DNA from: a virus
Lineage: Duplodnaviria; Caudoviricetes
Length of the DNA: 64,000 nucleotides
Reading direction: 5' to 3' (one strand)
Virus record (IMG/VR): IMGVR_UViG_3300048598_000287
Location: 128,001-192,000 of that record
Shown: in pieces, positions 1 through 64,000 of the stretch
Numbering within the stretch: position 1 is the first letter of the stretch
Layout of the letters: every line of letters begins with the position of its first letter
Notes under the pieces: generated by a model
Seen by the model: the letters and a program-made list of their open reading frames with translations, nothing else
Told to the model about the DNA's origin: nothing
The model's database searches: none
Position numbers and translations under genes: made by a program

Positions 1-1
1 T

Positions 2-499
2 CTTCGTCAGAAGCCTTATTATCGTATCTAGTTTATCGGATATATCAGATGGAATTCTCTCAATAGGGGTTTCCTGAGTGCTTTCCTCCCGGTCGGATTC
101 ATTGAAATTTCCTGCCTTCTTCATGTCATATATAGTTTTTCTGACCAGATTTTCAAATCCTTTAAGAGCCGTCTCAAATGACACATTCATTGCCGATATT
201 GTCTTTCCTGATATTGTGTATTCCGCAGATATGGGCTTTCCGAGATATATCTTACGTGTTTCCGCATATAGATGGCAATCGGATATCATAGGGCATATGT
301 CATACGCATCGTCCATAGTTTCTGAAATTCCCCCGACCAAGCATTCTATTTTCAAAATCCAGTTGATATATGGAAATTTCATGACCGCCGATCCCGTATG
401 TCCATCTATCATTTTTACATCGACATCAGAAACGTCAATGTTCACACAGTAAGAAAAGAACTGGATTATCTTAGCTTTACATTTTTCTAGCGTTTCCAT
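2..499 (-). CDS. Hypothetical protein, 3'-truncated by the window edge (METLEKCKAKIIQFFSYC...)
   Basis: My own translation: open frame from ATG at 499, overlapping the stop of the 487-774 gene, to the window start with no stop; not in the ORF track. Confidence 0.75.
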   Translation of the reverse strand, partial: METLEKCKAKIIQFFSYCVNIDVSDVDVKMIDGHTGSAVMKFPYINWILKIECLVGGISETMDDAYDICPMISDCHLYAETRKIYLGKPISAEYTISGKTISAMNVSFETALKGFENLVRKTIYDMKKAGNFNESDREESTQETPIERIPSDISDKLDTIIRLLTK

Positions 500-774
500 A
501 CATCATTCCTTAATTTTAGAAAAAACAATATCAATATGAAAGAACATCCGGCAGCATAGTTAAAATACAATGGAATCTGATATATTCCGAATTTAACATT
601 GGTATATATTACATATCCAGCGGAAAATACGTTTCCTATTATGGAAAGTATTAGGAAGCACATTGATATGTCTTTCGTAGATCTAGTCCTAACTGCTTTC
701 ACAACCTGAGGAAGAGAGCATATGGCAAACGATGCCGAACCTATTATACCTATTATGGAAGCGGCGCAATCCAT
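487..774 (-). CDS. PQ-loop / SemiSWEET-like small membrane protein
   Basis: 95 aa, three hydrophobic helices, motif LPQVVKAVRTRSTKDIS typical of PQ-loop/MtN3 proteins. Confidence 0.75.
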   Translation of the reverse strand: MDCAASIIGIIGSASFAICSLPQVVKAVRTRSTKDISMCFLILSIIGNVFSAGYVIYTNVKFGIYQIPLYFNYAAGCSFILILFFLKLRNDVWKR

Positions 775-781
775 AATATCC

Positions 782-1036
782 TCATAGAAACTGTCTTATA
801 TACGGGTTAGAACATATCACGGATACGGATAGTTTCTTGCTATGAAGTTTGACCGTCTGCCTATGCCGGGTTCTTTTCTTTTCCTGGGCTTTTTCCATGG
901 AGAAATTAGTGGAAGCTTCCGTATTCTTAATCATATTAGGCGAATTACTTTCATCCTGAGCAGAAAACGTATTCTGCTTGTCCTGAATAGAATCCTGTCC
1001 GTCTTCCTTTAATTCATTTTTTATTTTCTTTACCAT
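782..1036 (-). CDS. Hypothetical protein
   Basis: GAGGA SD before ATG, TATATTTT motif upstream, tight packing with neighbours. Confidence 0.6.
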   Translation of the reverse strand: MVKKIKNELKEDGQDSIQDKQNTFSAQDESNSPNMIKNTEASTNFSMEKAQEKKRTRHRQTVKLHSKKLSVSVICSNPYIRQFL

Positions 1037-1069
1037 ATGGTCCTCTATGCTTAAAATATATTTTGCAAA

Positions 1070-1870
1070 TTAATTAGACAAGTCGGTCATCATGTATGGG
1101 GGCGCTGATTCTTTCCGGAGATCTTCCATTTTTTTATCATACACCTCTTTCCATGTCGTATAAATAGTGGATCCGTTTACCGTTCCGCCGCCAGGAAGAG
1201 TGATCGTATCTTTCATCAGGATCAATCCGAGCTGCATTCCAGCCCTGGCCACCGCCATGTCCTGAAACAGCGGGTTTGCGAAAATCTCACTCTGCTTTTC
1301 TTTAAGATATACCCGAGCAATGGCATTGCGGTTGGACCTAGGAGTAGGATATATCCTCATCTTGTGCTCAACGGGGTGAAGCTTTATATTATATACGGTT
1401 CCTACGAGCTTCTTGACATCCTGCAAATACCTAAGTGCGCCTGAATACGTTATAAGATCAAACTGTCCTAGGCCTCCAAGACCGGCACCCCCGACACCCA
1501 TGAGGGATTCCCCTGGACCTACGTCCCATGCCATCATAGGAGAAAATGTATTCCCATAGCTAGGAACAAGATCAACCACAGCAAAGACGTTATCAGGAAC
1601 ACGGTATTCCACTATTCCTCGCTGAAGATGAATCACCATGTAATCATTATATGACGCTTCATCCTGATTATACCTGTAAAAATATGCCAGAGTATCATCT
1701 ATAGCCATGGCTATATGGCCTAGCCCGTTTCTATTTTCCACTTCCATCTCTATCTCAGTGGCCGGATATCCAAGACGGGCCTTTATTTTTTCCGCCATGT
1801 CATCTCTAGTCATGAACGTGCTGATTGTAGGAAGATCGAAATCTGATCTATTTTGCGATTCATTCATCAT
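1070..1870 (-). CDS. gp13: Neck / head-tail adaptor protein, T4 gp13-like
   Basis: IKARLGYPATEIE..AIDDTLAYF N-terminus and TLPGGGTVNG C-terminal motif as in gp13 homologues. Confidence 0.8.
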   Translation of the reverse strand: MMNESQNRSDFDLPTISTFMTRDDMAEKIKARLGYPATEIEMEVENRNGLGHIAMAIDDTLAYFYRYNQDEASYNDYMVIHLQRGIVEYRVPDNVFAVVDLVPSYGNTFSPMMAWDVGPGESLMGVGGAGLGGLGQFDLITYSGALRYLQDVKKLVGTVYNIKLHPVEHKMRIYPTPRSNRNAIARVYLKEKQSEIFANPLFQDMAVARAGMQLGLILMKDTITLPGGGTVNGSTIYTTWKEVYDKKMEDLRKESAPPYMMTDLSN

Positions 1871-2388
1871 GACCAGTCTCCCCCATGCGAATAAATATCC
1901 TGATCTCCGGTGTTTAACGTTATGCCAAAAAGATAATTTCCGGTCTTTTTAGATGTCACGTTTAGTCTTCCTTCTATTCCCCCACTGGGTATCTGCTTTA
2001 TAGATATTCCGAAATCATCAGTACTGTTTATCCGTTCATTGGTTACACGGTATACGGCAGGGGTATAATACATGTCCAGATTTGAAAGAATGAATTCTTT
2101 TAGTGCATCCTTACTTTCGAATTTGCGTATTCTCCCATTTATAAGTTCGTTATGAAACCAATATGTATATCTGTTAACTGTATGCGAAGCCTTTCGGTAT
2201 AGTTTCTCTATTCCACGGTAAGTAAAAAATTCATCCGGATATGCATCGATGTAATAGATGTAATTTGCCTCGCGATGATGAAAGCATTCCTCGAACAGCG
2301 CCGAAACCGCCGAAGATTGCGCTTCAGTAAGGCCAAGACGGTCTATTGAATCGTAGAAAAGAACGGCTTGTTCAAGGAATCCGGTCAT
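1867..2388 (-). CDS. Hypothetical protein carrying the shared N-terminal leader
   Basis: LFYDSIDRLGLTEAQSSAVSALFEECF; coupled to neighbours in a late operon. Confidence 0.7.
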   Translation of the reverse strand: MTGFLEQAVLFYDSIDRLGLTEAQSSAVSALFEECFHHREANYIYYIDAYPDEFFTYRGIEKLYRKASHTVNRYTYWFHNELINGRIRKFESKDALKEFILSNLDMYYTPAVYRVTNERINSTDDFGISIKQIPSGGIEGRLNVTSKKTGNYLFGITLNTGDQDIYSHGGDWS

Positions 2389-3008
2389 TAGCGGGCCTCG
2401 TCCTCGAAGAATCTGGCAAGATGATATTTTATGTTAGTAATTTCATCCAGCATGACATCTATGGAACTGTTAAGACCATACGTACGTTTATCGTCAAGCT
2501 TCTCCCTAAAATGAGTGAACTCTTCTAGATCCGAATGTATGGAAGCGGCGAAAGCATCGCGATCGGCGATGTCAACCACGCGTTTCCATAGATCCATGCT
2601 TATCTTCTCGTTGAACATGGATACATACGTTTCGGCGGTGCTGTCCCGCATTTTTCCGTATAGTTCATATGCCCGCTGGGAAAGTTCATGCAATGCCTTT
2701 GATTCTGCGTTCCAGTGATAATTCTGATATGAATTGCTCTTTGCTATAAGCAATTGCAGAACGGCTGTTATCAGCTGTTTGCAATCCGCATCATCGTTGA
2801 ATTTATCATCCGATAACTCGTCCGGATTTTTCCCTGGATTTTCTTCATGCGTTTCTTCAGAAGATTCTTCCTTGTCAGTTTCGGCAGCTACCGGCTTACC
2901 GGCAGCTTCATATATCGCTTTATGGATTTCAGAAACAGCCTGGATGGTGTTTCCATCTATACCTGCACGTTGTAATGATTCGGTAAAAATTTTATATGCG
3001 CTCTTCAT
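2388..3008 (-). CDS. Ferritin/Dps-like protein with the shared leader and an acidic linker
   Basis: YQNYHWN..LHELSQRAYE..RDSTAETY..LDEITNIKYHL pattern of phage Dps-like four-helix proteins; leader FTESLQRAGI..AVSEIHKAIYEAA. Confidence 0.7.
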   Translation of the reverse strand: MKSAYKIFTESLQRAGIDGNTIQAVSEIHKAIYEAAGKPVAAETDKEESSEETHEENPGKNPDELSDDKFNDDADCKQLITAVLQLLIAKSNSYQNYHWNAESKALHELSQRAYELYGKMRDSTAETYVSMFNEKISMDLWKRVVDIADRDAFAASIHSDLEEFTHFREKLDDKRTYGLNSSIDVMLDEITNIKYHLARFFEDEAR

Positions 3009-3034
3009 GTTATCCCTCGGATATCAACTATATC

Positions 3035-3043
3035 TAGTTTATA
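3035..3043 (-). promoter_or_regulatory. Putative late promoter TATAAACTA
   Basis: Recurrent motif about 27 nt upstream of the ATG at 3008. Confidence 0.7.
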
Positions 3044-3060
3044 TGGCGAGGGAAATGCTA

Positions 3061-3264
3061 TCAACCGTATGTCACTTCGTTCTTGGATAGTTTTTTCTTT
3101 CTAGACCGCATTTTACTATCAACATAGTTACTTAATTCCATGAAATCGGGAAAAAACATGTTGTCACAGTCCAGCATGCTGTTGGAAGTTTCTGCCGAAA
3201 TGTAAATCTTATGCTTTCTTAGGCTGCCTAAGTTGTACCGAGGAAATGAACGTAGAATACCGAA
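3061..3264 (-). CDS. +1-frame extension of the gp26-like chaperone (gp51-like), probably reached by frameshift
   Basis: 67 open codons (FGILRSFPRYNLG...NEVTYG) starting at CCC_TTT_CGG; fills the gap before the late promoter. Confidence 0.55.
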   Translation of the reverse strand, partial: FGILRSFPRYNLGSLRKHKIYISAETSNSMLDCDNMFFPDFMELSNYVDSKMRSRKKKLSKNEVTYG

Positions 3265-4471
3265 AGGGAAACGGCGTAACCGTTATACCTCCGCATTTAG
3301 GGCACGTATGTGCCACTTTAGTTACCGTTTTAAATGAACATGCAGCAAGTTCTCGCATCAGCAGAATGGAATCATCCTTAGATAGATTTGCGATGAATCG
3401 TATTCTATCGTCAAGGGTTTTGCAAGTGTCTATATCCATTACGATAGCCATGTTAAGAAGCGCTAGATATGGCTTTCCTAAAGTACCTCCACGGCTTTTT
3501 ATGACATCGCATTGTGCCTTATATGTATAATCATGTCTTCTACGACGGATATATGTTTTAAGTGTCCCGCCAGTTACTGTAATGGGATGATATCCGTATT
3601 CAGAATGAAGTTTAAGCACGTCTTCTGGATTATTATTGGTCAAGAATCTCATATTGCTGAAATCAATTTTATAATCCTTGTCTTTCACCTGGCATCCGCA
3701 TTGAGTGCAGGTGAATCCTCCCCATGTATATGGGTCTCCTGAAAAGGTCGATCCACGGAGATACTGGAGGATATACTGTTCATCCCCGGAAAGTATATCC
3801 ATTGGATCCGTTCCCCGAATTCGTCTGGAATATATCTCACTGAATGAATCCAGCTTATTATCATTATCCATGTTCTCTATAACTAGCATATCGATTAATT
3901 TAAGCGGCTGGACAGCTAACTTATCGGTATTAAATAGATTTTTTGAAGGAAGTTCATCCAAAGGAATGAAGCCTTCCCCTGCCTTTCCGGATGATGAATT
4001 ATAATCATGTATATCCAGGGGATTTGCCCCAATAACAGAGGCAATCGGATTTTTAGAAACTATCGCATCCCGGGTAGCATCGGCATTTCCTGCGGCATTC
4101 ATATATTTTTTAGCCAGCTCTTCCCCAGAAGTATAATGAATATCAGGTTTCACATATTCTGGCGGATCGCCCGATTTATTCTGATAGAACATTGCATCAT
4201 ATTGGTCAGGGGTAATCTTTTCGGATGGTTTGGCATTATCAGGGGATTGATTAAGGTCAGGATTAAACCAGCGGGGTTCTTCCTTTCCTGGCTCGATTGA
4301 AACCTTTTTTTCTATTGTAGTATTTCCATTGGATGGCATTACCGCAGGCATGTCATTTATTATATGATGCCTCTTAGGTGGTTGAATAATGACATCATCT
4401 ATTCCGGCTGCCTTGGCCTTTTTAATCTGAGCCATGGCATCCTTCACCATGTTAGCTGTATTATTAACCAT
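3209..4471 (-). CDS. Baseplate hub / tail assembly chaperone, gp26-like
   Basis: GDEQYILQYLRGSTF..CTQCG and C-terminal CPKCG..PFPFR; long low-complexity N-terminus. Confidence 0.6.
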   Translation of the reverse strand: MVNNTANMVKDAMAQIKKAKAAGIDDVIIQPPKRHHIINDMPAVMPSNGNTTIEKKVSIEPGKEEPRWFNPDLNQSPDNAKPSEKITPDQYDAMFYQNKSGDPPEYVKPDIHYTSGEELAKKYMNAAGNADATRDAIVSKNPIASVIGANPLDIHDYNSSSGKAGEGFIPLDELPSKNLFNTDKLAVQPLKLIDMLVIENMDNDNKLDSFSEIYSRRIRGTDPMDILSGDEQYILQYLRGSTFSGDPYTWGGFTCTQCGCQVKDKDYKIDFSNMRFLTNNNPEDVLKLHSEYGYHPITVTGGTLKTYIRRRRHDYTYKAQCDVIKSRGGTLGKPYLALLNMAIVMDIDTCKTLDDRIRFIANLSKDDSILLMRELAACSFKTVTKVAHTCPKCGGITVTPFPFRYSTFISSVQLRQPKKA

Positions 4472-4474
4472 TCA

Positions 4475-4738
4475 TCATCTCCCGGCATAATATGAATATA
4501 TGTATCTATTTCCTTTATATTGTCGATCGTTTTTTAATATGATAGATATCCGTTCGGTTTCATCGGAATTAAGTTTATCCGCCGACTTCTTAGCATCTTC
4601 CATAGAAAATAACGCATCACCTTCGATGGTAGGTTGCATAATGGACATATCCATCATGTTCAGGTCCTTTTCATACCATTTCATGTCATATTTTATGACA
4701 TAAAAAATATGGATACCCTTATTAGGCATTTGATTCAT
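4475..4738 (-). CDS. Hypothetical protein
   Basis: Overlaps the upstream gene end and fits operon packing. Confidence 0.55.
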   Translation of the reverse strand: MNQMPNKGIHIFYVIKYDMKWYEKDLNMMDMSIMQPTIEGDALFSMEDAKKSADKLNSDETERISIILKNDRQYKGNRYIYSYYAGR

Positions 4739-5984
4739 TTTCAGGAACGTCCGATGAGAACCGCTTCTTTATCATGTCCTTTCCTATAAGTACCGCAAAA
4801 AGTCTTGCCAGAGCTACCGCCTTGTCAGATATTTTGCCTTCTATGCAATTACGCTGGGAATTATACAATTCATTCCAGTTTACGGTGACACAATATTTCT
4901 TTACCATGTCATCTATGGCGTTATATGTAGTCTGAGGAGAAAAATCCGTTTTCGTTGCACAGCACATATGGGTCGATTCCGTAAACCATTTAGGGCTAAG
5001 GCATGCCAGCACGCAGGCCCCGGAAGCAACGGAAAGCATAGGGTCAGCGTCTCCGCTGGCAAGATCATAATAAAGACTATCAGAACTATATATTACGAAA
5101 TCATATTGTCCATCGCGTTCATCTAGATAAGTATGTGCGATATTTTTTGCACCGACGTTAGGAGAAGTATAATGCACAATATGACGTACATCGCCATTTG
5201 CCAGAAGCATCATCAGCTCATCGGGCAATTCAGATCCGGTGCATAGAGTGAACTTATATTTTTTGTGCTTTGCTATAACAAAATCGCATATATTCTTGCT
5301 TAAAACGGCACCTTTCACTAATATCTTAGGCTTGTCTAGAACTGATCCGACTGCCCTTGCCTTTATTTGAGTGTATACTGGATAGATATTGCATGGAACG
5401 GTGAACGGAACAACGACGACGTTAGAATATTGATCTTCGTTAACGAATCCGACATCCTTCAGTGCGAATTTAAGCTCTACCGAAGGCACAACTATGGTGT
5501 CTGCTAAAAGAAGAAGATCTTCTACGGAATAACATTCATATATAGACTTTGAACGACCGCCTATGCCTTCCCAGATAAGCTCATCAAGAATATAAATTAC
5601 TCGTAAGTTTATCTTACGGATGGAATCATTCCCGGAAAGATCGTTGCCATCTATTTTCTCGGATCCTATCGTATTATTGAAACTTCCGAGCTTCATTTTC
5701 TGCACGATATCGAACACTTCAGGATTCTTGATATTATCCAATACCACCACAGTTTCCCTGGTAGTGACAAGCTTAGAATATATATCTATGAACATTGATG
5801 AGCTAAGAGATATATAGTTGAATTTGCACAATGCGTCATAAAAGGGGCATATACGGGAAAAGTCTTCGTTGAACCGGCCACCGAAAAATCTAGAATCGCC
5901 ATCATTGACATGAATCACATCGATTTCGGCCTTAATCTTGATTTTTTCAGCTATAATCTTTTCACACAAATCAGTTGCCTTCAT
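4722..5984 (-). CDS. Hypothetical protein, possibly a divergent GT-B glycosyltransferase
   Basis: VIYILDELIW and ADTIVVPSVELK resemble phage GT4-like motifs; weak similarity. Confidence 0.35.
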   Translation of the reverse strand: MKATDLCEKIIAEKIKIKAEIDVIHVNDGDSRFFGGRFNEDFSRICPFYDALCKFNYISLSSSMFIDIYSKLVTTRETVVVLDNIKNPEVFDIVQKMKLGSFNNTIGSEKIDGNDLSGNDSIRKINLRVIYILDELIWEGIGGRSKSIYECYSVEDLLLLADTIVVPSVELKFALKDVGFVNEDQYSNVVVVPFTVPCNIYPVYTQIKARAVGSVLDKPKILVKGAVLSKNICDFVIAKHKKYKFTLCTGSELPDELMMLLANGDVRHIVHYTSPNVGAKNIAHTYLDERDGQYDFVIYSSDSLYYDLASGDADPMLSVASGACVLACLSPKWFTESTHMCCATKTDFSPQTTYNAIDDMVKKYCVTVNWNELYNSQRNCIEGKISDKAVALARLFAVLIGKDMIKKRFSSDVPENESNA

Positions 5985-6034
5985 ATTATCCTTCGGTTGC
6001 GTTAAATATGTTTACTTTTCTAAAATATATTTTT

Positions 6035-7180
6035 TCACGATGCGTCATAATCCATAATCATAGAAATTATTGATTTTTTTACTTCAATTCCCTCTATAAT
6101 GGGGGGAGGGGTCTCTGCATTTTCCATGAACTTTTCAGCCACCTCTAGTTGAGTCATTCTAGTTATCTTTTCCGCTTCGGTATTGTCCGATGGAATTGTA
6201 ACGGTATCCTCTGCAGATGCTTTAATGATTGATCCATATGGCACCGTCCGTACGAAAAGAGGGGCTTTATCGTTCAATTTAGCCCGGAGAACCGCGGAAT
6301 CTTCAGCGGTCTTCGTGCTGTCACAGAAATATCTTACAATGGTGTTTTCCAATTGAGGAAGCGCATCAAGATCATCATAATCATTGACATCGATGAACCG
6401 TTCGCCAATAGTGTTTTCTATAAATTCATATGACATATCCTGGTTGAATATGTAAAATCCCGGGGCGTTTCCCATATGCGCGGCGGACATCTGGTATGGA
6501 GTTCCTAGATACAATATCTTGCTACTTCCAATTTTAGTTATAGATTTACAATGATAATGCCCGCTTATGACATATCCGCAGCATTCGGCAATTTCTGCCG
6601 GATCGAATCCTTCTTTAGATATATTGCTGCCTTCCATATTCATTCCCATGATGTCGAAATGACCAAAGAATACATTTTTATCCGCATCCGCTTTATTTTT
6701 AGCGGACGCCTTCATCATAGCCATAGCAGTCTTTTTGGTTTCCTCGGTTCCTAACCAAGGAAATAAAATCCATTTCCATCCATCGAACACCGGATATTCC
6801 ATGGGGGACATCACTACAGTTACGTTAGGAATGAAGTTTAGCATTTCTATCCCGCATACCGAATCATTATTCTCATATAGCATATCATGATTTCCGGGGA
6901 TAATGACTATGGTGAAGTCTTTCATCTTGTTAGAAAACATTTGAATAGCATAATGAATATCTTCCACGGATAGAGATTGCCGGTTATCAAAGATATCCCC
7001 GGCAAATAGAACGGTATGTATGTTTCTCCGTTTTAGTTCAGCGATGGCAAAGTCAAAGAACCGGTCACGCATCGTATTATGATGGGCAGTAACTATTCCA
7101 TTATGGTAAAGCGTATAGCCAAGATGAATGTCGCCGAATACGCCTATCTTATTTTCAGTTGCCAAATTCTGTTGTATCAT
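6035..7180 (-). CDS. gp47: Recombination endonuclease subunit (Mre11/SbcD-like)
   Basis: GDIHLG, AGDIFDNR, GNHD, FGHF and SGHYH phosphoesterase motifs, plus YLGTPYQ. Confidence 0.9.
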   Translation of the reverse strand: MIQQNLATENKIGVFGDIHLGYTLYHNGIVTAHHNTMRDRFFDFAIAELKRRNIHTVLFAGDIFDNRQSLSVEDIHYAIQMFSNKMKDFTIVIIPGNHDMLYENNDSVCGIEMLNFIPNVTVVMSPMEYPVFDGWKWILFPWLGTEETKKTAMAMMKASAKNKADADKNVFFGHFDIMGMNMEGSNISKEGFDPAEIAECCGYVISGHYHCKSITKIGSSKILYLGTPYQMSAAHMGNAPGFYIFNQDMSYEFIENTIGERFIDVNDYDDLDALPQLENTIVRYFCDSTKTAEDSAVLRAKLNDKAPLFVRTVPYGSIIKASAEDTVTIPSDNTEAEKITRMTQLEVAEKFMENAETPPPIIEGIEVKKSIISMIMDYDAS

Positions 7181-7856
7181 GTCCGAGTTCCTTTTGATGT
7201 TGTTTGCTATCTTCTTCGGTAAAAAACGATATGAGCCGGTTCATTTCATCCGGGGTTTCCTCTATTATTCCATCTTCGGATAGAGCCTTCTTTTCATTAG
7301 CATCTTTCTGTATGGTTATGGCGCGGAGTTCTTCTTCCTGGCGAATCTTTATGGTAAGCTGGAATAGCTTGTCCAAGGTCCCAGTTACACTGGATATCAT
7401 AGATGCAACCGATGCCCACATTTTATCACTGATATCCACGGTAGGGTTTATCTGAACCTGCAGCTTATCAAGGAATGCCTTCGCTATATCATATAATTGA
7501 TGCGCCTGCTCCCGAATTTTCATTCTATCCATGTCAAGCATTTCCGGAGTTATCGGCCCGGATGATCCCGATAAGCTGTCCTGCAATTTTATCTGGGAAT
7601 GCCCGGCCTCCAACATCTGGGCATTTACTTTTATCCGGTTAACCATCTGCCGGCTTTCTTCCAGTCCTTCCTTGGTGGATCCCAGTGGAAGCTTAAGTTT
7701 TTCTTCCAATGCGGAGAAGACGTCTTTCTTGGGATCGTCATGCGGTGGGTATGCTTCTTTTTTATGAATATTCTTCTTATCATCACCGGAAGATGCATCC
7801 GAATCATCTGTCCATGGCATTTTCTGGTCCCATGGATTAAACGGCTGTTCACTCAT
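7155..7856 (-). CDS. Possible terminase small subunit (gp16-like)
   Basis: Two-helix core DRMKIREQAHQLYD..VASMISSVTGTLDKLFQL and terminal TPDEMNRLI resemble gp16 architecture; about 1 kb from terL. Confidence 0.4.
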   Translation of the reverse strand: MSEQPFNPWDQKMPWTDDSDASSGDDKKNIHKKEAYPPHDDPKKDVFSALEEKLKLPLGSTKEGLEESRQMVNRIKVNAQMLEAGHSQIKLQDSLSGSSGPITPEMLDMDRMKIREQAHQLYDIAKAFLDKLQVQINPTVDISDKMWASVASMISSVTGTLDKLFQLTIKIRQEEELRAITIQKDANEKKALSEDGIIEETPDEMNRLISFFTEEDSKQHQKELGHDTTEFGN

Positions 7857-8329
7857 ATCAATCCCCTCTTGCCGGCTTCAATAGCAATTGTGTGCAGCTG
7901 GATTATTGTATCTATGTTTTTAGGATAATATCTTACCTGTTCGGCGAATGCCTTCAAATTCTCGATGTAATGTTTTTGTTTATTCAATGCGGTTTTCTGG
8001 GCGCTTATGCTGGATTCTCCATCAAGCATTAGATCAACTGAATCTTTGGTCTTTTCATATTTCAACCTCTGATTCATCATGGCATCAAATTTTTCCGCCC
8101 TTGCTTCCTTATATTTTCCTTCCATTTCATCATATTTAAGCTGTTCCTGAAAAACAAGCCCATTGGCCTCTATAAGGGCGTCGCCTATGTTATATGTGGC
8201 ATTATGTATCATTTTTTCGATGTCAAATTTTCCGCTATCATCTTTCGTCTCAAGTTTGGATTTCATCCATCGGCTAAGCTTCTTCACCGTGTCATTGTCT
8301 ATGAATTGTGGGAGATCACTCTGAACCAT
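7853..8329 (-). CDS. uvsY: Recombination mediator UvsY-like
   Basis: KTKDSVDLMLDGE..YIENLK..VRYYPKNIDTII..EAG helical pattern. Confidence 0.6.
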   Translation of the reverse strand: MVQSDLPQFIDNDTVKKLSRWMKSKLETKDDSGKFDIEKMIHNATYNIGDALIEANGLVFQEQLKYDEMEGKYKEARAEKFDAMMNQRLKYEKTKDSVDLMLDGESSISAQKTALNKQKHYIENLKAFAEQVRYYPKNIDTIIQLHTIAIEAGKRGLI

Positions 8330-8404
8330 TATTCCTCGCGCATTGATTCCGATTATAAAATATACTTATTTAAGGCAGAAAAAGCAAGCGCTTGCGTTAA
8401 TTAA

Positions 8405-8830
8405 TCATTTGACTGCCTGGCCAAGTCTATCGGTCATATCCCCTCCCCGACGCCGGTCAAATATTATCTGAGAATCATTAAACCCGTTCGTATATGTGTA
8501 TGATGATATTGCGACTGCGCATGCCGCTCCGTAAAACTGGTAGAATTCATCCGAGGAAGAAAATTTGCTCACCATCGTTTTGCCATAACGGTCAAAATAT
8601 GCCTGAAATTCATCTTTGGTTAGCGGTTGGCCATTGATTATTATTTTCTTTCCGGTATACATCAAAGTGCAGAAAATAGACATCAGCACAGACATGTCGC
8701 GGATGACTGATTGATTCACAGAAGGAAATGCCCTTGATAGGATAATGGTAAGCACATTTACCTTTTCCTTTCCAACCGCAGCCTCGCCTTCTGTATATAT
8801 GGAATTAAGCGCCTTATCATCTGTATGCAT
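8405..8830 (-). CDS. Hypothetical late protein
   Basis: Preceded by TATAAACTC at 8853-8861. Confidence 0.65.
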   Translation of the reverse strand: MHTDDKALNSIYTEGEAAVGKEKVNVLTIILSRAFPSVNQSVIRDMSVLMSIFCTLMYTGKKIIINGQPLTKDEFQAYFDRYGKTMVSKFSSSDEFYQFYGAACAVAISSYTYTNGFNDSQIIFDRRRGGDMTDRLGQAVK

Positions 8831-8860
8831 ATTACTATCCAGTAGTTTAATAGAGTTTAT

Positions 8861-8912
8861 ATAAGATTTGCGGAAGAAACCATCTGAACTTTAGCCAGGA
8901 AATGGGAATCCA
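8861..8912 (+). mobile_element. Degenerate IS200/IS605-like left-end remnant
   Basis: TTTAT then ATAAGATTTGCGGAAGAAA, an imperfect hairpin with a CTTTAG loop, then GAATCC; same start as copies at 22621, 42444, 45154 and 47671. Confidence 0.5.
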
Positions 8913-10562
8913 TTAATTTGACGCTTCAACCATTGCGCCAAGCTTGTGCTGTTCCTGCATTGCCTCTGGTGACTTTATGTAATCTATCGCATCCACATAT
9001 TTAGCCCTCATGTCATCGGTAAGACGTAGCTGCTCCTGCTCGGTAAGTATTTCGATTTCCTCATAATTACCATAATAGAACGTAGACTGCAGATAATATA
9101 TAGCCCAGTATAGCGCGGTCACGTGGTCATCATGCATTCCTCCGCTACCTCCCCATACATTGCTAGTCTTCTGCGTGAACGACATTAGTTCCATTATCGT
9201 CAATTTATCTTTTACCTGGATATATCCTCTCTGGACATACATTTTGAGAAGAACGACGACCTTGCTCTTCATAGTAGGCGTGGCCCAAAGCCCGCGGCAC
9301 ATATTATCAAAATTGATTATATTAGGATATTGGGCGACGGTAAAGAAATAGTTATACGCGCAGCTTCCCGGACCGTTGTATTCTATTATGAGATATGGAA
9401 ACTGATAAAAGCGCAACATGATGTTAGCTATATGGCAAAAGTCATTTATGCTTACCGTGTTGGAAGACATGGTAAATACCTGTTCGCATTTAATATTGCT
9501 TTTCGCGAGAAGTATGTGCAAAACATGAGAATCCTTTCGTATTCCGAACCCGGTATCAATAGATGCGACATATGAATATCCCCGCGATTCGACATTTTTC
9601 TCCGGCCATTTGAAGACGCGCATTGATATGTCGTTCGTTATTGACTTTAGATTCTCCGGCCATATAGATCCGTCAAACTTAAGAGGTTCCATCGCCTTAA
9701 GCTTTTCCAGACATCGGTAATCGATGAGCGTGATGCTGGATCCTATGAATTCGCATTCATATTCCTGGCGGAATCTCTGATCTCCGACCTTTTCTCGTTC
9801 TGCTGCTGCCCATTCTTCAGTATGGCTAGGCACCTGATTCCATATCACCGTGGATTTAATGTATCGGTTCTTTGCGCCATCCTTTTCGGCAACCTCTTCA
9901 TCGATGGCCTTGCACCACATGTCATAAAAATGGTTCATTCCCTTTGGGGTGGACGTTATGATACAACGGGTCGTGTTTCCGGACGATATGGCGGGAAACA
10001 CCGATGCCATGAATTCCTCGGCGAGGCCAGACCGTAGAATGGCGAACTCGTCAAGATATAGAAGATTGATAGCGAATCCGCGGATGTTATCCGGAGAGGA
10101 TGAGGATACTATTATTCTGCTGTTGTTTGACAGTTGAATGGATGTTTTGTTCCATAGTTTAACTCCGGGTTGAAGCCACATAGGGAGCTTACTATATGAG
10201 TCACGGAGCTGCTGCATCTGTTCCTTGGCAAGGGAAAGTTTGTTTCCTATCATGGCGACAAGCTGATCCTTATGGAAAATAACCCACCATAGGATAAATC
10301 CGCGCACTACGGTGGATTTTCCTACCTGTCTTGACCATTTGTTTATGTTGAACCTATATTTCAAGAACCTACGTATCGCACGTTCTTGAAAATCATATAG
10401 GGCGAATAGCTGAGATCCATGGTCCAGCGTATTTATATACACATAATGCCGGATGAAATATATCGGGTCAAGGGCGCATTTCTTAAGCTCCTTTAGCTGA
10501 GTCATGGTGACTCTGACAGGTTCGTTCGCGTCCCGTAATCCTAATATTCCGTTAAATGCCAT
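8913..10562 (-). CDS. terL: Terminase large subunit (T4 gp17-like)
   Basis: DPIYF, Walker A SRQVGKS, Walker B LLYLDEFA, ITSTPKG, FRQEYECEF, HDDHV nuclease motif. Confidence 0.95.
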   Translation of the reverse strand: MAFNGILGLRDANEPVRVTMTQLKELKKCALDPIYFIRHYVYINTLDHGSQLFALYDFQERAIRRFLKYRFNINKWSRQVGKSTVVRGFILWWVIFHKDQLVAMIGNKLSLAKEQMQQLRDSYSKLPMWLQPGVKLWNKTSIQLSNNSRIIVSSSSPDNIRGFAINLLYLDEFAILRSGLAEEFMASVFPAISSGNTTRCIITSTPKGMNHFYDMWCKAIDEEVAEKDGAKNRYIKSTVIWNQVPSHTEEWAAAEREKVGDQRFRQEYECEFIGSSITLIDYRCLEKLKAMEPLKFDGSIWPENLKSITNDISMRVFKWPEKNVESRGYSYVASIDTGFGIRKDSHVLHILLAKSNIKCEQVFTMSSNTVSINDFCHIANIMLRFYQFPYLIIEYNGPGSCAYNYFFTVAQYPNIINFDNMCRGLWATPTMKSKVVVLLKMYVQRGYIQVKDKLTIMELMSFTQKTSNVWGGSGGMHDDHVTALYWAIYYLQSTFYYGNYEEIEILTEQEQLRLTDDMRAKYVDAIDYIKSPEAMQEQHKLGAMVEASN

Positions 10563-10564
10563 TA

Positions 10565-12196
10565 CTATTTACCTAATATGTATTTGTTATATTCAGCTTG
10601 CGTCATGTTATGCGCAGCCAGAGTTCCGTTATGCAACTTATTAAGACGGCGTCTTTCATCCGCCTTCTGTTGCAGTGCGGATATTTCATTGTGTGAACAC
10701 TGGAATGCGTAATCAGCATCTTCCGGAGAAAGTTTTTCCTTCTCTCCTGTAGTCGGATCCTTATACCACCCTCTCACCAGCATCCCCTTGACCGAATCAT
10801 CTCCCGAATTATACCATTTAGTTATAGTATCCTTCCCGAAAGACTTTACAGATGCCTGTGCCGATTCGGATGATGCATCATTGGATTTGCCTGGATTTCC
10901 TACCGATTTTCCTGCGACCGCATTAGCTGACGATGCTGTTAATTCGTTACCATAATCCTGCTGCCCATGAGTAATATCGTCGCCTCCAACTGAACCCAAT
11001 TCGCCCAATCTTGACTGACCTCTGGTATTAGGATTCATCGCCCGTTCGGCATATATTTTCCTGTCTTCCGGAACCATCAGGAAAGCCGGGGCCGGCATAT
11101 ATTTCATATATTCACTGTTTGGATCAGATAGCATCTTTTTAAGAAGCGCCTTCCCGTTTTCATTCACTGGATTATAATTTAGATCAAGACCGGTGTTAGC
11201 CGAAAAATATTTTCCGAACAATTGTTTGTCTGTTATGGTTGAGTTTCTGTCAAATCCCATGCTTGCATAATATTTATCTTTATCGATAACTTTTCCTGAC
11301 TTATCCTCTCCTTCCATTCCTAGCTGCGTGGAACTTTTTGACGCAAGCGTGGATGCGTCACTGATTCTAAGCTTAGCGGCAAAATCAGGAAGGAAATAAG
11401 TAGTGTAATAATATGATTTAAATTCTTCAAGCATTTCTTGTTTGGCTTTTTCCGTGTTTATATAAAACAGATCGGAATGTTCATCCCAGTACGTTTCGAA
11501 CTTTTTCATGAACTCATCGTTAGCCTTCTTGTTTATTACCGTCTTTCCCTGAGAATCCATGCCAATTGAATAATTAAAATATTCCTTTGGGTGAGATTTG
11601 GCCAGCACAGGATCCGTTATGTTAAGCTCGGAATCAAACCCGTAATTATTCTGCAAAGACTCCTGGGAATCTCGGGAGCCAACTCCGGACGCCCCGAAAT
11701 TTATGGGAAACTGCGTTGCAATCGCGTCCAATTTATCAAGAAGCGTTCCGGACGTAGCATTCATTATTCCGATGGCTTTATCAGCCGATGAAGAGATACT
11801 GGCACTTCCAGGAAAATTTTTCGCCACTTTATTGCTTATTGCATTTTGCGCGGTCTCCATTGCTGCCTGTTCTTCGGCCGCCTTTCCATATTCTTCATGC
11901 ATTTTATAAATTCCCCTGGCCACATCAACTAATCCCCATGCGATAGACGCTATATATAACACGGCTCCAATTCCAGGCACTCCGATCACGGCGCTTTTCT
12001 TTCCTATGAAGCAGCCGAGAACCATCAGTCCGACGCCCATTCCCATATTAAGCACACCGTCTGCGCTTTCCAGTTCAGGTGACGAATATATTTCCTTATG
12101 CAGGCTAATTATCGTGCCAACTGAATCTGGATCAAGCCCGTAAATATCTTTAAGGGAATTTTCGAACAGTATGTATTTTTCATTGTTTGATAACAT
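10565..12196 (-). CDS. Leader-tagged protein with two predicted transmembrane helices
   Basis: LFENSLKDIYGL..TIISLHKEIY..LESA followed by a Gly-rich hydrophobic hairpin. Confidence 0.7.
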   Translation of the reverse strand: MLSNNEKYILFENSLKDIYGLDPDSVGTIISLHKEIYSSPELESADGVLNMGMGVGLMVLGCFIGKKSAVIGVPGIGAVLYIASIAWGLVDVARGIYKMHEEYGKAAEEQAAMETAQNAISNKVAKNFPGSASISSSADKAIGIMNATSGTLLDKLDAIATQFPINFGASGVGSRDSQESLQNNYGFDSELNITDPVLAKSHPKEYFNYSIGMDSQGKTVINKKANDEFMKKFETYWDEHSDLFYINTEKAKQEMLEEFKSYYYTTYFLPDFAAKLRISDASTLASKSSTQLGMEGEDKSGKVIDKDKYYASMGFDRNSTITDKQLFGKYFSANTGLDLNYNPVNENGKALLKKMLSDPNSEYMKYMPAPAFLMVPEDRKIYAERAMNPNTRGQSRLGELGSVGGDDITHGQQDYGNELTASSANAVAGKSVGNPGKSNDASSESAQASVKSFGKDTITKWYNSGDDSVKGMLVRGWYKDPTTGEKEKLSPEDADYAFQCSHNEISALQQKADERRRLNKLHNGTLAAHNMTQAEYNKYILGK

Positions 12197-13298
12197 TATT
12201 CACCCCTCCTTTAAGGCTTAGCACGTATTTCACGAATTCTGCTATGACGGTGGCGGAAACTCCAGTATTTTTTAACTTTCCATCAATTACGCCATATAAT
12301 ACATCCGCGGTTGATTTGACCTCTTCTGAAGCACCAGGAATCACGGAAGACAATGCAGCGGCGGCTTCCTGTGATAATCCTGACGATTTTCCTATTGTTC
12401 CCAGATGCAGCCATCTTGTTCCAACATATAGGCCTTGCCCGAATCCGCTGAATTCAGCATCGGGAGCATTTTTCATTTCTTCCGGAAGACTAACCGAGGT
12501 GTCATTCATTTTAAGAAGTTTGCTTCCGGCGCATTCTCCAACAAAAGAATTGAATTCCTTCACGCCGTTTTCATCATGGCACCACATGGCTGGGCAAAGC
12601 TTACCGGTCACATTATAATGCATGTATATGTTTTTTTCATCGATGGAATATTTATCCATAAGCCATCGTACCAGTTTCTTTGTGTTTTCTTTCACTGCAT
12701 CGGTGAAATTCCAGTCATGTTCTTCCGGCTGTGGATGATCCACCTTTTTGGTTTTAGAACTACACATTTCTATCGATATTGAATTTTTATTCATTATTTT
12801 TCCATACATCGCTGCAAATCCGGATGCTTTCGGATTAGCCATCGTTTGCTTCTCAGATCCCACGGCCATGGCTTCCATATTGGCGGGATCAGGATTATAT
12901 TGATAAATCTCACTGTCATCGACGATAAAATCAGCGGCAGTATGCTGAAGTTCTCCATTTTTATCATTAGGGCTTCCTTTTGCGAAAAATCCAGCGACAG
13001 ACAACGCTGCACCGCTTCCTGATGACTGACTTGCCGTGTAATGAAGAACTATATATGATATTTTCCTGTTTGGCGCCGAAATTATTCCACTTGCTGATTT
13101 GTCTGAATTTACCTTAACATTGAATTCATCCCCAGATGATGCCATTTTATTGTTTTCATTCTTATCGGATCCGGAAGCGGTTTTATTATCATCGTCTGAA
13201 GCCTCCATAAGAGATCGATAGATCGATACAATGGCAGATTTACGTATTCCATCTATTGATGGATTATTTTCAATCGATTCTACGAAGATGTCTTTCAT
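12180..13298 (-). CDS. N-acetylmuramoyl-L-alanine amidase (Amidase_2) with the shared leader
   Basis: YIVLHYTA, SISIEMC and HYNVTGKLCP zinc-ligand/catalytic motifs. Confidence 0.85.
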   Translation of the reverse strand: MKDIFVESIENNPSIDGIRKSAIVSIYRSLMEASDDDNKTASGSDKNENNKMASSGDEFNVKVNSDKSASGIISAPNRKISYIVLHYTASQSSGSGAALSVAGFFAKGSPNDKNGELQHTAADFIVDDSEIYQYNPDPANMEAMAVGSEKQTMANPKASGFAAMYGKIMNKNSISIEMCSSKTKKVDHPQPEEHDWNFTDAVKENTKKLVRWLMDKYSIDEKNIYMHYNVTGKLCPAMWCHDENGVKEFNSFVGECAGSKLLKMNDTSVSLPEEMKNAPDAEFSGFGQGLYVGTRWLHLGTIGKSSGLSQEAAAALSSVIPGASEEVKSTADVLYGVIDGKLKNTGVSATVIAEFVKYVLSLKGGVNNVIKQ

Positions 13299-13325
13299 GT
13301 GTGCGTTTATAGATATTTCAATAAC

Positions 13326-13384
13326 TAGTTTATATAAGATTTGAGGGATGCTGAAGTTTTCTTCTGCGAATCTTATATAAACTA
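13326..13384. promoter_or_regulatory. Divergent pair of late promoters
   Basis: TAGTTTATA at 13326-13334 and TATAAACTA at 13376-13384, between divergent genes. Confidence 0.7.
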
Positions 13385-13415
13385 CTTATGTAAACATGCA
13401 TTATAGGAACGAAAT

Positions 13416-14126
13416 ATGGACATGTTCAATTTGCCTACAGAAAAAGAACTTCTTGGAGAGGTGAAAGCACATCTGGAATCCAAGAAGCCAGTGAAAACCC
13501 TAGACGCCAATGATGTATTCCCATTCTGGAACGCGTCATCCGTCACTAACAGCGTGGACGAGATGCGCAAGCCAGGAAGAATGACCGTCATGAAAAATGA
13601 TAAGGTGGGATCGATAGGCCCAGTAAAGCAATCGTCTCTGGAACGCATCAAAGGCCATAAGACTACGGTAAGTGAAGCCAAAAAAGAGCCGGAAGTCAAG
13701 ATGGAAGGAACGTCGGGAACCCCGAAGTTCAAACCGGTTGTGGTTAATACCGACACTATCTATACGATTAAGGGATCTCCAGTCGGATCGATTAAACCGA
13801 TAAAGGCAGGCGAGTCCATATCGGCTAATGAAATGAAGACAATCATACGAAGCATTAAGGAAAATCGCATGCCTGACCGTGTAGGTATAGTTAAGCCACA
13901 GAAATCGCCTACTCTAAAGATTGGCGGAAAAAATGATTTCGGCGTCGTTACGAGTTCAAAGCCATTGAAAAATCCGGATCCAAAGGCATATGCGAAATAT
14001 GTCACAAAGGACCTTAAAAACAAAACGGATGAAAAATTGGTTGAACTAGGTAAGCCGGAATATCTCAAAGCTCCTAGCAAGGCCTCTGCCGACAGTCTTG
14101 TCGGATCGATAAAGACAAAGAAGTGA
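13416..14126 (+). CDS. Lys/Pro-rich basic late protein
   Basis: AGGA SD, late promoter, repeated VGSIxPxK-like segments. Confidence 0.7.
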   Translation: MDMFNLPTEKELLGEVKAHLESKKPVKTLDANDVFPFWNASSVTNSVDEMRKPGRMTVMKNDKVGSIGPVKQSSLERIKGHKTTVSEAKKEPEVKMEGTSGTPKFKPVVVNTDTIYTIKGSPVGSIKPIKAGESISANEMKTIIRSIKENRMPDRVGIVKPQKSPTLKIGGKNDFGVVTSSKPLKNPDPKAYAKYVTKDLKNKTDEKLVELGKPEYLKAPSKASADSLVGSIKTKK

Positions 14127-14130
14127 ACAT

Positions 14131-14856
14131 ATGGCAGAATCGTCTTCACAGGCGTTTCCCACAACCAGGGAACTTAACCGCAATCTATGCAGGAACCCGG
14201 TGCCGGTGCACCAGGGATTCATTCGTTGCCGGATCGGAGATCTTCCCGTATCATATGATCCGAATTATGATGGGAAACATCCTGTGGATGACGTTACCAA
14301 AGCTCACACTGCACCTGCGCCAGAGGTCATTAATGCCAACATACAGTCATTCACTTTTCCTGGACTGGGATTATCGTATGCCGGAGAATATCATTATAAG
14401 TTCAGAACATTAATTCCTACCACAGAAGATAATGAATATTTGTACGACACGATAAGTGTGACAATGCTTGCCGACGATTACTATGAAAATTACTGGGCGA
14501 TAAACCGATATATGGAAACCATACAGAGTGGACAGACGGACGCGTATCCAATTCTTGATCATAATCATAGGGTATATGGATATAACCATCGGTACAGAAA
14601 CCGCCTCATGTGGATACCTTATATCGAATTCCATTTGGGTGATGACAGGGCACAGCAACACATGATAATCAGATATTACCGGTGTTCTCCGACATCACTC
14701 AGTTCACTTACCATAACTCCGGGAAGTGTTTCACCGGTGACGTTCTCGTTATCATTTAAATATCAGATAAGAAAGATCATACGCCTGCCTGATCCGAATA
14801 GCATACTGTCCGCCATATGTGTCGTCACTGGCGGGGAAACAAGTAATTCATATTAG
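14131..14856 (+). CDS. Tail tube terminator / tube-fold protein (gp3-like)
   Basis: NIQSFTFPG..YDTISVTMLADDYYENY..PTSLSSL..SFKY. Confidence 0.6.
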   Translation: MAESSSQAFPTTRELNRNLCRNPVPVHQGFIRCRIGDLPVSYDPNYDGKHPVDDVTKAHTAPAPEVINANIQSFTFPGLGLSYAGEYHYKFRTLIPTTEDNEYLYDTISVTMLADDYYENYWAINRYMETIQSGQTDAYPILDHNHRVYGYNHRYRNRLMWIPYIEFHLGDDRAQQHMIIRYYRCSPTSLSSLTITPGSVSPVTFSLSFKYQIRKIIRLPDPNSILSAICVVTGGETSNSY

Positions 14857-14864
14857 GGGGACAT

Positions 14865-15863
14865 ATGGCAAACACCAGGACTCAGTTCGATAATATACAG
14901 ACAATTTCTCCTATAATGCATGATCCAGATAAACCATCTGATACATATATCGGAAGTTTTCTTAAATATGCGTCCGGATTTACGGCAAACAAGTTTCACA
15001 TAGGATTGCGTGGAGAATACGTAGAAAAGGCACTCACTATAATGCAGAGAAATGCATCCACTGATAAATATACATCTGCGCCGAATCTTTTTCATCAGAC
15101 CGCCCAATTAAAAAGAGAATTCGGCGAATGGGTGAAATTTCATTGGAATAACAATGACCGGATGTTAAATATGTACTGGAATTGTGAATCGGTCACCCTT
15201 CCGGTTCCAACGCTGGACATGCTGACTATGAATTGCATAGATTCCGTAAAGGGCATGACTTTCTCCGTCCCGGGAAAAATTCCTGCTGGAAAGCTTTCAT
15301 TAAAAATCGTTGATAATTCATATCTCATGTGGTTTAATTTTTTCAATGCCCTGTTTAACGCGCAAATTTCGCCACTTGTATTACGTGCAAAATCCGGATT
15401 TCATAAGATTGACATAAATGTAGAGCTATTAGGAGGAAACGCGGCATATAACGATGACAATTCAGTTAAAATAACTGATCTAGACGTCCTCCAGGTATCA
15501 GAATATAATTCCGCGGTGATCATTTCAGCTCCTATAATAAATCCGGATAATTCCAAAGCGGATTTAGCTGGTTTCACCGTTGACTTTAACGTGCCTAACC
15601 CTCTTAATGGAACATTCAAAAGAAGTGATAGAGGAATGATGGACAATACGACGGTGTCATCAACTATGTTAAAGGCTACAAAAACCGGTATGGACTATGA
15701 CCCTGGGTTCTGGGAACGCACCAGAAATAACATGACACAGAATGCATTGAGCTATGAATCATTAAATGCAACGGAAGAAAAGGCATTCAATGAACGTATA
15801 GCTAAAAATGGCAATGGATTTCCATTTAATTCAGCAGATTATGGAAATACATCATTTGATTAA
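14865..15863 (+). CDS. Tail tube initiator-like baseplate protein (gp54/gp48 fold)
   Basis: NKFHI..CESVTLP..tube-fold pattern; position in a late operon. Confidence 0.4.
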   Translation: MANTRTQFDNIQTISPIMHDPDKPSDTYIGSFLKYASGFTANKFHIGLRGEYVEKALTIMQRNASTDKYTSAPNLFHQTAQLKREFGEWVKFHWNNNDRMLNMYWNCESVTLPVPTLDMLTMNCIDSVKGMTFSVPGKIPAGKLSLKIVDNSYLMWFNFFNALFNAQISPLVLRAKSGFHKIDINVELLGGNAAYNDDNSVKITDLDVLQVSEYNSAVIISAPIINPDNSKADLAGFTVDFNVPNPLNGTFKRSDRGMMDNTTVSSTMLKATKTGMDYDPGFWERTRNNMTQNALSYESLNATEEKAFNERIAKNGNGFPFNSADYGNTSFD

Positions 15864-16904
15864 TGTATTTATTTTCTGCTGAAGATTAAGGGTCTTGAAT
15901 TTTCCATATAAAGGAAGTATCCTGGAATAGGCATCATACACCCGAAGATTATTTTTTGTCATGGGTATCTCGGACATAGGAATGTCAGAAATTGCCTTTA
16001 TTCTTTCTGAATATAATTTACGGACATCACATCCATGTTTGCTTATTCCCCAGTAGTCAGACTTCGGAGTCCTTACAAAGCCATCATCTAATTCGCTTAC
16101 ATAGTCAGGATATTCAGTGACCGGCACTGAATTCATGATGCATCGGTCAAACATTCCATTTCTATATCCGAGATAATAATCGACCCGGTTATCCATAAAA
16201 GTCACGTATTCCCGCCGTCTGTTTGTAAGAATATCATAACATTCATCTTTATCGGCTTGATGCACCGATATATTGTTATCGTTAAGTATTTTTTGGCAGA
16301 TTTCATTATAACTTATCGTAGGTCGATACCATTTTTCAACGCCGTCGAAATCTATTTTATTAAGATTGAATTCATAGAGATACCCGTTAAGTGTAAGCTC
16401 GCTGGTTGAAATACCGGACCATCTGGTATTGCTTGTGTTTCGCACAATGCTATCGACGAACCATTTAGGCATGCATTGCTTATACATAGAAATCAATCTT
16501 GTCGGAGAATTTCCTTTATTCTGCAGAATTTCCTGCACTTTGCCATCGTGGTATCCATCGGATGCCGCCTTCCATTCATCCATGTCATCAAAACTAATCT
16601 TGCTAAGCGGGAATTGTATCAGCCCATTCTTGCTAGTCTTAAACGTTATATCATCATATGGAATATACATGTATTCGCAATCAGGAACCTCTTCGAATTT
16701 TAATTCCGGCAGGATTGCCGTTAGTCGTTTCGCATCATCAAGAGAAACATAATCATTATATTTGTCAAGCGGTTCTCCAAGTTTTCCTGTACTGTAAAAC
16801 GATACGTCATTTTCAGGATTCATCGCTATATTATGTGCTTCTATAACGGCGTCTATCGTATATCCTACTACTATTCTCTTTATGTTATGCTCTTTTAATT
16901 CCAT
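15852..16904 (-). CDS. Divergent UDP-galactopyranose mutase-like protein
   Basis: NTRWSGISTSEL, YRPTISYNEICQKIL and RVDYYLGYRNG parallel Glf motifs; the GxGxxG motif is replaced by VGYTIDA. Confidence 0.5.
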   Translation of the reverse strand: MELKEHNIKRIVVGYTIDAVIEAHNIAMNPENDVSFYSTGKLGEPLDKYNDYVSLDDAKRLTAILPELKFEEVPDCEYMYIPYDDITFKTSKNGLIQFPLSKISFDDMDEWKAASDGYHDGKVQEILQNKGNSPTRLISMYKQCMPKWFVDSIVRNTSNTRWSGISTSELTLNGYLYEFNLNKIDFDGVEKWYRPTISYNEICQKILNDNNISVHQADKDECYDILTNRRREYVTFMDNRVDYYLGYRNGMFDRCIMNSVPVTEYPDYVSELDDGFVRTPKSDYWGISKHGCDVRKLYSERIKAISDIPMSEIPMTKNNLRVYDAYSRILPLYGKFKTLNLQQKINTLIK

Positions 16905-16907
16905 GAT

Positions 16908-17360
16908 TCATTTCTCCTTTGACATCGACATAGCTCGGTCAAGACCAATATTTTCCTGTATATACGAAAGAATATGCTTATTAAGCCATTTTACATCAGG
17001 AAGTCCAGTGAATATGTCAAATATCTTTCCATCCGGATCGCAGAATATATGCATTGGCTTGAGGGTAAATCCAAGATCGGTGTACACTTTGCATTTTTCC
17101 GGTTCAGGTTCCACTATTATCTTTACCATGGCGTTAGCGTTATCTAGAAGGCCTTTTTTATAAAACCAGTCGTTAATATCGGAGAGCGACGATTTACAGC
17201 GTGGGCAATCGGAATTCCCGTCATAAAAAATAAACATCCACATCAGTGTTCGGCAGGATGAATAATCTTTATACACCTCGTTTCCAAAATCAAGAAGACG
17301 TTTCGCTAATGGCTTATACAGCCCGACATCTATCTTATCTCCACAGCATAATTTACTCAT
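16908..17360 (-). CDS. Thioredoxin-fold protein
   Basis: FIFY...CPRC motif and PMHIFCDPDGK..FTG. Confidence 0.65.
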   Translation of the reverse strand: MSKLCCGDKIDVGLYKPLAKRLLDFGNEVYKDYSSCRTLMWMFIFYDGNSDCPRCKSSLSDINDWFYKKGLLDNANAMVKIIVEPEPEKCKVYTDLGFTLKPMHIFCDPDGKIFDIFTGLPDVKWLNKHILSYIQENIGLDRAMSMSKEK

Positions 17361-17398
17361 ATTACCGCATACCGTTCACCAAGGTAAAGTATATTTTT

Positions 17399-18709
17399 TC
17401 ATACGCTAGCGTTAATCCGCATGCCGTCCGGGAATTTTATCTTTTTCAGCTCGGCGGACACATCTTTAGGCCGTCCAGTCAGAAGATTAGCGGATCCTAT
17501 TGTGAATATGGAATGGAGGTCTTCATTTCCTGAATCCCTACCATATTCGTCTTTTCCATCCTTTATAAGAACCTTTTCCATGATCACATATTCATCGGAA
17601 TAGATTTCATCAGGAAGCCCGGCATCGTCGATCCTGTCTTTCTGCTTGCTATATACATACACAGACGATCCGACATCCGGACCTACGGTATTGGCAAGAG
17701 AAATAGTCATCTTTTTTCCTAATGTAGCTATGTATCTTCTGCGTATGACCGGAGCTATCTGATACATGTTATGCGTGTTAAGGGGATAGTCGCGTATAAG
17801 ATATGAATTTCCGAAAGAATATCCGGATGGACCGAAACAGTTCTCTATGTCGGATTGATTCGTATATCCTGCCCCCTTAAGCAGTTTGCCGAAACATTCA
17901 TTGTCGCATCGTCCGACATCCGGCTTATTGCCTTCAAAAGATGAGTACACTATGTTTGGAAACAAATCCTGCTTATTTTCGCCGGCATCATTGTATCTTG
18001 ATTCTCTATTGAAAAACCATGCCTTGTAATTAGACGTGCTGTCAAAATAGCTGGAATTTGAGCCGGTCTGATAAGCATCTTTATAATATGTGAACATCTG
18101 ATGAGGATAATATGTCTTTGATGTCCCTATGCTTGAAATTATAAAGTTACATTTATCGGTGGAAAATGTATAATATAGGTAATCTCCTTCCATGAAGGAA
18201 TGCTCCCCTATTTCTCCAAGTGACCCTTCCATAGTGCTCTTTATGCATACCCAGTTCATCTTGTCATTGCTGGAATTTGATGTTATTGTGTTTATCGGTT
18301 CCGGAATGCCGCTGGTTTTCATGATCTGAGTCATCACTTCCGGAGCGGTACCGTATTTCTGTACTGTACGTGTATTGTACATATCAAACGACCCTAGATG
18401 GTACAATACGTTCATATAGTAATTGTTCGTTCCAGGGATAGAAATGATCGGCGGCATGTTATCAACTATGAACGTAAGCGTGGTATCGTTCATGTACTTT
18501 GATCCAGTATGGTTCATTTTCATAAGGCCATATTCACCGCTATGAATTATAAATCCTGGGTCATTGTTGCACATTATCTGAAATGACCCATATGGAACCT
18601 GATTCATTGGTATTTTCATGGTGAATTTTCGTATAGACGCCTGGGTATATTCTCTCCCCATGAGGAATACGTCTATAGTTATGTTGTCTATTGAACTTGT
18701 ATCAAGCAT
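17399..18709 (-). CDS. Probable baseplate hub protein (gp27-like)
   Basis: Size, beta-rich pattern and position after gp48- and gp53-like genes. Confidence 0.35.
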   Translation of the reverse strand: MLDTSSIDNITIDVFLMGREYTQASIRKFTMKIPMNQVPYGSFQIMCNNDPGFIIHSGEYGLMKMNHTGSKYMNDTTLTFIVDNMPPIISIPGTNNYYMNVLYHLGSFDMYNTRTVQKYGTAPEVMTQIMKTSGIPEPINTITSNSSNDKMNWVCIKSTMEGSLGEIGEHSFMEGDYLYYTFSTDKCNFIISSIGTSKTYYPHQMFTYYKDAYQTGSNSSYFDSTSNYKAWFFNRESRYNDAGENKQDLFPNIVYSSFEGNKPDVGRCDNECFGKLLKGAGYTNQSDIENCFGPSGYSFGNSYLIRDYPLNTHNMYQIAPVIRRRYIATLGKKMTISLANTVGPDVGSSVYVYSKQKDRIDDAGLPDEIYSDEYVIMEKVLIKDGKDEYGRDSGNEDLHSIFTIGSANLLTGRPKDVSAELKKIKFPDGMRINASV

Positions 18710-18725
18710 TGGTATCTCCGGTGAA

Positions 18726-19157
18726 TCATTTCATGTTTGGATCGTATTTTTCTATCCAGGTAAGCGCGCCCTGTAATGTAGGAAGAGACAATAGTCTCCC
18801 CTGCGTTACTTCACTGACTACCCCATTAAACAGATTATTATAATGGGTCCAGTATTCGGTAGTTATCTCCAATTCATCCATGGCATTTTTATATTCTGTC
18901 TCAAGCGCAGCATCCCGGTATCCTTTAAGATACAGCTCATTATATACGCTTTCGGATATTATCCGTACAGAATCCCGGCAAGGAAGCGGGTTCCTGATTC
19001 CATTGGCCGCGCATAGCGCCTTGCACATTCGGCTACTTCCAAGAGCACGTCTGGCTATTATGTCAGGCCTTCCCTGTTCATATCCATATACAGTGGTAAA
19101 ATCCTGTACTCCTTCTTTGTCATCTCTAAATCTTGGAAATTCCGATGTAGTTCCCAT
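18726..19157 (-). CDS. Baseplate wedge protein (gp53-like, LysM-type)
   Basis: GRPDIIARRALGS..LCAANGIRNP motif. Confidence 0.6.
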   Translation of the reverse strand: MGTTSEFPRFRDDKEGVQDFTTVYGYEQGRPDIIARRALGSSRMCKALCAANGIRNPLPCRDSVRIISESVYNELYLKGYRDAALETEYKNAMDELEITTEYWTHYNNLFNGVVSEVTQGRLLSLPTLQGALTWIEKYDPNMK

Positions 19158-19172
19158 GGCATCCTCCTATTA

Positions 19173-20609
19173 TCAGCTTCCGCGTAAAGGATAAAATATA
19201 TTGTCCCCTATGAACCGGATGAAATCGTGATTTGGACCAGGGGTTAACCATGTCTCAAATCCTATCTTGGCAGACACCGTAATAGGAATATGTGCGCCAA
19301 GCCTATTGACGAAAAGTTCCTTTGACGATGATATAGTTATATCGGATATTACCAACGGCTCAATGTCAAGTATGTTTCCTACGGTGAGTCGCACCGGTTG
19401 CGGAACCAGAGTAACATTATATCCAAAAAAATCCTGCGCAGCAAAAAAAGTATCAAGAAGATTCGATACCACATCCGACGTGGCGGTAATGACATTGTTC
19501 TTCTGATTATTAGAAAATTTACCGGTTTTTGCTTCCTCCTGATTCTGTGTAATCTTATTTGAAAGCGGAGTCAATACATCATTAGCCCATGATCCTAATG
19601 TTCCGGCAAGACTGCCAGCGATAGAACTAGTCATTCCGGCAGCGGTATCTACGGCAGAAATATCATTCCCGCTAAGCGCCGTATTTTTAAGCTGACCGAT
19701 GCTTTCCGCGCTTGCCTTAGCGGAATCCGACAAAGCGCCTAATTCAGTAGTCATATCTCCTAGAGAATCAAACGATTGCATGGCAGCGCTGCTCGTGGCT
19801 TTAGCTAATCGTTTTCCTAACGTAGAGCTTTTATCTCTATATAAATCACGGACATAACCTATCTGTAAAAGCCTGTGCAATGAAAGCCGGAACAAATCTT
19901 CCTGCTCAGGCAAATACCATTGTATGGTTATTGATCGTTTGAAATCAAACTTAGAGCCATTGAATCCCTTCATTGTAGAACTTCCTGTGCTTGACGAGTC
20001 AAGTCCATACAATGACATTATCCCGGCGCCTTCCGATCCATTAGCCGCATTTTTTGAAGATCCGGGTGATAATGCCGACCCTATCATTCCCATGCCGCTA
20101 TGAAGTTTTCCTATTAATCCGCTTTGCTGATTCTGTGTAAATGCATTTATGGCAGAAAGAGCCCCTCCTACCGCCGCTCCGCCAGTAAAGCCATTGGCAT
20201 TTCCGGTTGCGGCTTCTCCGATGTTTGCGCCAAGAGGCATCAGAACGGCAGGAGATCCAAGCGCATTAAACGCGGCGGTTATGTTCTGTTCAGCAGTCTG
20301 TTCAGACCATGCATTTGTCAACCCAATGGTTAAATTTGTCAAATCATCCGGAGACATTATTCCATAAAACGGTTTGAACGGTTCAGAATTAAGCTGTTCA
20401 GCTATTCTGTATTTAAGCGCATCAACCGTGCGATGGATGGCTCCTAGATATGCCTGCCGTGCATGAAAGCCAAGCGGTTCTATACGTATCACGTTCGGAT
20501 ACAATTCCGAGGTAGAATTATGTACCGGTTCATTAGCGTCAGCCTTATGCGACGCCCGTGGCATATACCGGTTGCTATCAGTAAATGTTGCATCATTATC
20601 ACTTATCAT
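19173..20609 (-). CDS. Baseplate/tail tube cap protein (gp48-like)
   Basis: FKRSITIQWYLP and PQPVRLTVG..VISDITI..IPITVSAKIGFE tube-fold motifs with long insertions. Confidence 0.45.
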   Translation of the reverse strand: MISDNDATFTDSNRYMPRASHKADANEPVHNSTSELYPNVIRIEPLGFHARQAYLGAIHRTVDALKYRIAEQLNSEPFKPFYGIMSPDDLTNLTIGLTNAWSEQTAEQNITAAFNALGSPAVLMPLGANIGEAATGNANGFTGGAAVGGALSAINAFTQNQQSGLIGKLHSGMGMIGSALSPGSSKNAANGSEGAGIMSLYGLDSSSTGSSTMKGFNGSKFDFKRSITIQWYLPEQEDLFRLSLHRLLQIGYVRDLYRDKSSTLGKRLAKATSSAAMQSFDSLGDMTTELGALSDSAKASAESIGQLKNTALSGNDISAVDTAAGMTSSIAGSLAGTLGSWANDVLTPLSNKITQNQEEAKTGKFSNNQKNNVITATSDVVSNLLDTFFAAQDFFGYNVTLVPQPVRLTVGNILDIEPLVISDITISSSKELFVNRLGAHIPITVSAKIGFETWLTPGPNHDFIRFIGDNIFYPLRGS

Positions 20610-22261
20610 TAGTTACCTCTGCGCGTCATATCAGTTACCGCATCAAGATACTGAGCATCATATGCACGCCGTTCATTGCTATTTACTAGATGATCGGTAA
20701 CAGATTTACCTATCGCATCAGCCAATGCTTTTATGTCCGAATCCGATAGAGATGATTGCTGAAACATCTGAACGGTACTGTAATCCATTGGCATTTCCCT
20801 TTCCATATCTTCCTTTATGGTTCTTTCCTTATCATCGGGAATTTCTACATTGGGTTCTGGTTCATATAATCCATCCATGGTGGTATCAACATTAGTGCTG
20901 TCCGGCTCATTGTCGCCAATTATTTGCTCTTTAGAAGATGTATCTGGCATATTTGTGTCATAGTCTGATTTTTCTTGGAAATTCTGTATGCCGGGTCTAA
21001 TCTCTTCATCGACTTCATTATCGTCAATGATTGACGGAGGATTTACCTTATCCATGGCAATGTCATGATCCATATCCATCAAATCAGCCATATTGATAGC
21101 AGAATCGTTTTCTGTGGAATATGTTTCATCTGAGTTTACCGGAGACTCTTCTGAAACATCCTTAGGCTCATCAGTAAGGCTAGGTTCAATCTTATCAGCC
21201 TGTGCAGGAGAATTATCATCTTTAGGAAAGCCATCAGTCATTGCATCGGTCAATGCGGCTATTGAATCCTTTGATATATCTATCGGAGATGGAATGATAT
21301 CAGAAGGGTTATTCTCTTCTGTAGCCTCTTCTTCTTCAGTGGCAAACCCTTCCTGCACATCCGAATCAAGCGCAGAAGATAATCCATAAATAGAGTCGGA
21401 TACATTTTTTAGAGAATCTGTTATAGCATCATATTTTTTAGTGTAATCTATCGTTCTAGGAACAGCATATTCATTGTGTTCCTGCTCTGCCATAGGTTCC
21501 TTGTCATCGGATGTTTCATCGGGAATTTCCTTATCTGTGACAGGCTGGCCTATATTCTGCTCCGATATCTGAACCGGCACTGCGGAAGGAAGTTTCTCCA
21601 GGATTCCATTCTGCTTATCTATGGAAGTTATCATTCCATTCATTAGTGAAGAAAGTTTACCTAATTCATCATTCTGTTCGTATTCGTCATCGGAATGTTC
21701 GGGAAGATTCACATTTACTTTTACATCAGGAGGATTGATTAATTCACTTTTTTGATTAATTTCTTCCTGCATGTCATCATCAGGGGATTCATCATCTTCG
21801 GGAAGCGATTTTTCTATATCCTGCTCAGGAATAGTCAAATCCTTTATAGAGGATAAAAGTTCATTCTGCGTTTCTGATATATCTTTAAGAGTGATCCCTA
21901 TTTCTTCCCTGGATTCCGAATCATTGCCATTGTTCGCATCTGCCGCTGAATTTGACTCGTGTGATTTATTTTCATCGTCTTTATTGTTCTTGTATAAAGA
22001 ATATATACTATTCATGGAAGAATTAAGCTCGCTGTCATCCAGAGCACCGCCGAATCCGTCTATTATTCTATTTGCCAGCTCTTCATTTCCAGACTGTGAT
22101 TTTTCAAGATAATCATTAAGCGTATAGGAAGATTGCTCAGCAAAATCCTTCTTTTCAGTATTTACCTTTTCAGAAAATGCCGCAGCTAATTTATCGGCGA
22201 TAGTGACTATGTCATTGTCGCCGATGGTAGCAGGTGCTTTTGTCGTATTTGCTTCAGCCAT
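20609..22261 (-). CDS. Highly acidic low-complexity late protein
   Basis: 550 aa, D/E-rich; own late promoter at 22285-22293; heads the baseplate operon. Confidence 0.65.
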   Translation of the reverse strand: MAEANTTKAPATIGDNDIVTIADKLAAAFSEKVNTEKKDFAEQSSYTLNDYLEKSQSGNEELANRIIDGFGGALDDSELNSSMNSIYSLYKNNKDDENKSHESNSAADANNGNDSESREEIGITLKDISETQNELLSSIKDLTIPEQDIEKSLPEDDESPDDDMQEEINQKSELINPPDVKVNVNLPEHSDDEYEQNDELGKLSSLMNGMITSIDKQNGILEKLPSAVPVQISEQNIGQPVTDKEIPDETSDDKEPMAEQEHNEYAVPRTIDYTKKYDAITDSLKNVSDSIYGLSSALDSDVQEGFATEEEEATEENNPSDIIPSPIDISKDSIAALTDAMTDGFPKDDNSPAQADKIEPSLTDEPKDVSEESPVNSDETYSTENDSAINMADLMDMDHDIAMDKVNPPSIIDDNEVDEEIRPGIQNFQEKSDYDTNMPDTSSKEQIIGDNEPDSTNVDTTMDGLYEPEPNVEIPDDKERTIKEDMEREMPMDYSTVQMFQQSSLSDSDIKALADAIGKSVTDHLVNSNERRAYDAQYLDAVTDMTRRGN

Positions 22262-22284
22262 ATTCCGCCGGTAAATTCATTAAC

Positions 22285-22293
22285 TAGTTTATA
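22285..22293 (-). promoter_or_regulatory. Putative late promoter TATAAACTA
   Basis: Motif about 24 nt upstream of ATG 22261. Confidence 0.7.
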
Positions 22294-22368
22294 ATGCCGG
22301 CAAGATTTAATGTCGATATCATGAATGGAAATAGTTCGCCATATTTGAGCCGCTTTTCTCAACCCTGT

Positions 22369-22525
22369 GTGAACCACTCCTGTCATAAATGGCAGGAGCT
22401 TCTTTTCGCTTCAATGGTGTCTACGTGCTGGTTTCATTTCTGAAGCCATCTAGAGGCAGTTACCTCGGCAGAGGACCGTTCAGGTCGCTCAGCTTTAGAT
22501 TAACGTGGAATGCCGTTCCACAACT
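22369..22525 (-). ncRNA. Candidate omegaRNA/reRNA-like scaffold
   Basis: Right-end 150 nt with several stems, ..CCATTGAAGCGAAAAGAAGCTCC.. and an upstream TATATT motif; structure not computed. Confidence 0.4.
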
Positions 22526-22621
22526 TTGATAGTTTTCAGCATCAATGATAATATATATTTTTCTATGGTGGAATTCTTCTCTCCATACTAACGCCCAGGC
22601 ATTTTCTTCCGCGAATCTTAT
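22369..22621 (-). mobile_element. Non-autonomous IS200/IS605-like element (253 bp, no tnpA/tnpB)
   Basis: Begins after TTTAT with ATAAGATTCGCGGAAGAAA..GAATTCCAC and ends GAAGCTCCTGCCATTTATGACAGGAGTGGTTCAC (hairpin plus TTCAC); homologous to 42444-42544. Confidence 0.7.
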
Positions 22622-22629
22622 ATAAACTA
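22621..22629 (+). promoter_or_regulatory. Putative late promoter TATAAACTA
   Basis: Upstream of ATG 22667; overlaps the element junction. Confidence 0.7.
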
Positions 22630-22666
22630 TTTTATATAATAATATGATTATCAGGCATATGACCGT

Positions 22667-24382
22667 ATGGCAAAGTGCATAACTGACGTAATATCTCCTA
22701 GGCAAGGCAATTCATCGACTGATGGTGATGACGCCATTCTTAGCAGCTTCACGGAAGCTGTTAACAAGGCAGCTAATTCAGTATATGATGCATCGTCTAA
22801 ACTGGAAGCCACGAATTGCACAAAGATAGTGTTTGACTGGTGCAAGGACACTATGGGAATAAACGCGTATACGGCAGTGGATGCGCTATCTAAAATGAAG
22901 TTCGGCATAAAACAATTCAATTCATATAATTATCCGGTAAATCTTAGCAAAATAAAGCTTTCCGATAATTTTTGCCAAATGCTAAGCACATGGATAGCAT
23001 GGATACAAGAATCAATCGATATATCGACCAAGGCTGCATTTGCCCTTTTCATTAAAATAGATGCTGCTCGAATGAGATTAGAAACCGCGACGCTTAATTT
23101 TAATACCGCCATATTAAAATGCCTGTCTGATATACTTTCTGATCTTAAAATATCCGCCGGCATAGGAGTTGATGTAGGCGTATCAGCGTCTCTTTCGTTT
23201 GACTGGGATGAACTATATCTGATAATGGTTGATTGTCCATGCTTTTGCAGAGCTATATCCTGTGTGACAGGATGCAACACGGATTCTTCCGGAAACGACA
23301 CTTCACGGGATCCTGATTATGTCATATCATGTCTTAAAAGCAAATTTTCAATAGGAACAGAACTAAACCTTGGAATAGGGCTTACCGGATCAATGAATGA
23401 TCTCCTGTTTGATTTTCTGTATAAGCTGTATATGGCAATCCAGACCGCCATAGAGATGACATTTGAACTCCTCATGCAGCCATTGCGGGCATTAATAAAG
23501 GCATTCGCCGATCTTCTTACACAGAAGTTTGACGTATCGCTATTCATAAAGACGCTCGGGAACTTTGAATGCTTCTTTAACTACAGCCTGGAATATAAGC
23601 ATAATAAAGAATTTTACGGAATGTCAATAATAGACATGATAAATACATTCAAGGGATGGACACAATGCTTCAATCATCTATGCCCGTCGCTTGCAAAGGA
23701 TGTGGAAGCTAAGTTAAAGGACATCAATGAAAGTCTTCGACTTAATGATTCTTTTTGGACAGGGGCGCTTGAAGCGGATCTGTATAGTATATGCATTGCC
23801 ACTAAACTTGGGTACGCCAGCTTTTCCAGTTATGAGATGAGGGAAATATACAGGGACAATCCAAAATCTAAGTTTGATTCCTTGCTATCTGAGCTAAAAG
23901 CTACAGGAATAAAGAACCTATGCACAGAATACAAAAGAAAAAATGCATATAAAAGGGTATCTCAAAGAAGTGCCACGGAAGATGCAATTTTATTTCGCAC
24001 TGCACCGGATAGAGAAAATGAAGTTAACGTAGGAGAAATTCCAATTTCTTCCAGCGAAGAAAAAAAATGCGTCACGATGGCGAAGAACCTCATCGATAAG
24101 ACCGTAAGCCCGTATTTCACAGAAAAATTTTATCAGCTTCTCCGGCTTCTTTCTGATTATGCAATGGATTCTGATACTGTAAATGATCTTACAAAAATAT
24201 TGGATAACAGCAGCAAAAAGACATATCCTGCAGGATTCAGTAAAAAATTCACCCCGTTCCCAGGAAACATAACGGGTAGAGAAGAACTTTCCGTATATCC
24301 GGATGACACCGAAGTGTCATATGAATTAACTGATGACTATGATGCCGCAGAAATAGAGGAGATCCTCGGCGCATATGCGTAG
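22667..24382 (+). CDS. Cys-rich helical late protein of unknown function
   Basis: 571-aa ORF behind a late promoter, co-oriented with gp4. Confidence 0.7.
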   Translation: MAKCITDVISPRQGNSSTDGDDAILSSFTEAVNKAANSVYDASSKLEATNCTKIVFDWCKDTMGINAYTAVDALSKMKFGIKQFNSYNYPVNLSKIKLSDNFCQMLSTWIAWIQESIDISTKAAFALFIKIDAARMRLETATLNFNTAILKCLSDILSDLKISAGIGVDVGVSASLSFDWDELYLIMVDCPCFCRAISCVTGCNTDSSGNDTSRDPDYVISCLKSKFSIGTELNLGIGLTGSMNDLLFDFLYKLYMAIQTAIEMTFELLMQPLRALIKAFADLLTQKFDVSLFIKTLGNFECFFNYSLEYKHNKEFYGMSIIDMINTFKGWTQCFNHLCPSLAKDVEAKLKDINESLRLNDSFWTGALEADLYSICIATKLGYASFSSYEMREIYRDNPKSKFDSLLSELKATGIKNLCTEYKRKNAYKRVSQRSATEDAILFRTAPDRENEVNVGEIPISSSEEKKCVTMAKNLIDKTVSPYFTEKFYQLLRLLSDYAMDSDTVNDLTKILDNSSKKTYPAGFSKKFTPFPGNITGREELSVYPDDTEVSYELTDDYDAAEIEEILGAYA

Positions 24383-24391
24383 GATTAAATT

Positions 24392-24898
24392 ATGCTATAT
24401 GGAATGAATACAAAACATAGCAAATATTGCCTTCTGAATCCAGAAAAATATATGGAAAACCTTCCCGCTCCCGTATGTAAGTCTTCATGGGAAGAACGTG
24501 TATTTGAGGCAATGGATGGAAATGCATTCATTACAAAATGGGGATATGAACCGTTTGACATATATTATATGTCACCTAAATATCAAAAAATGAGCATATA
24601 TAAGCCAGACATATATTGCGAGTGCAAATCTCAAGAATCAGATAAACCAGCGCGATGGCTCATCGAGATAAAGCCTCATAAATTTTCGGTAATGCCCGAA
24701 TCCCCTCCGACCATAGTTGAATCGGCAACACCGGCTCAAGTAAAAAGGCATAACAAAAAAATGGCAAGATACTATGCCCAATGTGAAGAAGTTATGGTTA
24801 ATCAGGCTAAATGGTCGGCGGCCCGTAACTGGTGTTCAGACCGTGGCGTAAATTGGCTAGTGTTGACTGAAAAAAATGCTCCTGGCTCATTTATTTAA
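24392..24898 (+). CDS. gp4: Head completion nuclease (T4 gp4-like, TnsA-type fold)
   Basis: NPEKY, KSSWE, YKPD, LIEIKP, NQAKWSAA and VLTEK motifs. Confidence 0.9.
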   Translation: MLYGMNTKHSKYCLLNPEKYMENLPAPVCKSSWEERVFEAMDGNAFITKWGYEPFDIYYMSPKYQKMSIYKPDIYCECKSQESDKPARWLIEIKPHKFSVMPESPPTIVESATPAQVKRHNKKMARYYAQCEEVMVNQAKWSAARNWCSDRGVNWLVLTEKNAPGSFI

Positions 24899-25104
24899 AA
24901 CCGAGGAGGTTCACTTTTGTTTAGATATAGAAGGCATGCGATTACCAATAGTATTACGCTTATGCCAATAGGAATCCAAAACGGGGCGAGAATCCATAGC
25001 CAGCTCCATGCAATTATATTGCATATTTTAAAAATAATGAATGCTACGCCAAGAAGGGCGCATATTAAAACTAGCTGGCTACCTAAATTTAATTGTGTAT
25101 TCAT
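24895..25104 (-). CDS. Small two-TM membrane protein
   Basis: FIIFKICNIIAWSWLWILAPFWIP, a common phage membrane-protein pattern. Confidence 0.7.
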   Translation of the reverse strand: MNTQLNLGSQLVLICALLGVAFIIFKICNIIAWSWLWILAPFWIPIGISVILLVIACLLYLNKSEPPRF

Positions 25105-25163
25105 TTCAGTTCCTTGATGATAACTATCATTATTAAAATATATTTCACAAACTATAATGAATT

Positions 25164-25196
25164 AGAAAGGAGAATCCTAACCGGATTCTCCTTTCT
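25164..25196. terminator. Hairpin, probable intrinsic terminator
   Basis: AGAAAGGAGAATCC-TAACC-GGATTCTCCTTTCT, a perfect 14-bp stem just after the stop at 25212. Confidence 0.7.
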
Positions 25197-25211
25197 CCAT
25201 CACCAACAAGT

Positions 25212-25799
25212 TTAATTCTTACCTTCATTTTCATCAACTGTGACATCTTTAGTAAGATCCTCTCCAAGTATATCAGAAAACGAAATAGGAAACTGAATGA
25301 ACTGAGCAGTGGTCTTTTTCTTCTTTCTCGTCGGAAGGCCAAGCAGATGATCCGACTGAGCTTCGATTTCAATTTCTAACGGAGACTGTTCTTCAGGTTC
25401 ATCCTGATGTTCCTTTACCTTGAGATAGCTGCACCAGAATTTATTATCATCGGTATGCGGGGCCATTGAAAAAGTAAAGATATATTCTGCGCAGTCCCCG
25501 ATATCCTTATCTATCTTCTTTTTAACTGATACTGAAATAAGATCTGCCTTGAATTCAATCATGTCAAATGTCACGTTAAGTGCATATGGAGTGTCGAGCG
25601 TATATTTTGCCTGACCATATCCGGTTGAATTTACGAAGTTATATGCGCCGTCAAGCCCGGCATCCATTACTTGCATATCGTTAAGAATAGATTTTCCAGC
25701 CCCGCTTTCTTTAGCCGTTATGGAAAATTTGATAAACGGAACGCCATCCTTGATATCAGGACGGTATGATGTAAGATATCCATTAAATTTTTTTAGCAT
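25212..25799 (-). CDS. Hypothetical protein
   Basis: GGGGA SD and operon packing. Confidence 0.7.
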   Translation of the reverse strand: MLKKFNGYLTSYRPDIKDGVPFIKFSITAKESGAGKSILNDMQVMDAGLDGAYNFVNSTGYGQAKYTLDTPYALNVTFDMIEFKADLISVSVKKKIDKDIGDCAEYIFTFSMAPHTDDNKFWCSYLKVKEHQDEPEEQSPLEIEIEAQSDHLLGLPTRKKKKTTAQFIQFPISFSDILGEDLTKDVTVDENEGKN

Positions 25800-25813
25800 A
25801 TTATTCCCCAGTA

Positions 25814-26221
25814 TTAGTACACGGTTACGGAAATAACCGTATCCCCGGAATGGTTAGTAAGTTCATCAATGGTATTATTAAGAACATGTTCCGCAGAAAA
25901 CGATAGCAGTTTAGCATTGTTAGTCCAGAATTGCTCCAGAGATCTAGCAATAGCGATACGCCTTCCTTCCTTACGATTATTAGCATCGCCTGGACGCTGA
26001 TAGCTTCGCCCGACATATAGGATACTCTGCAATACCTTTTCAGATTTTTTATGAGAGATAAGTTCGGATACAGCTTCGCATCTTCGTTCAGTCCATTCTG
26101 TGTAAACATCCTTTCCATTCTTCTTACTATGGGTCTGATGATCCTTTTCGGAATAGTATGTCGTGAGCTTCAGCGTAGCAAACAATGAATTGTCATGTCC
26201 GTTAATGTATTTGATAATCAT
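25814..26221 (-). CDS. Hypothetical early protein
   Basis: AAGGA SD, sigma70 promoter upstream, GDANNRKEGRRIAIARS motif. Confidence 0.7.
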   Translation of the reverse strand: MIIKYINGHDNSLFATLKLTTYYSEKDHQTHSKKNGKDVYTEWTERRCEAVSELISHKKSEKVLQSILYVGRSYQRPGDANNRKEGRRIAIARSLEQFWTNNAKLLSFSAEHVLNNTIDELTNHSGDTVISVTVY

Positions 26222-26257
26222 GGTGATTCCTTTTATAATAGATGTTTGACATAGTTA

Positions 26258-26286
26258 AACATAGCATTTATTATTAAAATTGTCAA
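26258..26286 (-). promoter_or_regulatory. Sigma70-type early promoter
   Basis: TTGACA-N17-TATGTT with an extended TG. Confidence 0.75.
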
Positions 26287-26296
26287 TAGGGCATTA

Positions 26297-27412
26297 CTAT
26301 TTTTTTCTCTTTCCTTGAATTACAGTTTTCATACTTGACCAGACTGATTCGTTAGTATGCATGAGTTTTATTAGCCAATCAGGTTTGTCGGTTATCTTTA
26401 TGCATGGCTCTATGTAATCGACATACATCTTAGATGCCTGTTCGACGGGCATTCTGTCCATGAAATGGTATAGATTGCTTACTATATTTTTATTATATTC
26501 CGTCATATTTGGGTCAGACAGAAGCGATATGGCGGTCTGCATAATATTTCCGCACAATGCCGTCTGATATACGGTGAGCATCTTAGCTACTCTAGCTGCT
26601 GAGGCGGTGACCTTTGCCTGATTATTTTCAAGCAGAAAGTTTTGCGGATTAAACAGCCGTTTAGTGCACAGCCATGAGTAAAACGAATTCGCCTCTTCTG
26701 ATCCAAGCCATATTTCAGCATCTTTCTTTATTACTATAGGGTCATCCTTATAGCTGCCCATGTTAACGCCATTTATGTACATCTTGGAAAACGCTTCCCA
26801 AGACCGTGGATTTACCGTGTGGTCATCTTCATATGATTCTACATCCGTCATATCAAACAAATGACTATCATCAGCTTGATCTATGTAGCTAATTATATCT
26901 GGATGTATCCGATGAGTTGCAGCCCACGATAGCCATCCTGATTTATCCACATCAACGTAGAATCTGGCCAGTCTGCTGAAAAACGCCCTGTTGAGTTCAT
27001 CGACATCATTGCTAGCATATGCAGCAGAATTCATTGTGCATATCACCCTGGATCCTGCAGGAAGTTTTTTGCCAAGGAATTCCTGCTCTTCGGTGCATAG
27101 TTGCATGATTGCATTAATTATTTCTTTTTTAGGACGGTTTATCTCATCAAGAAGAAGTAACATTGGCGCTGTTCCAGAAAGCCAGTCAGGAATGGTATGA
27201 GAATGTACACCATTAACATCCCGAAGAAGTCCGGTTAGATCGCCGGTCTCTCCGTCTTCAGCACAGCGAAGCTTTACCAGTTTAAGACAAAGTTCCTTAG
27301 CAAGAGATATTGCAAATTGGGTCTTTCCTATTCCTGGCTGACCTATAAGAACACATGCGGTCTCAGGGGCCATCCGTTTTATCTGAGATTTAATGAATGA
27401 AAAACTAGACAT
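26297..27412 (-). CDS. MoxR-type AAA+ ATPase
   Basis: GQPGIGKT, LLLLDEINR, CTMN, AFFSRL and NPRSW motifs. Confidence 0.85.
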   Translation of the reverse strand: MSSFSFIKSQIKRMAPETACVLIGQPGIGKTQFAISLAKELCLKLVKLRCAEDGETGDLTGLLRDVNGVHSHTIPDWLSGTAPMLLLLDEINRPKKEIINAIMQLCTEEQEFLGKKLPAGSRVICTMNSAAYASNDVDELNRAFFSRLARFYVDVDKSGWLSWAATHRIHPDIISYIDQADDSHLFDMTDVESYEDDHTVNPRSWEAFSKMYINGVNMGSYKDDPIVIKKDAEIWLGSEEANSFYSWLCTKRLFNPQNFLLENNQAKVTASAARVAKMLTVYQTALCGNIMQTAISLLSDPNMTEYNKNIVSNLYHFMDRMPVEQASKMYVDYIEPCIKITDKPDWLIKLMHTNESVWSSMKTVIQGKRKK

Positions 27413-27421
27413 ATTTGTCCA

Positions 27422-28705
27422 TTAAAGCTTGAACAGGGTCTGATTTGTTATCTGCTTACCATCTGTAACGAATAGATAGCTTGCCGCCGGATATGCGCTA
27501 TGAAGCGTAGCCATGCTATATTCACCCGGCCCAACTATGGATGGCTGGAATATGATCGGGATGTTCTTTCCGGCAAGGAACCATTCACCTCCGATATGCC
27601 AATGACCCATTATGCAGACGTCCGCCACCTTTCCAGTAGCAGAATATATCATAAAATCTTTGAAATTATCGCGGGATACTGTTCCAAGCGGAGAGCAGAA
27701 TGCAGCTCCGCCCTTGTAAGCATCGCCATGCTCTATTTTCCATGTCTGCTCACCTATGTTGGCGAAAAGAACAGGAGAATCAGAAACGGTAACACTGACA
27801 TTTTCGCTGGCGTCAAAGGCCTCTTTTATGAAACAATAAAGAATGTATTCATAATTATTATACCCTTTATTTTTAGACTGCCATTTCTTTGTAGTCCGGG
27901 AATGATTTCCGACTACGCAATACAAATTCACCTGCTTGAAGTTCTTTGAAATGGATTTAATCGCGCCGACGAAAAATTTGAAATAATCTATCATCATTCG
28001 TGTGATCGGTCCGGCATTAGTTTCTACAAGTTCATCATGAATGTTTCCAGAGAAAATATCACCTAAAACGGGTATGTCGAGGATTCCACAGTCATGCTCT
28101 TTAGCCATCTCCAATGCCTTGGTAAATAGCTTTACGTGACGTTCCTTGGAAATTTCAGGATTGTATGCGTTTATGTTATTAATGGCCAGAGGATCTATCA
28201 CTTCTCCATAGTGAACGTCGGCGATCGGCATGACAAGATGATGATCACCGGTATTCATTTTCGTTATATTTATTGAAAATGTGTCAAAGGATACCTTATG
28301 TATCTCGTCTTTAAGCTCGCTCGCTATTTCGGCAGCCACATAGGAATTTACCCGAAGCCTATCATTTTCAGCTCTAAGTCCGGAAACTTGTTTGCGCAAA
28401 TAGCGATTTTCATTTTCAGTGACGTCATTAACAATTTCATGGTCATATTCGGAAATAGACGCCTTACTGGTATTTTCGCCGGCATGTTGTTTTGAAATAT
28501 ATCCATTATACCGTACAAGCATCCTGGAAATTCGCTTATTAAACGCGCCTCTAGTCAATGAGAATCCGGAAGATTTAATTTCACCGGCATAATTGTCCAT
28601 GATTTTCTGTTTATTACATCCATATTTTTTGCATATTTCCAAGATGCATATCTGATCTTGAGTAAGGGATTTAATAAATCCGCTATCTGAAATTGATTGC
28701 GTCAT
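27422..28705 (-). CDS. Calcineurin-like metallophosphoesterase with an N-terminal helical region
   Basis: ADVHYGE, LGDIFSG, GNHSR, HGD and GHWH motifs. Confidence 0.8.
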   Translation of the reverse strand: MTQSISDSGFIKSLTQDQICILEICKKYGCNKQKIMDNYAGEIKSSGFSLTRGAFNKRISRMLVRYNGYISKQHAGENTSKASISEYDHEIVNDVTENENRYLRKQVSGLRAENDRLRVNSYVAAEIASELKDEIHKVSFDTFSINITKMNTGDHHLVMPIADVHYGEVIDPLAINNINAYNPEISKERHVKLFTKALEMAKEHDCGILDIPVLGDIFSGNIHDELVETNAGPITRMMIDYFKFFVGAIKSISKNFKQVNLYCVVGNHSRTTKKWQSKNKGYNNYEYILYCFIKEAFDASENVSVTVSDSPVLFANIGEQTWKIEHGDAYKGGAAFCSPLGTVSRDNFKDFMIYSATGKVADVCIMGHWHIGGEWFLAGKNIPIIFQPSIVGPGEYSMATLHSAYPAASYLFVTDGKQITNQTLFKL

Positions 28706-28792
28706 AAATATAGGAATCCATGTAAATTTGGTATCTACTTTTAAATATATATTTTTTCTAGCCCATTATGATAACAGGGTGCGCTTATTTAT

Positions 28793-28838
28793 ATAATGCC
28801 CGGCAACGATTTCACCATTTATGGAGGAATTAGTTCAC
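28793..28838 (+). mobile_element. Minimal IS605-like remnant (right-end hairpin)
   Basis: TTTAT then ATAA..CCATTTATGGAGGAATTAGTTCAC, similar to the right ends at 22369 and 42544. Confidence 0.45.
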
Positions 28839-28840
28839 CG

Positions 28841-29071
28841 TCATATGCAAAATACCATACATGATACATTACATGTACTGCCACTTTTGGCAGCTTCAAT
28901 CTGGCTCTGCTGCTCGCCGATGCGGGTTTCAAGGGTGGCCACCCGCGAGTCGTCCGAGGAAATCCCGGTCTTCGCGGCTGCCAGCCCTCCTCCGGCTGCG
29001 GTTAAAAATGCGGTGAAAATCGCTATCGCGATCTTATAAGGCATGCGGATTTCAAGACTTTTACAATTCAT
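28841..29071 (-). CDS. Small TM/coiled-coil protein, possibly a chimeric fragment
   Basis: AAGGAG SD; hydrophobic N-terminus and an abrupt C-terminal change of character. Confidence 0.5.
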   Translation of the reverse strand: MNCKSLEIRMPYKIAIAIFTAFLTAAGGGLAAAKTGISSDDSRVATLETRIGEQQSQIEAAKSGSTCNVSCMVFCI

Positions 29072-29080
29072 AATGACTCC

Positions 29081-29422
29081 TTACAAAGTGAACATATATC
29101 CCATTATTAGCCCTGATGCCGTGTATGGGTAGGAAGTGTTGCCATTTAGGATTGCGCACCGGAACACGTCTCCGGTGGATAAAGTTTTAACGCACCTTGA
29201 GAAAGCGCTGCCATGGTCGGCATCCTTAAGTACAAAATAATCCGTGTCGCAGCGTTTCTCGCACTGGCCGATTCGGTATTCCAGCATATTGATCGCGCTG
29301 TTCCGTTCCTTGCGCGTTTCCTCGCGTTCATGCCGGATTGAAGAGTTCTCCGTATGGGCTTTAATATACGCAGTCAAAGCGCCCAGGCAGGCTATGATAG
29401 AAGTTGCTAATACAGGATCCAT
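29081..29422 (-). CDS. Holin-like N-terminus fused to a beta-rich fragment
   Basis: TM helix plus charged coiled coil, then a tail-fibre-tip-like C-terminus. Confidence 0.45.
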   Translation of the reverse strand: MDPVLATSIIACLGALTAYIKAHTENSSIRHEREETRKERNSAINMLEYRIGQCEKRCDTDYFVLKDADHGSAFSRCVKTLSTGDVFRCAILNGNTSYPYTASGLIMGYMFTL

Positions 29423-29424
29423 AA

Positions 29425-30576
29425 TTATACCGCCGTAGTGAATGATACGGGGATATGAAATTCATAAGCAGTCCCCGCAGTGAAATTGCCGAAAGTAGTT
29501 GTCGCGGCAAAATTCATAAAAGAATTAGTGCCGTTATTATATATGTTGCAGAATACAGTGCTCTCTCCTGTAAAAAGAACAAATCCTCCGCCGGTCATAA
29601 GCCCGTGGCTAGAAGCTAGTTGTACTGCCAGGGTACTTTGATTTTTAGGAGAAATGCCGGTGCTTGTATAAGGGCCGGCTCCAGTTCCGAAATACCAGCC
29701 GGACGCGCTCTGCGGATTGAAAACTACGGTTCCTTCCAGTAGTCCGCAGAATCCGCACCGGGAGAGCTTGAAGCTGTTTATGACCGTGTACTTCTGTACG
29801 GAAGAATCTGATCCGTATATTAAGTACATCTGGAACAGTCCCGACGTACTGGATGCGTTGGTGGGGTGATTGTAGGTCCCGTTCCCGGTGCTCCATGCCA
29901 TATCCGCCGTTCTAGTGAACATCGTGGTTGACGCCGCGTATCCTATGGAATTGGCGGAATAGGCGTTTGGATCCACCAGGGAGCTTGCCGATGCCAGGGT
30001 CTGGCCTCCGGACGCGCTTATTACATTGTTCGTTATGGTTATGTTCGTTCCGGCGGTGAGCTTGTCCTGCTTCCCGGCGACAGCCGCTGTGAGTGTGTTG
30101 TCCGCGCTCTGCCGCGCGTTAACCTCCGTAGTGAGCGACGCGTTTAATGCGCCGTCCGCGGCCTCGCGGTTGGTTATTTCCGTGTTTATGCGGTCGGAAA
30201 GCGCCGTGTCCGCCGCAGTCCGGTTTTCCGTTTCTGTAGAAAGATTAGTGGCCAGCGTAGAAATGCGGTTGTTAATGGTCGTGTCCGCGGTAGACCTGTT
30301 GGATATTTCCGTCTGAAGGTCGGCAGCCGATACGGCCCCTATATTTTCCCTGGCGATAGATTGTTGCTCTGATGTTTTTGCTTGGGTTGTATATAATACA
30401 GATTGATTGAAAGCATCGGACATAACATATTTCTTTGTTACGGGCGTTCCTGTAGTCGATCCCCCTATATTATTGTCATTGATTGTAACTGGAACGGTAG
30501 CTTTGGTAATATCGATGTTTGCTATTTTTTCTTCAGCAAGTAGTGATAGCTTCTTGGTATTGAGAATCATGATCAT
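29425..30576 (-). CDS. Tail fibre / receptor-binding protein
   Basis: ExxxRxxADxxL repeats, KQDKLTAGTNITITNNVISA motif and a beta-rich tip. Confidence 0.7.
   Translation of the reverse strand: MIMILNTKKLSLLAEEKIANIDITKATVPVTINDNNIGGSTTGTPVTKKYVMSDAFNQSVLYTTQAKTSEQQSIARENIGAVSAADLQTEISNRSTADTTINNRISTLATNLSTETENRTAADTALSDRINTEITNREAADGALNASLTTEVNARQSADNTLTAAVAGKQDKLTAGTNITITNNVISASGGQTLASASSLVDPNAYSANSIGYAASTTMFTRTADMAWSTGNGTYNHPTNASSTSGLFQMYLIYGSDSSVQKYTVINSFKLSRCGFCGLLEGTVVFNPQSASGWYFGTGAGPYTSTGISPKNQSTLAVQLASSHGLMTGGGFVLFTGESTVFCNIYNNGTNSFMNFAATTTFGNFTAGTAYEFHIPVSFTTAV
30095..30320 (-). repeat. Four coiled-coil coding repeats (E-x3-R-x2-AD-x2-L/I)
   Basis: EISNRSTADTTI, ETENRTAADTAL, EITNREAADGAL, EVNARQSADNTL; coordinates approximate. 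Confidence 0.7.
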
Positions 30577-33500
30577 CCTCCTAAAAGCAGATCACCGCTT
30601 TCAGTAGTTAAAAATTCGTTATTTTCAGAAGAAAGCACTAAGGTTGCATCTTCTACATTAGAATCATCAAACATTCCAAGCGTGGGGCTAGATATAGTTC
30701 CTCCCGTCCTGGATCCCATCGTCGGGATATCCGAACCGGGATATACGCTTCTTGCAGGTCGGCAATGCCATTTTACGGACCAGAAATTCACTTCAGGCGC
30801 ATAGTCCCCAGCCTTCTGGTTTCCATATGCTGTCATAGGTATCTTTATGCTTGAATAAAGATTATTGAACCGTCTAGCGCTGCCAAGGTCTATTTCAGCA
30901 TATCCATTTGGATTCAATGACAGATATTTTCCAAATGTAGCCACCGTCGTACCAGTTTCTGACCATGCAGAAGGGGTAAGTATATATGGAAGTGCAGCAT
31001 ATTCTCCGCTAAGGTTATTCTCTTGCTGTATTTTTTGCAGCAATCCTTGTACTTCACCTTGTGTAGGAAGCCTCCATCCTGACGGATATGTTACCGCGTC
31101 ATAGAAATAATAGCTTGACGCATCTATTCCATCTCCGTCATATCCGGTTGTAATCCATAACAGTGACTGCACAGAATTAAGATAATTATAGTATACCTTA
31201 TATTTTTTGGATGAATCAACGGCATCAGTTATTTCATTAGGCCTATCCAATGGGCTTCCTGGAGATTTAACCAGAATCACTGAATATGAAATGCCTTCTA
31301 CCCGATCAGTCACACGATACGAGAATTCTCCGCCGGAAAGAGTTATTGTAAACACTCTTTCCACATCGTTTTCCTTTATAAGAAACGATATTGTATTACC
31401 TGTTCCTCTGGCGGTTGCATTATATGCCGTCTCGGTGCGCAACGCTCCTGTAGATCCATATGGAAATGAGTTCATAAGAAAAGGTATGCATCCTTTGTTT
31501 ATTTCAAGCGCGGGTTGTGCTTCATACGGCATCCGCATTCCTTCCTTATATCCTGTTCCAAATCCGCATGGCATTACCCAAAGTGGCTGCGTCTCGCATA
31601 CTGCGGAATATACAGATGAAACAAATTTACCATCCACCATGCCAAGGCTTTTATCGACTCGGTTTGCCGCCGACTTAGGATTTGATATACCTACCGTGTA
31701 TGATTTTTCCATGGCGCCTAAAGTATCAGCACCATACATAGGCGTTAGATAATTAGTTGGATACTGATAGTAATCTTTTATAAGCCATCTTCCCTTATAT
31801 GCGGAAAATACCGCGGATATATGGATTCTGGTATATGATCCTGAGAATCGTTCCGACATATAAGTGGCAGATGCACTTTCCAGGGGAGAAGTGAATGATA
31901 CCGGAGTGGAAGCGACTGCGTCATCGGAGACCAGTTGATAAGTCATGTTATAATCTATTGCCGTGCCATCTCCTCCGGTGATCCCGGAATTAGATGCCAG
32001 GTCATTATATTCATGCGAAGTAAGATATCCTGATGGAAGGCGGCTTTCATAAATGGTAATCTCATGCGCCGTTATAAATGCGTTTTTTTCTGAATTTATT
32101 ACTCTTTCGGAATCATACATGTGCATCGGCATCTTCTGTGAATACATAGGAAGAAGGGATTTGGAATATCCAATGATTCCGGATGTGTCATTGGTATCAT
32201 CCGAATACATCGATATTAATTCCAATGGATTATTCGACCCATCGGTAAGATCCTTTGTAGCGGAAGCAGAGAATGCAACAACCTTGTCAGGAAACCCTAG
32301 GATAGCCTTACGTATTTCCGAATCGCTGCTGGAAACCATCGCTTTTACATCTGATGATGGAAGGTCAGGAAACGCGGTTCCGTCAGTTGAAAAAACATGA
32401 GACATCGGGCAGAATGGATCCATCGCTCCATTTTTAAATTCGTCCGCTATATTTTCAAGATATGATATGCCACGGAGTCCTCTATTTATCTCATTTATGG
32501 TAAGAAATCCATTTACCATGCTGCATGCTCGGTTGATGGTAAGGTCAGAGGACGATGATCCATACGCTGCGCGTATTATGCTATGGTTTGCCGCATAATT
32601 AAAAGGCGAGGAATTTTCGATTCCAGAAAGTGAATCCCCTGTAAATGTTTCTTCAGTCTTCTGCGTTGTCCCGCCCTGCGTTTTGGAACTGACATACATT
32701 ATGTTTCCACTTGCCCCGGATAGGACAGAACTCATGTCAGTATCATAAAAGATGTCAAATCCCGGAATCTTGGTTATCTTATCCCATCCGGCATACTCAA
32801 TGTTCCGTTCGTCTCCGTTTGGATAAACGCCAAGCGTATAATCAGGCGTATGTATAAGTTTTATAAGCCATTCGTTTATTTTTTTAAGGGTAGTTGCATC
32901 ATTTGTAACAGGAAGAAGACCATCAGGGGGCCACGATGTGTCCTTAACTGAATATGACGTCCCGGAATACTTATAGCCAACCCTCGATATTTTAAAATCT
33001 CCTATTAGATCCCAATACGCGAGTTTTGCCTGAGATGTCACTGACATGGTGTCATCATCTCCGGAATAATCCGTATCTATGGATGACGCCAATGCCACCC
33101 GGGTAAGCTCGCCAAGGACACTTGCCGATGGAGTAAGATCATAATTTATCCTGATCTTATCAGCCGAAGCTCCACTTATGCCAAGGGGTTCAGATAGTTT
33201 AGCAAATATATCAGAGTTGACATCAAACATCATTTTTGCCACGGATGTTTCACCGGAAGAGTCCAGCCAGTCAACATCAGCTCCCGATGTCAATCCTAGA
33301 TGGCGTATCCTTTTTCGACCGTTAAGCCGCCATGGAAATGTTCCTGTTGATGTAGGATACACAGTGGCAATCACTGCATCAGGATCATTAAAAACAGTAT
33401 CGGAATTGTCAGCAGTAGATATGAATACCGTACTGTCTCCGGCTGCCCTTTCAGTAAGGCCTTCCTTGTCATCCGAACTATTTTTAAGATATCTTATATC

Positions 33501-35534
33501 CATCATGCAGTTGGTGTCTTTCGTCAGCATAGACCATTTTCTAGATGTCGTGCTATATGGAAATGTTCCATCGACATATACCGACGTAGTATACAATTTA
33601 ATGTTTTCCATGGATGGATCTATCAATGTTTCAAATTTAACTAACATTCCATCCGATGAAATAGACTTGACCGTATAGTATCCTTGATAAGCCGTTCTGA
33701 CGCTGAATTCAATAATCTCCCCAATGGAATGGCCATCCTGCGAAAATGTATATTCATAATCATTTCCAGTGGAAGTAAGCGTTATTGTATCTGCCCCTAT
33801 TTTAACGATATCTGAAGAAGTAACTGCACGTCCGATAAGAACAGTAACCGTTGATCCGGAAACCGAACTTACTTTTCCTGATGCCATGATCTCTATAGTG
33901 CCGTCAATAATTACCTTTGATTTTGCCTTTACCCCGGTCAATGCAGAGGCAAAGGTTAAAGCGTCATATTCGGTATTTTCAGAAGAATCTACATAAAAAG
34001 TTCCGGAAACCGAAGAGACGGTAGCAGATCCCTCATATGTATATTTTTTATTACATTCTCCGGTGTTTATTATGGAAAATGCTATGCTTCCTACATCATC
34101 TGATGTAAGCGTGCTCATTGTATAAAACCTAAAATGTCCATCGGATACGGACACAGTATCGCCATTTATCCTGTTATCTGAAAGTGAGTATTGCTTTCCG
34201 GTAAGTATATATGCCCTTGGCTGACGTATATAAGAATAATACCCCTTAAGTCTGTCGGAAGATGTTCCGGAAGATGGCTGTGCGGTTATTGGAAGGGCTA
34301 TATTGAATTCTCTTTTCTCTCCATCAATGACGGTAAGAGGCGTAGTAAGATGTATATACGTTTTGCGAGGAGGAGTCGATGCTATATTTGATAGGTCCGT
34401 ATTTATTACTATTGTGTCACGTCCTCCTATCCAAGGAAGATTAGGTTCACTTATTGTTATGTTATTATTGTAACTTCCGGTGAATTCATCTTCAGGATAG
34501 TCAGGAACAGGTGTATCGGTCCCTGAACTATCAATAGCCATTGCATTCATCTGGCGTTCATATTCGTTTTTTTCAATTATGCCCGCTGAATTTATATTAG
34601 ATATCAGACATCCTTCGGAAGAAGTGTCACTAGGTATCTTACCAAAAGAATCAATGAGAAGTATCCGGCGGCCCGATGATATCGCAATAGGAGAATCGCC
34701 GAGAAACCATTTGATCAGAAGTCCGTTAGCTACGGTAGGATATTCTTTTCCATAAAATTTTCCACAGCTAATGGCATCCCCTAACCGAGAACGTAAATAG
34801 TCCCCCACCTCCTTCCGGCTCTCCGCTTTCCTATAATGATTAAGCGTTCCAGAATCATCATATACACCGCCTTCTACATTATCATTTTCAGTTCCATCGA
34901 AAGTAAGTTCAGACAAGCAGTCAGCCGGAAGGGCAGATATATATAGCCATTTATATGATATAATAGATCCGCTAGTGGAAAGGTAAATTTTATATATCCC
35001 GTTATCATCTCCACATCCGGTAAATTTAAGTATATTGTGATTATCATCCGGTATGAATGCAACAGTGATTGGTATTCCTTCATCAGGAAGCGACATTGAT
35101 GACGGTGATGATATGTAATTTCCAGTCATCACCTCATATGTTCCATTAAATTCCAAATATGCCTGATATGAATTTCCTACGGCTATCTTTACGGTCACGC
35201 CGGCGGTATATTCAGCATAATCAGTAGTAAATTTATATCCCTCTGTATCATGCCGAAGCGTTCCATCGATGGAAAATCCATCTCCGGAATTATTTATCAA
35301 AGGAAAAGAAAACACTGACTTATGGACATATATGGCGTCAGGAAGCGGATCGGAAGGAACTACGGAAACCGTGGGCACGAAAAGAGTTGGAATCTTACCG
35401 GACGGCTCTCCGTAATCGCTTACATTTACATTGGGAAATCCCAGAGGGCTTATAGTGAAATTGCCGGATGTATCACCGGTTATCTTCGCTGGCTCTCTGG
35501 AGACGTAATCCTTTATTTTTTCAATACTTGCCAT
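30573..35534 (-). CDS. Large tail/baseplate structural protein (1653 aa) with a FISUMP-like insert
   Basis: Start reassigned to MASIEK (GGAG SD, late promoter at 35556-35564); S/T/G-rich; YPSGWRLPTQGE motif. Confidence 0.7.
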   Translation of the reverse strand: MASIEKIKDYVSREPAKITGDTSGNFTISPLGFPNVNVSDYGEPSGKIPTLFVPTVSVVPSDPLPDAIYVHKSVFSFPLINNSGDGFSIDGTLRHDTEGYKFTTDYAEYTAGVTVKIAVGNSYQAYLEFNGTYEVMTGNYISSPSSMSLPDEGIPITVAFIPDDNHNILKFTGCGDDNGIYKIYLSTSGSIISYKWLYISALPADCLSELTFDGTENDNVEGGVYDDSGTLNHYRKAESRKEVGDYLRSRLGDAISCGKFYGKEYPTVANGLLIKWFLGDSPIAISSGRRILLIDSFGKIPSDTSSEGCLISNINSAGIIEKNEYERQMNAMAIDSSGTDTPVPDYPEDEFTGSYNNNITISEPNLPWIGGRDTIVINTDLSNIASTPPRKTYIHLTTPLTVIDGEKREFNIALPITAQPSSGTSSDRLKGYYSYIRQPRAYILTGKQYSLSDNRINGDTVSVSDGHFRFYTMSTLTSDDVGSIAFSIINTGECNKKYTYEGSATVSSVSGTFYVDSSENTEYDALTFASALTGVKAKSKVIIDGTIEIMASGKVSSVSGSTVTVLIGRAVTSSDIVKIGADTITLTSTGNDYEYTFSQDGHSIGEIIEFSVRTAYQGYYTVKSISSDGMLVKFETLIDPSMENIKLYTTSVYVDGTFPYSTTSRKWSMLTKDTNCMMDIRYLKNSSDDKEGLTERAAGDSTVFISTADNSDTVFNDPDAVIATVYPTSTGTFPWRLNGRKRIRHLGLTSGADVDWLDSSGETSVAKMMFDVNSDIFAKLSEPLGISGASADKIRINYDLTPSASVLGELTRVALASSIDTDYSGDDDTMSVTSQAKLAYWDLIGDFKISRVGYKYSGTSYSVKDTSWPPDGLLPVTNDATTLKKINEWLIKLIHTPDYTLGVYPNGDERNIEYAGWDKITKIPGFDIFYDTDMSSVLSGASGNIMYVSSKTQGGTTQKTEETFTGDSLSGIENSSPFNYAANHSIIRAAYGSSSSDLTINRACSMVNGFLTINEINRGLRGISYLENIADEFKNGAMDPFCPMSHVFSTDGTAFPDLPSSDVKAMVSSSDSEIRKAILGFPDKVVAFSASATKDLTDGSNNPLELISMYSDDTNDTSGIIGYSKSLLPMYSQKMPMHMYDSERVINSEKNAFITAHEITIYESRLPSGYLTSHEYNDLASNSGITGGDGTAIDYNMTYQLVSDDAVASTPVSFTSPLESASATYMSERFSGSYTRIHISAVFSAYKGRWLIKDYYQYPTNYLTPMYGADTLGAMEKSYTVGISNPKSAANRVDKSLGMVDGKFVSSVYSAVCETQPLWVMPCGFGTGYKEGMRMPYEAQPALEINKGCIPFLMNSFPYGSTGALRTETAYNATARGTGNTISFLIKENDVERVFTITLSGGEFSYRVTDRVEGISYSVILVKSPGSPLDRPNEITDAVDSSKKYKVYYNYLNSVQSLLWITTGYDGDGIDASSYYFYDAVTYPSGWRLPTQGEVQGLLQKIQQENNLSGEYAALPYILTPSAWSETGTTVATFGKYLSLNPNGYAEIDLGSARRFNNLYSSIKIPMTAYGNQKAGDYAPEVNFWSVKWHCRPARSVYPGSDIPTMGSRTGGTISSPTLGMFDDSNVEDATLVLSSENNEFLTTESGDLLLGG

Positions 35535-35555
35535 TATGTCTCCCATTAACACAAA

Positions 35556-35595
35556 TAGTTTATATGGCCGGAATATTTCGCGGCGATATAAACTA
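35556..35595. promoter_or_regulatory. Divergent pair of late promoters
   Basis: TAGTTTATA at 35556-35564 and TATAAACTA at 35587-35595. Confidence 0.7.
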
Positions 35596-35621
35596 TTGCA
35601 AGAATATAACGAGAGAAAAAT

Positions 35622-36056
35622 ATGACGTTCATCGATTTCATTCACGACAATGTATCAGACGAAAAATTCAAAAAGACCATCGATTCATTATACATCCTAT
35701 GGAAAGAATCTTACCCGGACTCTGACGTGCAAATGGAGGCGGATGACGGATCATCTACGGATACCAATGGTAATTCTGTAATTCCAGGAAATACTGCATC
35801 TACTTCAACTGAAGGTGCTAATACATCGGCAACTTCTTCTGATACAGACTGGAAAGGAGCGTTTAATCTTAATAATCTGGATGCGACTGCGGCAACTACA
35901 GTTGCCTCCCGGCTCAATGATATAGAAAAGGCAAAGGCTGATGCCGAAAAATATGCTGCATCAGCAAAGGACAATATTGACAAGCAATATGCAGAGGCGC
36001 AGAATCTGCTAAATGCATCCGCATCGTCAAAAAGCACTACGAATACCGTAGGGTGA
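35622..36056 (+). CDS. Small late protein with a leader variant
   Basis: MTFIDFIHD..KTIDSLYILWKES..QMEAD, then an S/T-rich linker and coiled coil. Confidence 0.7.
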   Translation: MTFIDFIHDNVSDEKFKKTIDSLYILWKESYPDSDVQMEADDGSSTDTNGNSVIPGNTASTSTEGANTSATSSDTDWKGAFNLNNLDATAATTVASRLNDIEKAKADAEKYAASAKDNIDKQYAEAQNLLNASASSKSTTNTVG

Positions 36057-36063
36057 GGTAATC

Positions 36064-36570
36064 ATGATGACATTTAAAGAACAATTACGAAAGATGCAGA
36101 ATTCTGATCCTGAGCTATATGAATCGATTTCATGCGCATATGCAAAAATATTGACTGAATCATCCGGAAATCAAGCTTCTCATAATTCGTCATCAAATGA
36201 TGACGACACTATAATGCAAAGCTCGACAAAAGGCGTAGAAAGCATAATGGATAAAATTCATTCCATGGTGGGAGTGAATGAGAAAAAGAAAGAAGGGGAA
36301 AAAATTCTAGATACATCCAACGATGATGTCGATACAGTAAAGCCAGATGAGGAACAGACTGCGGATCTAATGGGCAAATCGCCCGACGAATCGGCTAACT
36401 TATCTGATAATGCGCAAACTGCTTTAGATAATCTATTCGCAGATTCTTCAGCATCAGGCGAAAACAGGGAAGAATCCCAGGATGACTATGATCCATTCGC
36501 AGAAGGAGAATCTGAACTGTTTGGAGATTCTGACCAGAGTGAATCACAGGATAAATCGGACGCCGTTTGA
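36064..36570 (+). CDS. Acidic late protein with a leader variant
   Basis: MMTFKEQLRK..YESISCAYAKILTES; GAGG SD. Confidence 0.7.
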   Translation: MMTFKEQLRKMQNSDPELYESISCAYAKILTESSGNQASHNSSSNDDDTIMQSSTKGVESIMDKIHSMVGVNEKKKEGEKILDTSNDDVDTVKPDEEQTADLMGKSPDESANLSDNAQTALDNLFADSSASGENREESQDDYDPFAEGESELFGDSDQSESQDKSDAV

Positions 36571-36572
36571 AA

Positions 36573-37121
36573 TTAATCGGATTCCTCACAAAATGATGAG
36601 GCATCCTTTTCAGATGAAAAACAATCGGAGAATTTTGCCAGTCCGCTGGTAAGCGTATCGATCTCGCGGTTATATTTTACCCTCTTCCAATATTCCTTAT
36701 CAGTAGGGTGATCATTCATTATGATTGCCCTATTATCTGATAAATCGGCAATTTTTACCAATATCGCAGGTCGGCTTTCCATTATCTGGGCAAAATATTC
36801 TTCTCTGCAAGATGTCTTATTATGTGAAAGATGAACTACGGCTTCCCATACGTTCTCCGGGAAAAACATGCTTAGATCTCCCTGAGTGAATCCGCCATTA
36901 TCAAGTATATCATGAAGATAGCCTATTGTTATAATGGAATCATCCCGCTGATCCCCCTTCAAAATATCCACTACCCGCTGAATGTGGGAAAAAAGTGTAT
37001 TTCCCGCTTTGTCTTTCTGGCCAGTATGGGCAAATTCAGCAAAATCAGATGCGGTGCGCTTCATATCGCCGGTAGATTTATAAGTCCTAAGAAACTTATT
37101 TATATCTGTTCTTGTATACAT
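36573..37121 (-). CDS. HD-domain protein, small alarmone hydrolase (SpoT/Mesh1)-like
   Basis: FAHTGQKDKAG..SH..LHDILDN..VKIADLSDN. Confidence 0.8.
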   Translation of the reverse strand: MYTRTDINKFLRTYKSTGDMKRTASDFAEFAHTGQKDKAGNTLFSHIQRVVDILKGDQRDDSIITIGYLHDILDNGGFTQGDLSMFFPENVWEAVVHLSHNKTSCREEYFAQIMESRPAILVKIADLSDNRAIIMNDHPTDKEYWKRVKYNREIDTLTSGLAKFSDCFSSEKDASSFCEESD

Positions 37122-37208
37122 CAGTTCTCCGTATTTAACTTACATTTACAAACCAACATGGAATATCCATCCTGCTTCATCATTAAAATATATTTTTTTA
37201 CGCGAATT

Positions 37209-39005
37209 CTAAATCCTAGTTAAAAATACTTTATCAAACGGATCAGAAAACATTGGATATCCGGCAGTTTCCATCCCGCTGAATGCATTTCCAGGTTCAT
37301 CCGAATTGGAAATGTTCCCGGGATTGGTGGGATCGACGAATCCAACAGGCCCAATGAATACATGATCAGGTAATTGATAATAATCGAATATCTTCCATGT
37401 TCCTGAAGATGCCGAATATATGAACGTCGCCCGGTACATCACCGGTCTGTTAGCTATCCCTATGTTTTCATCATATACATAGAAATTAGTCAGTCTAGCC
37501 ATGGAAAATTTAGCTATTGGATTGGTTAGGCATGATCCAGAATATGCTTCGCTGGCATTTTTAACTGAATATACATAAATCTGCGCCTTGTTTATTATGA
37601 GATCATTGGTAACTTTCCCGTTAAGTGATGGGTTAGGCCATATACGGAAGAAAAATTCGAACGTATATCCGTCTTCTGGAAGGCTTATACCGGAGGACGT
37701 ATCCGATTCCACCGGAAGATATATGCACAGTCCCTGGTCAAGATCAGGGCCATCATAATTTATATAATTTATGGTAGATACGTTTTCAGCAGCATGGTCG
37801 AATAACATTCCGGCAGAATATGACTGCCGTTCAGTCCCGGGAATGGAATCATCGAACGCCGATGTCTTTCCAGATGTCCATACTGGAGATGATGCCACAG
37901 GATACATGGCATAATTAGACGTGCTTATGACTCCTACCTTTCGGTTATATATAGATTCAGGTTTTTTATATGATACATTTCCATCAATTGATATATTGAC
38001 ATTAAGACTGGCATAAGAATCGCCGGAATTTTTAAGCATGATTCCCTTTATATCTACATCAGGAGAAATCCTGACTATCGTAGATGAGGTGAATTTTTCG
38101 CTGATAGGAACGGCAACTATTTCCTTCCATCTATCGGAAGCATCAGATTGCTCAGTATAATTTCCGGATCCGTCATACGATCCTATATAATCAGATGGAT
38201 CGCTTCTGTTTATTCCATCATCGATTAGATTGACAAACATATGGTAATTTCCGTAGTCCGACAATGCCCTGACGACGAGGCTTCCTTTATTATATACACT
38301 GGTAGAATCCCATACTGATCCTACCTTAACTAATGAAGACGTCCCGAACATTCCCGTGTTAAGTGAAGTGACATCTTCCGTTGCGACATATATGTTTCCC
38401 GCATAAATCACAAAATGATTTTTAAGAACGGATGTCATCGATACGGCATAATCAGTTATAAGATCGGATACATATCCTAGAGTTACCAGTTCATCCCATG
38501 TTTTAGGAGAAACTGAATCCTGCTGGGTGACTATTTTTAATTCATTTGCCGAATTTCTGACTATGCTTGACTTAATATAATCAGTGGATGACGCATTGGC
38601 GACAAATATATACACATCTTCGAATGCCATCCACGAGGTTCCGCCTGAATTAGATACATTAATCCTAAGAACTAGGGTGTCCTTTTTTGCAGAATCAGAA
38701 CTGGTCGTTACCATGATCGGATATTCATTTGTATAGGCATATGAATCGGCGGCTACTGGAGAAACACTTGTTGTACCAGCTGTTATAAGCTGTGACTTTT
38801 TAGTGGGAAACGTCCATGTGTTATAATAAGGCGGACTGTCTTTTGTCAGACGAACTGTTACCGTATCTTCCGTTGAATTGTTCCATTCAACTATCGCATT
38901 GAATATCGCCTCGAAATTATAATTGTTCCTGGAAATATCTCTGCTGATAGATTCAAGAGGAAACGCATTTACATAACTAGCATTCATTTTAAACCTTCCT
39001 ATCAA
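37209..39005 (-). CDS. Tail/baseplate structural protein
   Basis: Late operon; beta-rich; WKIFDYYQLP resembles WLIKDYYQYP in the 1653-aa protein. Confidence 0.6.
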   Translation of the reverse strand: MIGRFKMNASYVNAFPLESISRDISRNNYNFEAIFNAIVEWNNSTEDTVTVRLTKDSPPYYNTWTFPTKKSQLITAGTTSVSPVAADSYAYTNEYPIMVTTSSDSAKKDTLVLRINVSNSGGTSWMAFEDVYIFVANASSTDYIKSSIVRNSANELKIVTQQDSVSPKTWDELVTLGYVSDLITDYAVSMTSVLKNHFVIYAGNIYVATEDVTSLNTGMFGTSSLVKVGSVWDSTSVYNKGSLVVRALSDYGNYHMFVNLIDDGINRSDPSDYIGSYDGSGNYTEQSDASDRWKEIVAVPISEKFTSSTIVRISPDVDIKGIMLKNSGDSYASLNVNISIDGNVSYKKPESIYNRKVGVISTSNYAMYPVASSPVWTSGKTSAFDDSIPGTERQSYSAGMLFDHAAENVSTINYINYDGPDLDQGLCIYLPVESDTSSGISLPEDGYTFEFFFRIWPNPSLNGKVTNDLIINKAQIYVYSVKNASEAYSGSCLTNPIAKFSMARLTNFYVYDENIGIANRPVMYRATFIYSASSGTWKIFDYYQLPDHVFIGPVGFVDPTNPGNISNSDEPGNAFSGMETAGYPMFSDPFDKVFLTRI

Positions 39006-42000
39006 AGAGTTATTATAGTCCCAGACGTGGGACCGGTAGGACTATAATAATAAACATTTTTAGATACACCATTTGCTTGCGTGAAGTTCCACGTTAGGGA
39101 GCCATTTCCGCCGGCTCCTGTTCCTACCAGATATACATACATATCCATTCCAGTAGATGGCTGCATCCATAACTGATATTTAGATGGAGAACTTCCGCCA
39201 GATTCTTGTGTTCTGATGAGCTTTGCGTTAATACTAGGAGTATATGTAGACAGAACATTGGACCGGGTTGAACCAGTCTCTCTTCCATTTCCGCTTCCGG
39301 TGGTTATAGTCTCTGTAACATAGGTACCATACGGATGCGCCTTTGTCGGATTTCCTACCCAGTGTGAAACGGTATAATAGTTCGTTGATTCCGATGTAAC
39401 TAATTGAGATTTTAATGCATCTGTAAGATTACTTAAATCGGTTTGATCAGGCGCATTAGCCGTTGTTACCTGCGTCCGTGTGAAGGATGAGCATACCGTA
39501 TTTTCCACAGATAAATTATCTACCGTAGCGCCTAATGTTTTTGCTACTTCAATGCTAAGCATAAGACTATACCGCGCCCCGCCTCTAGGGCCTATACCCA
39601 TGACATCCGCGACAAAATATAATTCGCCGTTTACGAGCACATACTTTCCATTATCATTCACTACAGTTATACCAGGGACTTGTATGTCTGCCACTCTATA
39701 CCAGTTAGTGTCATTTTCTCCGTTGGTTCCTCCCCATTTCAGCTTATACACTACATCATCCAATAGGGCAAGCTTATCCACCTGCATTATTTCAGCCCGG
39801 GTTTCCGTTCCAGCTGAATTTACCTGATGCTGCTTATATCGTAGCATGAATGGGTGCACACCTTCTACATAACTTGGTCCGGGAAGAACAAGTTTAACGG
39901 ATTCATCCGAACAGCTACTATCATAATCTTTAATGTCATTATTTCCGCCCACCGAAGAAAGAACATGGGCAGATGTGCTTCCCGTAAGAAATTCGTCAAA
40001 TCCCCAGCAGGAATCCTCTCTGTTAGGAAGAATGTAATCGGTTCCCATCGTTCTGACTTTTCCGGCAGATGCAATAAGGAATCCGCCGTACATTGTTCTG
40101 GCGATATCTCCGTCAAACCAATAGCTCTGGCTTTTTGCATCTCCGGTAAGAGAAAGAGTGCCTAAAGTTTCAGTATTCTTTTCTATATCAAGATATTTTC
40201 CTTCCATATAGATAAGGCTTCTGGAATTCAGGGCTACTTTATTAGAAGAATACAGGGATAATGTATTAGCTGAACTAATCGCTATATATTCACTATCAGA
40301 ATACAAATTAGAATATACCGGATTATCTTGCCATACCCCATAACTATTGGCAGTAGAATATCGGCTGGTGCAGATGTAGCCGTTTGCATTTACAAATCCA
40401 TTAGTTATATTGATATTACTTTTAAGATCCCGTATTCCGTTTTGCGCGATTATTTCAATTATGGTATTTCTCGGCTGTCCATTGGAATTTACATCTTTAT
40501 GGTCTTCAAACCAATCTTTATCATAGAAATTGATGGATCCTATGCAGTTATCTGTTTTCGTCCGTGTAGTGTATCTTCCCATTGACATCTTTGTGTCAGA
40601 CACGCCGATATGATTTGTATGATATACTTGATAATTTGTAGTGTCCGGATTTATGTCAGTTGCATTGTTTATTGCAAATTCATACGTGCCTTGCGTCACT
40701 TCCATGTACATGTCGGCATGCGATGCAATATCGCTTGTGTTTACCCATCTATGCGGCCCGTCCGGATTGCCATTCAATATTATTCCGGATTCTATATAGC
40801 CATTAACCTTTTCTACGACATAGTTTCTGGCTACCATGAACCCGTTGCTACGGTATACGCCATTGGTTATGTATTCACCGTCTATATATTGCGTGGCAAG
40901 AGTGTTTCCATCCGGAACATATCCGGTGCCAACGATGAAGTTAGGATCTTCCATCGGGAAATTAGCAATGCCCGCTACCGTCTGATTAGCGCCTATGGCG
41001 CAGGTGAGGTAATTAAACGATGTTGAATTTATTCCGAACGGGTTGTCTAGATCAGATGCCGGGGCATATCGGGCAATCCGCCCACCGTTTACTCCATATT
41101 GGGAATAGTTTACATTTGCATCAAGAAATATATCCTGGTAAGTAGGGTATTTTTTTACCGATGTGACGATGGCGATCTGTTTTAAAAATTCTATTTTATC
41201 CCAGTATAGATAATTTCTGCCGTTAATCGACTGATCATATATTATTACCTTATCTCCTGCAGAAATTTTCTGAATTGTATATGGGGTAGACTTATTTTTA
41301 GTATAATACAGTCTGACGACATTTTTAGGCGAATATGTCGCGGACACCTGGTTTGCATCTGAGCATGTGTTAACTATGCTTTCACATCCTTCTGTAAGTT
41401 TAGTCAAATCAGGGACATCGAATACCATTCCGTAATATCCTACGGAATTCATCCGGTTGGCAGAAAATCCATGGTCACCCAATATGACAATATCCTCTCC
41501 TCCGGAAATAGCGCCATTAGAATTATATACCTGATTCCTGTTACCTGCATATATTCCGGAATATCTTCCCTGTACCATGGAGCTAGCGGATATGGCATGC
41601 GCATTGTCGCAGTTAAGGACATAGGTGCTGTCTCCTCCAGCCGTGCAGAATCTTCCTACTATCTTTGTGTTGTATCCATATGCCAGACTGTATGAATTAA
41701 GAGATCCGCCAACATTTTCAGAAACCCGGGTATCATATCGATCGCTTCCATCATTCCCACCCAAAGCTATATTAGGAGAATTAAGTGTAAAATATTCATC
41801 TATGTCAAACCGCCATGTCTTTCCCCCAGCAGAATGTTCGGTATCGTCCCCTTGAGATCCCATGATGGCCTGCATATAATATCCCATGGGTAGCAGATAT
41901 GTCTCATATTGACTATATTCTGCGGTGGACATGTTTTCGTCAAAAACCGGAGTCCGCAAATTTATGGGGATTGGGCATGAATTAAGAAGCTCCATCTTAT

Positions 42001-42409
42001 TTACTGACGAAGTTATCTTATCTATCCAATACTGATTTCCAGAATCCTTATTACTGGATGTCATATACAGTATTTTAGAATGCGTTATCACGGAGCCAAG
42101 CAAGTCGTCGTTCTGTGCATCGGATATTAAAACGGTGCCAGAAGCAGAGGCCGGCATGAAATTAGTCCTGACATTGGTGCACGCCTCGGAAAATGTATCG
42201 GAAGTGAAGCCGAGTCCAGACCATTCATTATACAACCTATATAGAAGATATATTCCCTTTCTGGATAAGGTAAGCGTGTTTCCAGCTTTTACTACGCTAT
42301 ACCCGTCTGACGTGCCATATCTTAGGACAGATCGTATAAGAGCGTTAAGCACACTTCTTGAATTATATGTTAGTACGTCTATTTCCTTTACTAATCTATC
42401 CAACGACAT
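39002..42409 (-). CDS. Tail fibre-like protein (1135 aa)
   Basis: Late promoter at 42436-42444; small-residue beta-helix-like repeats, QTVAGIAN..FIVGTG and WYRVA motifs. Confidence 0.6.
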   Translation of the reverse strand: MSLDRLVKEIDVLTYNSRSVLNALIRSVLRYGTSDGYSVVKAGNTLTLSRKGIYLLYRLYNEWSGLGFTSDTFSEACTNVRTNFMPASASGTVLISDAQNDDLLGSVITHSKILYMTSSNKDSGNQYWIDKITSSVNKMELLNSCPIPINLRTPVFDENMSTAEYSQYETYLLPMGYYMQAIMGSQGDDTEHSAGGKTWRFDIDEYFTLNSPNIALGGNDGSDRYDTRVSENVGGSLNSYSLAYGYNTKIVGRFCTAGGDSTYVLNCDNAHAISASSMVQGRYSGIYAGNRNQVYNSNGAISGGEDIVILGDHGFSANRMNSVGYYGMVFDVPDLTKLTEGCESIVNTCSDANQVSATYSPKNVVRLYYTKNKSTPYTIQKISAGDKVIIYDQSINGRNYLYWDKIEFLKQIAIVTSVKKYPTYQDIFLDANVNYSQYGVNGGRIARYAPASDLDNPFGINSTSFNYLTCAIGANQTVAGIANFPMEDPNFIVGTGYVPDGNTLATQYIDGEYITNGVYRSNGFMVARNYVVEKVNGYIESGIILNGNPDGPHRWVNTSDIASHADMYMEVTQGTYEFAINNATDINPDTTNYQVYHTNHIGVSDTKMSMGRYTTRTKTDNCIGSINFYDKDWFEDHKDVNSNGQPRNTIIEIIAQNGIRDLKSNINITNGFVNANGYICTSRYSTANSYGVWQDNPVYSNLYSDSEYIAISSANTLSLYSSNKVALNSRSLIYMEGKYLDIEKNTETLGTLSLTGDAKSQSYWFDGDIARTMYGGFLIASAGKVRTMGTDYILPNREDSCWGFDEFLTGSTSAHVLSSVGGNNDIKDYDSSCSDESVKLVLPGPSYVEGVHPFMLRYKQHQVNSAGTETRAEIMQVDKLALLDDVVYKLKWGGTNGENDTNWYRVADIQVPGITVVNDNGKYVLVNGELYFVADVMGIGPRGGARYSLMLSIEVAKTLGATVDNLSVENTVCSSFTRTQVTTANAPDQTDLSNLTDALKSQLVTSESTNYYTVSHWVGNPTKAHPYGTYVTETITTGSGNGRETGSTRSNVLSTYTPSINAKLIRTQESGGSSPSKYQLWMQPSTGMDMYVYLVGTGAGGNGSLTWNFTQANGVSKNVYYYSPTGPTSGTIITL

Positions 42410-42443
42410 ATTACGACCACCTAATTTACTGCCAATAGTTTAT

Positions 42444-42544
42444 ATAAGATGTGCGGAAGAAAACTCCCAGACGTTAATCTAAAGTCGAGTGGTCGGAACG
42501 GTCATCCATTGAGGTAATTACCATGTATGACAGGAGTGGTTCAC
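42444..42544 (+). mobile_element. Internally deleted IS605-like element (101 bp)
   Basis: TTTAT then ATAAGATGTGCGGAAGAAAA..ACGTTAATCTAAAG..GAACGGTC..GAGGTAA..ATGACAGGAGTGGTTCAC, colinear with 22369-22621. Confidence 0.7.
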
Positions 42545-43815
42545 AATGCGTGCGGAGTTTGCATCATGTCATTAAGATCGATGACATGCCTTGCATATTT
42601 TTCCGGCGGATTTTTATCACTTCTGGTTTTTACCCACAGTATACGGCCTGCCCGGTATTTTTTAGCAAGGTGAATATCCGGATTGAACTGCATGTCACTC
42701 ACGATAACTATGGCGTCATATCTGGAATGACATTTTTCGAGCATTCTGAACAGGCAATTGCAGTCCGTTCCTCCTCCGGTGGTAGTGGAAAATCGCTTAC
42801 CTGAGACATCGCGTTTATATAGTTTCTTTGGAAGGGTACATTTTGTGTTCCACCAGCAATAATCAAGGGATATTCTTTTTCCAGTGGAAATTATCAATTC
42901 GGCGATCTTTCCTACGGATGATGCCGGCATAGAGTTACTTACATCTCCGGCTATCAATATATTTGACGTATATTCATATCTATGCCCAGGATACATTAGC
43001 CCGAATCGTCTATTGCGTTTCATTCTGGTATCTTCATATCCGCATTCTATTGATTTAGATATGAATCTTTTTATCATTTTTCTGGGGTTTATCTGTTCAT
43101 GAGAAGCGGATATCATGCTTATTGCTCCGGATGATGCCGCATTACCCCATGCAGTGTCTCCTGATATCGCGGCTGAATGAGCTTCCTGAGTTATACATGA
43201 ATCAGATTTCCATTTACCTGCCCTGCTAGTGTCATTTAAGTAAGATGAAAGAGGCGATCCATCGGAATTGCTTTTTGATTCATCAGAGTCATTACCATCG
43301 GAATCTTTTTTACCTGATTCATAGTTTGACAACAGCCTATATAGAATTTCAATACTAACTGAACGGAAATCATAGTCCTTATAAAATTCCGAAAAATAGA
43401 TTCCTCTTATCGTTGATTCCATTTCCGTGACTTTTTTAAGAATCTTGCTATATGCAGGATTATTGACGCCAATGTCACTCATAAGTCCTAATCTAAGCAC
43501 GATAAGGTCGGATGCCTCAAGAGACAGTTTCCTATTGCTATACATTCTATTAGTTACATGCCCTAGCCCTATTCGTACTGCCTCTATATATAATATTACC
43601 GCCATTTCCTGTGGCTCTATTTCCTCTGCAAACTTTTTATTGATCAATATTTTCAGATGTCCGTTATCAACAGAACTGGCAACTGTGGAAACATCTGAAA
43701 ATTCAAATTCGGCGTATCCCAATATTATCTGGGTTATCGGTGCATATCTGAATAATAGATATTTTGCCAGTCTTAGCTGGTATTCTACGTTTTTGCTTGT
43801 GCTTATTGCGTTCAT
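42541..43815 (-). CDS. vWA-domain protein with a degenerate metallopeptidase-like N-terminus (DUF2201-type)
   Basis: MIDAS DVSNS, GGGTD and IVIVSD motifs; the HExxH position reads IEAVRIGLGH. Confidence 0.8.
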   Translation of the reverse strand: MNAISTSKNVEYQLRLAKYLLFRYAPITQIILGYAEFEFSDVSTVASSVDNGHLKILINKKFAEEIEPQEMAVILYIEAVRIGLGHVTNRMYSNRKLSLEASDLIVLRLGLMSDIGVNNPAYSKILKKVTEMESTIRGIYFSEFYKDYDFRSVSIEILYRLLSNYESGKKDSDGNDSDESKSNSDGSPLSSYLNDTSRAGKWKSDSCITQEAHSAAISGDTAWGNAASSGAISMISASHEQINPRKMIKRFISKSIECGYEDTRMKRNRRFGLMYPGHRYEYTSNILIAGDVSNSMPASSVGKIAELIISTGKRISLDYCWWNTKCTLPKKLYKRDVSGKRFSTTTGGGTDCNCLFRMLEKCHSRYDAIVIVSDMQFNPDIHLAKKYRAGRILWVKTRSDKNPPEKYARHVIDLNDMMQTPHAL

Positions 43816-44080
43816 ATTTTATCTTTTCTTGCTTTTTAAGAAAAATATATTCTTTGGATGACAATCCGGCGAAATAATATGACCTGCATTTTCCCATGCG
43901 GAGGAGAAGAAGGTGACATATATGATGTTCCTTCATTGTTAAATCAATTAAATTGACTTTTTTGTTACTTCCTCCGCATGACCTGGGGATGATATGATGC
44001 ATTTCGCATGGCTCCCCATAAACGAATTCTCTTTTCTTCGCCCTAGTTATTATTTCATTATATATTTTTTCCGCGTTCAT
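43703..44080 (-). CDS. HNH homing endonuclease-like protein
   Basis: EMHHIIPRSCGGSN..NLIDLTMKEHHICHLLL; its C-terminal tail overlaps the vWA gene by 113 bp. Confidence 0.8.
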   Translation of the reverse strand: MNAEKIYNEIITRAKKREFVYGEPCEMHHIIPRSCGGSNKKVNLIDLTMKEHHICHLLLLRMGKCRSYYFAGLSSKEYIFLKKQEKIKYERNKHKQKRRIPAKTGKISIIQICTDNPDNIGIRRI

Positions 44081-44091
44081 TACGACGCGGC

Positions 44092-45057
44092 CTATTTATT
44101 GTATGTATATCTTGATGAATCAAAATTAGTTTCTACTCCCAATGCGGCAAGCGCATCAAGAGCATGCAGAATCTTTCCTGGATAATCAAGAGACTCTACC
44201 ATGCTTGGATTGATCGATATGGCATCCTGACGGCTCATTTCTCCGTCGGCGACCGCTCTGTAAAGCATAGGAACACTCCATGATTTACCAAGTTTTGACG
44301 TTAATCCTATGCCTCCATTATAACATGCGAACGCATATCGTATATCCCCTTCGCTATGATTATCGCGTCCATCACTTAGCACGGCATTTGACCTATCAGT
44401 CGTATACATTATTCTCAAAAGATATGCCGCTGCAGCGGAAGCCGCCTGTTCTACATTTTCAGGATCGTTCATTTCAGCAGGGTTAAGTCCGAATTGCGTT
44501 GCATATTTCCGGGCGTCTATAAGCGCACTGTCGCCCATCTGAGCGATCCCCTTATATCCTCTAGGGTTATATGGAGCAGGATTGAAATTGCTTTCAACAA
44601 GCATAAGCGCGACAAGTTCAGCCTTTCCCACCTTATATTTATTTGTTACCTTTGCAACTCTATCTACCGCATCATATACACGTTTCACATATGCCGCATT
44701 AGAATCGGAATCATTTTGGCATTTATATTTTCCACAAAGATTATCCATTATGAATTTTCTTATCGCCGTCTCATCCTCGCTAGCCGGTCGTGTTATTTCC
44801 TGAGTCTGTTCCGCCGGACTAGTCTCATTATACAATGCAGCTGTAGGGAACAGGGTAGACATCCCGATGAGTCCTGCGGCGGCAAGCTGTTTTGCCCTTG
44901 GATGTGACTTAAGAAAACTGTCCTTATCATATAGTGAACGTATCCTATCGGAAATGCCATTTTCATATATTGCACTATATAGATTGCACACTGCCTCATA
45001 CTGCGCTTCTGATAGATTAAGCTTCCTTATGCTTTCAAACAATAATTCTTCGTTCAT
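44092..45057 (-). CDS. Lytic transglycosylase (SLT) with the shared leader
   Basis: LVESNFNP catalytic Glu, GIAQM and CYNGG motifs; leader LLFESIRKLNL..AVCNLYSAIYENG. Confidence 0.85.
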   Translation of the reverse strand: MNEELLFESIRKLNLSEAQYEAVCNLYSAIYENGISDRIRSLYDKDSFLKSHPRAKQLAAAGLIGMSTLFPTAALYNETSPAEQTQEITRPASEDETAIRKFIMDNLCGKYKCQNDSDSNAAYVKRVYDAVDRVAKVTNKYKVGKAELVALMLVESNFNPAPYNPRGYKGIAQMGDSALIDARKYATQFGLNPAEMNDPENVEQAASAAAAYLLRIMYTTDRSNAVLSDGRDNHSEGDIRYAFACYNGGIGLTSKLGKSWSVPMLYRAVADGEMSRQDAISINPSMVESLDYPGKILHALDALAALGVETNFDSSRYTYNK

Positions 45058-45083
45058 TATCCCGCCATATATCGCGTCAATAT

Positions 45084-45162
45084 CAGTTTATATAAGATTT
45101 GTGGAATTCATCTCTCCGGACTAAAGTCCGGGTATATTCTTTTGTAAATCTTATATAAACTA
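45084..45162. promoter_or_regulatory. Divergent late promoters flanking an IS605-like left-end hairpin
   Basis: AGTTTATATAAGATTT inverted repeat around CCGGAC-TAAA-GTCCGG. Confidence 0.7.
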
Positions 45163-45185
45163 GATAGTGAAACAAGAGAATATAT

Positions 45186-46745
45186 ATGAAACCCTTCTAT
45201 TATGTAAGGACAATAGAAAAAATCCTTATCGGATTAATAGACATGTTCAACAACATGTACGTCAATAAATATGACGATATGTCTAGAACTACATATTCAA
45301 GAAGTGTAAAGATACCTATAATAACGCATAATAACGCTAATTTTACGAATTTCTGGTCCATTACACAATACAAGCAGCTTACCGTACCATATCCAATAGG
45401 GGCAATCCGGTTTGTGTCGAACAGCATGGATTCAACTAACCGCCCTCAACCAGCATATGCGAGAGAGATATTCTCGACTTCCAAAGACAAATGGATACGG
45501 GACATACAGCCTACCCCATATGTGTTTAACTTCGAATTACAGTTTCTGGCAGACAATATATCAGATCTTTTCCAGATAAAAGAGAGCATAGAGCCATATT
45601 TCAATGAATACAGGACAATAGTAATAAAGGAATGGGACTTCGCCCCAGAAATTTCTAGACCGGTTGTCATCCATCTGTTAGGAAACACCACTGAATTAAC
45701 AGAGGAAATAACGGATGCCGATGCCGCGCAGCAGATATATAAAGTGTCATACAATCTAGTAGCATATGGGGTATACCATCGTCCTTATGAGCATCCCGAA
45801 ATGATAAAATATGCTGAAATGAACTTCAACATAAATGAGGATTTAATCCATCGTGAACAGATTCTTGTATATCCGAATGAAATAATAGAGCAGAAAAAAA
45901 AGCTATGGGAAACGGTATGCCCCACTATCAGGGACGGATATTCCATCCTGCATACGCTTTCAACTACGCTAATGGCAAAACAAAATTCCGAAGGTAATGA
46001 TTATTACGAAGATATTTCTTTGAAACAGCTTCTGCTATATGATAAATATATTAGTTCGACATATCATGAGGATCAGAAACAATGCGGGGATGCCTCTTAT
46101 GATGCTTCCGGACTGCCGGTATATACATATTGCGAATCAGTTGTGGATGACATAACCAAGCCTTCAGAGGTGCCATCATTCAATCTCCTTAAATTAAATT
46201 TTGACTATGATTCCGGAACTGAAGCTGACCTTAGCGGGTTCGGAAGGGATTTTGTAGCAGTCAATGATGATACCCGGGAATTCGTTCCTAGCATGGCTCC
46301 GGGAAATGGGCAGAAAATAACCGGTGGATACGCCGTAGGAGACGCCGTTGATTGGAGTAAGATTCTGAATTGGTTCGGAGATAACGCGTCAGGGGACGTG
46401 GAATCATCATATACATTCAAGGCGACACTACAGTTCGTGGAAGAATCGCCAGGGGATACTATTTTTCAGTATCTAAGTAATGATGAAGTCGCCCTTTCAG
46501 ACGGGACGACAATACCGGAAGGAGAAGTATTCTTCGACTGGGGAATGATGAATGGAAGACTGTATTTCACCTATCATACATCATCAAAATTCAAAACGTT
46601 TATCTCTGATGCGATTGATCCGAATAATCAGACGATATATTCTTTCTATTTCGCATTGTATAATAATGGAGACAATGGAATATTCGGGGTAAAGACTAAT
46701 CTGAGCGATACAATGATAGTGCTCAATACCATAGAAACTACTTAA
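45186..46745 (+). CDS. gp15: Tail sheath stabiliser/terminator (gp15-like) with a C-terminal extension
   Basis: TIEKILIGLIDMFNNMYV..KIPI..PTPYVFNFEL..QIKESIEPYF. Confidence 0.75.
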   Translation: MKPFYYVRTIEKILIGLIDMFNNMYVNKYDDMSRTTYSRSVKIPIITHNNANFTNFWSITQYKQLTVPYPIGAIRFVSNSMDSTNRPQPAYAREIFSTSKDKWIRDIQPTPYVFNFELQFLADNISDLFQIKESIEPYFNEYRTIVIKEWDFAPEISRPVVIHLLGNTTELTEEITDADAAQQIYKVSYNLVAYGVYHRPYEHPEMIKYAEMNFNINEDLIHREQILVYPNEIIEQKKKLWETVCPTIRDGYSILHTLSTTLMAKQNSEGNDYYEDISLKQLLLYDKYISSTYHEDQKQCGDASYDASGLPVYTYCESVVDDITKPSEVPSFNLLKLNFDYDSGTEADLSGFGRDFVAVNDDTREFVPSMAPGNGQKITGGYAVGDAVDWSKILNWFGDNASGDVESSYTFKATLQFVEESPGDTIFQYLSNDEVALSDGTTIPEGEVFFDWGMMNGRLYFTYHTSSKFKTFISDAIDPNNQTIYSFYFALYNNGDNGIFGVKTNLSDTMIVLNTIETT

Positions 46746-46761
46746 TGTTGGAGGATGATAG

Positions 46762-47133
46762 ATGCGTTTGCCATTCAATTCGTATATATGTAAGCTTGAC
46801 ATGCCCAATGAATTGCAACATGCCGTGATAGATCTGCGCAAACTATGCATGGAATCGGAAGATACAAAACAGTTATCGGAAGAAATTACTTCTGAAGAAA
46901 GCGCAATGATTAACGCAATAGGAAGAGACATTGTACGGAAAGTGACTGAATATATGAATGAACATGCGGAAAGCTTAGCCGATGTGGAGAAATACATGAA
47001 TACGCTATTCAATGAAAGATCTGGCGAGCTGAAGAAAAACTCAGCAAAAGGCGATAAATATGTCGATATGCTCAAGAATTCATTATGCAGTTTTCTTAAA
47101 ACGGCAGGCATAAATCCTGATCTTATAAACTAG
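46762..47133 (+). CDS. Leader-tagged hypothetical protein
   Basis: PFNSYICKLDMP..AVIDLRKLCMES; GGAGG SD. Confidence 0.75.
   Translation: MRLPFNSYICKLDMPNELQHAVIDLRKLCMESEDTKQLSEEITSEESAMINAIGRDIVRKVTEYMNEHAESLADVEKYMNTLFNERSGELKKNSAKGDKYVDMLKNSLCSFLKTAGINPDLIN
47124..47132 (+). promoter_or_regulatory. Putative late promoter TATAAACTA
   Basis: Overlaps the upstream stop codon, about 24 nt before ATG 47156. Confidence 0.65.
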
Positions 47134-47155
47134 ATATATCATAACATCAGGTGAA

Positions 47156-47605
47156 ATGATGAAGGAACTATTCGAATCTTATATAGGTAAGCTTACCATA
47201 CCGGAAACGCTAAAACAGTCAATCATAGACATACATAAAATATGTCTTGAAGCAGAGGAACTTACTCCGGAAGACGAGCAAAAAATGACTGACGTGCCCG
47301 CACCCGGGGACAATTCAGAGGATCCTGCAAAACCGATACGTGATGTGGGAAATCAAATAGTAAATGATGTCAATACCGCTTTTGTAAACCATAAAGGAAA
47401 CGAAGATTTTGATTATAAAACCGCAATCATTGATTCAGTAAAAAGTAAAAAACCCAAAATAGACGAATGTTTAAAACTAAACAAAAACGCATTGACGGCA
47501 ATAGCGACAATAATAGACCGGCAGACTAAGCAGATGGCTGGAGGAAACCGAGTTACATTGGATGAACTTACAAATGCGCTTGGATATCAGCAAAGTAAAG
47601 AATAA
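47156..47605 (+). CDS. Leader-tagged hypothetical protein
   Basis: LFESYIGKLTIP..SIIDIHKICLEA. Confidence 0.75.
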   Translation: MMKELFESYIGKLTIPETLKQSIIDIHKICLEAEELTPEDEQKMTDVPAPGDNSEDPAKPIRDVGNQIVNDVNTAFVNHKGNEDFDYKTAIIDSVKSKKPKIDECLKLNKNALTAIATIIDRQTKQMAGGNRVTLDELTNALGYQQSKE

Positions 47606-47619
47606 TTTACATAATTTAA

Positions 47620-47679
47620 TGAATCGCCACTGAGTTAGTTATATTCAGTGGAATACCTTCACAAATCTTATATAAACTA
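47620..47679. promoter_or_regulatory. Late promoter (47671-47679, +) with an adjacent left-end-like hairpin
   Basis: CCACTGA..TCAGTGG stem followed by ACAAATCTTATATAAACTAG. Confidence 0.65.
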
Positions 47680-47708
47680 GTATCAGATATATGTCTTACG
47701 GGTACATA

Positions 47709-49802
47709 ATGGGCTCCATATTTGAACATTCAATCAATAACCTTGGTATTCCTGAATATTTAAAAACCGCAGTTAAAACCATACGCAAAATATGTATGGA
47801 AGCCGAAGAAGCATCCGGAAATAGTAAAGAATTGGCAAAACAAGAAGAAACACTGCTAAATAATATAAAAAACGTAGTCGTGAATGGAAGCGATCTAAAT
47901 CAATATAATAAAGCAAAAAAAGAATTAATTGACTTTTATACTAAGACAGGAAATCATACAGCAATTAATGCGTATAATACCAATGTAGAAGCAAAGAAAA
48001 CTAATAAAGATATAGAAACCGCATTAAATTCAATGATTTATTCTGCTAGATCAGCGCAGTCAGAAAATATGCAGACCGCACCTGCTACGGCATATTCAAA
48101 TAATAAGACCGGAATAATCGTTTCGACAATAAACGGAAATAAAATAACTGTATATCCGAACGGAACCTCGTATATAAATGGCAATGAAACCGATAAGGCA
48201 ACGGCAACAAAAGCATTGGTGAATGCAGTTAAAATGGCTAATATAAATAAGGCAAAGGCAAAGATGCCCGCATTGGATGAAAACGGAACTCTTCCGGCAG
48301 GTGACCAGTTCATCTATATAAAGGGAGAAAAAATATTCACATCCATTCCATCAGATAAGCAGAAATGGAATAATGTAAAATCTGCGTCAGACGCATATAT
48401 GGCAGAAATGGATAACATCATAACGCCGGCTAAATATGCATTGACTTATCTAGGAGAGGCCAATGCTATTCCTGCAGAAGTTGCACAGACTTCCGCAGGA
48501 GAACCATCAGCGCAGTCAAAGGAGAATAATAAGGTAACTAATCAGAAACCCGATGTAGTAAACCCCGCATCCGGAAAATCAACGAATGCAGCCCAGCCTA
48601 AAAAGGAAATGCGTGAAAATAAATATTCTCCGGTGCAAGTAAAGATGGTGCAGATGCTTCTTAATAATGACAAGTATCATAATTTCCTAGATACTGATGG
48701 AATTATAGGAGAAAACACCTCTGGTGCAGTAGAATTTGCTAAAAATCTAGATGCCGACGGTAAATTCGGTCCTAAAACCGATGCCGCATTCAAGGAACTG
48801 CTCAAAGAAGCTACCGATTTGGTTAAAAATAAGCAGTCCGATCTTAACAAAAATAATAAAGCCGGGATAAAAGAAGATGGGCTGCTTGGTCAAGATACCA
48901 TAAATGCGCTTAAAAAAGCTGGAATAAATGATCCGCAGACCATATTCGGAATAAATCCTGACGCTACGGAAAAAGATGAAACTAAGGAAGAAGATAAATC
49001 TGTGAATGTAGGTAATCCATCGGCGAAAGACTGGCGGCATTCTGAAGAAGCTAAAGCCCATAAAGTTGAAACTGATTTTCTGAATAGTGTTCCTAACACT
49101 ATATCTGCTATGTCCGCCGACAACTCAGTAAAGGAAGACCTTAAAAAGAAATACTCAGCCGCGTTAATTACATTGAGAAACAATATAAGTGCAACTGTAA
49201 AAGAGGAGTCAACACCAGAAATTGCTGCCGGACAGATTCTATATTATCTAAATAGTGGAGTAAAAGGCGGACTATCGTATGAACAGATGTATGACCAGCT
49301 CAAAGAAGATCATATATTAGGTAAATACGTAAGCTCAGGAACAAAGGATCTGAAGAAGAGTCTTCTCCAGCTGACCGATATATGTGAAAAAATAAATCCC
49401 AAAAATGAGCCAGTAGAAGATTCACGAAACCGAGCGGCTGAATCAGTGAACGGGCAGCATGCAAATAGTGCAGAGCCAACCAAAGCATCCGGAGAAAAGG
49501 CAAAAAATCTAGCAAATAGATCATGGGGAGATTTCTTCGAACATCCAGAAAAATATCCAAAAGACTATGCAGGGAAAATAAAGACTGCCACCGAAATGTT
49601 TGCCAAAGATGCCGATTCTAACACAAATGGAACGGATTATACGAAAAGCGCATTAGAATATGCCACAAATAACATGTCATTCAGACGCCCTGACGGAACT
49701 ATTTCATATATGGGAATATCCAATGATGAGCAAACTGCTAGAAGTCAGTTCATTGATGACATGAATGCCATTGTTAAATCTTCTGCCAACGGGGTTAAAT
49801 AA
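47709..49802 (+). CDS. Leader-tagged protein with peptidoglycan-binding (PG_binding_1) repeats
   Basis: Start likely MGSIFEHS by leader alignment (ORF track starts at 47691); three DGxxGxxT motifs. Confidence 0.75.
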   Translation: MGSIFEHSINNLGIPEYLKTAVKTIRKICMEAEEASGNSKELAKQEETLLNNIKNVVVNGSDLNQYNKAKKELIDFYTKTGNHTAINAYNTNVEAKKTNKDIETALNSMIYSARSAQSENMQTAPATAYSNNKTGIIVSTINGNKITVYPNGTSYINGNETDKATATKALVNAVKMANINKAKAKMPALDENGTLPAGDQFIYIKGEKIFTSIPSDKQKWNNVKSASDAYMAEMDNIITPAKYALTYLGEANAIPAEVAQTSAGEPSAQSKENNKVTNQKPDVVNPASGKSTNAAQPKKEMRENKYSPVQVKMVQMLLNNDKYHNFLDTDGIIGENTSGAVEFAKNLDADGKFGPKTDAAFKELLKEATDLVKNKQSDLNKNNKAGIKEDGLLGQDTINALKKAGINDPQTIFGINPDATEKDETKEEDKSVNVGNPSAKDWRHSEEAKAHKVETDFLNSVPNTISAMSADNSVKEDLKKKYSAALITLRNNISATVKEESTPEIAAGQILYYLNSGVKGGLSYEQMYDQLKEDHILGKYVSSGTKDLKKSLLQLTDICEKINPKNEPVEDSRNRAAESVNGQHANSAEPTKASGEKAKNLANRSWGDFFEHPEKYPKDYAGKIKTATEMFAKDADSNTNGTDYTKSALEYATNNMSFRRPDGTISYMGISNDEQTARSQFIDDMNAIVKSSANGVK

Positions 49803-50477
49803 ATGGCATCGATGTTCGATACATATGTGTCTAAACTAGATATGCCGAAGTATTTTCTGGAATCAGTGATATGCCTTAGAAAAATATGCATGGAGGCTGA
49901 TGATGTAGTTCAGTCAGACACGGGTGGAAAAGTAGTGCAAAATAAATCAGCATCAACTACTAATGATATCCCAAGAAAGGCTTCCGGAAAACCGGAACAG
50001 CCAGTTAAATCAGGAAATGAACCATCCACCGCTACAGTAAATTCTGACATAAAGACTTCAGGCAATGTAGAAACTACACCGGAAAATCAAAAGGAAACCC
50101 AGGCAGCAGATAAAGATTCTACGGCTGGAAAGGAACCATCAGATAAAAATGCCGAAGATAAAGATAAAAAGTCAGGCGATAATATAATAACAGCAGATAA
50201 ACTAGATGGAGACAAATTGCTAACGATGTTCAATCAATTTGCCGGCGCACGGCAGGCTGACGTTAACAAAGCACTTATGCAGGCATGCGGAGATCAGAAT
50301 GCAAAAACTATAATAGAGCATGCAAAAAGCTATCAAAAGTCGCATGAACCGATCGATGTTAATCAACAATTCAGTCCATGGATGAAAACTGGAGATGGAA
50401 AACAGCTTGATAAACAAGAAGCCATCCATCTTATTACCAATATACTTAAATATTATGGATTAAAATCAACTAAATGA
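49803..50477 (+). CDS. Leader-tagged hypothetical protein
   Basis: MFDTYVSKLDMP..SVICLRKICMEA, then a disordered linker and helical domain. Confidence 0.75.
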   Translation: MASMFDTYVSKLDMPKYFLESVICLRKICMEADDVVQSDTGGKVVQNKSASTTNDIPRKASGKPEQPVKSGNEPSTATVNSDIKTSGNVETTPENQKETQAADKDSTAGKEPSDKNAEDKDKKSGDNIITADKLDGDKLLTMFNQFAGARQADVNKALMQACGDQNAKTIIEHAKSYQKSHEPIDVNQQFSPWMKTGDGKQLDKQEAIHLITNILKYYGLKSTK

Positions 50478-50944
50478 CAAGCGCAAAATATATATACATA
50501 GCAGCAAACAACATGGCTGACCATCCACTGTACAAGAAAAGCTTCATTCTCGGTGAAGCAGATGATTTGCGCATCCGCCAGATGCAGTATAACAAAATGC
50601 AGAAGGGATTTCAAAAAGTCCACACCGGAGATTTAATATCAATGGACGGGCAAGATAGCCTTCCCTTTCCATTTATCGATTGTATGAAATTTCTTATAGA
50701 AGTGCCCCATAGTAATTCAAAAAACAGACATGATACACTGATCCATTCAATGCTGACGCATGAAAAGCCATTCACGGACTTCATATATAACGTGAAAGAT
50801 AAATCATTGATGAATACCAAGGAAGCATATGCGTTCTATAATTCTTACGATTTCATTAGGGATATAGAAAGAATCAAGGAATTCATAATAGACCGTCTTA
50901 CCGACGGTTCAGGATATGCGTTAACTGAATTTAAATATAAATAA
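50474..50944 (+). CDS. Hypothetical protein, possibly GIY-YIG/T5orf172-like
   Basis: YIYIA..FILGEADDLRIRQMQYN pattern; weak similarity. Confidence 0.35.
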   Translation: MTSAKYIYIAANNMADHPLYKKSFILGEADDLRIRQMQYNKMQKGFQKVHTGDLISMDGQDSLPFPFIDCMKFLIEVPHSNSKNRHDTLIHSMLTHEKPFTDFIYNVKDKSLMNTKEAYAFYNSYDFIRDIERIKEFIIDRLTDGSGYALTEFKYK

Positions 50945-50951
50945 GGAATGT

Positions 50952-51428
50952 ATGTACGTTAAAATAGTCACCCCGGCTGAAATAAAATCAATATTATCAA
51001 ATGAGGTTCAGATTCATAGATTTCCTATGATTTGTTATGAAAGGATAGATCTCCGGATTTCCGGAAAGACACCTGCACAGATAATGGATGACGCCAAAGC
51101 AATGGCTTATGATGCTAATTGGATGGTATTCATCCATGGCGAAAAAATAATCGGACTTGCATGCGTGAAGATATATTATGAAAAGAAAATAGCCAAAGGG
51201 ATGGAATTTGAAGTGGCTGTAGATGCGAAAGGAAATGGATTTTCAAATCAGATGTTGCAATACATTTTCAAGTTTGCCCTGAAAAATGCATGCATATACC
51301 TTGTTCTAACTGCATTTGATAATTCCGCATATAGCTACTGGAAACATCAGGGATTTTCCGATAGCGATACATCGGATGATAGATGCAAAAACCTGTTCAT
51401 ACGCATTCCAGGATCTATCATGGCATAA
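50952..51428 (+). CDS. GNAT-family acetyltransferase
   Basis: VAVDAKGNGFSNQML acetyl-CoA motif and AYSYWKHQGF. Confidence 0.75.
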   Translation: MYVKIVTPAEIKSILSNEVQIHRFPMICYERIDLRISGKTPAQIMDDAKAMAYDANWMVFIHGEKIIGLACVKIYYEKKIAKGMEFEVAVDAKGNGFSNQMLQYIFKFALKNACIYLVLTAFDNSAYSYWKHQGFSDSDTSDDRCKNLFIRIPGSIMA

Positions 51429-51654
51429 GATATTTCACGCATGCTGAAAACAGGGTAAGCAAGAAAATGATTGCCGGAATACATATAATTAACGACCAGC
51501 ATATTTTTCTCTTATTATATATATTTGTTTCAATATTGTACAGCTTAAGATAAACAAGAGTGACAAAAAACTCATTTATCAAAAACATCCCTATCGTTTG
51601 AAAAATATTACGGTATTTGCTTATATTATTTCTTTCCATTCTTATCGATATCAT
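51418..51654 (-). CDS. Small membrane protein
   Basis: Two hydrophobic segments; AGGA SD. Confidence 0.5.
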   Translation of the reverse strand: MISIRMERNNISKYRNIFQTIGMFLINEFFVTLVYLKLYNIETNIYNKRKICWSLIICIPAIIFLLTLFSACVKYLMP

Positions 51655-51668
51655 ATTTTCCTACCTAA

Positions 51669-52091
51669 TTAAATAGCTATGTATATAAGATCATAATCAG
51701 AAACAACCGGTTTTCCAGAAACATCACGGGCGATCCCTCTTCCTACAGGAAATAAGTTTAAGTTTCGGATGCCAATGCTTTCGCATAGATTTTTAAGACG
51801 TTTACCGTATTTATTAGAGGCACATTTGAAAGTCATTAAAAGTTTGCCGTCCTTTTTTTCAGCAGCGATGCACGTTCCCATTATTGTCTCCGTCCATACC
51901 ATATCTGCACGTATTTTTTTAATCTCCCGCTCAAGCGGAGAATATTCCTGAATTATGTACTTTTTACCATCTATGACGGATTTAACTATATCATCTATAG
52001 CAGATTCCGCATACCATCTTCCGGAAGCTGTTGGATGGGTTGAATCAATAACTTCTCCGGTGAATGCGTAGTCTATTTTAGTTCTTGGCAT
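51669..52091 (-). CDS. Prohead protease (gp21)-like paralogue, apparently catalytically inactive
   Basis: SGRWY, YGKRLKNL, NLFPVGRG and VVSDYDLIYI parallel gp21 NGRxY, TPxGxI, GVSSRGxG and VxDDFxL. Confidence 0.5.
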   Translation of the reverse strand: MPRTKIDYAFTGEVIDSTHPTASGRWYAESAIDDIVKSVIDGKKYIIQEYSPLEREIKKIRADMVWTETIMGTCIAAEKKDGKLLMTFKCASNKYGKRLKNLCESIGIRNLNLFPVGRGIARDVSGKPVVSDYDLIYIAI

Positions 52092-52380
52092 TTTTAACTC
52101 TCCGTATGCAGTCTTCTCCGCATAATATCTCCATACTGCGTTCCATTGCCTTCATCCTTCTTTGCCAGTAATCGCTGATCCCGCGAAGGAATAGCCGCAT
52201 CTGCGGACCGGTGTCCTTATCATTTATCACATCTATCGCATCGCCATAGAATTTTCGGCACATGGCGAATTCTTTGCTAAGCCGGTCTTCATTACCTACG
52301 AGATTATCATACACTTCTTTCTGCTTAGGAGTGAATGATTTCATCAAATTGGATCTTACCTCATCTGTCATATTAGTCAT
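52078..52380 (-). CDS. Hypothetical protein
   Basis: GAGG SD and operon packing. Confidence 0.65.
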   Translation of the reverse strand: MTNMTDEVRSNLMKSFTPKQKEVYDNLVGNEDRLSKEFAMCRKFYGDAIDVINDKDTGPQMRLFLRGISDYWQRRMKAMERSMEILCGEDCIRRVKNAKN

Positions 52381-52381
52381 A

Positions 52382-53239
52382 TCACTTCCTCATCGGAAAA
52401 TTTTCTATTAAATATTTATGAACGGTCACCGCATCATTTAGATCTTTAAGAAACGTTGAATGCGCATATTTATCTATTGGCCTAGGATGATCTATATGGG
52501 TTATTCCAGATCTAGGAAACCCCATTGCCATCAGGGAAATATTTTCATCATAAAAGCATTCGATTCCTAGAAAGCTGTCCTCTCCTCCCCATCTTCCTGA
52601 AAATATAGAAGAAAACACCTCCGAAATACCATAATATTTCTTATTTATTTCTTTTATTCTTCTAACGGCAAGTGCATTCATTCCAATGTTACATGACCAA
52701 AGAACCGCAGAATCCAAAACAGCGGCTTCATAAGAAACTTCAGATATGTTATCACTGAATATATTAGGATATTTATTATGTTCACGCTGGTCAGAAAATC
52801 CTAGAACGGCATCATTTCGCTTTCCGCAAACAACTGATGGAGAATCCTTTGGGAGGAATTTGTTATATCCCTCTATTATACAGCATTCAGGAATGCAATC
52901 GCCGTCTATGCATACGATACGGTCGCATCCATCAGAAATAGCCTTATCAATGCAAACATTCCGGCAGAATCCAGAAAGGAAATACGGCATTCCTGCAGTC
53001 ATCATTGGACGGCGAAGTCCACACGGAACGTCATAATTTTCAATTAGATTGATGAAATCAAATCCAGAATCATGTATTATATTTCTAGCCGTACTAACAT
53101 CAGATTCGACATCTCTGTCCATCAGGTAATATATTGCATCTGGGCGTAATGTCATATCAGATATTTTGCCTATGATGTAAGGCAGATATCGTATCTGGCC
53201 TTTACTTATGATTATTAATCCGGTCATTTCAGAATACAA
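52382..53239 (-). CDS. Glycosyltransferase family 2 (GT-A)
   Basis: CRN, IDGDCIP (DxD), WSCNIG, WGGED and HIDH motifs. Confidence 0.85.
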   Translation of the reverse strand: MYSEMTGLIIISKGQIRYLPYIIGKISDMTLRPDAIYYLMDRDVESDVSTARNIIHDSGFDFINLIENYDVPCGLRRPMMTAGMPYFLSGFCRNVCIDKAISDGCDRIVCIDGDCIPECCIIEGYNKFLPKDSPSVVCGKRNDAVLGFSDQREHNKYPNIFSDNISEVSYEAAVLDSAVLWSCNIGMNALAVRRIKEINKKYYGISEVFSSIFSGRWGGEDSFLGIECFYDENISLMAMGFPRSGITHIDHPRPIDKYAHSTFLKDLNDAVTVHKYLIENFPMRK

Positions 53240-54170
53240 TCCCCGCGATTCCTAAGATAATCGCAAGTATAGACAGCGAAATACATATAATTGGGATGTT
53301 CGTTTTATGAACATCCGCCTCAATGGCGCCGATCCTGTCACCCATTGATGCTATGCATGAAACAACTGACCTGTCTTGAACTATAACCTTATTAAGTTTG
53401 TCAACTACCTGACTTTGATTTGATCCATACTTTCCCAAGATGTCATAAATCTCATCCATTTTTCCTGCTAGTTCAACTATAGCGAATTCATTAGGAGGAT
53501 CAAGTACGTCCCCATCTTCATCAGATTGATTATAATCGGAAAATACCGATTTAAGCATATTGTCAGCAATAGAATAATCTTCTGAATATGGATTTCTAAT
53601 ATTCCTTCTATCAATTATCTTATCAGTTATTTTTTCAGACGGAAGTTTAGGCGAATCAAAGTTATCTATCGGTGTGGTAGGCAATATAGATGCCGGTATA
53701 GAACTATAATATTCTATAGAGTATCCGGATTTTTTCTCTACATGGGTAAGTGAAAAATTTCCAGGACCACTGTTTATGAATTTTATTCCATCATGTGAAG
53801 ATGATACCGAATACAGCATTATTTTCGTTATTAATCCTTCAGAAAGAAATGATCTGGCGGTTTGATTACCACCTAGAATGAATACATCATTCCCTATTTT
53901 TTTTGCCATAGCAAGTGCAGTGTATACATTATTTGTATACGCAGTATTTTTTTGTTTTGCCTTGAAATTTCCAGAAAAAATTATTCTACCAGAAACGCGC
54001 GTCCTATGAAAGCAGCTAAGTTCATTGTATGCATTTTTCCCTAGTATAATTGTTTTTCCCTTAATTACACTTTCCATTGCCTTATGAATTTCCGTGCAAT
54101 CCCATGGAATCTTAGTTCCGTCTCCTATCGTATGATTGGCATCTATTGTAAGCATCAATGTTATATTCAT
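53229..54170 (-). CDS. DHFR-like domain fused to a coiled coil and C-terminal TM anchor
   Basis: IG..KIPW, IILGKNAY and VFILGG motifs; hydrophobic C-terminus. Confidence 0.7.
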   Translation of the reverse strand: MNITLMLTIDANHTIGDGTKIPWDCTEIHKAMESVIKGKTIILGKNAYNELSCFHRTRVSGRIIFSGNFKAKQKNTAYTNNVYTALAMAKKIGNDVFILGGNQTARSFLSEGLITKIMLYSVSSSHDGIKFINSGPGNFSLTHVEKKSGYSIEYYSSIPASILPTTPIDNFDSPKLPSEKITDKIIDRRNIRNPYSEDYSIADNMLKSVFSDYNQSDEDGDVLDPPNEFAIVELAGKMDEIYDILGKYGSNQSQVVDKLNKVIVQDRSVVSCIASMGDRIGAIEADVHKTNIPIICISLSILAIILGIAGIVF

Positions 54171-54207
54171 ATGTTCCAGATAATATCACATACTTAAAAT
54201 ATAATTT

Positions 54208-55587
54208 TCACCGGAAATATATATGAAGATTCTTTGACGCTCTGGTAAAAGCCGTATATTTAAGCTTGTTACGCTCAACGATATCCCAGTCTAACCTGTT
54301 TATATCGTTTTCCACCACATATACATTATCTATAGTAGATCCCTGTGCTTTGTGCACCGTCATAGCATATGTGTAATTTACATAGCAGAAGGAATTTACG
54401 AAATCGTAATAATTAGACCAGGCTTCCCTCCGGGTATACATTTTCCCTCCGCTTATTGGATCCACCTGTGTACAATGCATTCTTGCAGTATTTATAAGGT
54501 TATTCTTTGCTATGATATATGCAGAACGTCCTGCAAAAGACAGCACTTTAACATGCCGTTCACTACGTTTCTTACTGTTTGCGGCATAATTATCAACTAG
54601 TAAATCCCACGATGGAATTGCATTTTCTGAATCAAATGTCTTTACTGCCGCTTTAACCGAAAGCCGTTCTCCGTTTGCATATACCTGCATATCAGCTCCA
54701 CCGGCCAATTTAACTGTATATCCCTCTGTAACGACAAGATCGTCTCCTGGAACATATTCATCAACATCATTGCCAAATATGTTACGTCTTATATATCCGT
54801 TAGATGCATCTACAGCTTCGTTAGTATAAGCTAGAAGCCGGCAATAATTTTTATTCTCCACATAATTGTCTGATTTAAAATCGGAAAGAAGATTATCAAA
54901 AAAAATCGGCTTCATCGTATAAAAATGAACTCCATTTCCTAACGAGTTTACCTTGTCCTCCCGAACGAACAGGTCATTTGGGCATAGAAGGTTTTCTCTG
55001 ATTGGAGTAACTATATCAAGTATAGGATTATCATCAGAAACCCGCATGACTTTTGTGAGCTTATATATATGGCTAATGGATTTGAACACTGCCGAACTTT
55101 TATATTTCACAGGAGGAAGCTGTGCTTCATCACCGACATATAGTAGTTTAAGCTCGTTATATTGGGCCATTACCGAATGTATCATGACAAGAAGTTCATC
55201 ATTTATCATTGAAGCTTCATCTATGACGATTAGCTTATATTTTCCGGCAAATCCAGAACTATCGCGGATGAGAATTTTACCTTTATCTTCGTTATTTTCA
55301 AGTTTAAGTCCAAGAATGGCGCATATTGTCTTATCATATTCTTTTCCGCTTCTTTGCGAAAGTACGCGGACAGCTTCATTCGTATATGCAGTACAATAAT
55401 ATTTTATATGAAGCTCTTTAGTGACTTCTTTTAAAAATACATTCAGCAGTGATGTCTTTCCAGTACCTGCGGCTCCTGTTAGTACCATTTCTCGCTCTGA
55501 TTTATCCTTCATGAACGTCATCATATCGGCAAGACCGTTACGCTGATCCAGGCTTAGCTGTTTTTTCGTTATAAGATACGGGGTCAT
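54208..55587 (-). CDS. dda: SF1B DNA helicase, Dda-like
   Basis: GAAGTGKT, IDEASM, GDEAQLPPV, AMTVHKAQGST and YTAFTRA motifs. Confidence 0.9.
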   Translation of the reverse strand: MTPYLITKKQLSLDQRNGLADMMTFMKDKSEREMVLTGAAGTGKTSLLNVFLKEVTKELHIKYYCTAYTNEAVRVLSQRSGKEYDKTICAILGLKLENNEDKGKILIRDSSGFAGKYKLIVIDEASMINDELLVMIHSVMAQYNELKLLYVGDEAQLPPVKYKSSAVFKSISHIYKLTKVMRVSDDNPILDIVTPIRENLLCPNDLFVREDKVNSLGNGVHFYTMKPIFFDNLLSDFKSDNYVENKNYCRLLAYTNEAVDASNGYIRRNIFGNDVDEYVPGDDLVVTEGYTVKLAGGADMQVYANGERLSVKAAVKTFDSENAIPSWDLLVDNYAANSKKRSERHVKVLSFAGRSAYIIAKNNLINTARMHCTQVDPISGGKMYTRREAWSNYYDFVNSFCYVNYTYAMTVHKAQGSTIDNVYVVENDINRLDWDIVERNKLKYTAFTRASKNLHIYFR

Positions 55588-55641
55588 ATTGCCTTCTTAT
55601 GAATTTGCATCAAATATACACATTTGCATAGCGTTTGGCAA

Positions 55642-56730
55642 TCAATATATTGTTGTCATGAACTGTGTGGCGTCAATCGCATCGCCTATGGAATCATATA
55701 TTCTTGCCTCATGATTAATGCTCTGATGATCGTATTTAAGCCTGGTGCATAGATCTTCTATGCGAGCTTCTCTATCTTTAGCATTATATGCCTTTTCATT
55801 TATTCCTATCCGTGATCTTTCCGGACGAGGCAACGTCCGTAATTTCAACAGGCATCTTAGCGCATTGTCAAGCTTGTTCATCTTGACATCATAGATATAT
55901 CGATAATAGAATCCTTCTGCCCTGTCAGGAGAATTTTCTATCATATCCATAGTGAGTTCATTAGCAAGATCAAATTTCCCATTAGTCAATGCCGCACTGG
56001 CAACATAGTCAGCGGCAATCAATACTTCCTCGAATTCCCAGTATGGAAATTCAGCCAAGCAAATTTCATACCATATTCTGGCCAAATGCTTGTTTCCCAT
56101 GTCCTTATATGTGGTTGCTATATAATATGCAGTACGAAGAGAATGTCCGTCTTTCCACCATTTTATAAGAGCTCTAAGATTTCTGGATACATCACGTTTA
56201 CGCTTAAAATTTATAAAGTCATTCCTGAAAGTTATCACTTTCTTGTTTTCACATGAATCTATTACATATTCATGTATAGGATTCACAAAAGTCGAGCTTT
56301 TTCGAAGAGATATTCTAAGCCTAGGAAAATTGAACCGTTTCGTTATGGTGGTAAACATGACGATATTAACTGCCGGATATTTAGACGTAGCTTTATCAAA
56401 TTTATTTCTTACTTCAATAGGATTGGTAAGCATATCATTTACATCTACCCACATCGCATATTCTTTAGTAGCAAGTGAATATCCATAATTTTTTGCCTTT
56501 CCAAAATCAAAGTTACCGTCATCATCTGAAAATGCCGAGCCAACCGCATCTATAATAACCGGAATACGTGCCGATTTCTTAAATTTTCTTGCTTCATCAA
56601 TGGTGCCATCAGTAGATCCAGTATCCACCACTATGATCTCATCGGCAAGACCTACTAGTCGGTCAAGGCATTCGCGTATTTTACCCGCACCATTTTTTAC
56701 AACCAAAGATACTGAAAGTTCGTGCCGCAT
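55642..56730 (-). CDS. GT2 glycosyltransferase with TPR-like C-terminus
   Basis: VVKN, DEIIVVDTGSTDGT, DFGKAKN, WVDVND and PIHE motifs, followed by helical repeats. Confidence 0.85.
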   Translation of the reverse strand: MRHELSVSLVVKNGAGKIRECLDRLVGLADEIIVVDTGSTDGTIDEARKFKKSARIPVIIDAVGSAFSDDDGNFDFGKAKNYGYSLATKEYAMWVDVNDMLTNPIEVRNKFDKATSKYPAVNIVMFTTITKRFNFPRLRISLRKSSTFVNPIHEYVIDSCENKKVITFRNDFINFKRKRDVSRNLRALIKWWKDGHSLRTAYYIATTYKDMGNKHLARIWYEICLAEFPYWEFEEVLIAADYVASAALTNGKFDLANELTMDMIENSPDRAEGFYYRYIYDVKMNKLDNALRCLLKLRTLPRPERSRIGINEKAYNAKDREARIEDLCTRLKYDHQSINHEARIYDSIGDAIDATQFMTTIY

Positions 56731-56733
56731 GAG

Positions 56734-57408
56734 TTACCCATTATTATATCCGTCATCAGACAATTGCTCTATGATTTTCTTTGATTCTTCATCAGGAGAT
56801 GAACCCGTCTGCCCGGAAGAACCATCAGTAGATATATCACCGGATTCCTTGGCATTCTTTTCGTCTTCATCGATCTGCTTATTTGTATCAACGGCGAATT
56901 CATCTATTGATGAATATGTGCTCATCGTTCCCTCGTTAAGAGGAACGAAATGAATCTTTTTACTTCTCGCAGAAAGTTTATTATGAGCCTGAATGAAAGC
57001 GCAAAATGTGATTTTACCAAGATAATAATATGGATCGGCATTTTTAGCTTTTTCCATCTTTTCAGGGTCAAAATTATGCGAATGCTTTATAAGAAGTTCT
57101 ATTGCGCGGTCACGCATTTCCTGCTTCCAGTCATTAGTATATCCACGCCATTTATGATTGCCAAGATTTTTATCAATTACTACATTAAAAACGTATCCAA
57201 GGGCATTAGATACTGGATAATCATTTCCATATTTCCGTCTCTTATCACGAAGTTCTACAAGAAGGTTAGTAAGGATCTTCTTATCTATTCTTCCGCTTCT
57301 CATCTGAAAATCGAATGCGGCCAGCTGTACAGGAGACCAGTCATATCCGCTATCGGGATATGTTTCTTGCTGATATTCGTGCATGCCTGAATTTGCGTCT
57401 TGTGCCAT
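56734..57408 (-). CDS. gp55: Late-transcription sigma factor (T4 gp55-like)
   Basis: WRGYTNDWKQEM..AIE..NFDPEK..DPYYYLGKITFCAF; start likely MAQD (GAGG SD) rather than 57432. Confidence 0.85.
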   Translation of the reverse strand: MAQDANSGMHEYQQETYPDSGYDWSPVQLAAFDFQMRSGRIDKKILTNLLVELRDKRRKYGNDYPVSNALGYVFNVVIDKNLGNHKWRGYTNDWKQEMRDRAIELLIKHSHNFDPEKMEKAKNADPYYYLGKITFCAFIQAHNKLSARSKKIHFVPLNEGTMSTYSSIDEFAVDTNKQIDEDEKNAKESGDISTDGSSGQTGSSPDEESKKIIEQLSDDGYNNG

Positions 57409-57450
57409 GTATTCCTCAATACTTGTATACATTGATAAAATACATTTTAC

Positions 57451-57478
57451 AAAAAACGCCAGCTTATGCTGGCGTTTT
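57451..57478 (-). terminator. Rho-independent terminator
   Basis: AAAACGCCAGC-ATAA-GCTGGCGTTTTTT on the minus strand after the 57499 stop. Confidence 0.85.
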
Positions 57479-57498
57479 AATCTAATGTAAGATAATGG

Positions 57499-58032
57499 TT
57501 AAGATGCAATTCCGGATTCAGGAGATATGCATTTTTCCTGGTCATCCTTTGAAAGAAGAGAAAGAACGCCACGGCTAGGAAGACTGGCAATAGTGCTCCT
57601 AATCTTTTCGAACTTCCATCGTTCTATGCCAGAATATCTATCATACCATGCCGATTTACCTGACATTTTCTTGCTATAAAACTGATACAATACATTCATA
57701 TAGCAGAACACTGGGAACACTGCCTTAGACGATTCTTTTTCCTGATAAAATGTTACTTGCGGAAATCGTTCACTAAGTTTATCAATTGTTTCATCAGTAG
57801 GAATCAAAAACCGGTATTTCCACGGATAGGTGAATTTTCCATCAGAATCGATGTCAATTCCCCTGATGTTAAATTTACCATCCTTGTTTACCCTAAGCAC
57901 CGCGGTGTTAAACTGTGTGAAATTCATGTAATATCCACCCTGGAATACATGATCGTCAACTACGGTTGTTTCTATTCCTGATTTTTCTTTAAGAATGCCG
58001 GCGAGAGAATCTAGAAATTGTTTTACATTCAT
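57499..58032 (-). CDS. Hypothetical protein
   Basis: GAGG SD and operon packing. Confidence 0.65.
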   Translation of the reverse strand: MNVKQFLDSLAGILKEKSGIETTVVDDHVFQGGYYMNFTQFNTAVLRVNKDGKFNIRGIDIDSDGKFTYPWKYRFLIPTDETIDKLSERFPQVTFYQEKESSKAVFPVFCYMNVLYQFYSKKMSGKSAWYDRYSGIERWKFEKIRSTIASLPSRGVLSLLSKDDQEKCISPESGIAS

Positions 58033-58038
58033 ATGACC

Positions 58039-58581
58039 TCATTTATATTCGTATGATACTATGTCTTTAATGGTTTCGTTTTCTTTTACCGGAATAAACA
58101 TAGGAAACATATGGTCATAAATCAAGGCTCCTTCGTCGCCAGATATTTCCGGGCAGGTGTCAGCAGTAACCATGGAAAGGTCTATCTCGATTTTTTCTTT
58201 AAGAAAGGCATCGAGCTCAGCATCAATGGCACGCTGACGTTCAATTGCGTCTTTATATTTATCCGCCAAATCAGTCTGCTGCTTAGTAAATTCAGCACCC
58301 TGGTCAGGGCTAAGCGCCTTTAATTTAAGATCGAACTCCCTTGGATTGTCTATATGATCAATTCCATATGCTTTTGCAATTTCACGAAGATCCGTACGAT
58401 ATTTACAATATTCCTCATCTGGAGGAAAAGCATCTATCATACTATCGACTTCCTTTTGCGTAGTTTCAATGTTTTTATGCATGGCATATCTGAATAGGCT
58501 GCTAATTTTTCCTGAAAACTTAGCTCTCTTGAAAGCCTGATTCATATCAAATATAGCCTGGTGTGTCATCAATCGTTTCAT
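58039..58581 (-). CDS. Hypothetical helical protein
   Basis: AGGA SD and an upstream TATATT motif. Confidence 0.65.
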   Translation of the reverse strand: MKRLMTHQAIFDMNQAFKRAKFSGKISSLFRYAMHKNIETTQKEVDSMIDAFPPDEEYCKYRTDLREIAKAYGIDHIDNPREFDLKLKALSPDQGAEFTKQQTDLADKYKDAIERQRAIDAELDAFLKEKIEIDLSMVTADTCPEISGDEGALIYDHMFPMFIPVKENETIKDIVSYEYK

Positions 58582-58621
58582 ATGGTTATCCTATGATTAT
58601 ATTTCATAACTAATATATATT

Positions 58622-60853
58622 TTAATTAACGTTTTCAGATATATTTTCCAGTTTTCCCATACTAGAAAATAGTCCGTTATTATCAATATTCTGCTTATAA
58701 TCGAAAAGATCTTGAATTATAGTCGCTCGATGGGTAACGGCAAATATAACCGGGGTTTTCTGAACGCGATTTCGTACTAGAGTAACCATTTCTCTCAAAG
58801 ATTTGTCATCTGTAGAAATATCCAGTATTTCATCAAGGAAAAGGCAGTTAATTTTAAAATCAGCAATATTAAAAACGAAATCGCAGAATGCCATGGCTAT
58901 TGCAAATCCTACTTTACGTTTCTGCCCTTGGGATAGCATCACATATTCAGGGGCAGTACCTAATGAAGAATAGAATGTATATTTCATTGTTTTATCAAAT
59001 ACGAAATCAAACGGAAGATCAAATAACCTAAGGTTTTCTACCACAGCAGCATTGAAATATGGGACAAATAGCTTTATTATATAAGATTTAAGTCCATCAT
59101 CAGAACACATATAATTTATGTATTTGCATAGGCTAATCTTATCAGAAAACGCCTTTACATTTTCAGTAGCCGATTGTAAGTCGTTTGTAAGTTCGTCTAA
59201 GCGCTGTTTAGACGCATTCATAACGGCATCATCTGAATTATTTTCTTCGGACGATATGATGGATTTAAGCTTGTCAATTCCGGCATTATTGGAATTACGC
59301 ACATATACGGCAGTATTATATTCATCAGAAGCCTTCTGATATATATCCGAAGAAGATTGTAACTCGGATATCTTATGTTCGGCAGATTCTTTAATTCCGG
59401 TGACTTCATCTATTTTTTTCTGTATGCTTAATTCATCCGTGCCATATTTTAAAATCGCCGACATATTAATGCGTATCCGTTCAGACACGCTTTGAAGTTT
59501 ACCCTTTATCGGAAGATATGAAGATACGTACTTTGTATATTCGTCTATTTTTTTTGTTGTATCGGAAAGTTTATCCTCGGATTGTTTCTTAGCTAAAGAT
59601 AACTCAGATGCGGAAGTTTCCGCCGTTGAGATATTTAACACCAGCATTTTTTGCTGATCATCAAGATCACGCCATGATTTTCTAAGAGATGCCTTTATTT
59701 TTTCAACATCATCTTCGGTAGATAGTTTTCCACATGTTTTGCATGGAATTCCTGGTTTAGCCATGGCAGCTTCGGATTCAATATCCTTTTTTTGCTTTCC
59801 AATGGAGGATATATTTGCCTTAGTTGATGTTATAGAAAATTCAATCTGGTTTATTTTATAAGTAAGCTTTGTTATTTCCGAGTTCAATTCGGAAGCGGTT
59901 TTATTAAGAATGGCTATTCCAAATTCACCGGCCTTTTCTTCGGCTGAGGAAACGGCGGACGAAAGCTCGGCTTCCACCTTCTTATCAGCTGCTATATCGG
60001 AAAGCTTCTGTATGCATCCAGAAAGGGCATTTAATTCAGAAAGGGAAGATGATAATTCAGATTGAGCTGAAGAATATATGGAAAATGCCTCGTTTGCCAG
60101 TTTTTTAGCTGCTTCGGTTTCCGATACTTTTGTTTCAAGGGCAGATGAATTCTTTTGCAGTTCATAAAGTTCATCTCTAAGTTTTTGAATTTCCGCACGT
60201 TTCTTGCTGTTAAGCGTATTTATTATGCCATTTGTGTATTGCATGTCGCTAGTTATTCTAGAAATCGACTTTTCCGCAACATCAAATTGCAATTCAGAAT
60301 CACCAAGCACCTTATTGTTACATTTTTTCCATTTATCCGTGCTTACTGATATAACGCTTTCAATAAGTTTTCTCTTTTCCTCTGCCTTCATTTCAACGAA
60401 AGGAACGGTCTCCTGTGAATTAAGGGCAACAACATACTTAAAAAACACTATGTTGAACCCTAATATGCGATTTTCAAAATCCTTCTGAGAAAGCGTAGCG
60501 CGGCGATCCTGTTCAACATTGTCTATTATTATAGAGAACGATGACTTCATATTCGGCTTAACACGTCTCTCAATATGATATGAATGATGATCAGCACCAA
60601 AATCAACATCAAAATCAAGGGTAGTTAACATGTCGGAATTCTTATTTTCTGTATTTTTTAGATCTCCTATAGTCCCGCCTCTATAAGAGGTACCGAACAG
60701 CACGAAAGTAAGTGCTTCTATAATAGTAGACTTTCCATATCCATTAGCAGCATTAAGATAGGTAAGCCCGGGCAAAAACTGAACAGTATTAGGAATATCC
60801 CCATATGACATGAAATTTGTAAATACTAGTTTTTTAAAGTTTACATTATGCAT
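58622..60853 (-). CDS. gp46: Recombination nuclease ATPase subunit (Rad50/SbcC-like)
   Basis: NFMSYG, NGYGKST, CKTC hook, LSQGQ, LFLDE and VTH motifs; start at MHNVNF. Confidence 0.9.
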   Translation of the reverse strand: MHNVNFKKLVFTNFMSYGDIPNTVQFLPGLTYLNAANGYGKSTIIEALTFVLFGTSYRGGTIGDLKNTENKNSDMLTTLDFDVDFGADHHSYHIERRVKPNMKSSFSIIIDNVEQDRRATLSQKDFENRILGFNIVFFKYVVALNSQETVPFVEMKAEEKRKLIESVISVSTDKWKKCNNKVLGDSELQFDVAEKSISRITSDMQYTNGIINTLNSKKRAEIQKLRDELYELQKNSSALETKVSETEAAKKLANEAFSIYSSAQSELSSSLSELNALSGCIQKLSDIAADKKVEAELSSAVSSAEEKAGEFGIAILNKTASELNSEITKLTYKINQIEFSITSTKANISSIGKQKKDIESEAAMAKPGIPCKTCGKLSTEDDVEKIKASLRKSWRDLDDQQKMLVLNISTAETSASELSLAKKQSEDKLSDTTKKIDEYTKYVSSYLPIKGKLQSVSERIRINMSAILKYGTDELSIQKKIDEVTGIKESAEHKISELQSSSDIYQKASDEYNTAVYVRNSNNAGIDKLKSIISSEENNSDDAVMNASKQRLDELTNDLQSATENVKAFSDKISLCKYINYMCSDDGLKSYIIKLFVPYFNAAVVENLRLFDLPFDFVFDKTMKYTFYSSLGTAPEYVMLSQGQKRKVGFAIAMAFCDFVFNIADFKINCLFLDEILDISTDDKSLREMVTLVRNRVQKTPVIFAVTHRATIIQDLFDYKQNIDNNGLFSSMGKLENISENVN

Positions 60854-60912
60854 AGTATACCTATTGATAATACGATTATTAAATATACAAAAATATATCC
60901 ATGCCGGCAATG

Positions 60913-61851
60913 TTAATCGTTCAAAAGATTAATGGAATATCTCAATATCTGCAAGGACTTCTCCGGGCATATTATTGGACTCATACATAGAGTGGTGTTT
61001 CCATATTTAACGAACTGCCATGGAAATTTGGTTCCCGCAATATTAAACGGGCGTCGTGAAATTATAACAAAAGGATCATATGTACTCGTCTTATTAAGAT
61101 CTATAGATTTGATATTTTCGGAAAGGGCCAGATTTGTAAACCCGTTAGAGGACGATATTACCTTTACATATCCGGGATTACCATCGCTTTCAAGAAGTAT
61201 GGTCGGCTTTGTTTTTTTCTTTGCCAGAGGGCCAAACACCAGGTTCGCCTTTGATTTAATTATCCGTAGATATTCATGGAAGTTAAAATATCCTATAGGC
61301 ATGATGCGGGTATCACGCATCTGCTCTGTGATTGAAAAATATCGGTTGATCATTGGTTCATAATACTTGCCATTATCATAATTCAGCCGGGCAAGCATCT
61401 CATTTATTGCTTTAACATCCCGTAATCTTTTACATGTTAGCATTATATGTTTTCCTGAAGAATCCATTATTGTATTTTTTGATGATCCATTGGCAAATGA
61501 AAATGGACCTATATAGGTATTTTCCGATATAATTAGCCTTGATTTAGGGAAAAAATTAAGCCCATCAAGAATGGCCCGGAATGTAGAATCATCGGACACA
61601 TCGGACGATTTAATGTCAAGCGTTACGGAATCGTCTATCACATAATATTCAGTATCACCATATCCATGTATAATGACTGCTTTAACGACACTGCCATACG
61701 CATTTTCGAATTCCGTGTGCGATGCTATAACGTAGCTTTTGAGCACAGTACCTTCGCATAGTCCAAGTGCTTTTGCAATGGTCATGTAATCTTTGTTTGC
61801 ATTTTTAGTATATATGTATTGAACTGTATCGGTTATCTGTTGAACGATCAT
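60913..61851 (-). CDS. Hypothetical protein
   Basis: 312-aa ORF coupled to the upstream gene (ATGA overlap). Confidence 0.65.
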   Translation of the reverse strand: MIVQQITDTVQYIYTKNANKDYMTIAKALGLCEGTVLKSYVIASHTEFENAYGSVVKAVIIHGYGDTEYYVIDDSVTLDIKSSDVSDDSTFRAILDGLNFFPKSRLIISENTYIGPFSFANGSSKNTIMDSSGKHIMLTCKRLRDVKAINEMLARLNYDNGKYYEPMINRYFSITEQMRDTRIMPIGYFNFHEYLRIIKSKANLVFGPLAKKKTKPTILLESDGNPGYVKVISSSNGFTNLALSENIKSIDLNKTSTYDPFVIISRRPFNIAGTKFPWQFVKYGNTTLCMSPIICPEKSLQILRYSINLLND

Positions 61852-63998
61852 GTTGACTTCCTGAACGTAAGAGCTATCTTTCTTGCACTTCCCCTAGGCA
61901 GTCTGACATATAAAACGATGTCTATCGCATTTTTATTACTCTGAAGGGAAATGTAACTTTTATCTTGTAAAATTACTACTCTGGGCTCATATTTTTCTAC
62001 TAACGTGATGCACTCGGAAAGTATCTTGGCTTCTCCGTTTATATCAGTTATTATTTCGAATACCCGCTTTTCCAACGTAGATCCGAATTCGTCATCATAC
62101 AGTCTCTCTCCGGCATTGGTAAGAAGGATAGTATATACATTCTGCATCAGATTATTTTCATCTGCCGTTATAGAAAATGAAGAATATGCAAGATCCTTGG
62201 TATATACTGGTTCAAGATTAACCTGTGAAAATTTCGATATTGAATTCGTGCCTATTATGCTTGATGATATATCCTTACTGGCTTCTCCTGGAGAAACTAT
62301 TGCTATGTATGTAACATTAGTCCATTCGCATTTAGGATATCCGTCGTTATCAAATCCGACAAATGCCTGCACTGCTATTTTACTGCCTATTATTCCAGGA
62401 TTTTCGACCGTTATACTCTTTCTATCAGAGGTAGCGGAAATTATTGAAGATATCACATCCTTTCCTTCGATCTTAAAGTGAACTATGTTATTAAGATAAT
62501 TCTGATTAAATAGGCCTCCCTTTATTTCATCAATGAGCAGAACGATATTTTCCGAAGAAGAATAAGACGGCTTAGAAGACGTTATATATACCGGACATCC
62601 GGTAGATACAAATATTTCGCGGATTTCCACATTAGATTTCCTTCCGCATGAATCTATCACATAATATTGCCTATATTGAGAACCTAGAACATTGGTATCT
62701 ATAACTCCGCTCATGACGATTTTTGATGAGAGATCATTTCCGTAGTAATCAGTCGCAGTTATATCATTCGGTTCCACCCATTCGGAATATTGTTTAACTT
62801 CCATGTATTTATCATCAGACGATATAGATATTGTAGGCGCTTGTGCAACTCTCTCGGATAGATAATAGCCAATGTCTACCTGTGGAGATATAACTTCTCC
62901 GGAAGTAGGACCGCTCCATAAAACCGCAAATGAATGCGTCCCTATAAATGCATCTGCTAACTTTATTTTCATGGTGCTTGCATCATCTTGAATGATATCA
63001 GAAATGGCGAAATTTGTAGTATCACTTACGGCAAGCGTATATGAAGTGGTTTCTGTTGTAGTATTCTGCGTTATGCTATTTCTTTCCTCTACTGTTATAG
63101 ATCCACTGGGGTTTTCCGGAGTAGATGGATTTATATAGAATACGAACATCATGTCATCATACGATGTATCCCCATGGGAAACCGATAATGCATCATTCAT
63201 CTGTAATTCATACGTTATGGAGTTATTATCGCCATCAAGATCAATATTTTTAAATGCTGCCGTATTTGTTGAATAGGCATATCCATATTGTTCTAATTTA
63301 TCCGGATGGCATGTCCTGAAAATAGGAAGTCCATTGACATAGGCCACATTATCTATGTATTTATCATAGACGGAATCGTCTTCTGACGGCGAAAGAAGTG
63401 ATCCTGACGTTTCTGCAGCAGAGGTAATGGCATATGCCTCTTCGCCTGTATATTTAGTAGTATGTGTAGAATCTGTATAGATATTACTATAATTAATGAC
63501 GTCCGTTTCATTAATCTTAGTATTGAATACTTCCACCCAGGACTGCTCGTTGGTATTAGGATCTACTACAAGAACTTCAGTGACAGTTGTCCATCCAAGC
63601 CATATCCACCTTAAATGAAACAAGGCAGATTTAAGTGTAACCGTGGCCGTATCAGTTGCGTTTACAACAATGTCATCCACGGTTGAAAATGATCCGTTCT
63701 GCGTAGATCTAGTGATGTCCATATTTTGAAGATTAACTCCACGGAAACTTAATATATCACCTGAAGAAACACATGCTTTCGTTGAAGGAAACGACACTGG
63801 GCCATACCACTCAGCATATTTATGCAGAAGAGTATCCGTATATCTATTGCCGACACATATCTTAAGTATTCCTGTACTAAGCTCAGAATCATACATTCTA
63901 ATATTGAATGTAAATGATGATTGTGCAGAATTTCCGGATACAGATCCGATAGTCCCGATATTGCTAATTCTTCCTATAGATGAATATATTCCAGGATT
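61848..63998 (-). CDS. Baseplate wedge gp25-like domain at the C-terminus of a large Ig-like protein; probably 5'-truncated by the window
   Basis: ILLTNAGERLYDDEFGS..YEPRV gp25 motif; ATDYYGNDLS..IDTN Ig-like repeat; the frame stays open upstream of 63896 to the window end. Confidence 0.75.
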   Translation of the reverse strand, partial: NPGIYSSIGRISNIGTIGSVSGNSAQSSFTFNIRMYDSELSTGILKICVGNRYTDTLLHKYAEWYGPVSFPSTKACVSSGDILSFRGVNLQNMDITRSTQNGSFSTVDDIVVNATDTATVTLKSALFHLRWIWLGWTTVTEVLVVDPNTNEQSWVEVFNTKINETDVINYSNIYTDSTHTTKYTGEEAYAITSAAETSGSLLSPSEDDSVYDKYIDNVAYVNGLPIFRTCHPDKLEQYGYAYSTNTAAFKNIDLDGDNNSITYELQMNDALSVSHGDTSYDDMMFVFYINPSTPENPSGSITVEERNSITQNTTTETTSYTLAVSDTTNFAISDIIQDDASTMKIKLADAFIGTHSFAVLWSGPTSGEVISPQVDIGYYLSERVAQAPTISISSDDKYMEVKQYSEWVEPNDITATDYYGNDLSSKIVMSGVIDTNVLGSQYRQYYVIDSCGRKSNVEIREIFVSTGCPVYITSSKPSYSSSENIVLLIDEIKGGLFNQNYLNNIVHFKIEGKDVISSIISATSDRKSITVENPGIIGSKIAVQAFVGFDNDGYPKCEWTNVTYIAIVSPGEASKDISSSIIGTNSISKFSQVNLEPVYTKDLAYSSFSITADENNLMQNVYTILLTNAGERLYDDEFGSTLEKRVFEIITDINGEAKILSECITLVEKYEPRVVILQDKSYISLQSNKNAIDIVLYVRLPRGSARKIALTFRKST

Positions 63999-64000
63999 AC

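Follow-up and report, generated by a model that had tools for sequence, protein, structure and literature searches.

The window analysed here, a 64-kb stretch of DNA inside a 277-kb fragment of an uncultured T4-type jumbo phage, encodes a series of otherwise different proteins that begin with a similar leader of about 30 residues. All 11 open reading frames (ORFs) named in the original prediction were present, with N-termini that align. They are listed below together with the promoter-like motifs at the locus. The E values refer to hold-out scoring, in which each ORF was compared with a profile built without itself and without its orthologue, against a background of the genome's 1660 ORFs. The hyphen within each terminal motif marks the end of the leader.

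1867..2388 (-): leader protein, 173 aa; core 2272-2361, end ..CFHHRE-A; hold-out E 5.5e-6; second gene in the late unit that begins at 3008
2388..3008 (-): leader protein, 206 aa; core 2901-2990, end ..AIYE-A; hold-out E 3.5e-6
3035..3043 (-): promoter-like motif TATAAACTA, shortly before start 3008
10565..12196 (-): leader protein, 543 aa; core 12077-12169, end ..EIYSSPELE-S, aligned Glu absent; hold-out E 8.7e-4
12180..13298 (-): leader protein, 372 aa; core 13197-13289, end ..SLME-A; own hold-out E 0.62
13326..13334 (-): TATAAACTA motif, extended to CAAATCTTATATAAACT, ahead of start 13298
35587..35595 (+): TATAAACTA motif, ahead of 35622
35622..36056 (+): doubtful member, 144 aa; N-terminus shows the general pattern, ..ILWKE-S; undetected by the hold-out profile
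36064..36570 (+): leader protein, 168 aa; core 36070-36162, end ..KILTE-S; own hold-out E 0.44
44092..45057 (-): leader protein, 321 aa; core 44956-45045, end ..AIYE-N; hold-out E 5.8e-11
45084..45092 (-): TATAAACTG, a one-base variant of the motif, extended upstream as CAAATCTTA, before the 45057 start
45154..45162 (+): TATAAACTA motif, ahead of gene 45186-46745 (gp3-like tail sheath stabiliser), which leader gene 46762 follows
46762..47133 (+): leader protein, 123 aa; core 46771-46860, end ..LCME-S; hold-out E 8.1e-5
47124..47132 (+): TATAAACTA motif, before 47156
47156..47605 (+): leader protein, 149 aa; core 47168-47257, end ..ICLE-A; hold-out E 3.9e-10
47671..47679 (+): TATAAACTA motif, at a spacing that favours start 47709 over 47691
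47691..49802 (+): leader protein, 703 aa (697 aa if it starts at 47709); core 47718-47807, end ..ICME-A; hold-out E 1.8e-8
49803..50477 (+): leader protein, 224 aa; core 49812-49901, end ..ICME-A; hold-out E 5.3e-7

Behind the leader, the 12180-13298 product continues with a Ser/Asp/Asn-rich linker and an N-acetylmuramoyl-L-alanine amidase domain (residues 77-237, Amidase_2, 6.1e-18), and the 44092-45057 product with a hydrophobic stretch and an SLT lytic transglycosylase domain (residues 136-255, SLT, 3.1e-10). The 47691-49802 product contains a peptidoglycan-binding (PG-binding) domain at about residues 316-363 (PG_binding_3, 9.6e-7), hydropathy revealed TM-like segments at residues 46-93 of the 10565-12196 product, and the body of the 36064-36570 product is very acidic (27% D+E). 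These assignments agree with the cargo types first proposed, while the suggested Dps-like cargo found weaker support: in the 2388-3008 product, an acidic linker is followed by a C-terminal part that is weakly ferritin/Dps-like (PDB 3kwo, E 0.012; DUF5856, E 0.02, below cut-off). Across the whole family, the cargo includes SLT, amidase, PG-binding, membrane-spanning, Nudix hydrolase, HExxH, ferritin-like and acidic proteins.

Membership of the leader family

Hold-out scores were significant in eight of the 11 ORFs (E 8.7e-4 to 5.8e-11), and shuffled controls reached 4.3-11.2 bits, so the predicted significance against shuffled sequences was borne out for these eight. The 12180-13298 and 36064-36570 products scored about 7 bits each, inside the shuffled range, and were recovered through their orthologues alone, which match the profile in a relative (E 1.7e-5 and 0.013). 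The 35622-36056 product, whose orthologue reaches only E 0.25, was left unsupported, and its membership is doubtful on its sequence. The exact consensus pattern first put forward fits three ORFs only; the others satisfy 5-13 of its 13 fixed positions.

Eight extra members lie outside the window, bringing the number in the 277-kb fragment to 19. The complete relatives of this phage are about 420 kb long, and about 27 members were counted in one of them (422 kb). All relatives are metagenomic, and the clade comes from gut, rumen and sewage; leader matches are scarce or absent in those whose capsid proteins are 64-68% identical. A search of 1.84 billion proteins returned 40 near-full-length matches in the same register, 36 of which begin by residue 31. 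The expectation that matches would be exclusively N-terminal held for 18 of the 19 genome members, but a few proteins carry the leader internally (at residues 81-167 or 267-294), and one 79-aa ORF has it at the C-terminus. The leader region has no match in Pfam or PHROGs at E<=0.01, the single overlapping one being sub-threshold (Acetyltransf_11, E 0.022), and the best match to PDB profiles has E 0.15. At the sequence level, the family is confirmed as real for its core, and as larger than first described.

Shape, end and modularity of the leader

The two-helix leader that had been proposed was reproduced by AlphaFold2, which predicted a helix-loop-helix (pLDDT 93; helices 2-7 and 13-31) for the 47156 leader, used as the reference sequence, and the same fold in a full-length model. 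The leader is amphipathic and charged, and its end follows the pattern [C/I/L]-[F/L/Y/M]-E-[A/S]. Among 46 leaders this end resembles a cut site, with C/I/L/V/T at P3 in 42, F/L/Y/M at P2 and mostly A/S at P1'. Glu occupies the aligned position in 31 of the 46; it is absent there in 15, most of which have a Glu within a few residues. In the leader protein encoded next to the prohead protease, the E-A junction is invariant across 24 orthologues, including those in which most of the leader is deleted or a 5-residue insert interrupts it.

Similarity stops where the leader does, as had been claimed: no pair of members is alike past it (blastp E<=0.01). These proteins evolve fast, and the leader is their best conserved part, with 45% identity compared with 29% for the linker and 33% for the remainder. 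A Nudix paralogue without the leader (47% identity) lies 860 nt away from the leader-bearing Nudix, and an amidase without the leader is present in the relative. Given such leaderless paralogues, the leader is a detachable module.

Head genes and known packaging systems

The genome encodes a gp21-type prohead protease (Peptidase_S77, PF03420, E 2e-15, 54 bits, above cut-off; genome 267727-268176) that shares about 23-35% identity with T4-like gp21 genes and has matches in 2415 phage records, as well as a gp23-like capsid protein (Gp23, E 7.7e-65) and a gp20-like portal (Portal_T4, E 3.8e-67). One leader gene lies immediately upstream of the protease and scaffold genes, the place of gp67/gp68 in T4-like phages, and two further leader genes come directly after the portal and capsid genes. 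In the window, leader gene 10565-12196 is followed by the terminase large subunit gene (8913-10562; phrog_5989, E 1.3e-56). The motif TATAAACTA stands immediately before 9 of the 19 leader genes, compared with 29 among all 311 genes; the one-base variant precedes one more leader gene, and eight others are downstream within such units. The placement of all 11 window ORFs in motif-led late units proved accurate for 10 with the exact TATAAACTA, whereas 44092-45057 lies behind TATAAACTG. The protease operon is also preceded by TATAAACTA, and the head genes share the motif with the leader genes.

The closest known parallel is the capsid-targeting sequence (CTS) of T4, which is found on the internal proteins IPI, IPII, IPIII and Alt and which the prohead protease gp21 clips off (PMC3012670, PMC9026906). 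Like the CTS, the leader is a detachable N-terminal tag common to otherwise unrelated, fast-evolving proteins and mostly ends in a hydrophobic-x-Glu that resembles a cut site; the S77 protease, the capsid and portal, and the T4-late-like promoter motif before the leader genes are likewise of T4 type. Unlike the 10-residue CTS, the leader is about 30 residues long and predicted to form a helix-loop-helix; it is sometimes internal and bears cargo that includes cell-wall enzymes and a membrane protein. No sequence similarity to the CTS (MKTYQEFI(A/T)E) was found, and the leader profile returned nothing at E<=10 from a T4-like genome whose own CTS genes were located and read. That genome contained two CTS-pattern matches, as against about 19-27 leader bearers per genome here. 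Leader matches had also been thought possible on scaffold propeptides; this was not upheld, since the leader shows no similarity to the clade's own scaffold (hhalign probability 0.6%). The scores of the leader HMM against T4-like gp22 and gp67 were not significant, and a windowed comparison reached a z of only about 3.3.

In the giant phages SPN3US, phiKZ and 201phi2-1, long propeptides of ejection or inner-body proteins are cut after Glu by a gp21-related protease, and the SPN3US paralogues gp53 and gp54 have an identical 15-residue N-terminus (PMC5694885, PMC9026906). The present phage resembles them in its jumbo size, its many (predicted) head-internal proteins and its candidate propeptides longer than those of T4, and the TM-like segment behind the leader of the 10565-12196 product recalls SPN3US gp47, in which a TM segment follows the propeptide (PMC5694885). 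However, the giant-phage propeptides mostly span 80-130 residues, with a shared N-terminus reported for the gp53/gp54 pair only (PMC5694885, PMC9026906), whereas in the present phage a single compact leader recurs on about 20-27 proteins, in a gene set of T4 rather than phiKZ type.

The SLT-bearing 44092-45057 product also resembles the T7-type internal core protein gp16, which is head-internal and has an SLT-type domain, through a match to phrog_342 ('internal virion protein with endolysin domain', E 1.3e-4) that is weak and covers the SLT domain only. T7 core proteins are not known to share a cleavable leader, nor T7 to have a prohead protease. Short portable modules that bring protein into an HK97-fold shell are also represented by the encapsulin cargo-loading peptides and the helix-turn-helix coat-binding domain of the P22 scaffolding protein. 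These are C-terminal, are not taken off by a protease and are unrelated in sequence, and the likeness to the leader is an analogy of mechanism only.

A candidate head-loading propeptide and its alternatives

The leader is best explained, with a probability of roughly 0.7, as an extended, structured capsid-targeting propeptide of the T4 type that would load an envelope-breaching and enzymatic payload. It would bind some part of the prohead core or shell during assembly, so that the cargo would be enclosed; the S77 protease would then cut after the leader's Glu, and the freed cargo would remain in the head and exit along with the DNA. The original proposal of a capsid-addressing system is partly supported: the sequence-level predictions of the idea that could be tested each held (protease, nearly constant N-terminal position, cut-site-like end, neighbours, modularity, promoter and helices). 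Points against it are the lack of sequence similarity to the CTS and to the clade's scaffold, the 15 leaders without the aligned Glu, the internal and C-terminal placements, the scarcity of leader matches in the relatives with 64-68% capsid identity, and the wall-acting nature of much of the cargo. The envelope-active cargo suggests, by analogy with the ejection proteins of T7 or SPN3US, a packaged kit for breaching the cell wall.

An unlikely alternative, which nonetheless accounts for several observations, is that the leader assembles or anchors proteins in another virion compartment (tail-tube lumen, baseplate hub or neck), or serves as a permanent, uncleaved anchor inside the head. Cargoes that act on the wall or membrane (SLT, Amidase_2, PG-binding and the TM protein) would fit a tail or baseplate too, the tail sheath stabiliser gene precedes four leader genes, the aligned Glu is missing from about a third of the leaders, and SPN3US relatives do not remove all such regions (PMC5694885). 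However, the junction motif and its invariance among the protease-adjacent orthologues fit a Glu-specific protease, leader genes adjoin the protease/scaffold and portal/capsid genes, and the cargo includes types that act in the cytoplasm, such as Nudix. In addition, we know of no shared tag in T4-type tail assembly.

It is a little less probable still that the proteins are old paralogues with diverged or swapped bodies, which retain the N-terminus as their conserved domain, and that this domain has another role, such as oligomerisation, chaperone docking or regulation, rather than one in localisation. Leaders are most alike among the four tandem genes at 46762-50477, as expected from tandem duplication, and leader DNA identity does not exceed 62%, so the divergence is old. 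Nevertheless, the independent Pfam domains that follow the leader (Amidase_2, SLT, NUDIX and PG_binding), two of them with leaderless paralogues, are better explained by module fusion, and common descent leaves the conserved Glu-Ala/Ser end, the link to head genes and the late motif unexplained.

It is very improbable that the leader acts as a signal for export or membrane targeting, by which envelope-acting proteins would leave the cytoplasm at a late stage of infection to take part in lysis. Peptidoglycan hydrolases and PG-binding domains are indeed among the cargo, but the leader's amphipathic, charged character does not suit such a signal, and hydrophobic windows occur in the 10565-12196 product only, behind its leader. 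The leader is also found on Nudix, acidic and head-module proteins, and the separate leaderless amidase of the relative is the more likely endolysin. Chance or compositional likeness of helical N-termini, to which one might turn for the three of 11 ORFs (35622, 36064 and 12180) that score within the shuffled range alone, was rejected for the family core in view of the hold-out E-values of the other eight, the N-terminal placement of nearly all genome members, the many members in a relative and the same-register matches in the database.

The principle of a head-loading leader and its engineering use are already known from T4, and the present leader would be a variant of that principle. Protein packaging, the use first suggested, has precedent: T4's CTS has been employed in this way since the 1990s (PMC9026906). 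As an alternative to it in head loading, one could consider a structured tag of 30 residues that has a defined cut site.

A more far-reaching version of the head-loading propeptide can be put forward tentatively, at somewhat less than even odds. A folded helix-loop-helix cargo-loading domain, rather than a short peptide, may fill the heads of this clade's T4-type jumbo phages with about 27 different proteins, including a full set for breaching the envelope (transglycosylase, amidase, PG-binding and membrane proteins) and enzymes that duplicate cytoplasmic copies, such as Nudix. A contractile-tail relative of T4 would then have expanded the CTS principle into an ejectosome like that of T7 or phiKZ, with a domain that would work internally too.

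If the leader is a head-loading tag, scanning for it would list the probable cell-delivered proteins of a large uncultured phage without a virion proteome. That list would indicate a packaged kit directed at the cell wall and membrane, which is missing from T4 itself, and enzymes with two sources, virion and expression, of which the Nudix pair is an example.

Membership and distribution of the leader family

The leader is a segment of ~30 residues, common to the N-termini of otherwise unrelated proteins; plain coordinates refer to the window and "genome" coordinates to the whole record. The original prediction named 11 ORFs with common N-termini. All 11 exist, and their N-termini align over ~30 residues. 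In a hold-out test, profiles built from 44-45 leaders of the genome and a relative, with the tested ORF and its orthologue excluded, were run over the complete set of 1660 genome ORFs and over 20 shuffled proteomes. Eight of the 11 exceeded the shuffled controls as predicted, with E-values of 8.7e-4 to 5.8e-11 (against the 1660 genome ORFs), the best scores in the 20 shuffled proteomes being 4.3-11.2 bits. ORFs 12180-13298 and 36064-36570 alone scored only ~7 bits and are placed in the family solely through their orthologues in the 422-kb relative (a complete genome), which match the leader profile at 1.7e-5 and 0.013, respectively. ORF 35622-36056 was not detected by the hold-out profile, and its membership is doubtful. 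The exact residue pattern first proposed holds in three ORFs, the others satisfying 5-13 of its 13 fixed positions.

Searching the genome with the leader profile revealed eight additional members outside the window, giving 19 in all.

Additional leader proteins outside the window
Genome 252416-253387: leader protein, 323 aa (profile match)
Outside the window: leader proteins, 84 aa and 125 aa (profile matches)
Outside the window: leader protein, 602 aa (profile match)
Directly 3′ of the capsid gene: leader protein, 435 aa, with an HExxH motif (profile match)
Adjoining the 435-aa protein: leader Nudix hydrolase, 193 aa (NUDIX, 7e-10)
Genome 266599-267303 (locus L002:373-1077), directly 5′ of the protease: leader protein, 234 aa (profile match)
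Genome 100332-100571 (locus L132): ORF of 79 aa with a C-terminal leader (profile match)

The match is N-terminal, as had been expected throughout, in 18 of the 19 members, the exception being the 79-aa ORF. This ORF lies behind the TATAAACTA motif described below and consists of a small domain of ~52 residues, a complete leader, and then a stop. Its orthologue in the 422-kb relative has 593 aa, an N-domain that is 79% identical, and the leader at residues 267-294; the 79-aa ORF may be a truncated remnant. Together with four database proteins of the same layout, these proteins indicate that the leader is not strictly N-terminal.

No significant match to the leader was found in Pfam, PHROGs, or PDB sequences, the best PDB hit (barstar, E 0.15) being dismissed as noise. 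When 1.84 billion representative proteins were searched with the profile, 48 matched at E<=0.001, of which 40 were near full-length; the leader starts at or before residue 31 in 36 of these 40, and lies at residues 81-167, behind a small N-terminal domain of ~52 residues, in the other four. All database members whose records were checked are metagenomic, and no description of expanded leader families of this kind in uncultured phages was found in the literature searched.

Per genome, the number of cargo proteins with a fused leader is about 19 to 27, with ~27 ORFs carrying it in the 422-kb relative; a second complete relative gave 16 matches. A relative with 68% capsid identity has just a few, diverged leaders: three proteins carry one, and two orthologues have N-termini that look leader-like; a lineage-specific set was sought there, and the seed profile gave no further members. 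Two further relatives (64-68% capsid identity) gave no leader matches. Record G003, a relative with 68% capsid identity, contains eight ORFs in two clusters (~48955-52780 and 280117-283059; loci L108 and L119-L120) with the near-identical N-terminus METFRxGTFETNSSS followed by different bodies, a further recurrent N-terminal module.

Leader anatomy, junction, and cargo

The leader consensus is roughly (L/I)-F-E-S-(I/V)-x-K-L-G-L-x-x-x-Q-x-E-A-V-x-x-L-x-K-x-C-(F/L/M)-E-(A/S). AlphaFold2 modeling from a 40-leader alignment predicted two helices, a short one (2-7) and a long one (13-31), joined by a loop (8-12), with a mean pLDDT of 93, and both helices recur when the 234-aa protein is modeled at full length. 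Of 46 leaders, 31 have Glu at the aligned position closing helix 2, and most others have one 1-5 residues later. At this junction 42 of 46 leaders have C/I/L/V/T at P3, with F/L/Y/M at P2 and mainly Ala or Ser at P1′, resembling the L/I-x-Glu cut logic of T4 gp21 (PMC9026906). The Glu-Ala that follows the leader does not vary among 24 aligned orthologues of the protease-adjacent protein, one of which keeps it even though most of its leader is gone; in this genome, five residues are inserted before the retained Glu-Ala.

Similarity ends after the leader, as originally described, and no pair of members is alike beyond it (blastp E<=0.01). The predicted cargo types were recovered as amidase (Amidase_2, 6.1e-18), SLT (3.1e-10), and PG-binding (9.6e-7) domains, TM-like segments at residues 46-93 of the 10565-12196 product, and the strongly acidic 36064-36570 protein. 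The Dps-like character proposed for 2388-3008 was traced only to a weak ferritin match (PDB 3kwo, E 0.012) and a sub-threshold DUF5856. Further cargo includes a SPOR domain in the 422-kb relative and, among database members, many PG-binding proteins, SLT, and one beta-helix protein. For the 435-aa HExxH protein, the ESM Atlas gave just sub-threshold leads to LPD-type domains (scores <=0.86), which were not accepted. The 234-aa protein has no match in Pfam, PHROGs, or PDB sequences, and a Foldseek search of its model (pLDDT 67) against the PDB returned nothing at or below E 0.28. Its beta-rich core is well predicted and it carries an invariant C-x-C...C-x-H (SWIM-like by eye); it is absent from the protease-upstream position in relatives with 64-70% capsid identity (loci L137-L139).

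Two Nudix paralogues with 47% identity, 860 nt apart (genome 201716-202297 and 203159-203608; locus L127), differ in that one has the leader and one does not, and the pair recurs in the 422-kb relative, suggesting that one copy is packaged and one expressed during infection. The 422-kb relative also encodes a leaderless amidase. These leaderless paralogues and the independent cargo domains argue that the leader is a fused, detachable module rather than a relic of one diverged family. In comparisons of this genome with the 422-kb relative, mean identity within leader proteins is 45% in the leader, 29% in the next 40 residues, and 33% in the rest, so that the leader is on average the best kept part. 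Recent gene conversion between leaders was rejected, since their DNA identity is at most 62% (median 37%).

Head-gene and promoter setting

The 277,197-base IMG/VR record holding the window has a completeness rating of 66%. Its major capsid protein is T4-type (Pfam Gp23, E 7.7e-65), with a T4-type portal gene directly upstream (Portal_T4, 3.8e-67). The prohead protease, of 240 aa (genome 267640-268362), is gp21-type (Peptidase_S77, 2e-15, above cut-off), and annotated T4-like prohead proteases from 2415 phage records match it at ~23-35% identity. It is followed 3′ by an acidic, coiled-coil, scaffold-like protein of 316 aa (genome 268364-269314). IMG/VR holds many capsid-protein relatives, two of which, of 422,150 and 419,423 bases and with 88% capsid identity, are complete genomes that have terminal repeats. 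Window genes had no close match in the phage collection at either the nucleotide or the protein level, and no relatives were found when loci were searched with the 703-aa leader protein alone.

Late genes of the window, encoding the large terminase, a gp3-like sheath stabiliser, and a gp25-like baseplate wedge, are intermixed with DNA-metabolism genes (SbcCD-like nuclease, Dda-like helicase, HNH). In the late unit 8913-13298 (-), the large terminase gene (8913-10562) comes third, after the leader-amidase and leader-TM genes. The SbcD-like and SbcC-like subunit genes (gp47/gp46 type by PHROG; 6035-7180 and 58622-60910 (-)) are non-adjacent, >50 kb apart, and a further exonuclease gene lies at 27422-28705.

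The genome has 39 copies of the motif TATAAACTA, 11 of them in the window, where 1.0 would be expected. It stands 5-80 nt upstream of 29 of 311 genes, often in the form CAAATCTTATATAAACTA. Nine of the 19 leader genes have TATAAACTA directly before them, a tenth has TATAAACTG, and eight are later genes of such units. The operon encoding a 926-aa protein, a leader protein, the protease, and the scaffold likewise has the motif in front of it, and the motif lies ~250 nt 5′ of the longest portal ORF start, the capsid gene following the portal. We infer that the motif-headed genes are late from the motif's resemblance to TATAAATA, the late promoter of T4, and from which genes it heads. An extended version, CAAATCTTATATAAACT, is also conserved and has greater specificity than the 9-mer; it is found at 8854-8870, 13327-13343, 45085-45101 (-) and 47662-47678 (+), preceding several leader genes and a 141-aa gene at 8405-8830.

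Comparison with T4 and proposed role

In the T4-like genome MZ170041, the annotated order is portal, prohead core protein, "capsid and scaffold", two "prohead assembly (scaffolding) protein" genes, and major capsid protein. From T4 gene order, we take these to be gp67 (core protein), gp68 ("capsid and scaffold"), the gp21 protease and gp22, and gp23. The protease query of this genome matches the gene taken as gp21; relative to the protease, the 234-aa leader protein sits where the T4-like phage has gp67/gp68. Homology of the leader to scaffold or gp22/gp67 was considered and is not supported: by eye the leader looks like a T4-like gp22 segment and like gp67, but HMM scores were not significant, and a window scan gave a z of just ~3.3, in helical, Glu-rich proteins. 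The original prediction had allowed for leader hits on capsid or scaffold propeptides; hhalign against seven scaffold orthologues gave a probability of 0.6%.

Two MZ170041 ORFs begin with the 10-residue capsid-targeting sequence, CTS (MKTYQEFITE, MKTYKEFIKE), to which the leader profile showed no sequence similarity on that genome. In T4, the internal proteins, diverse except for the CTS, are directed by it to the scaffolding core, with later removal of the CTS; GFP, nucleases, and other proteins are packaged when fused to it (PMC3012670, PMC9026906). The propeptides of giant phages are longer and probably function in a similar way, and one of them precedes a TM segment (PMC5694885).

We consider the leader, with a probability of about 0.7, to be a T4-type capsid-targeting propeptide in a long, structured form. 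It would bind the prohead and load cargo into it; the S77 protease would remove it by cutting after the Glu, and the cargo would be ejected with the DNA. The sequence data themselves show the family, where the leader sits in its proteins, that it is modular, how it ends, and its genomic and promoter setting. The main rival, that the leader targets another virion part or is an uncleaved anchor, appears unlikely. Leader proteins of this genome and of the 422-kb relative are 26-58% identical (Nudix, 77%) against 88% for the capsid protein, a sign that the presumed payload evolves fast. On the propeptide reading, the cargo directed at cell wall and membrane suggests that an entry kit is packaged.

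Follow-up and report, generated by a model that had tools for sequence, protein, structure and literature searches.

What is the conserved extension that follows a subset of the late promoters in this jumbo phage: a part of the promoter, or the end of a mobile element? Within the window (the whole 64-kb stretch of DNA analysed here, from a 277-kb jumbo-phage record), the 14-mer AGTTTATATAAGAT occurs eight times against ~1.8 expected, and the record holds 12 exact matches. The window matches lie at 8854, 13327, 42437 and 45085 on the plus strand and at 13383, 22628, 45161 and 47678 on the minus strand, and the first base of each proposed element falls at 8861, 13334, 13376, 22621, 42444, 45092, 45154 or 47671, precisely the positions where the initial annotation had read AGTTTAT followed by ATAAGAT. 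In most copies the sequence goes on as (T/G)(T/C)G(C/T)GGAA(GAAA), followed by a hairpin whose loop is of the TTTAG type and by GAATTCCAC. All copies are intergenic, and each motif is oriented toward an ATG located 13-39 nt downstream. No extension follows the TATAAACTA core of the promoters at 3035, 22285, 35556 and 35587, as had also been noted. Positions 8000-14000 had no blastn match in the deposited phage collection. That the motif is a chance product of the A+T-rich promoter consensus has only its A+T-rich core to recommend it and is practically negligible: among 100 shuffled sequences, AGTTTATATAAGAT matched 1.77 times on average and at most 5 times, short of 9 and of the observed count, the reversed control pattern had no match in the genome, and similarity among the copies reaches 40-60 nt past the core.

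The extension proved to be the left end of an intact element of the IS200/IS605 family, 1,323 bp long, at genome positions 45509-46831, in which it runs unbroken into tnpB and a right end; tnpA is absent. Its left end, and its right end of a hairpin followed by TTCAC, are those of the window copies. Two of the latter reach that right end, as previously described; they start at 22621 and 42444. Specifically, the left end starts with ATA, and its subterminal hairpin has a loop of the TTTAG type, as does the right-end hairpin. In the intact element and in the related elements of two other contigs (L040 and L049), the two ends differ, each has a subterminal imperfect hairpin, and there are no terminal inverted repeats. 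The encoded protein, TnpB1, matches PF07282 (38 bits) and PF01385 (35.9 bits), and distantly the structures of ISDra2 TnpB (E 3e-11). Three copies 93-97% identical to the intact element are present at TTTAT/CTTAT sites in phage contig L040, which is otherwise unrelated; such near-identical copies would suggest recent spread. Additionally, a third gene-less copy with both ends (92 nt) was found at genome positions 127396-127487.

Measured against the features of the family, the elements insert 3' of a constant motif of 4-5 nt, do not duplicate their target site, and have a TnpB accessory gene with RuvC-like OrfB_IS605 and zinc-ribbon TNB domains; a Y1 (HUH) TnpA was found neither in the element nor in its replicon. 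A search with PF01797 (Y1 TnpA) gave no match in the phage record, which is 66% complete, or in five related records, of which two are complete (419 and 422 kb). The intact copy expected between these ends was found, with tnpB and without tnpA. The IS200/IS605 family includes tnpB-only and gene-less non-autonomous members, and a copy carrying tnpB without tnpA argues against autonomy, not against IS200/IS605 descent. Scanning viral contigs with a left-end 17-mer returned 21 loci, 20 of which were chance matches within genes, L040 alone being real, and a right-end 18-mer from the 22.4- and 42.5-kb copies had no match in viral contigs, where the parent element was not found. Among bacterial genomes there was no close TnpB1 copy and no autonomous element, the nearest TnpB1 relatives being 32-39% identical. 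On this evidence, we consider it very probable that an IS200/IS605-family lineage with tnpB and without tnpA has inserted at all eight sites.

The position of these insertions relative to the promoters is exact. The AGTTTAT 7-mer adjoins every listed window copy, and the elements lie directly 3' of its TTTAT, on the strand antisense to the T4-type late promoter; TTTAT is the complement of ATAAA within TATAAAC, the gp55-type promoter core. All ~21 copies have TTTAT as their left flank, apart from one with CTTAT, and neither the intact element nor the three gene-less copies with both ends show a target duplication. In the genome, 16 of 18 copies occupy AGTTTATA promoter sites, although just 40 of the 143 intergenic TTTAT belong to that promoter kind (binomial P ~1e-7 for the promoter bias). 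The elements start with ATA at promoter sites and with CGG or TGG at non-promoter sites. Because of these CGG/TGG starts, and because the bases after TTTAT vary in relatives, the ATA is assigned to the insert. The first A of the element would supply the first T of TATAAAC, and the proposal that the TTTAT target lies within the promoter, which the element's first A restores, agrees with the sequence. T4 late promoters are the 8-nt TATAAATA (PMC1524935). Outside the element, the window also encodes a gp55-like late sigma factor (56734..57432, minus strand; phrog_234 'late sigma transcription factor', E 1.6e-13), which probably reads the TATAAACTA promoters.

Next, we compared the sites with their orthologues in relatives, where the empty alleles expected under insertion were found at the terminase, 22.6-kb and 42.4-kb sites. 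At the terminase site, the window has a 53-60-nt insert where 14 relatives (L001-L014) and four outgroup loci have an uninterrupted TATAAACT that contains the stop codon. The 253-nt element at 22.6 kb is absent from relatives L071-L078. At the 42.4-kb promoter, ~27 loci with 14 distinct spacer sequences among them have no insert, L052/L053/L083 have an element of ~115 nt, and L049/L051 have a TnpB element of 1,458 bp; L066/L086 carry the exact empty allele, with TTTAT straight onto the right flank, and all 73 flanking bases are identical between L066/L086 and L049/L051. The TnpB of L049 matches ISDra2 TnpB at E 2e-73 and has the RuvC D, E and D residues; AAT occurs at both junctions of the L049-family element, which leaves its boundaries uncertain by 3 nt. 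L102 and L103 also have TnpB genes, of other families whose ends differ. At the 45092..45154 site, relatives have an unrelated G+C-rich spacer of ~30-40 nt, and at the 13.3-kb promoter pair they have a different ~50-nt spacer that starts as one or the other left-end family. The closest relatives retrieved have 67-77% protein identity, and presence/absence polymorphism was not seen among them for the window's own copies; a metagenome scan for sister strains gave none above 77% over the full protein and one partial match of 87%. Together with the intact element, these empty sites and the exact empty/filled pair uphold the initial interpretation of the extensions as IS605 ends.

The same alignments bear on whether the extension is instead a real upstream promoter or operator element, selected at a subset of late promoters, that the TnpB element acquired or came to adjoin. 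Such a site would fit the conservation of 79-96% among copies in the promoter-proximal ~20 nt versus ~50% in the distal 35 nt, and a dimeric protein would fit the palindromic unit at three divergent promoter pairs; some relatives, too, start with a AAGATTGG-type sequence at the 13.3-kb pair. However, the orthologous promoters of relatives lack the ATAAGAT extension, with three variable bases after TTTAT, yet keep TATAAACTA at an unchanged distance from the gene, so that the extension is not fixed across relatives as a promoter element might be. Moreover, the extension runs unbroken into tnpB and the right end in the intact element and L040, copies also lie at non-promoter TTTAT sites, and the conservation gradient is partly due to copy selection and truncations. 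We therefore regard an original promoter or operator role as improbable, while the inserted ends may still have been co-opted later.

Seen as insertions, the window copies differ in how much of the element they keep. One is a gene-less PATE-like element of 253 nt (22369..22621, minus strand) whose ends match the intact element; a structured interior separates its left end from the right-end hairpin, after which comes GGTTCAC. The interior folds better than shuffles (RNA fold z = -2.1) and may be a guide-RNA scaffold; no Rfam family matched. A 101-nt gene-less element (42444..42544, plus strand) keeps both ends: 26 nt of left end adjoin a right end that terminates in GGTTCAC and is homologous to the one closing the 22.6-kb copy, and the stop codon of the gene at 42541-43815 falls within its terminal TTCAC. 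Judged from their sequences, these two elements and the 92-nt copy (genome 127396-127487) are PATEs, since they are short, have no coding sequence and keep an IS200/IS605-type end on either side. The remaining six window ends belong to left-end remnants of 43-63 nt, several without a hairpin; none of these remnants has a recognisable right-end hairpin of its own, and on the right the short copies can be delimited only to within ~6 nt. One of them, a gene-less left-end copy of 53 nt (8861..8913, plus strand), runs from TTTAT to TCCAT with a decayed hairpin (fold z = 0.16) and a right edge uncertain by ~6 nt, where the terminase stop codon (8913-8915) lies; its AGTTTAT (8854..8860, plus strand) contains the target TTTAT and is antisense to the late-promoter core of the gene at 8405-8830 (minus strand). 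Between two divergent late promoters, a palindromic remnant of 43 nt (13334..13376; fold z = -4.6) has a left-end-like start on each strand, and a 63-nt unit between divergent promoters (45092..45154; fold z = -3.5) consists of a full left-end hairpin on the minus strand and then 9 nt of inverted left-end start. The last, a 53-nt gene-less copy (47619..47671, minus strand), has the left-end start, one hairpin, 3 nt and TTCAT. Several window copies no longer fold (z ~0 at 8861 and 22562), which marks them as relics and not as active elements.

PeSL cassettes of T4-type phages comprise a sigma-70 early promoter and a stem-loop flanking novel ORFs, and spread by recombination. A comparable terminator-plus-promoter cassette, moved between intergenic regions by homologous recombination and not by transposition, might account for the hairpin, T-rich run and promoter that are met when the copies are read toward the upstream gene, and for the intergenic position of all of them. 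A terminator scan of positions 8000-24000, however, flagged none of the left-end hairpins and only the 22.4-kb right-end hairpin, in antisense, two copies have no significant fold, and at divergent promoters no transcript would traverse the hairpin; nor does cassette recombination predict base-exact junctions (TTTAT| and TTCAC|) with matching empty alleles. Compared with PeSLs, the promoter is a gp55-type late core and the repeat is a transposon end with base-exact junctions, which places the copies outside that definition. The cassette was dropped as highly improbable in view of the intact TnpB element, the unflagged left-end hairpins and the weak folds at 8861 and 22562.

How, then, could inserted IS200/IS605-type elements persist and move? 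Because a gp55-type promoter would require just the short core, late transcription would stay intact after insertion, and we infer that insertion at a late promoter is harmless. The genome is 92% coding, and promoter-edge insertions may be the ones that survive selection. Movement could be driven by a Y1 TnpA acting in trans, encoded either by the host or in the third of the phage genome that is not assembled. Alternatively or in addition, the element could be copied between co-infecting phages: TnpB with its guide RNA would cut empty alleles, in which TTTAT adjoins the right flank, and recombination from the filled genome would repair them. The lack of a TnpA in the phage records searched and the distance of the bacterial TnpB1 relatives count against the transposon reading. 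TldR-type guide retargeting was considered and rejected, the 16-20 nt after each right end matching only their own flank in this genome. A broader joint reading seems rather doubtful to us: a tnpA-less IS605 lineage confined to a jumbo-phage clade would spread between co-infecting phages by TnpB/guide-RNA cutting of empty late promoters, and its 53-63-nt single-hairpin derivatives would have been recruited at about a third of this phage's late promoters as a regular upstream component, be it an insulator, a terminator or a regulator site.

The element itself is of a known kind, whereas promoters as safe landing sites are unusual, and our literature search found no paper on IS605 elements placed in late promoters in this pattern. 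A mobile element may persist in a gene-dense virulent phage through a target motif inside a minimal late promoter and through restoration of the displaced promoter base. One promoter is empty, filled by a gene-less element or filled by a TnpB element depending on lineage, which makes RNA-guided homing between phages directly testable, and conserved 'upstream promoter elements' annotated in these phages may be transposon scars.

Among characterised systems, ISDra2 of Deinococcus radiodurans uses a TTGAT target and carries tnpA, whereas the phage elements use TTTAT and have no tnpA. Its TnpB (structures 8EXA, 8H1J) is matched by that of the L049 element (E 2e-73), which has the same architecture and inserts without target duplication; TnpB1, in contrast, is distant from the structurally solved TnpBs (E 3e-11 to ISDra2 TnpB). 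T4-like phages carry free-standing homing endonucleases and undergo intronless homing (reviewed in PMC13565253). Like these, the phage elements are selfish DNA that could spread between co-infecting phages through cutting and repair of empty alleles; the nuclease of the proposed homing would differ in being RNA-guided (TnpB), and the short copies are protein-less. IStrons are IS200/IS605 elements fused to a group I intron (PMC4227781), IS605-family members that, as inferred for the phage elements, render their own insertion harmless; IStrons do this by self-splicing from RNA, the phage elements by inserting at the edge of a promoter, where they restore the base they displace. In Geobacillus stearothermophilus, for which gene-less PATE-like copies have been described, experiments have shown TTTAT to be the TAM of ISGst2 TnpB2, and the related IscB element ISGst5 has the TAM TTCAT (Meers et al., bioRxiv 10.1101/2023.03.14.532601), similar to the TTCAC/TTCAT at the right-hand terminus of the phage elements. 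ISGst2 and its PATE-like elements share with the phage element a left-end TTTAT motif and subterminal hairpins at both ends; in both systems many copies lack tnpA, and gene-less two-end copies may encode guide RNA. Unlike ISGst2, the phage element resides in a virulent-type jumbo phage, in which no TnpA was found, and its target motif lies inside a late-promoter core that the first bases of the element rebuild.

The window (bases 128001–192000 of this 277,197-bp record) encodes a T4-type large terminase, tail and lysis proteins, and a gp55-like late sigma factor (56734–57432; phrog_234, E 1.6e-13). The core TATAAACT(A) occurs at about 43 intergenic sites, ~2–60 nt 5' of a start codon and oriented toward it. 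The late promoter of T4 is the short motif TATAAATA, recognised by gp55 (PMC1524935). By analogy with T4, and given the gp55 homologue and the position before virion genes, we regard these sites as putative late promoters. In related phages (G001:294887–294898, G002:119845–119856 and similar sites), 12-nt palindromes AGTTTATAAACT consist of two overlapping divergent late-promoter cores, and the commonest promoter context there is AGTTTATAAT, not the ATAAGAT form.

The initial annotation placed ends of an IS605-like element within these promoters, and the repeated extension it described was recovered. The sequence AGTTTATATAAGAT has eight exact copies in the window (first base of the element at 8861, 13334, 13376, 22621, 42444, 45092, 45154 and 47671), compared with ~1.8 expected from 100 shuffles, none of which reached the observed count. 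The whole record holds 12 exact copies plus four with one mismatch, and no match to the backwards control pattern. When all copies are set in the same orientation, their similarity extends 40–60 nt past the promoter core: first come G-rich bases that end in GGAAGAAAAC, next a hairpin whose loop is of the TTTAG type, and then GAATTCC(R)C. Two copies (22621 and 42444) run on to a second hairpin and then GGTTCAC, and four other promoters in the window have only the core and lack the extension. In several window copies the hairpins have decayed. Conservation among copies is higher in the ~20 nt nearest the promoter than in the remainder. This gradient is partly an artefact of copy selection and truncations; the inserted element ends could still have been co-opted as part of the promoter.

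Across the whole record, two genes gave Pfam matches to the TnpB zinc-ribbon domain. The first, tnpB1 (genome 45525–46721, L079:226–1422, minus strand), encodes a 398-aa protein that matches PF07282, PF01385 and solved TnpB structures. Directly 5' of it lie the extension sequence, a hairpin and GAATTCCGCCAT, while a hairpin followed by TAGTTCAC lies 3'. The intact tnpB copy expected from the initial annotation, bounded by an extension-type left end and a hairpin right end, is therefore present (genome 45509–46831; 1,323 bp). In low-stringency blastn against the genome, the left end of this element matched the window copies, and its right end matched the 22369–22621 copy, a 92-nt copy lying a short way upstream of the window, and genome 258071–258121. 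The last (window coordinates 130071–130121, outside the window) is an isolated right end made up of the hairpin and TAGTTCAC; it points toward a late promoter that follows 14 nt downstream. At RuvC-II, where ISDra2-type TnpB has E-D-L, TnpB1 and all members of its clade, Synergistaceae MAG proteins among them, have Q-D-E; they retain the motif I D and the motif III DRD. Q-D-E would mean either that the catalytic glutamate has shifted or that the nuclease is inactive. The second TnpB gene (genome 96072–97370, L080:173–1471, minus strand; 432 aa) has ends different from those of the tnpB1 element and, 5 nt ahead of its ATG, a TATAAACTA of its own; in a three-sequence alignment, which is weak evidence, it shows no acidic residue at the RuvC-II position.

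The 253-nt (22369–22621) and 101-nt (42444–42544) units are thus gene-less elements that retain both ends, corresponding to the palindrome-associated transposable elements (PATEs) of the IS200/IS605 literature (Meers et al.). The remaining window copies contain left-end sequence only; short gene-less derivatives are abundant in the window. The copies at 8861–8913 and 47619–47671 are each exactly 53 nt long, counted from TTTAT as far as a T(C/T)CAT motif, which in both lies 3 nt past the single hairpin, the spacing of true right ends; this hints at single-hairpin mini-elements. For the palindromic units between divergent promoters, we conjecture that two insertions facing each other later recombined across the palindromic hairpin. 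The predicted guides match their own flanks only and thus give no sign of a regulator role. The stop codons of two phage genes now lie at or inside inserted sequence: the terminase TAA (8913–8915) straddles the right edge of the insert, and the TGA (42541–42543) of an HNH-endonuclease-like gene (42541–43815) lies inside the terminal TTCAC of the element.

All copies have TTTAT to their left (once CTTAT), and none shows a target duplication, as is known for IS200/IS605 elements. Experiments have shown TTTAT to be the TAM of ISGst2 TnpB2, and the TAM of ISGst5, a related IscB element, is TTCAT (Meers et al.). Read on the promoter strand, the junction is ...TTAT|ATAAACT; the T of TATAAAC thus comes from the first A of the element, as the initial annotation proposed. 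We read the ATA after TTTAT as insert rather than native promoter, because the three bases following TTTAT at the same promoters vary in relatives (ACG, AAT, AAC, ACC, ATC, AAA) versus ATA then AGAT in 8/8 window copies, and because non-promoter copies begin CGG or TGG, starts that would destroy a promoter. AGTTTATA sites hold 16 of the 18 recognisable copies in the genome, compared with 40 of 143 intergenic TTTAT (binomial P ~1e-7). This bias could reflect selection, since 92% of the genome is coding, or it could arise from a preference for a longer target or for promoter-opened DNA.

Related phages, retrieved via flanking proteins, supplied the predicted empty sites. The terminase site (8861) is empty in 14 relatives (70–74% identity) and four outgroup loci (~54–55%), where the stop codon lies inside an unbroken TATAAACT; the window has 53–60 extra bases exactly between core and gene end. 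At the 22.6-kb site, the spacer of relatives is 95 nt long and includes two divergent promoters but no element, and the 45.1-kb divergent pair is separated in relatives by an unrelated G+C-rich spacer of ~30–40 nt. The 42.4-kb promoter is the clearest insertion case. It is empty in ~27 loci of relatives, which between them have 14 distinct spacer sequences. The same promoter holds a ~115-nt gene-less element in L052/L053/L083 and a 1,458-bp element in L049/L051, whose TnpB matches ISDra2 TnpB (E 2e-73). L066/L086 provide the empty allele that corresponds to L049/L051, with TTTAT joined straight to the right flank and 73/73 flanking bases identical. The 1,458-bp element begins AATG and ends TTCAT, a left-end family different from that of the window, so different families use the same site; AAT stands at both of its junctions and leaves its boundaries uncertain by 3 nt. 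This second family, starting AATG(Y)(Y)GCGG, occurs at some promoters without the ATAAGAT extension (genome 195333, that is window 67333, outside the window; L001–L027 near locus position 3100), and the orthologous 13.3-kb promoter bears starts of either family by lineage of relative.

A left-end scan of viral contigs gave one true match, L040 (IMGVR_UViG_3300048598_000340), with three copies 93–97% identical to the intact element; the remainder of the contig has only weak protein similarity to the studied phage, a combination that points to recent mobility. Two of these copies occupy non-promoter TTTAT/CTTAT sites and start CGG or TGG; the third has a late promoter at its left, begins ATA, and abuts a second promoter with its right end. 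In the regions 1120–1500 and 12070–12135 of L040, one TnpB element is internally deleted with late promoters on both sides, so it may have entered an empty site consisting of the palindrome AGTTTAT|ATAAACT; another copy is closely followed by a ~45-nt unit that has a left-end start and ends in TTCAC.

The nearest bacterial relatives of TnpB1 share 32–39% identity. No Y1 TnpA was found in this record (estimated completeness 66%) or in two complete relatives, and the element shows all structural features of IS200/IS605 except tnpA. TnpB genes in phages have already been reported; the literature searched describes neither TnpB elements nor PATEs embedded in phage promoters. In its mode of action the element resembles IS200/IS605 elements of the ISGst2 or ISDra2 type and their PATEs. 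Its niche is unusual: the genome is that of a jumbo phage, the target motif is nested within the minimal late promoter of the phage, and an end of the element restores that promoter.
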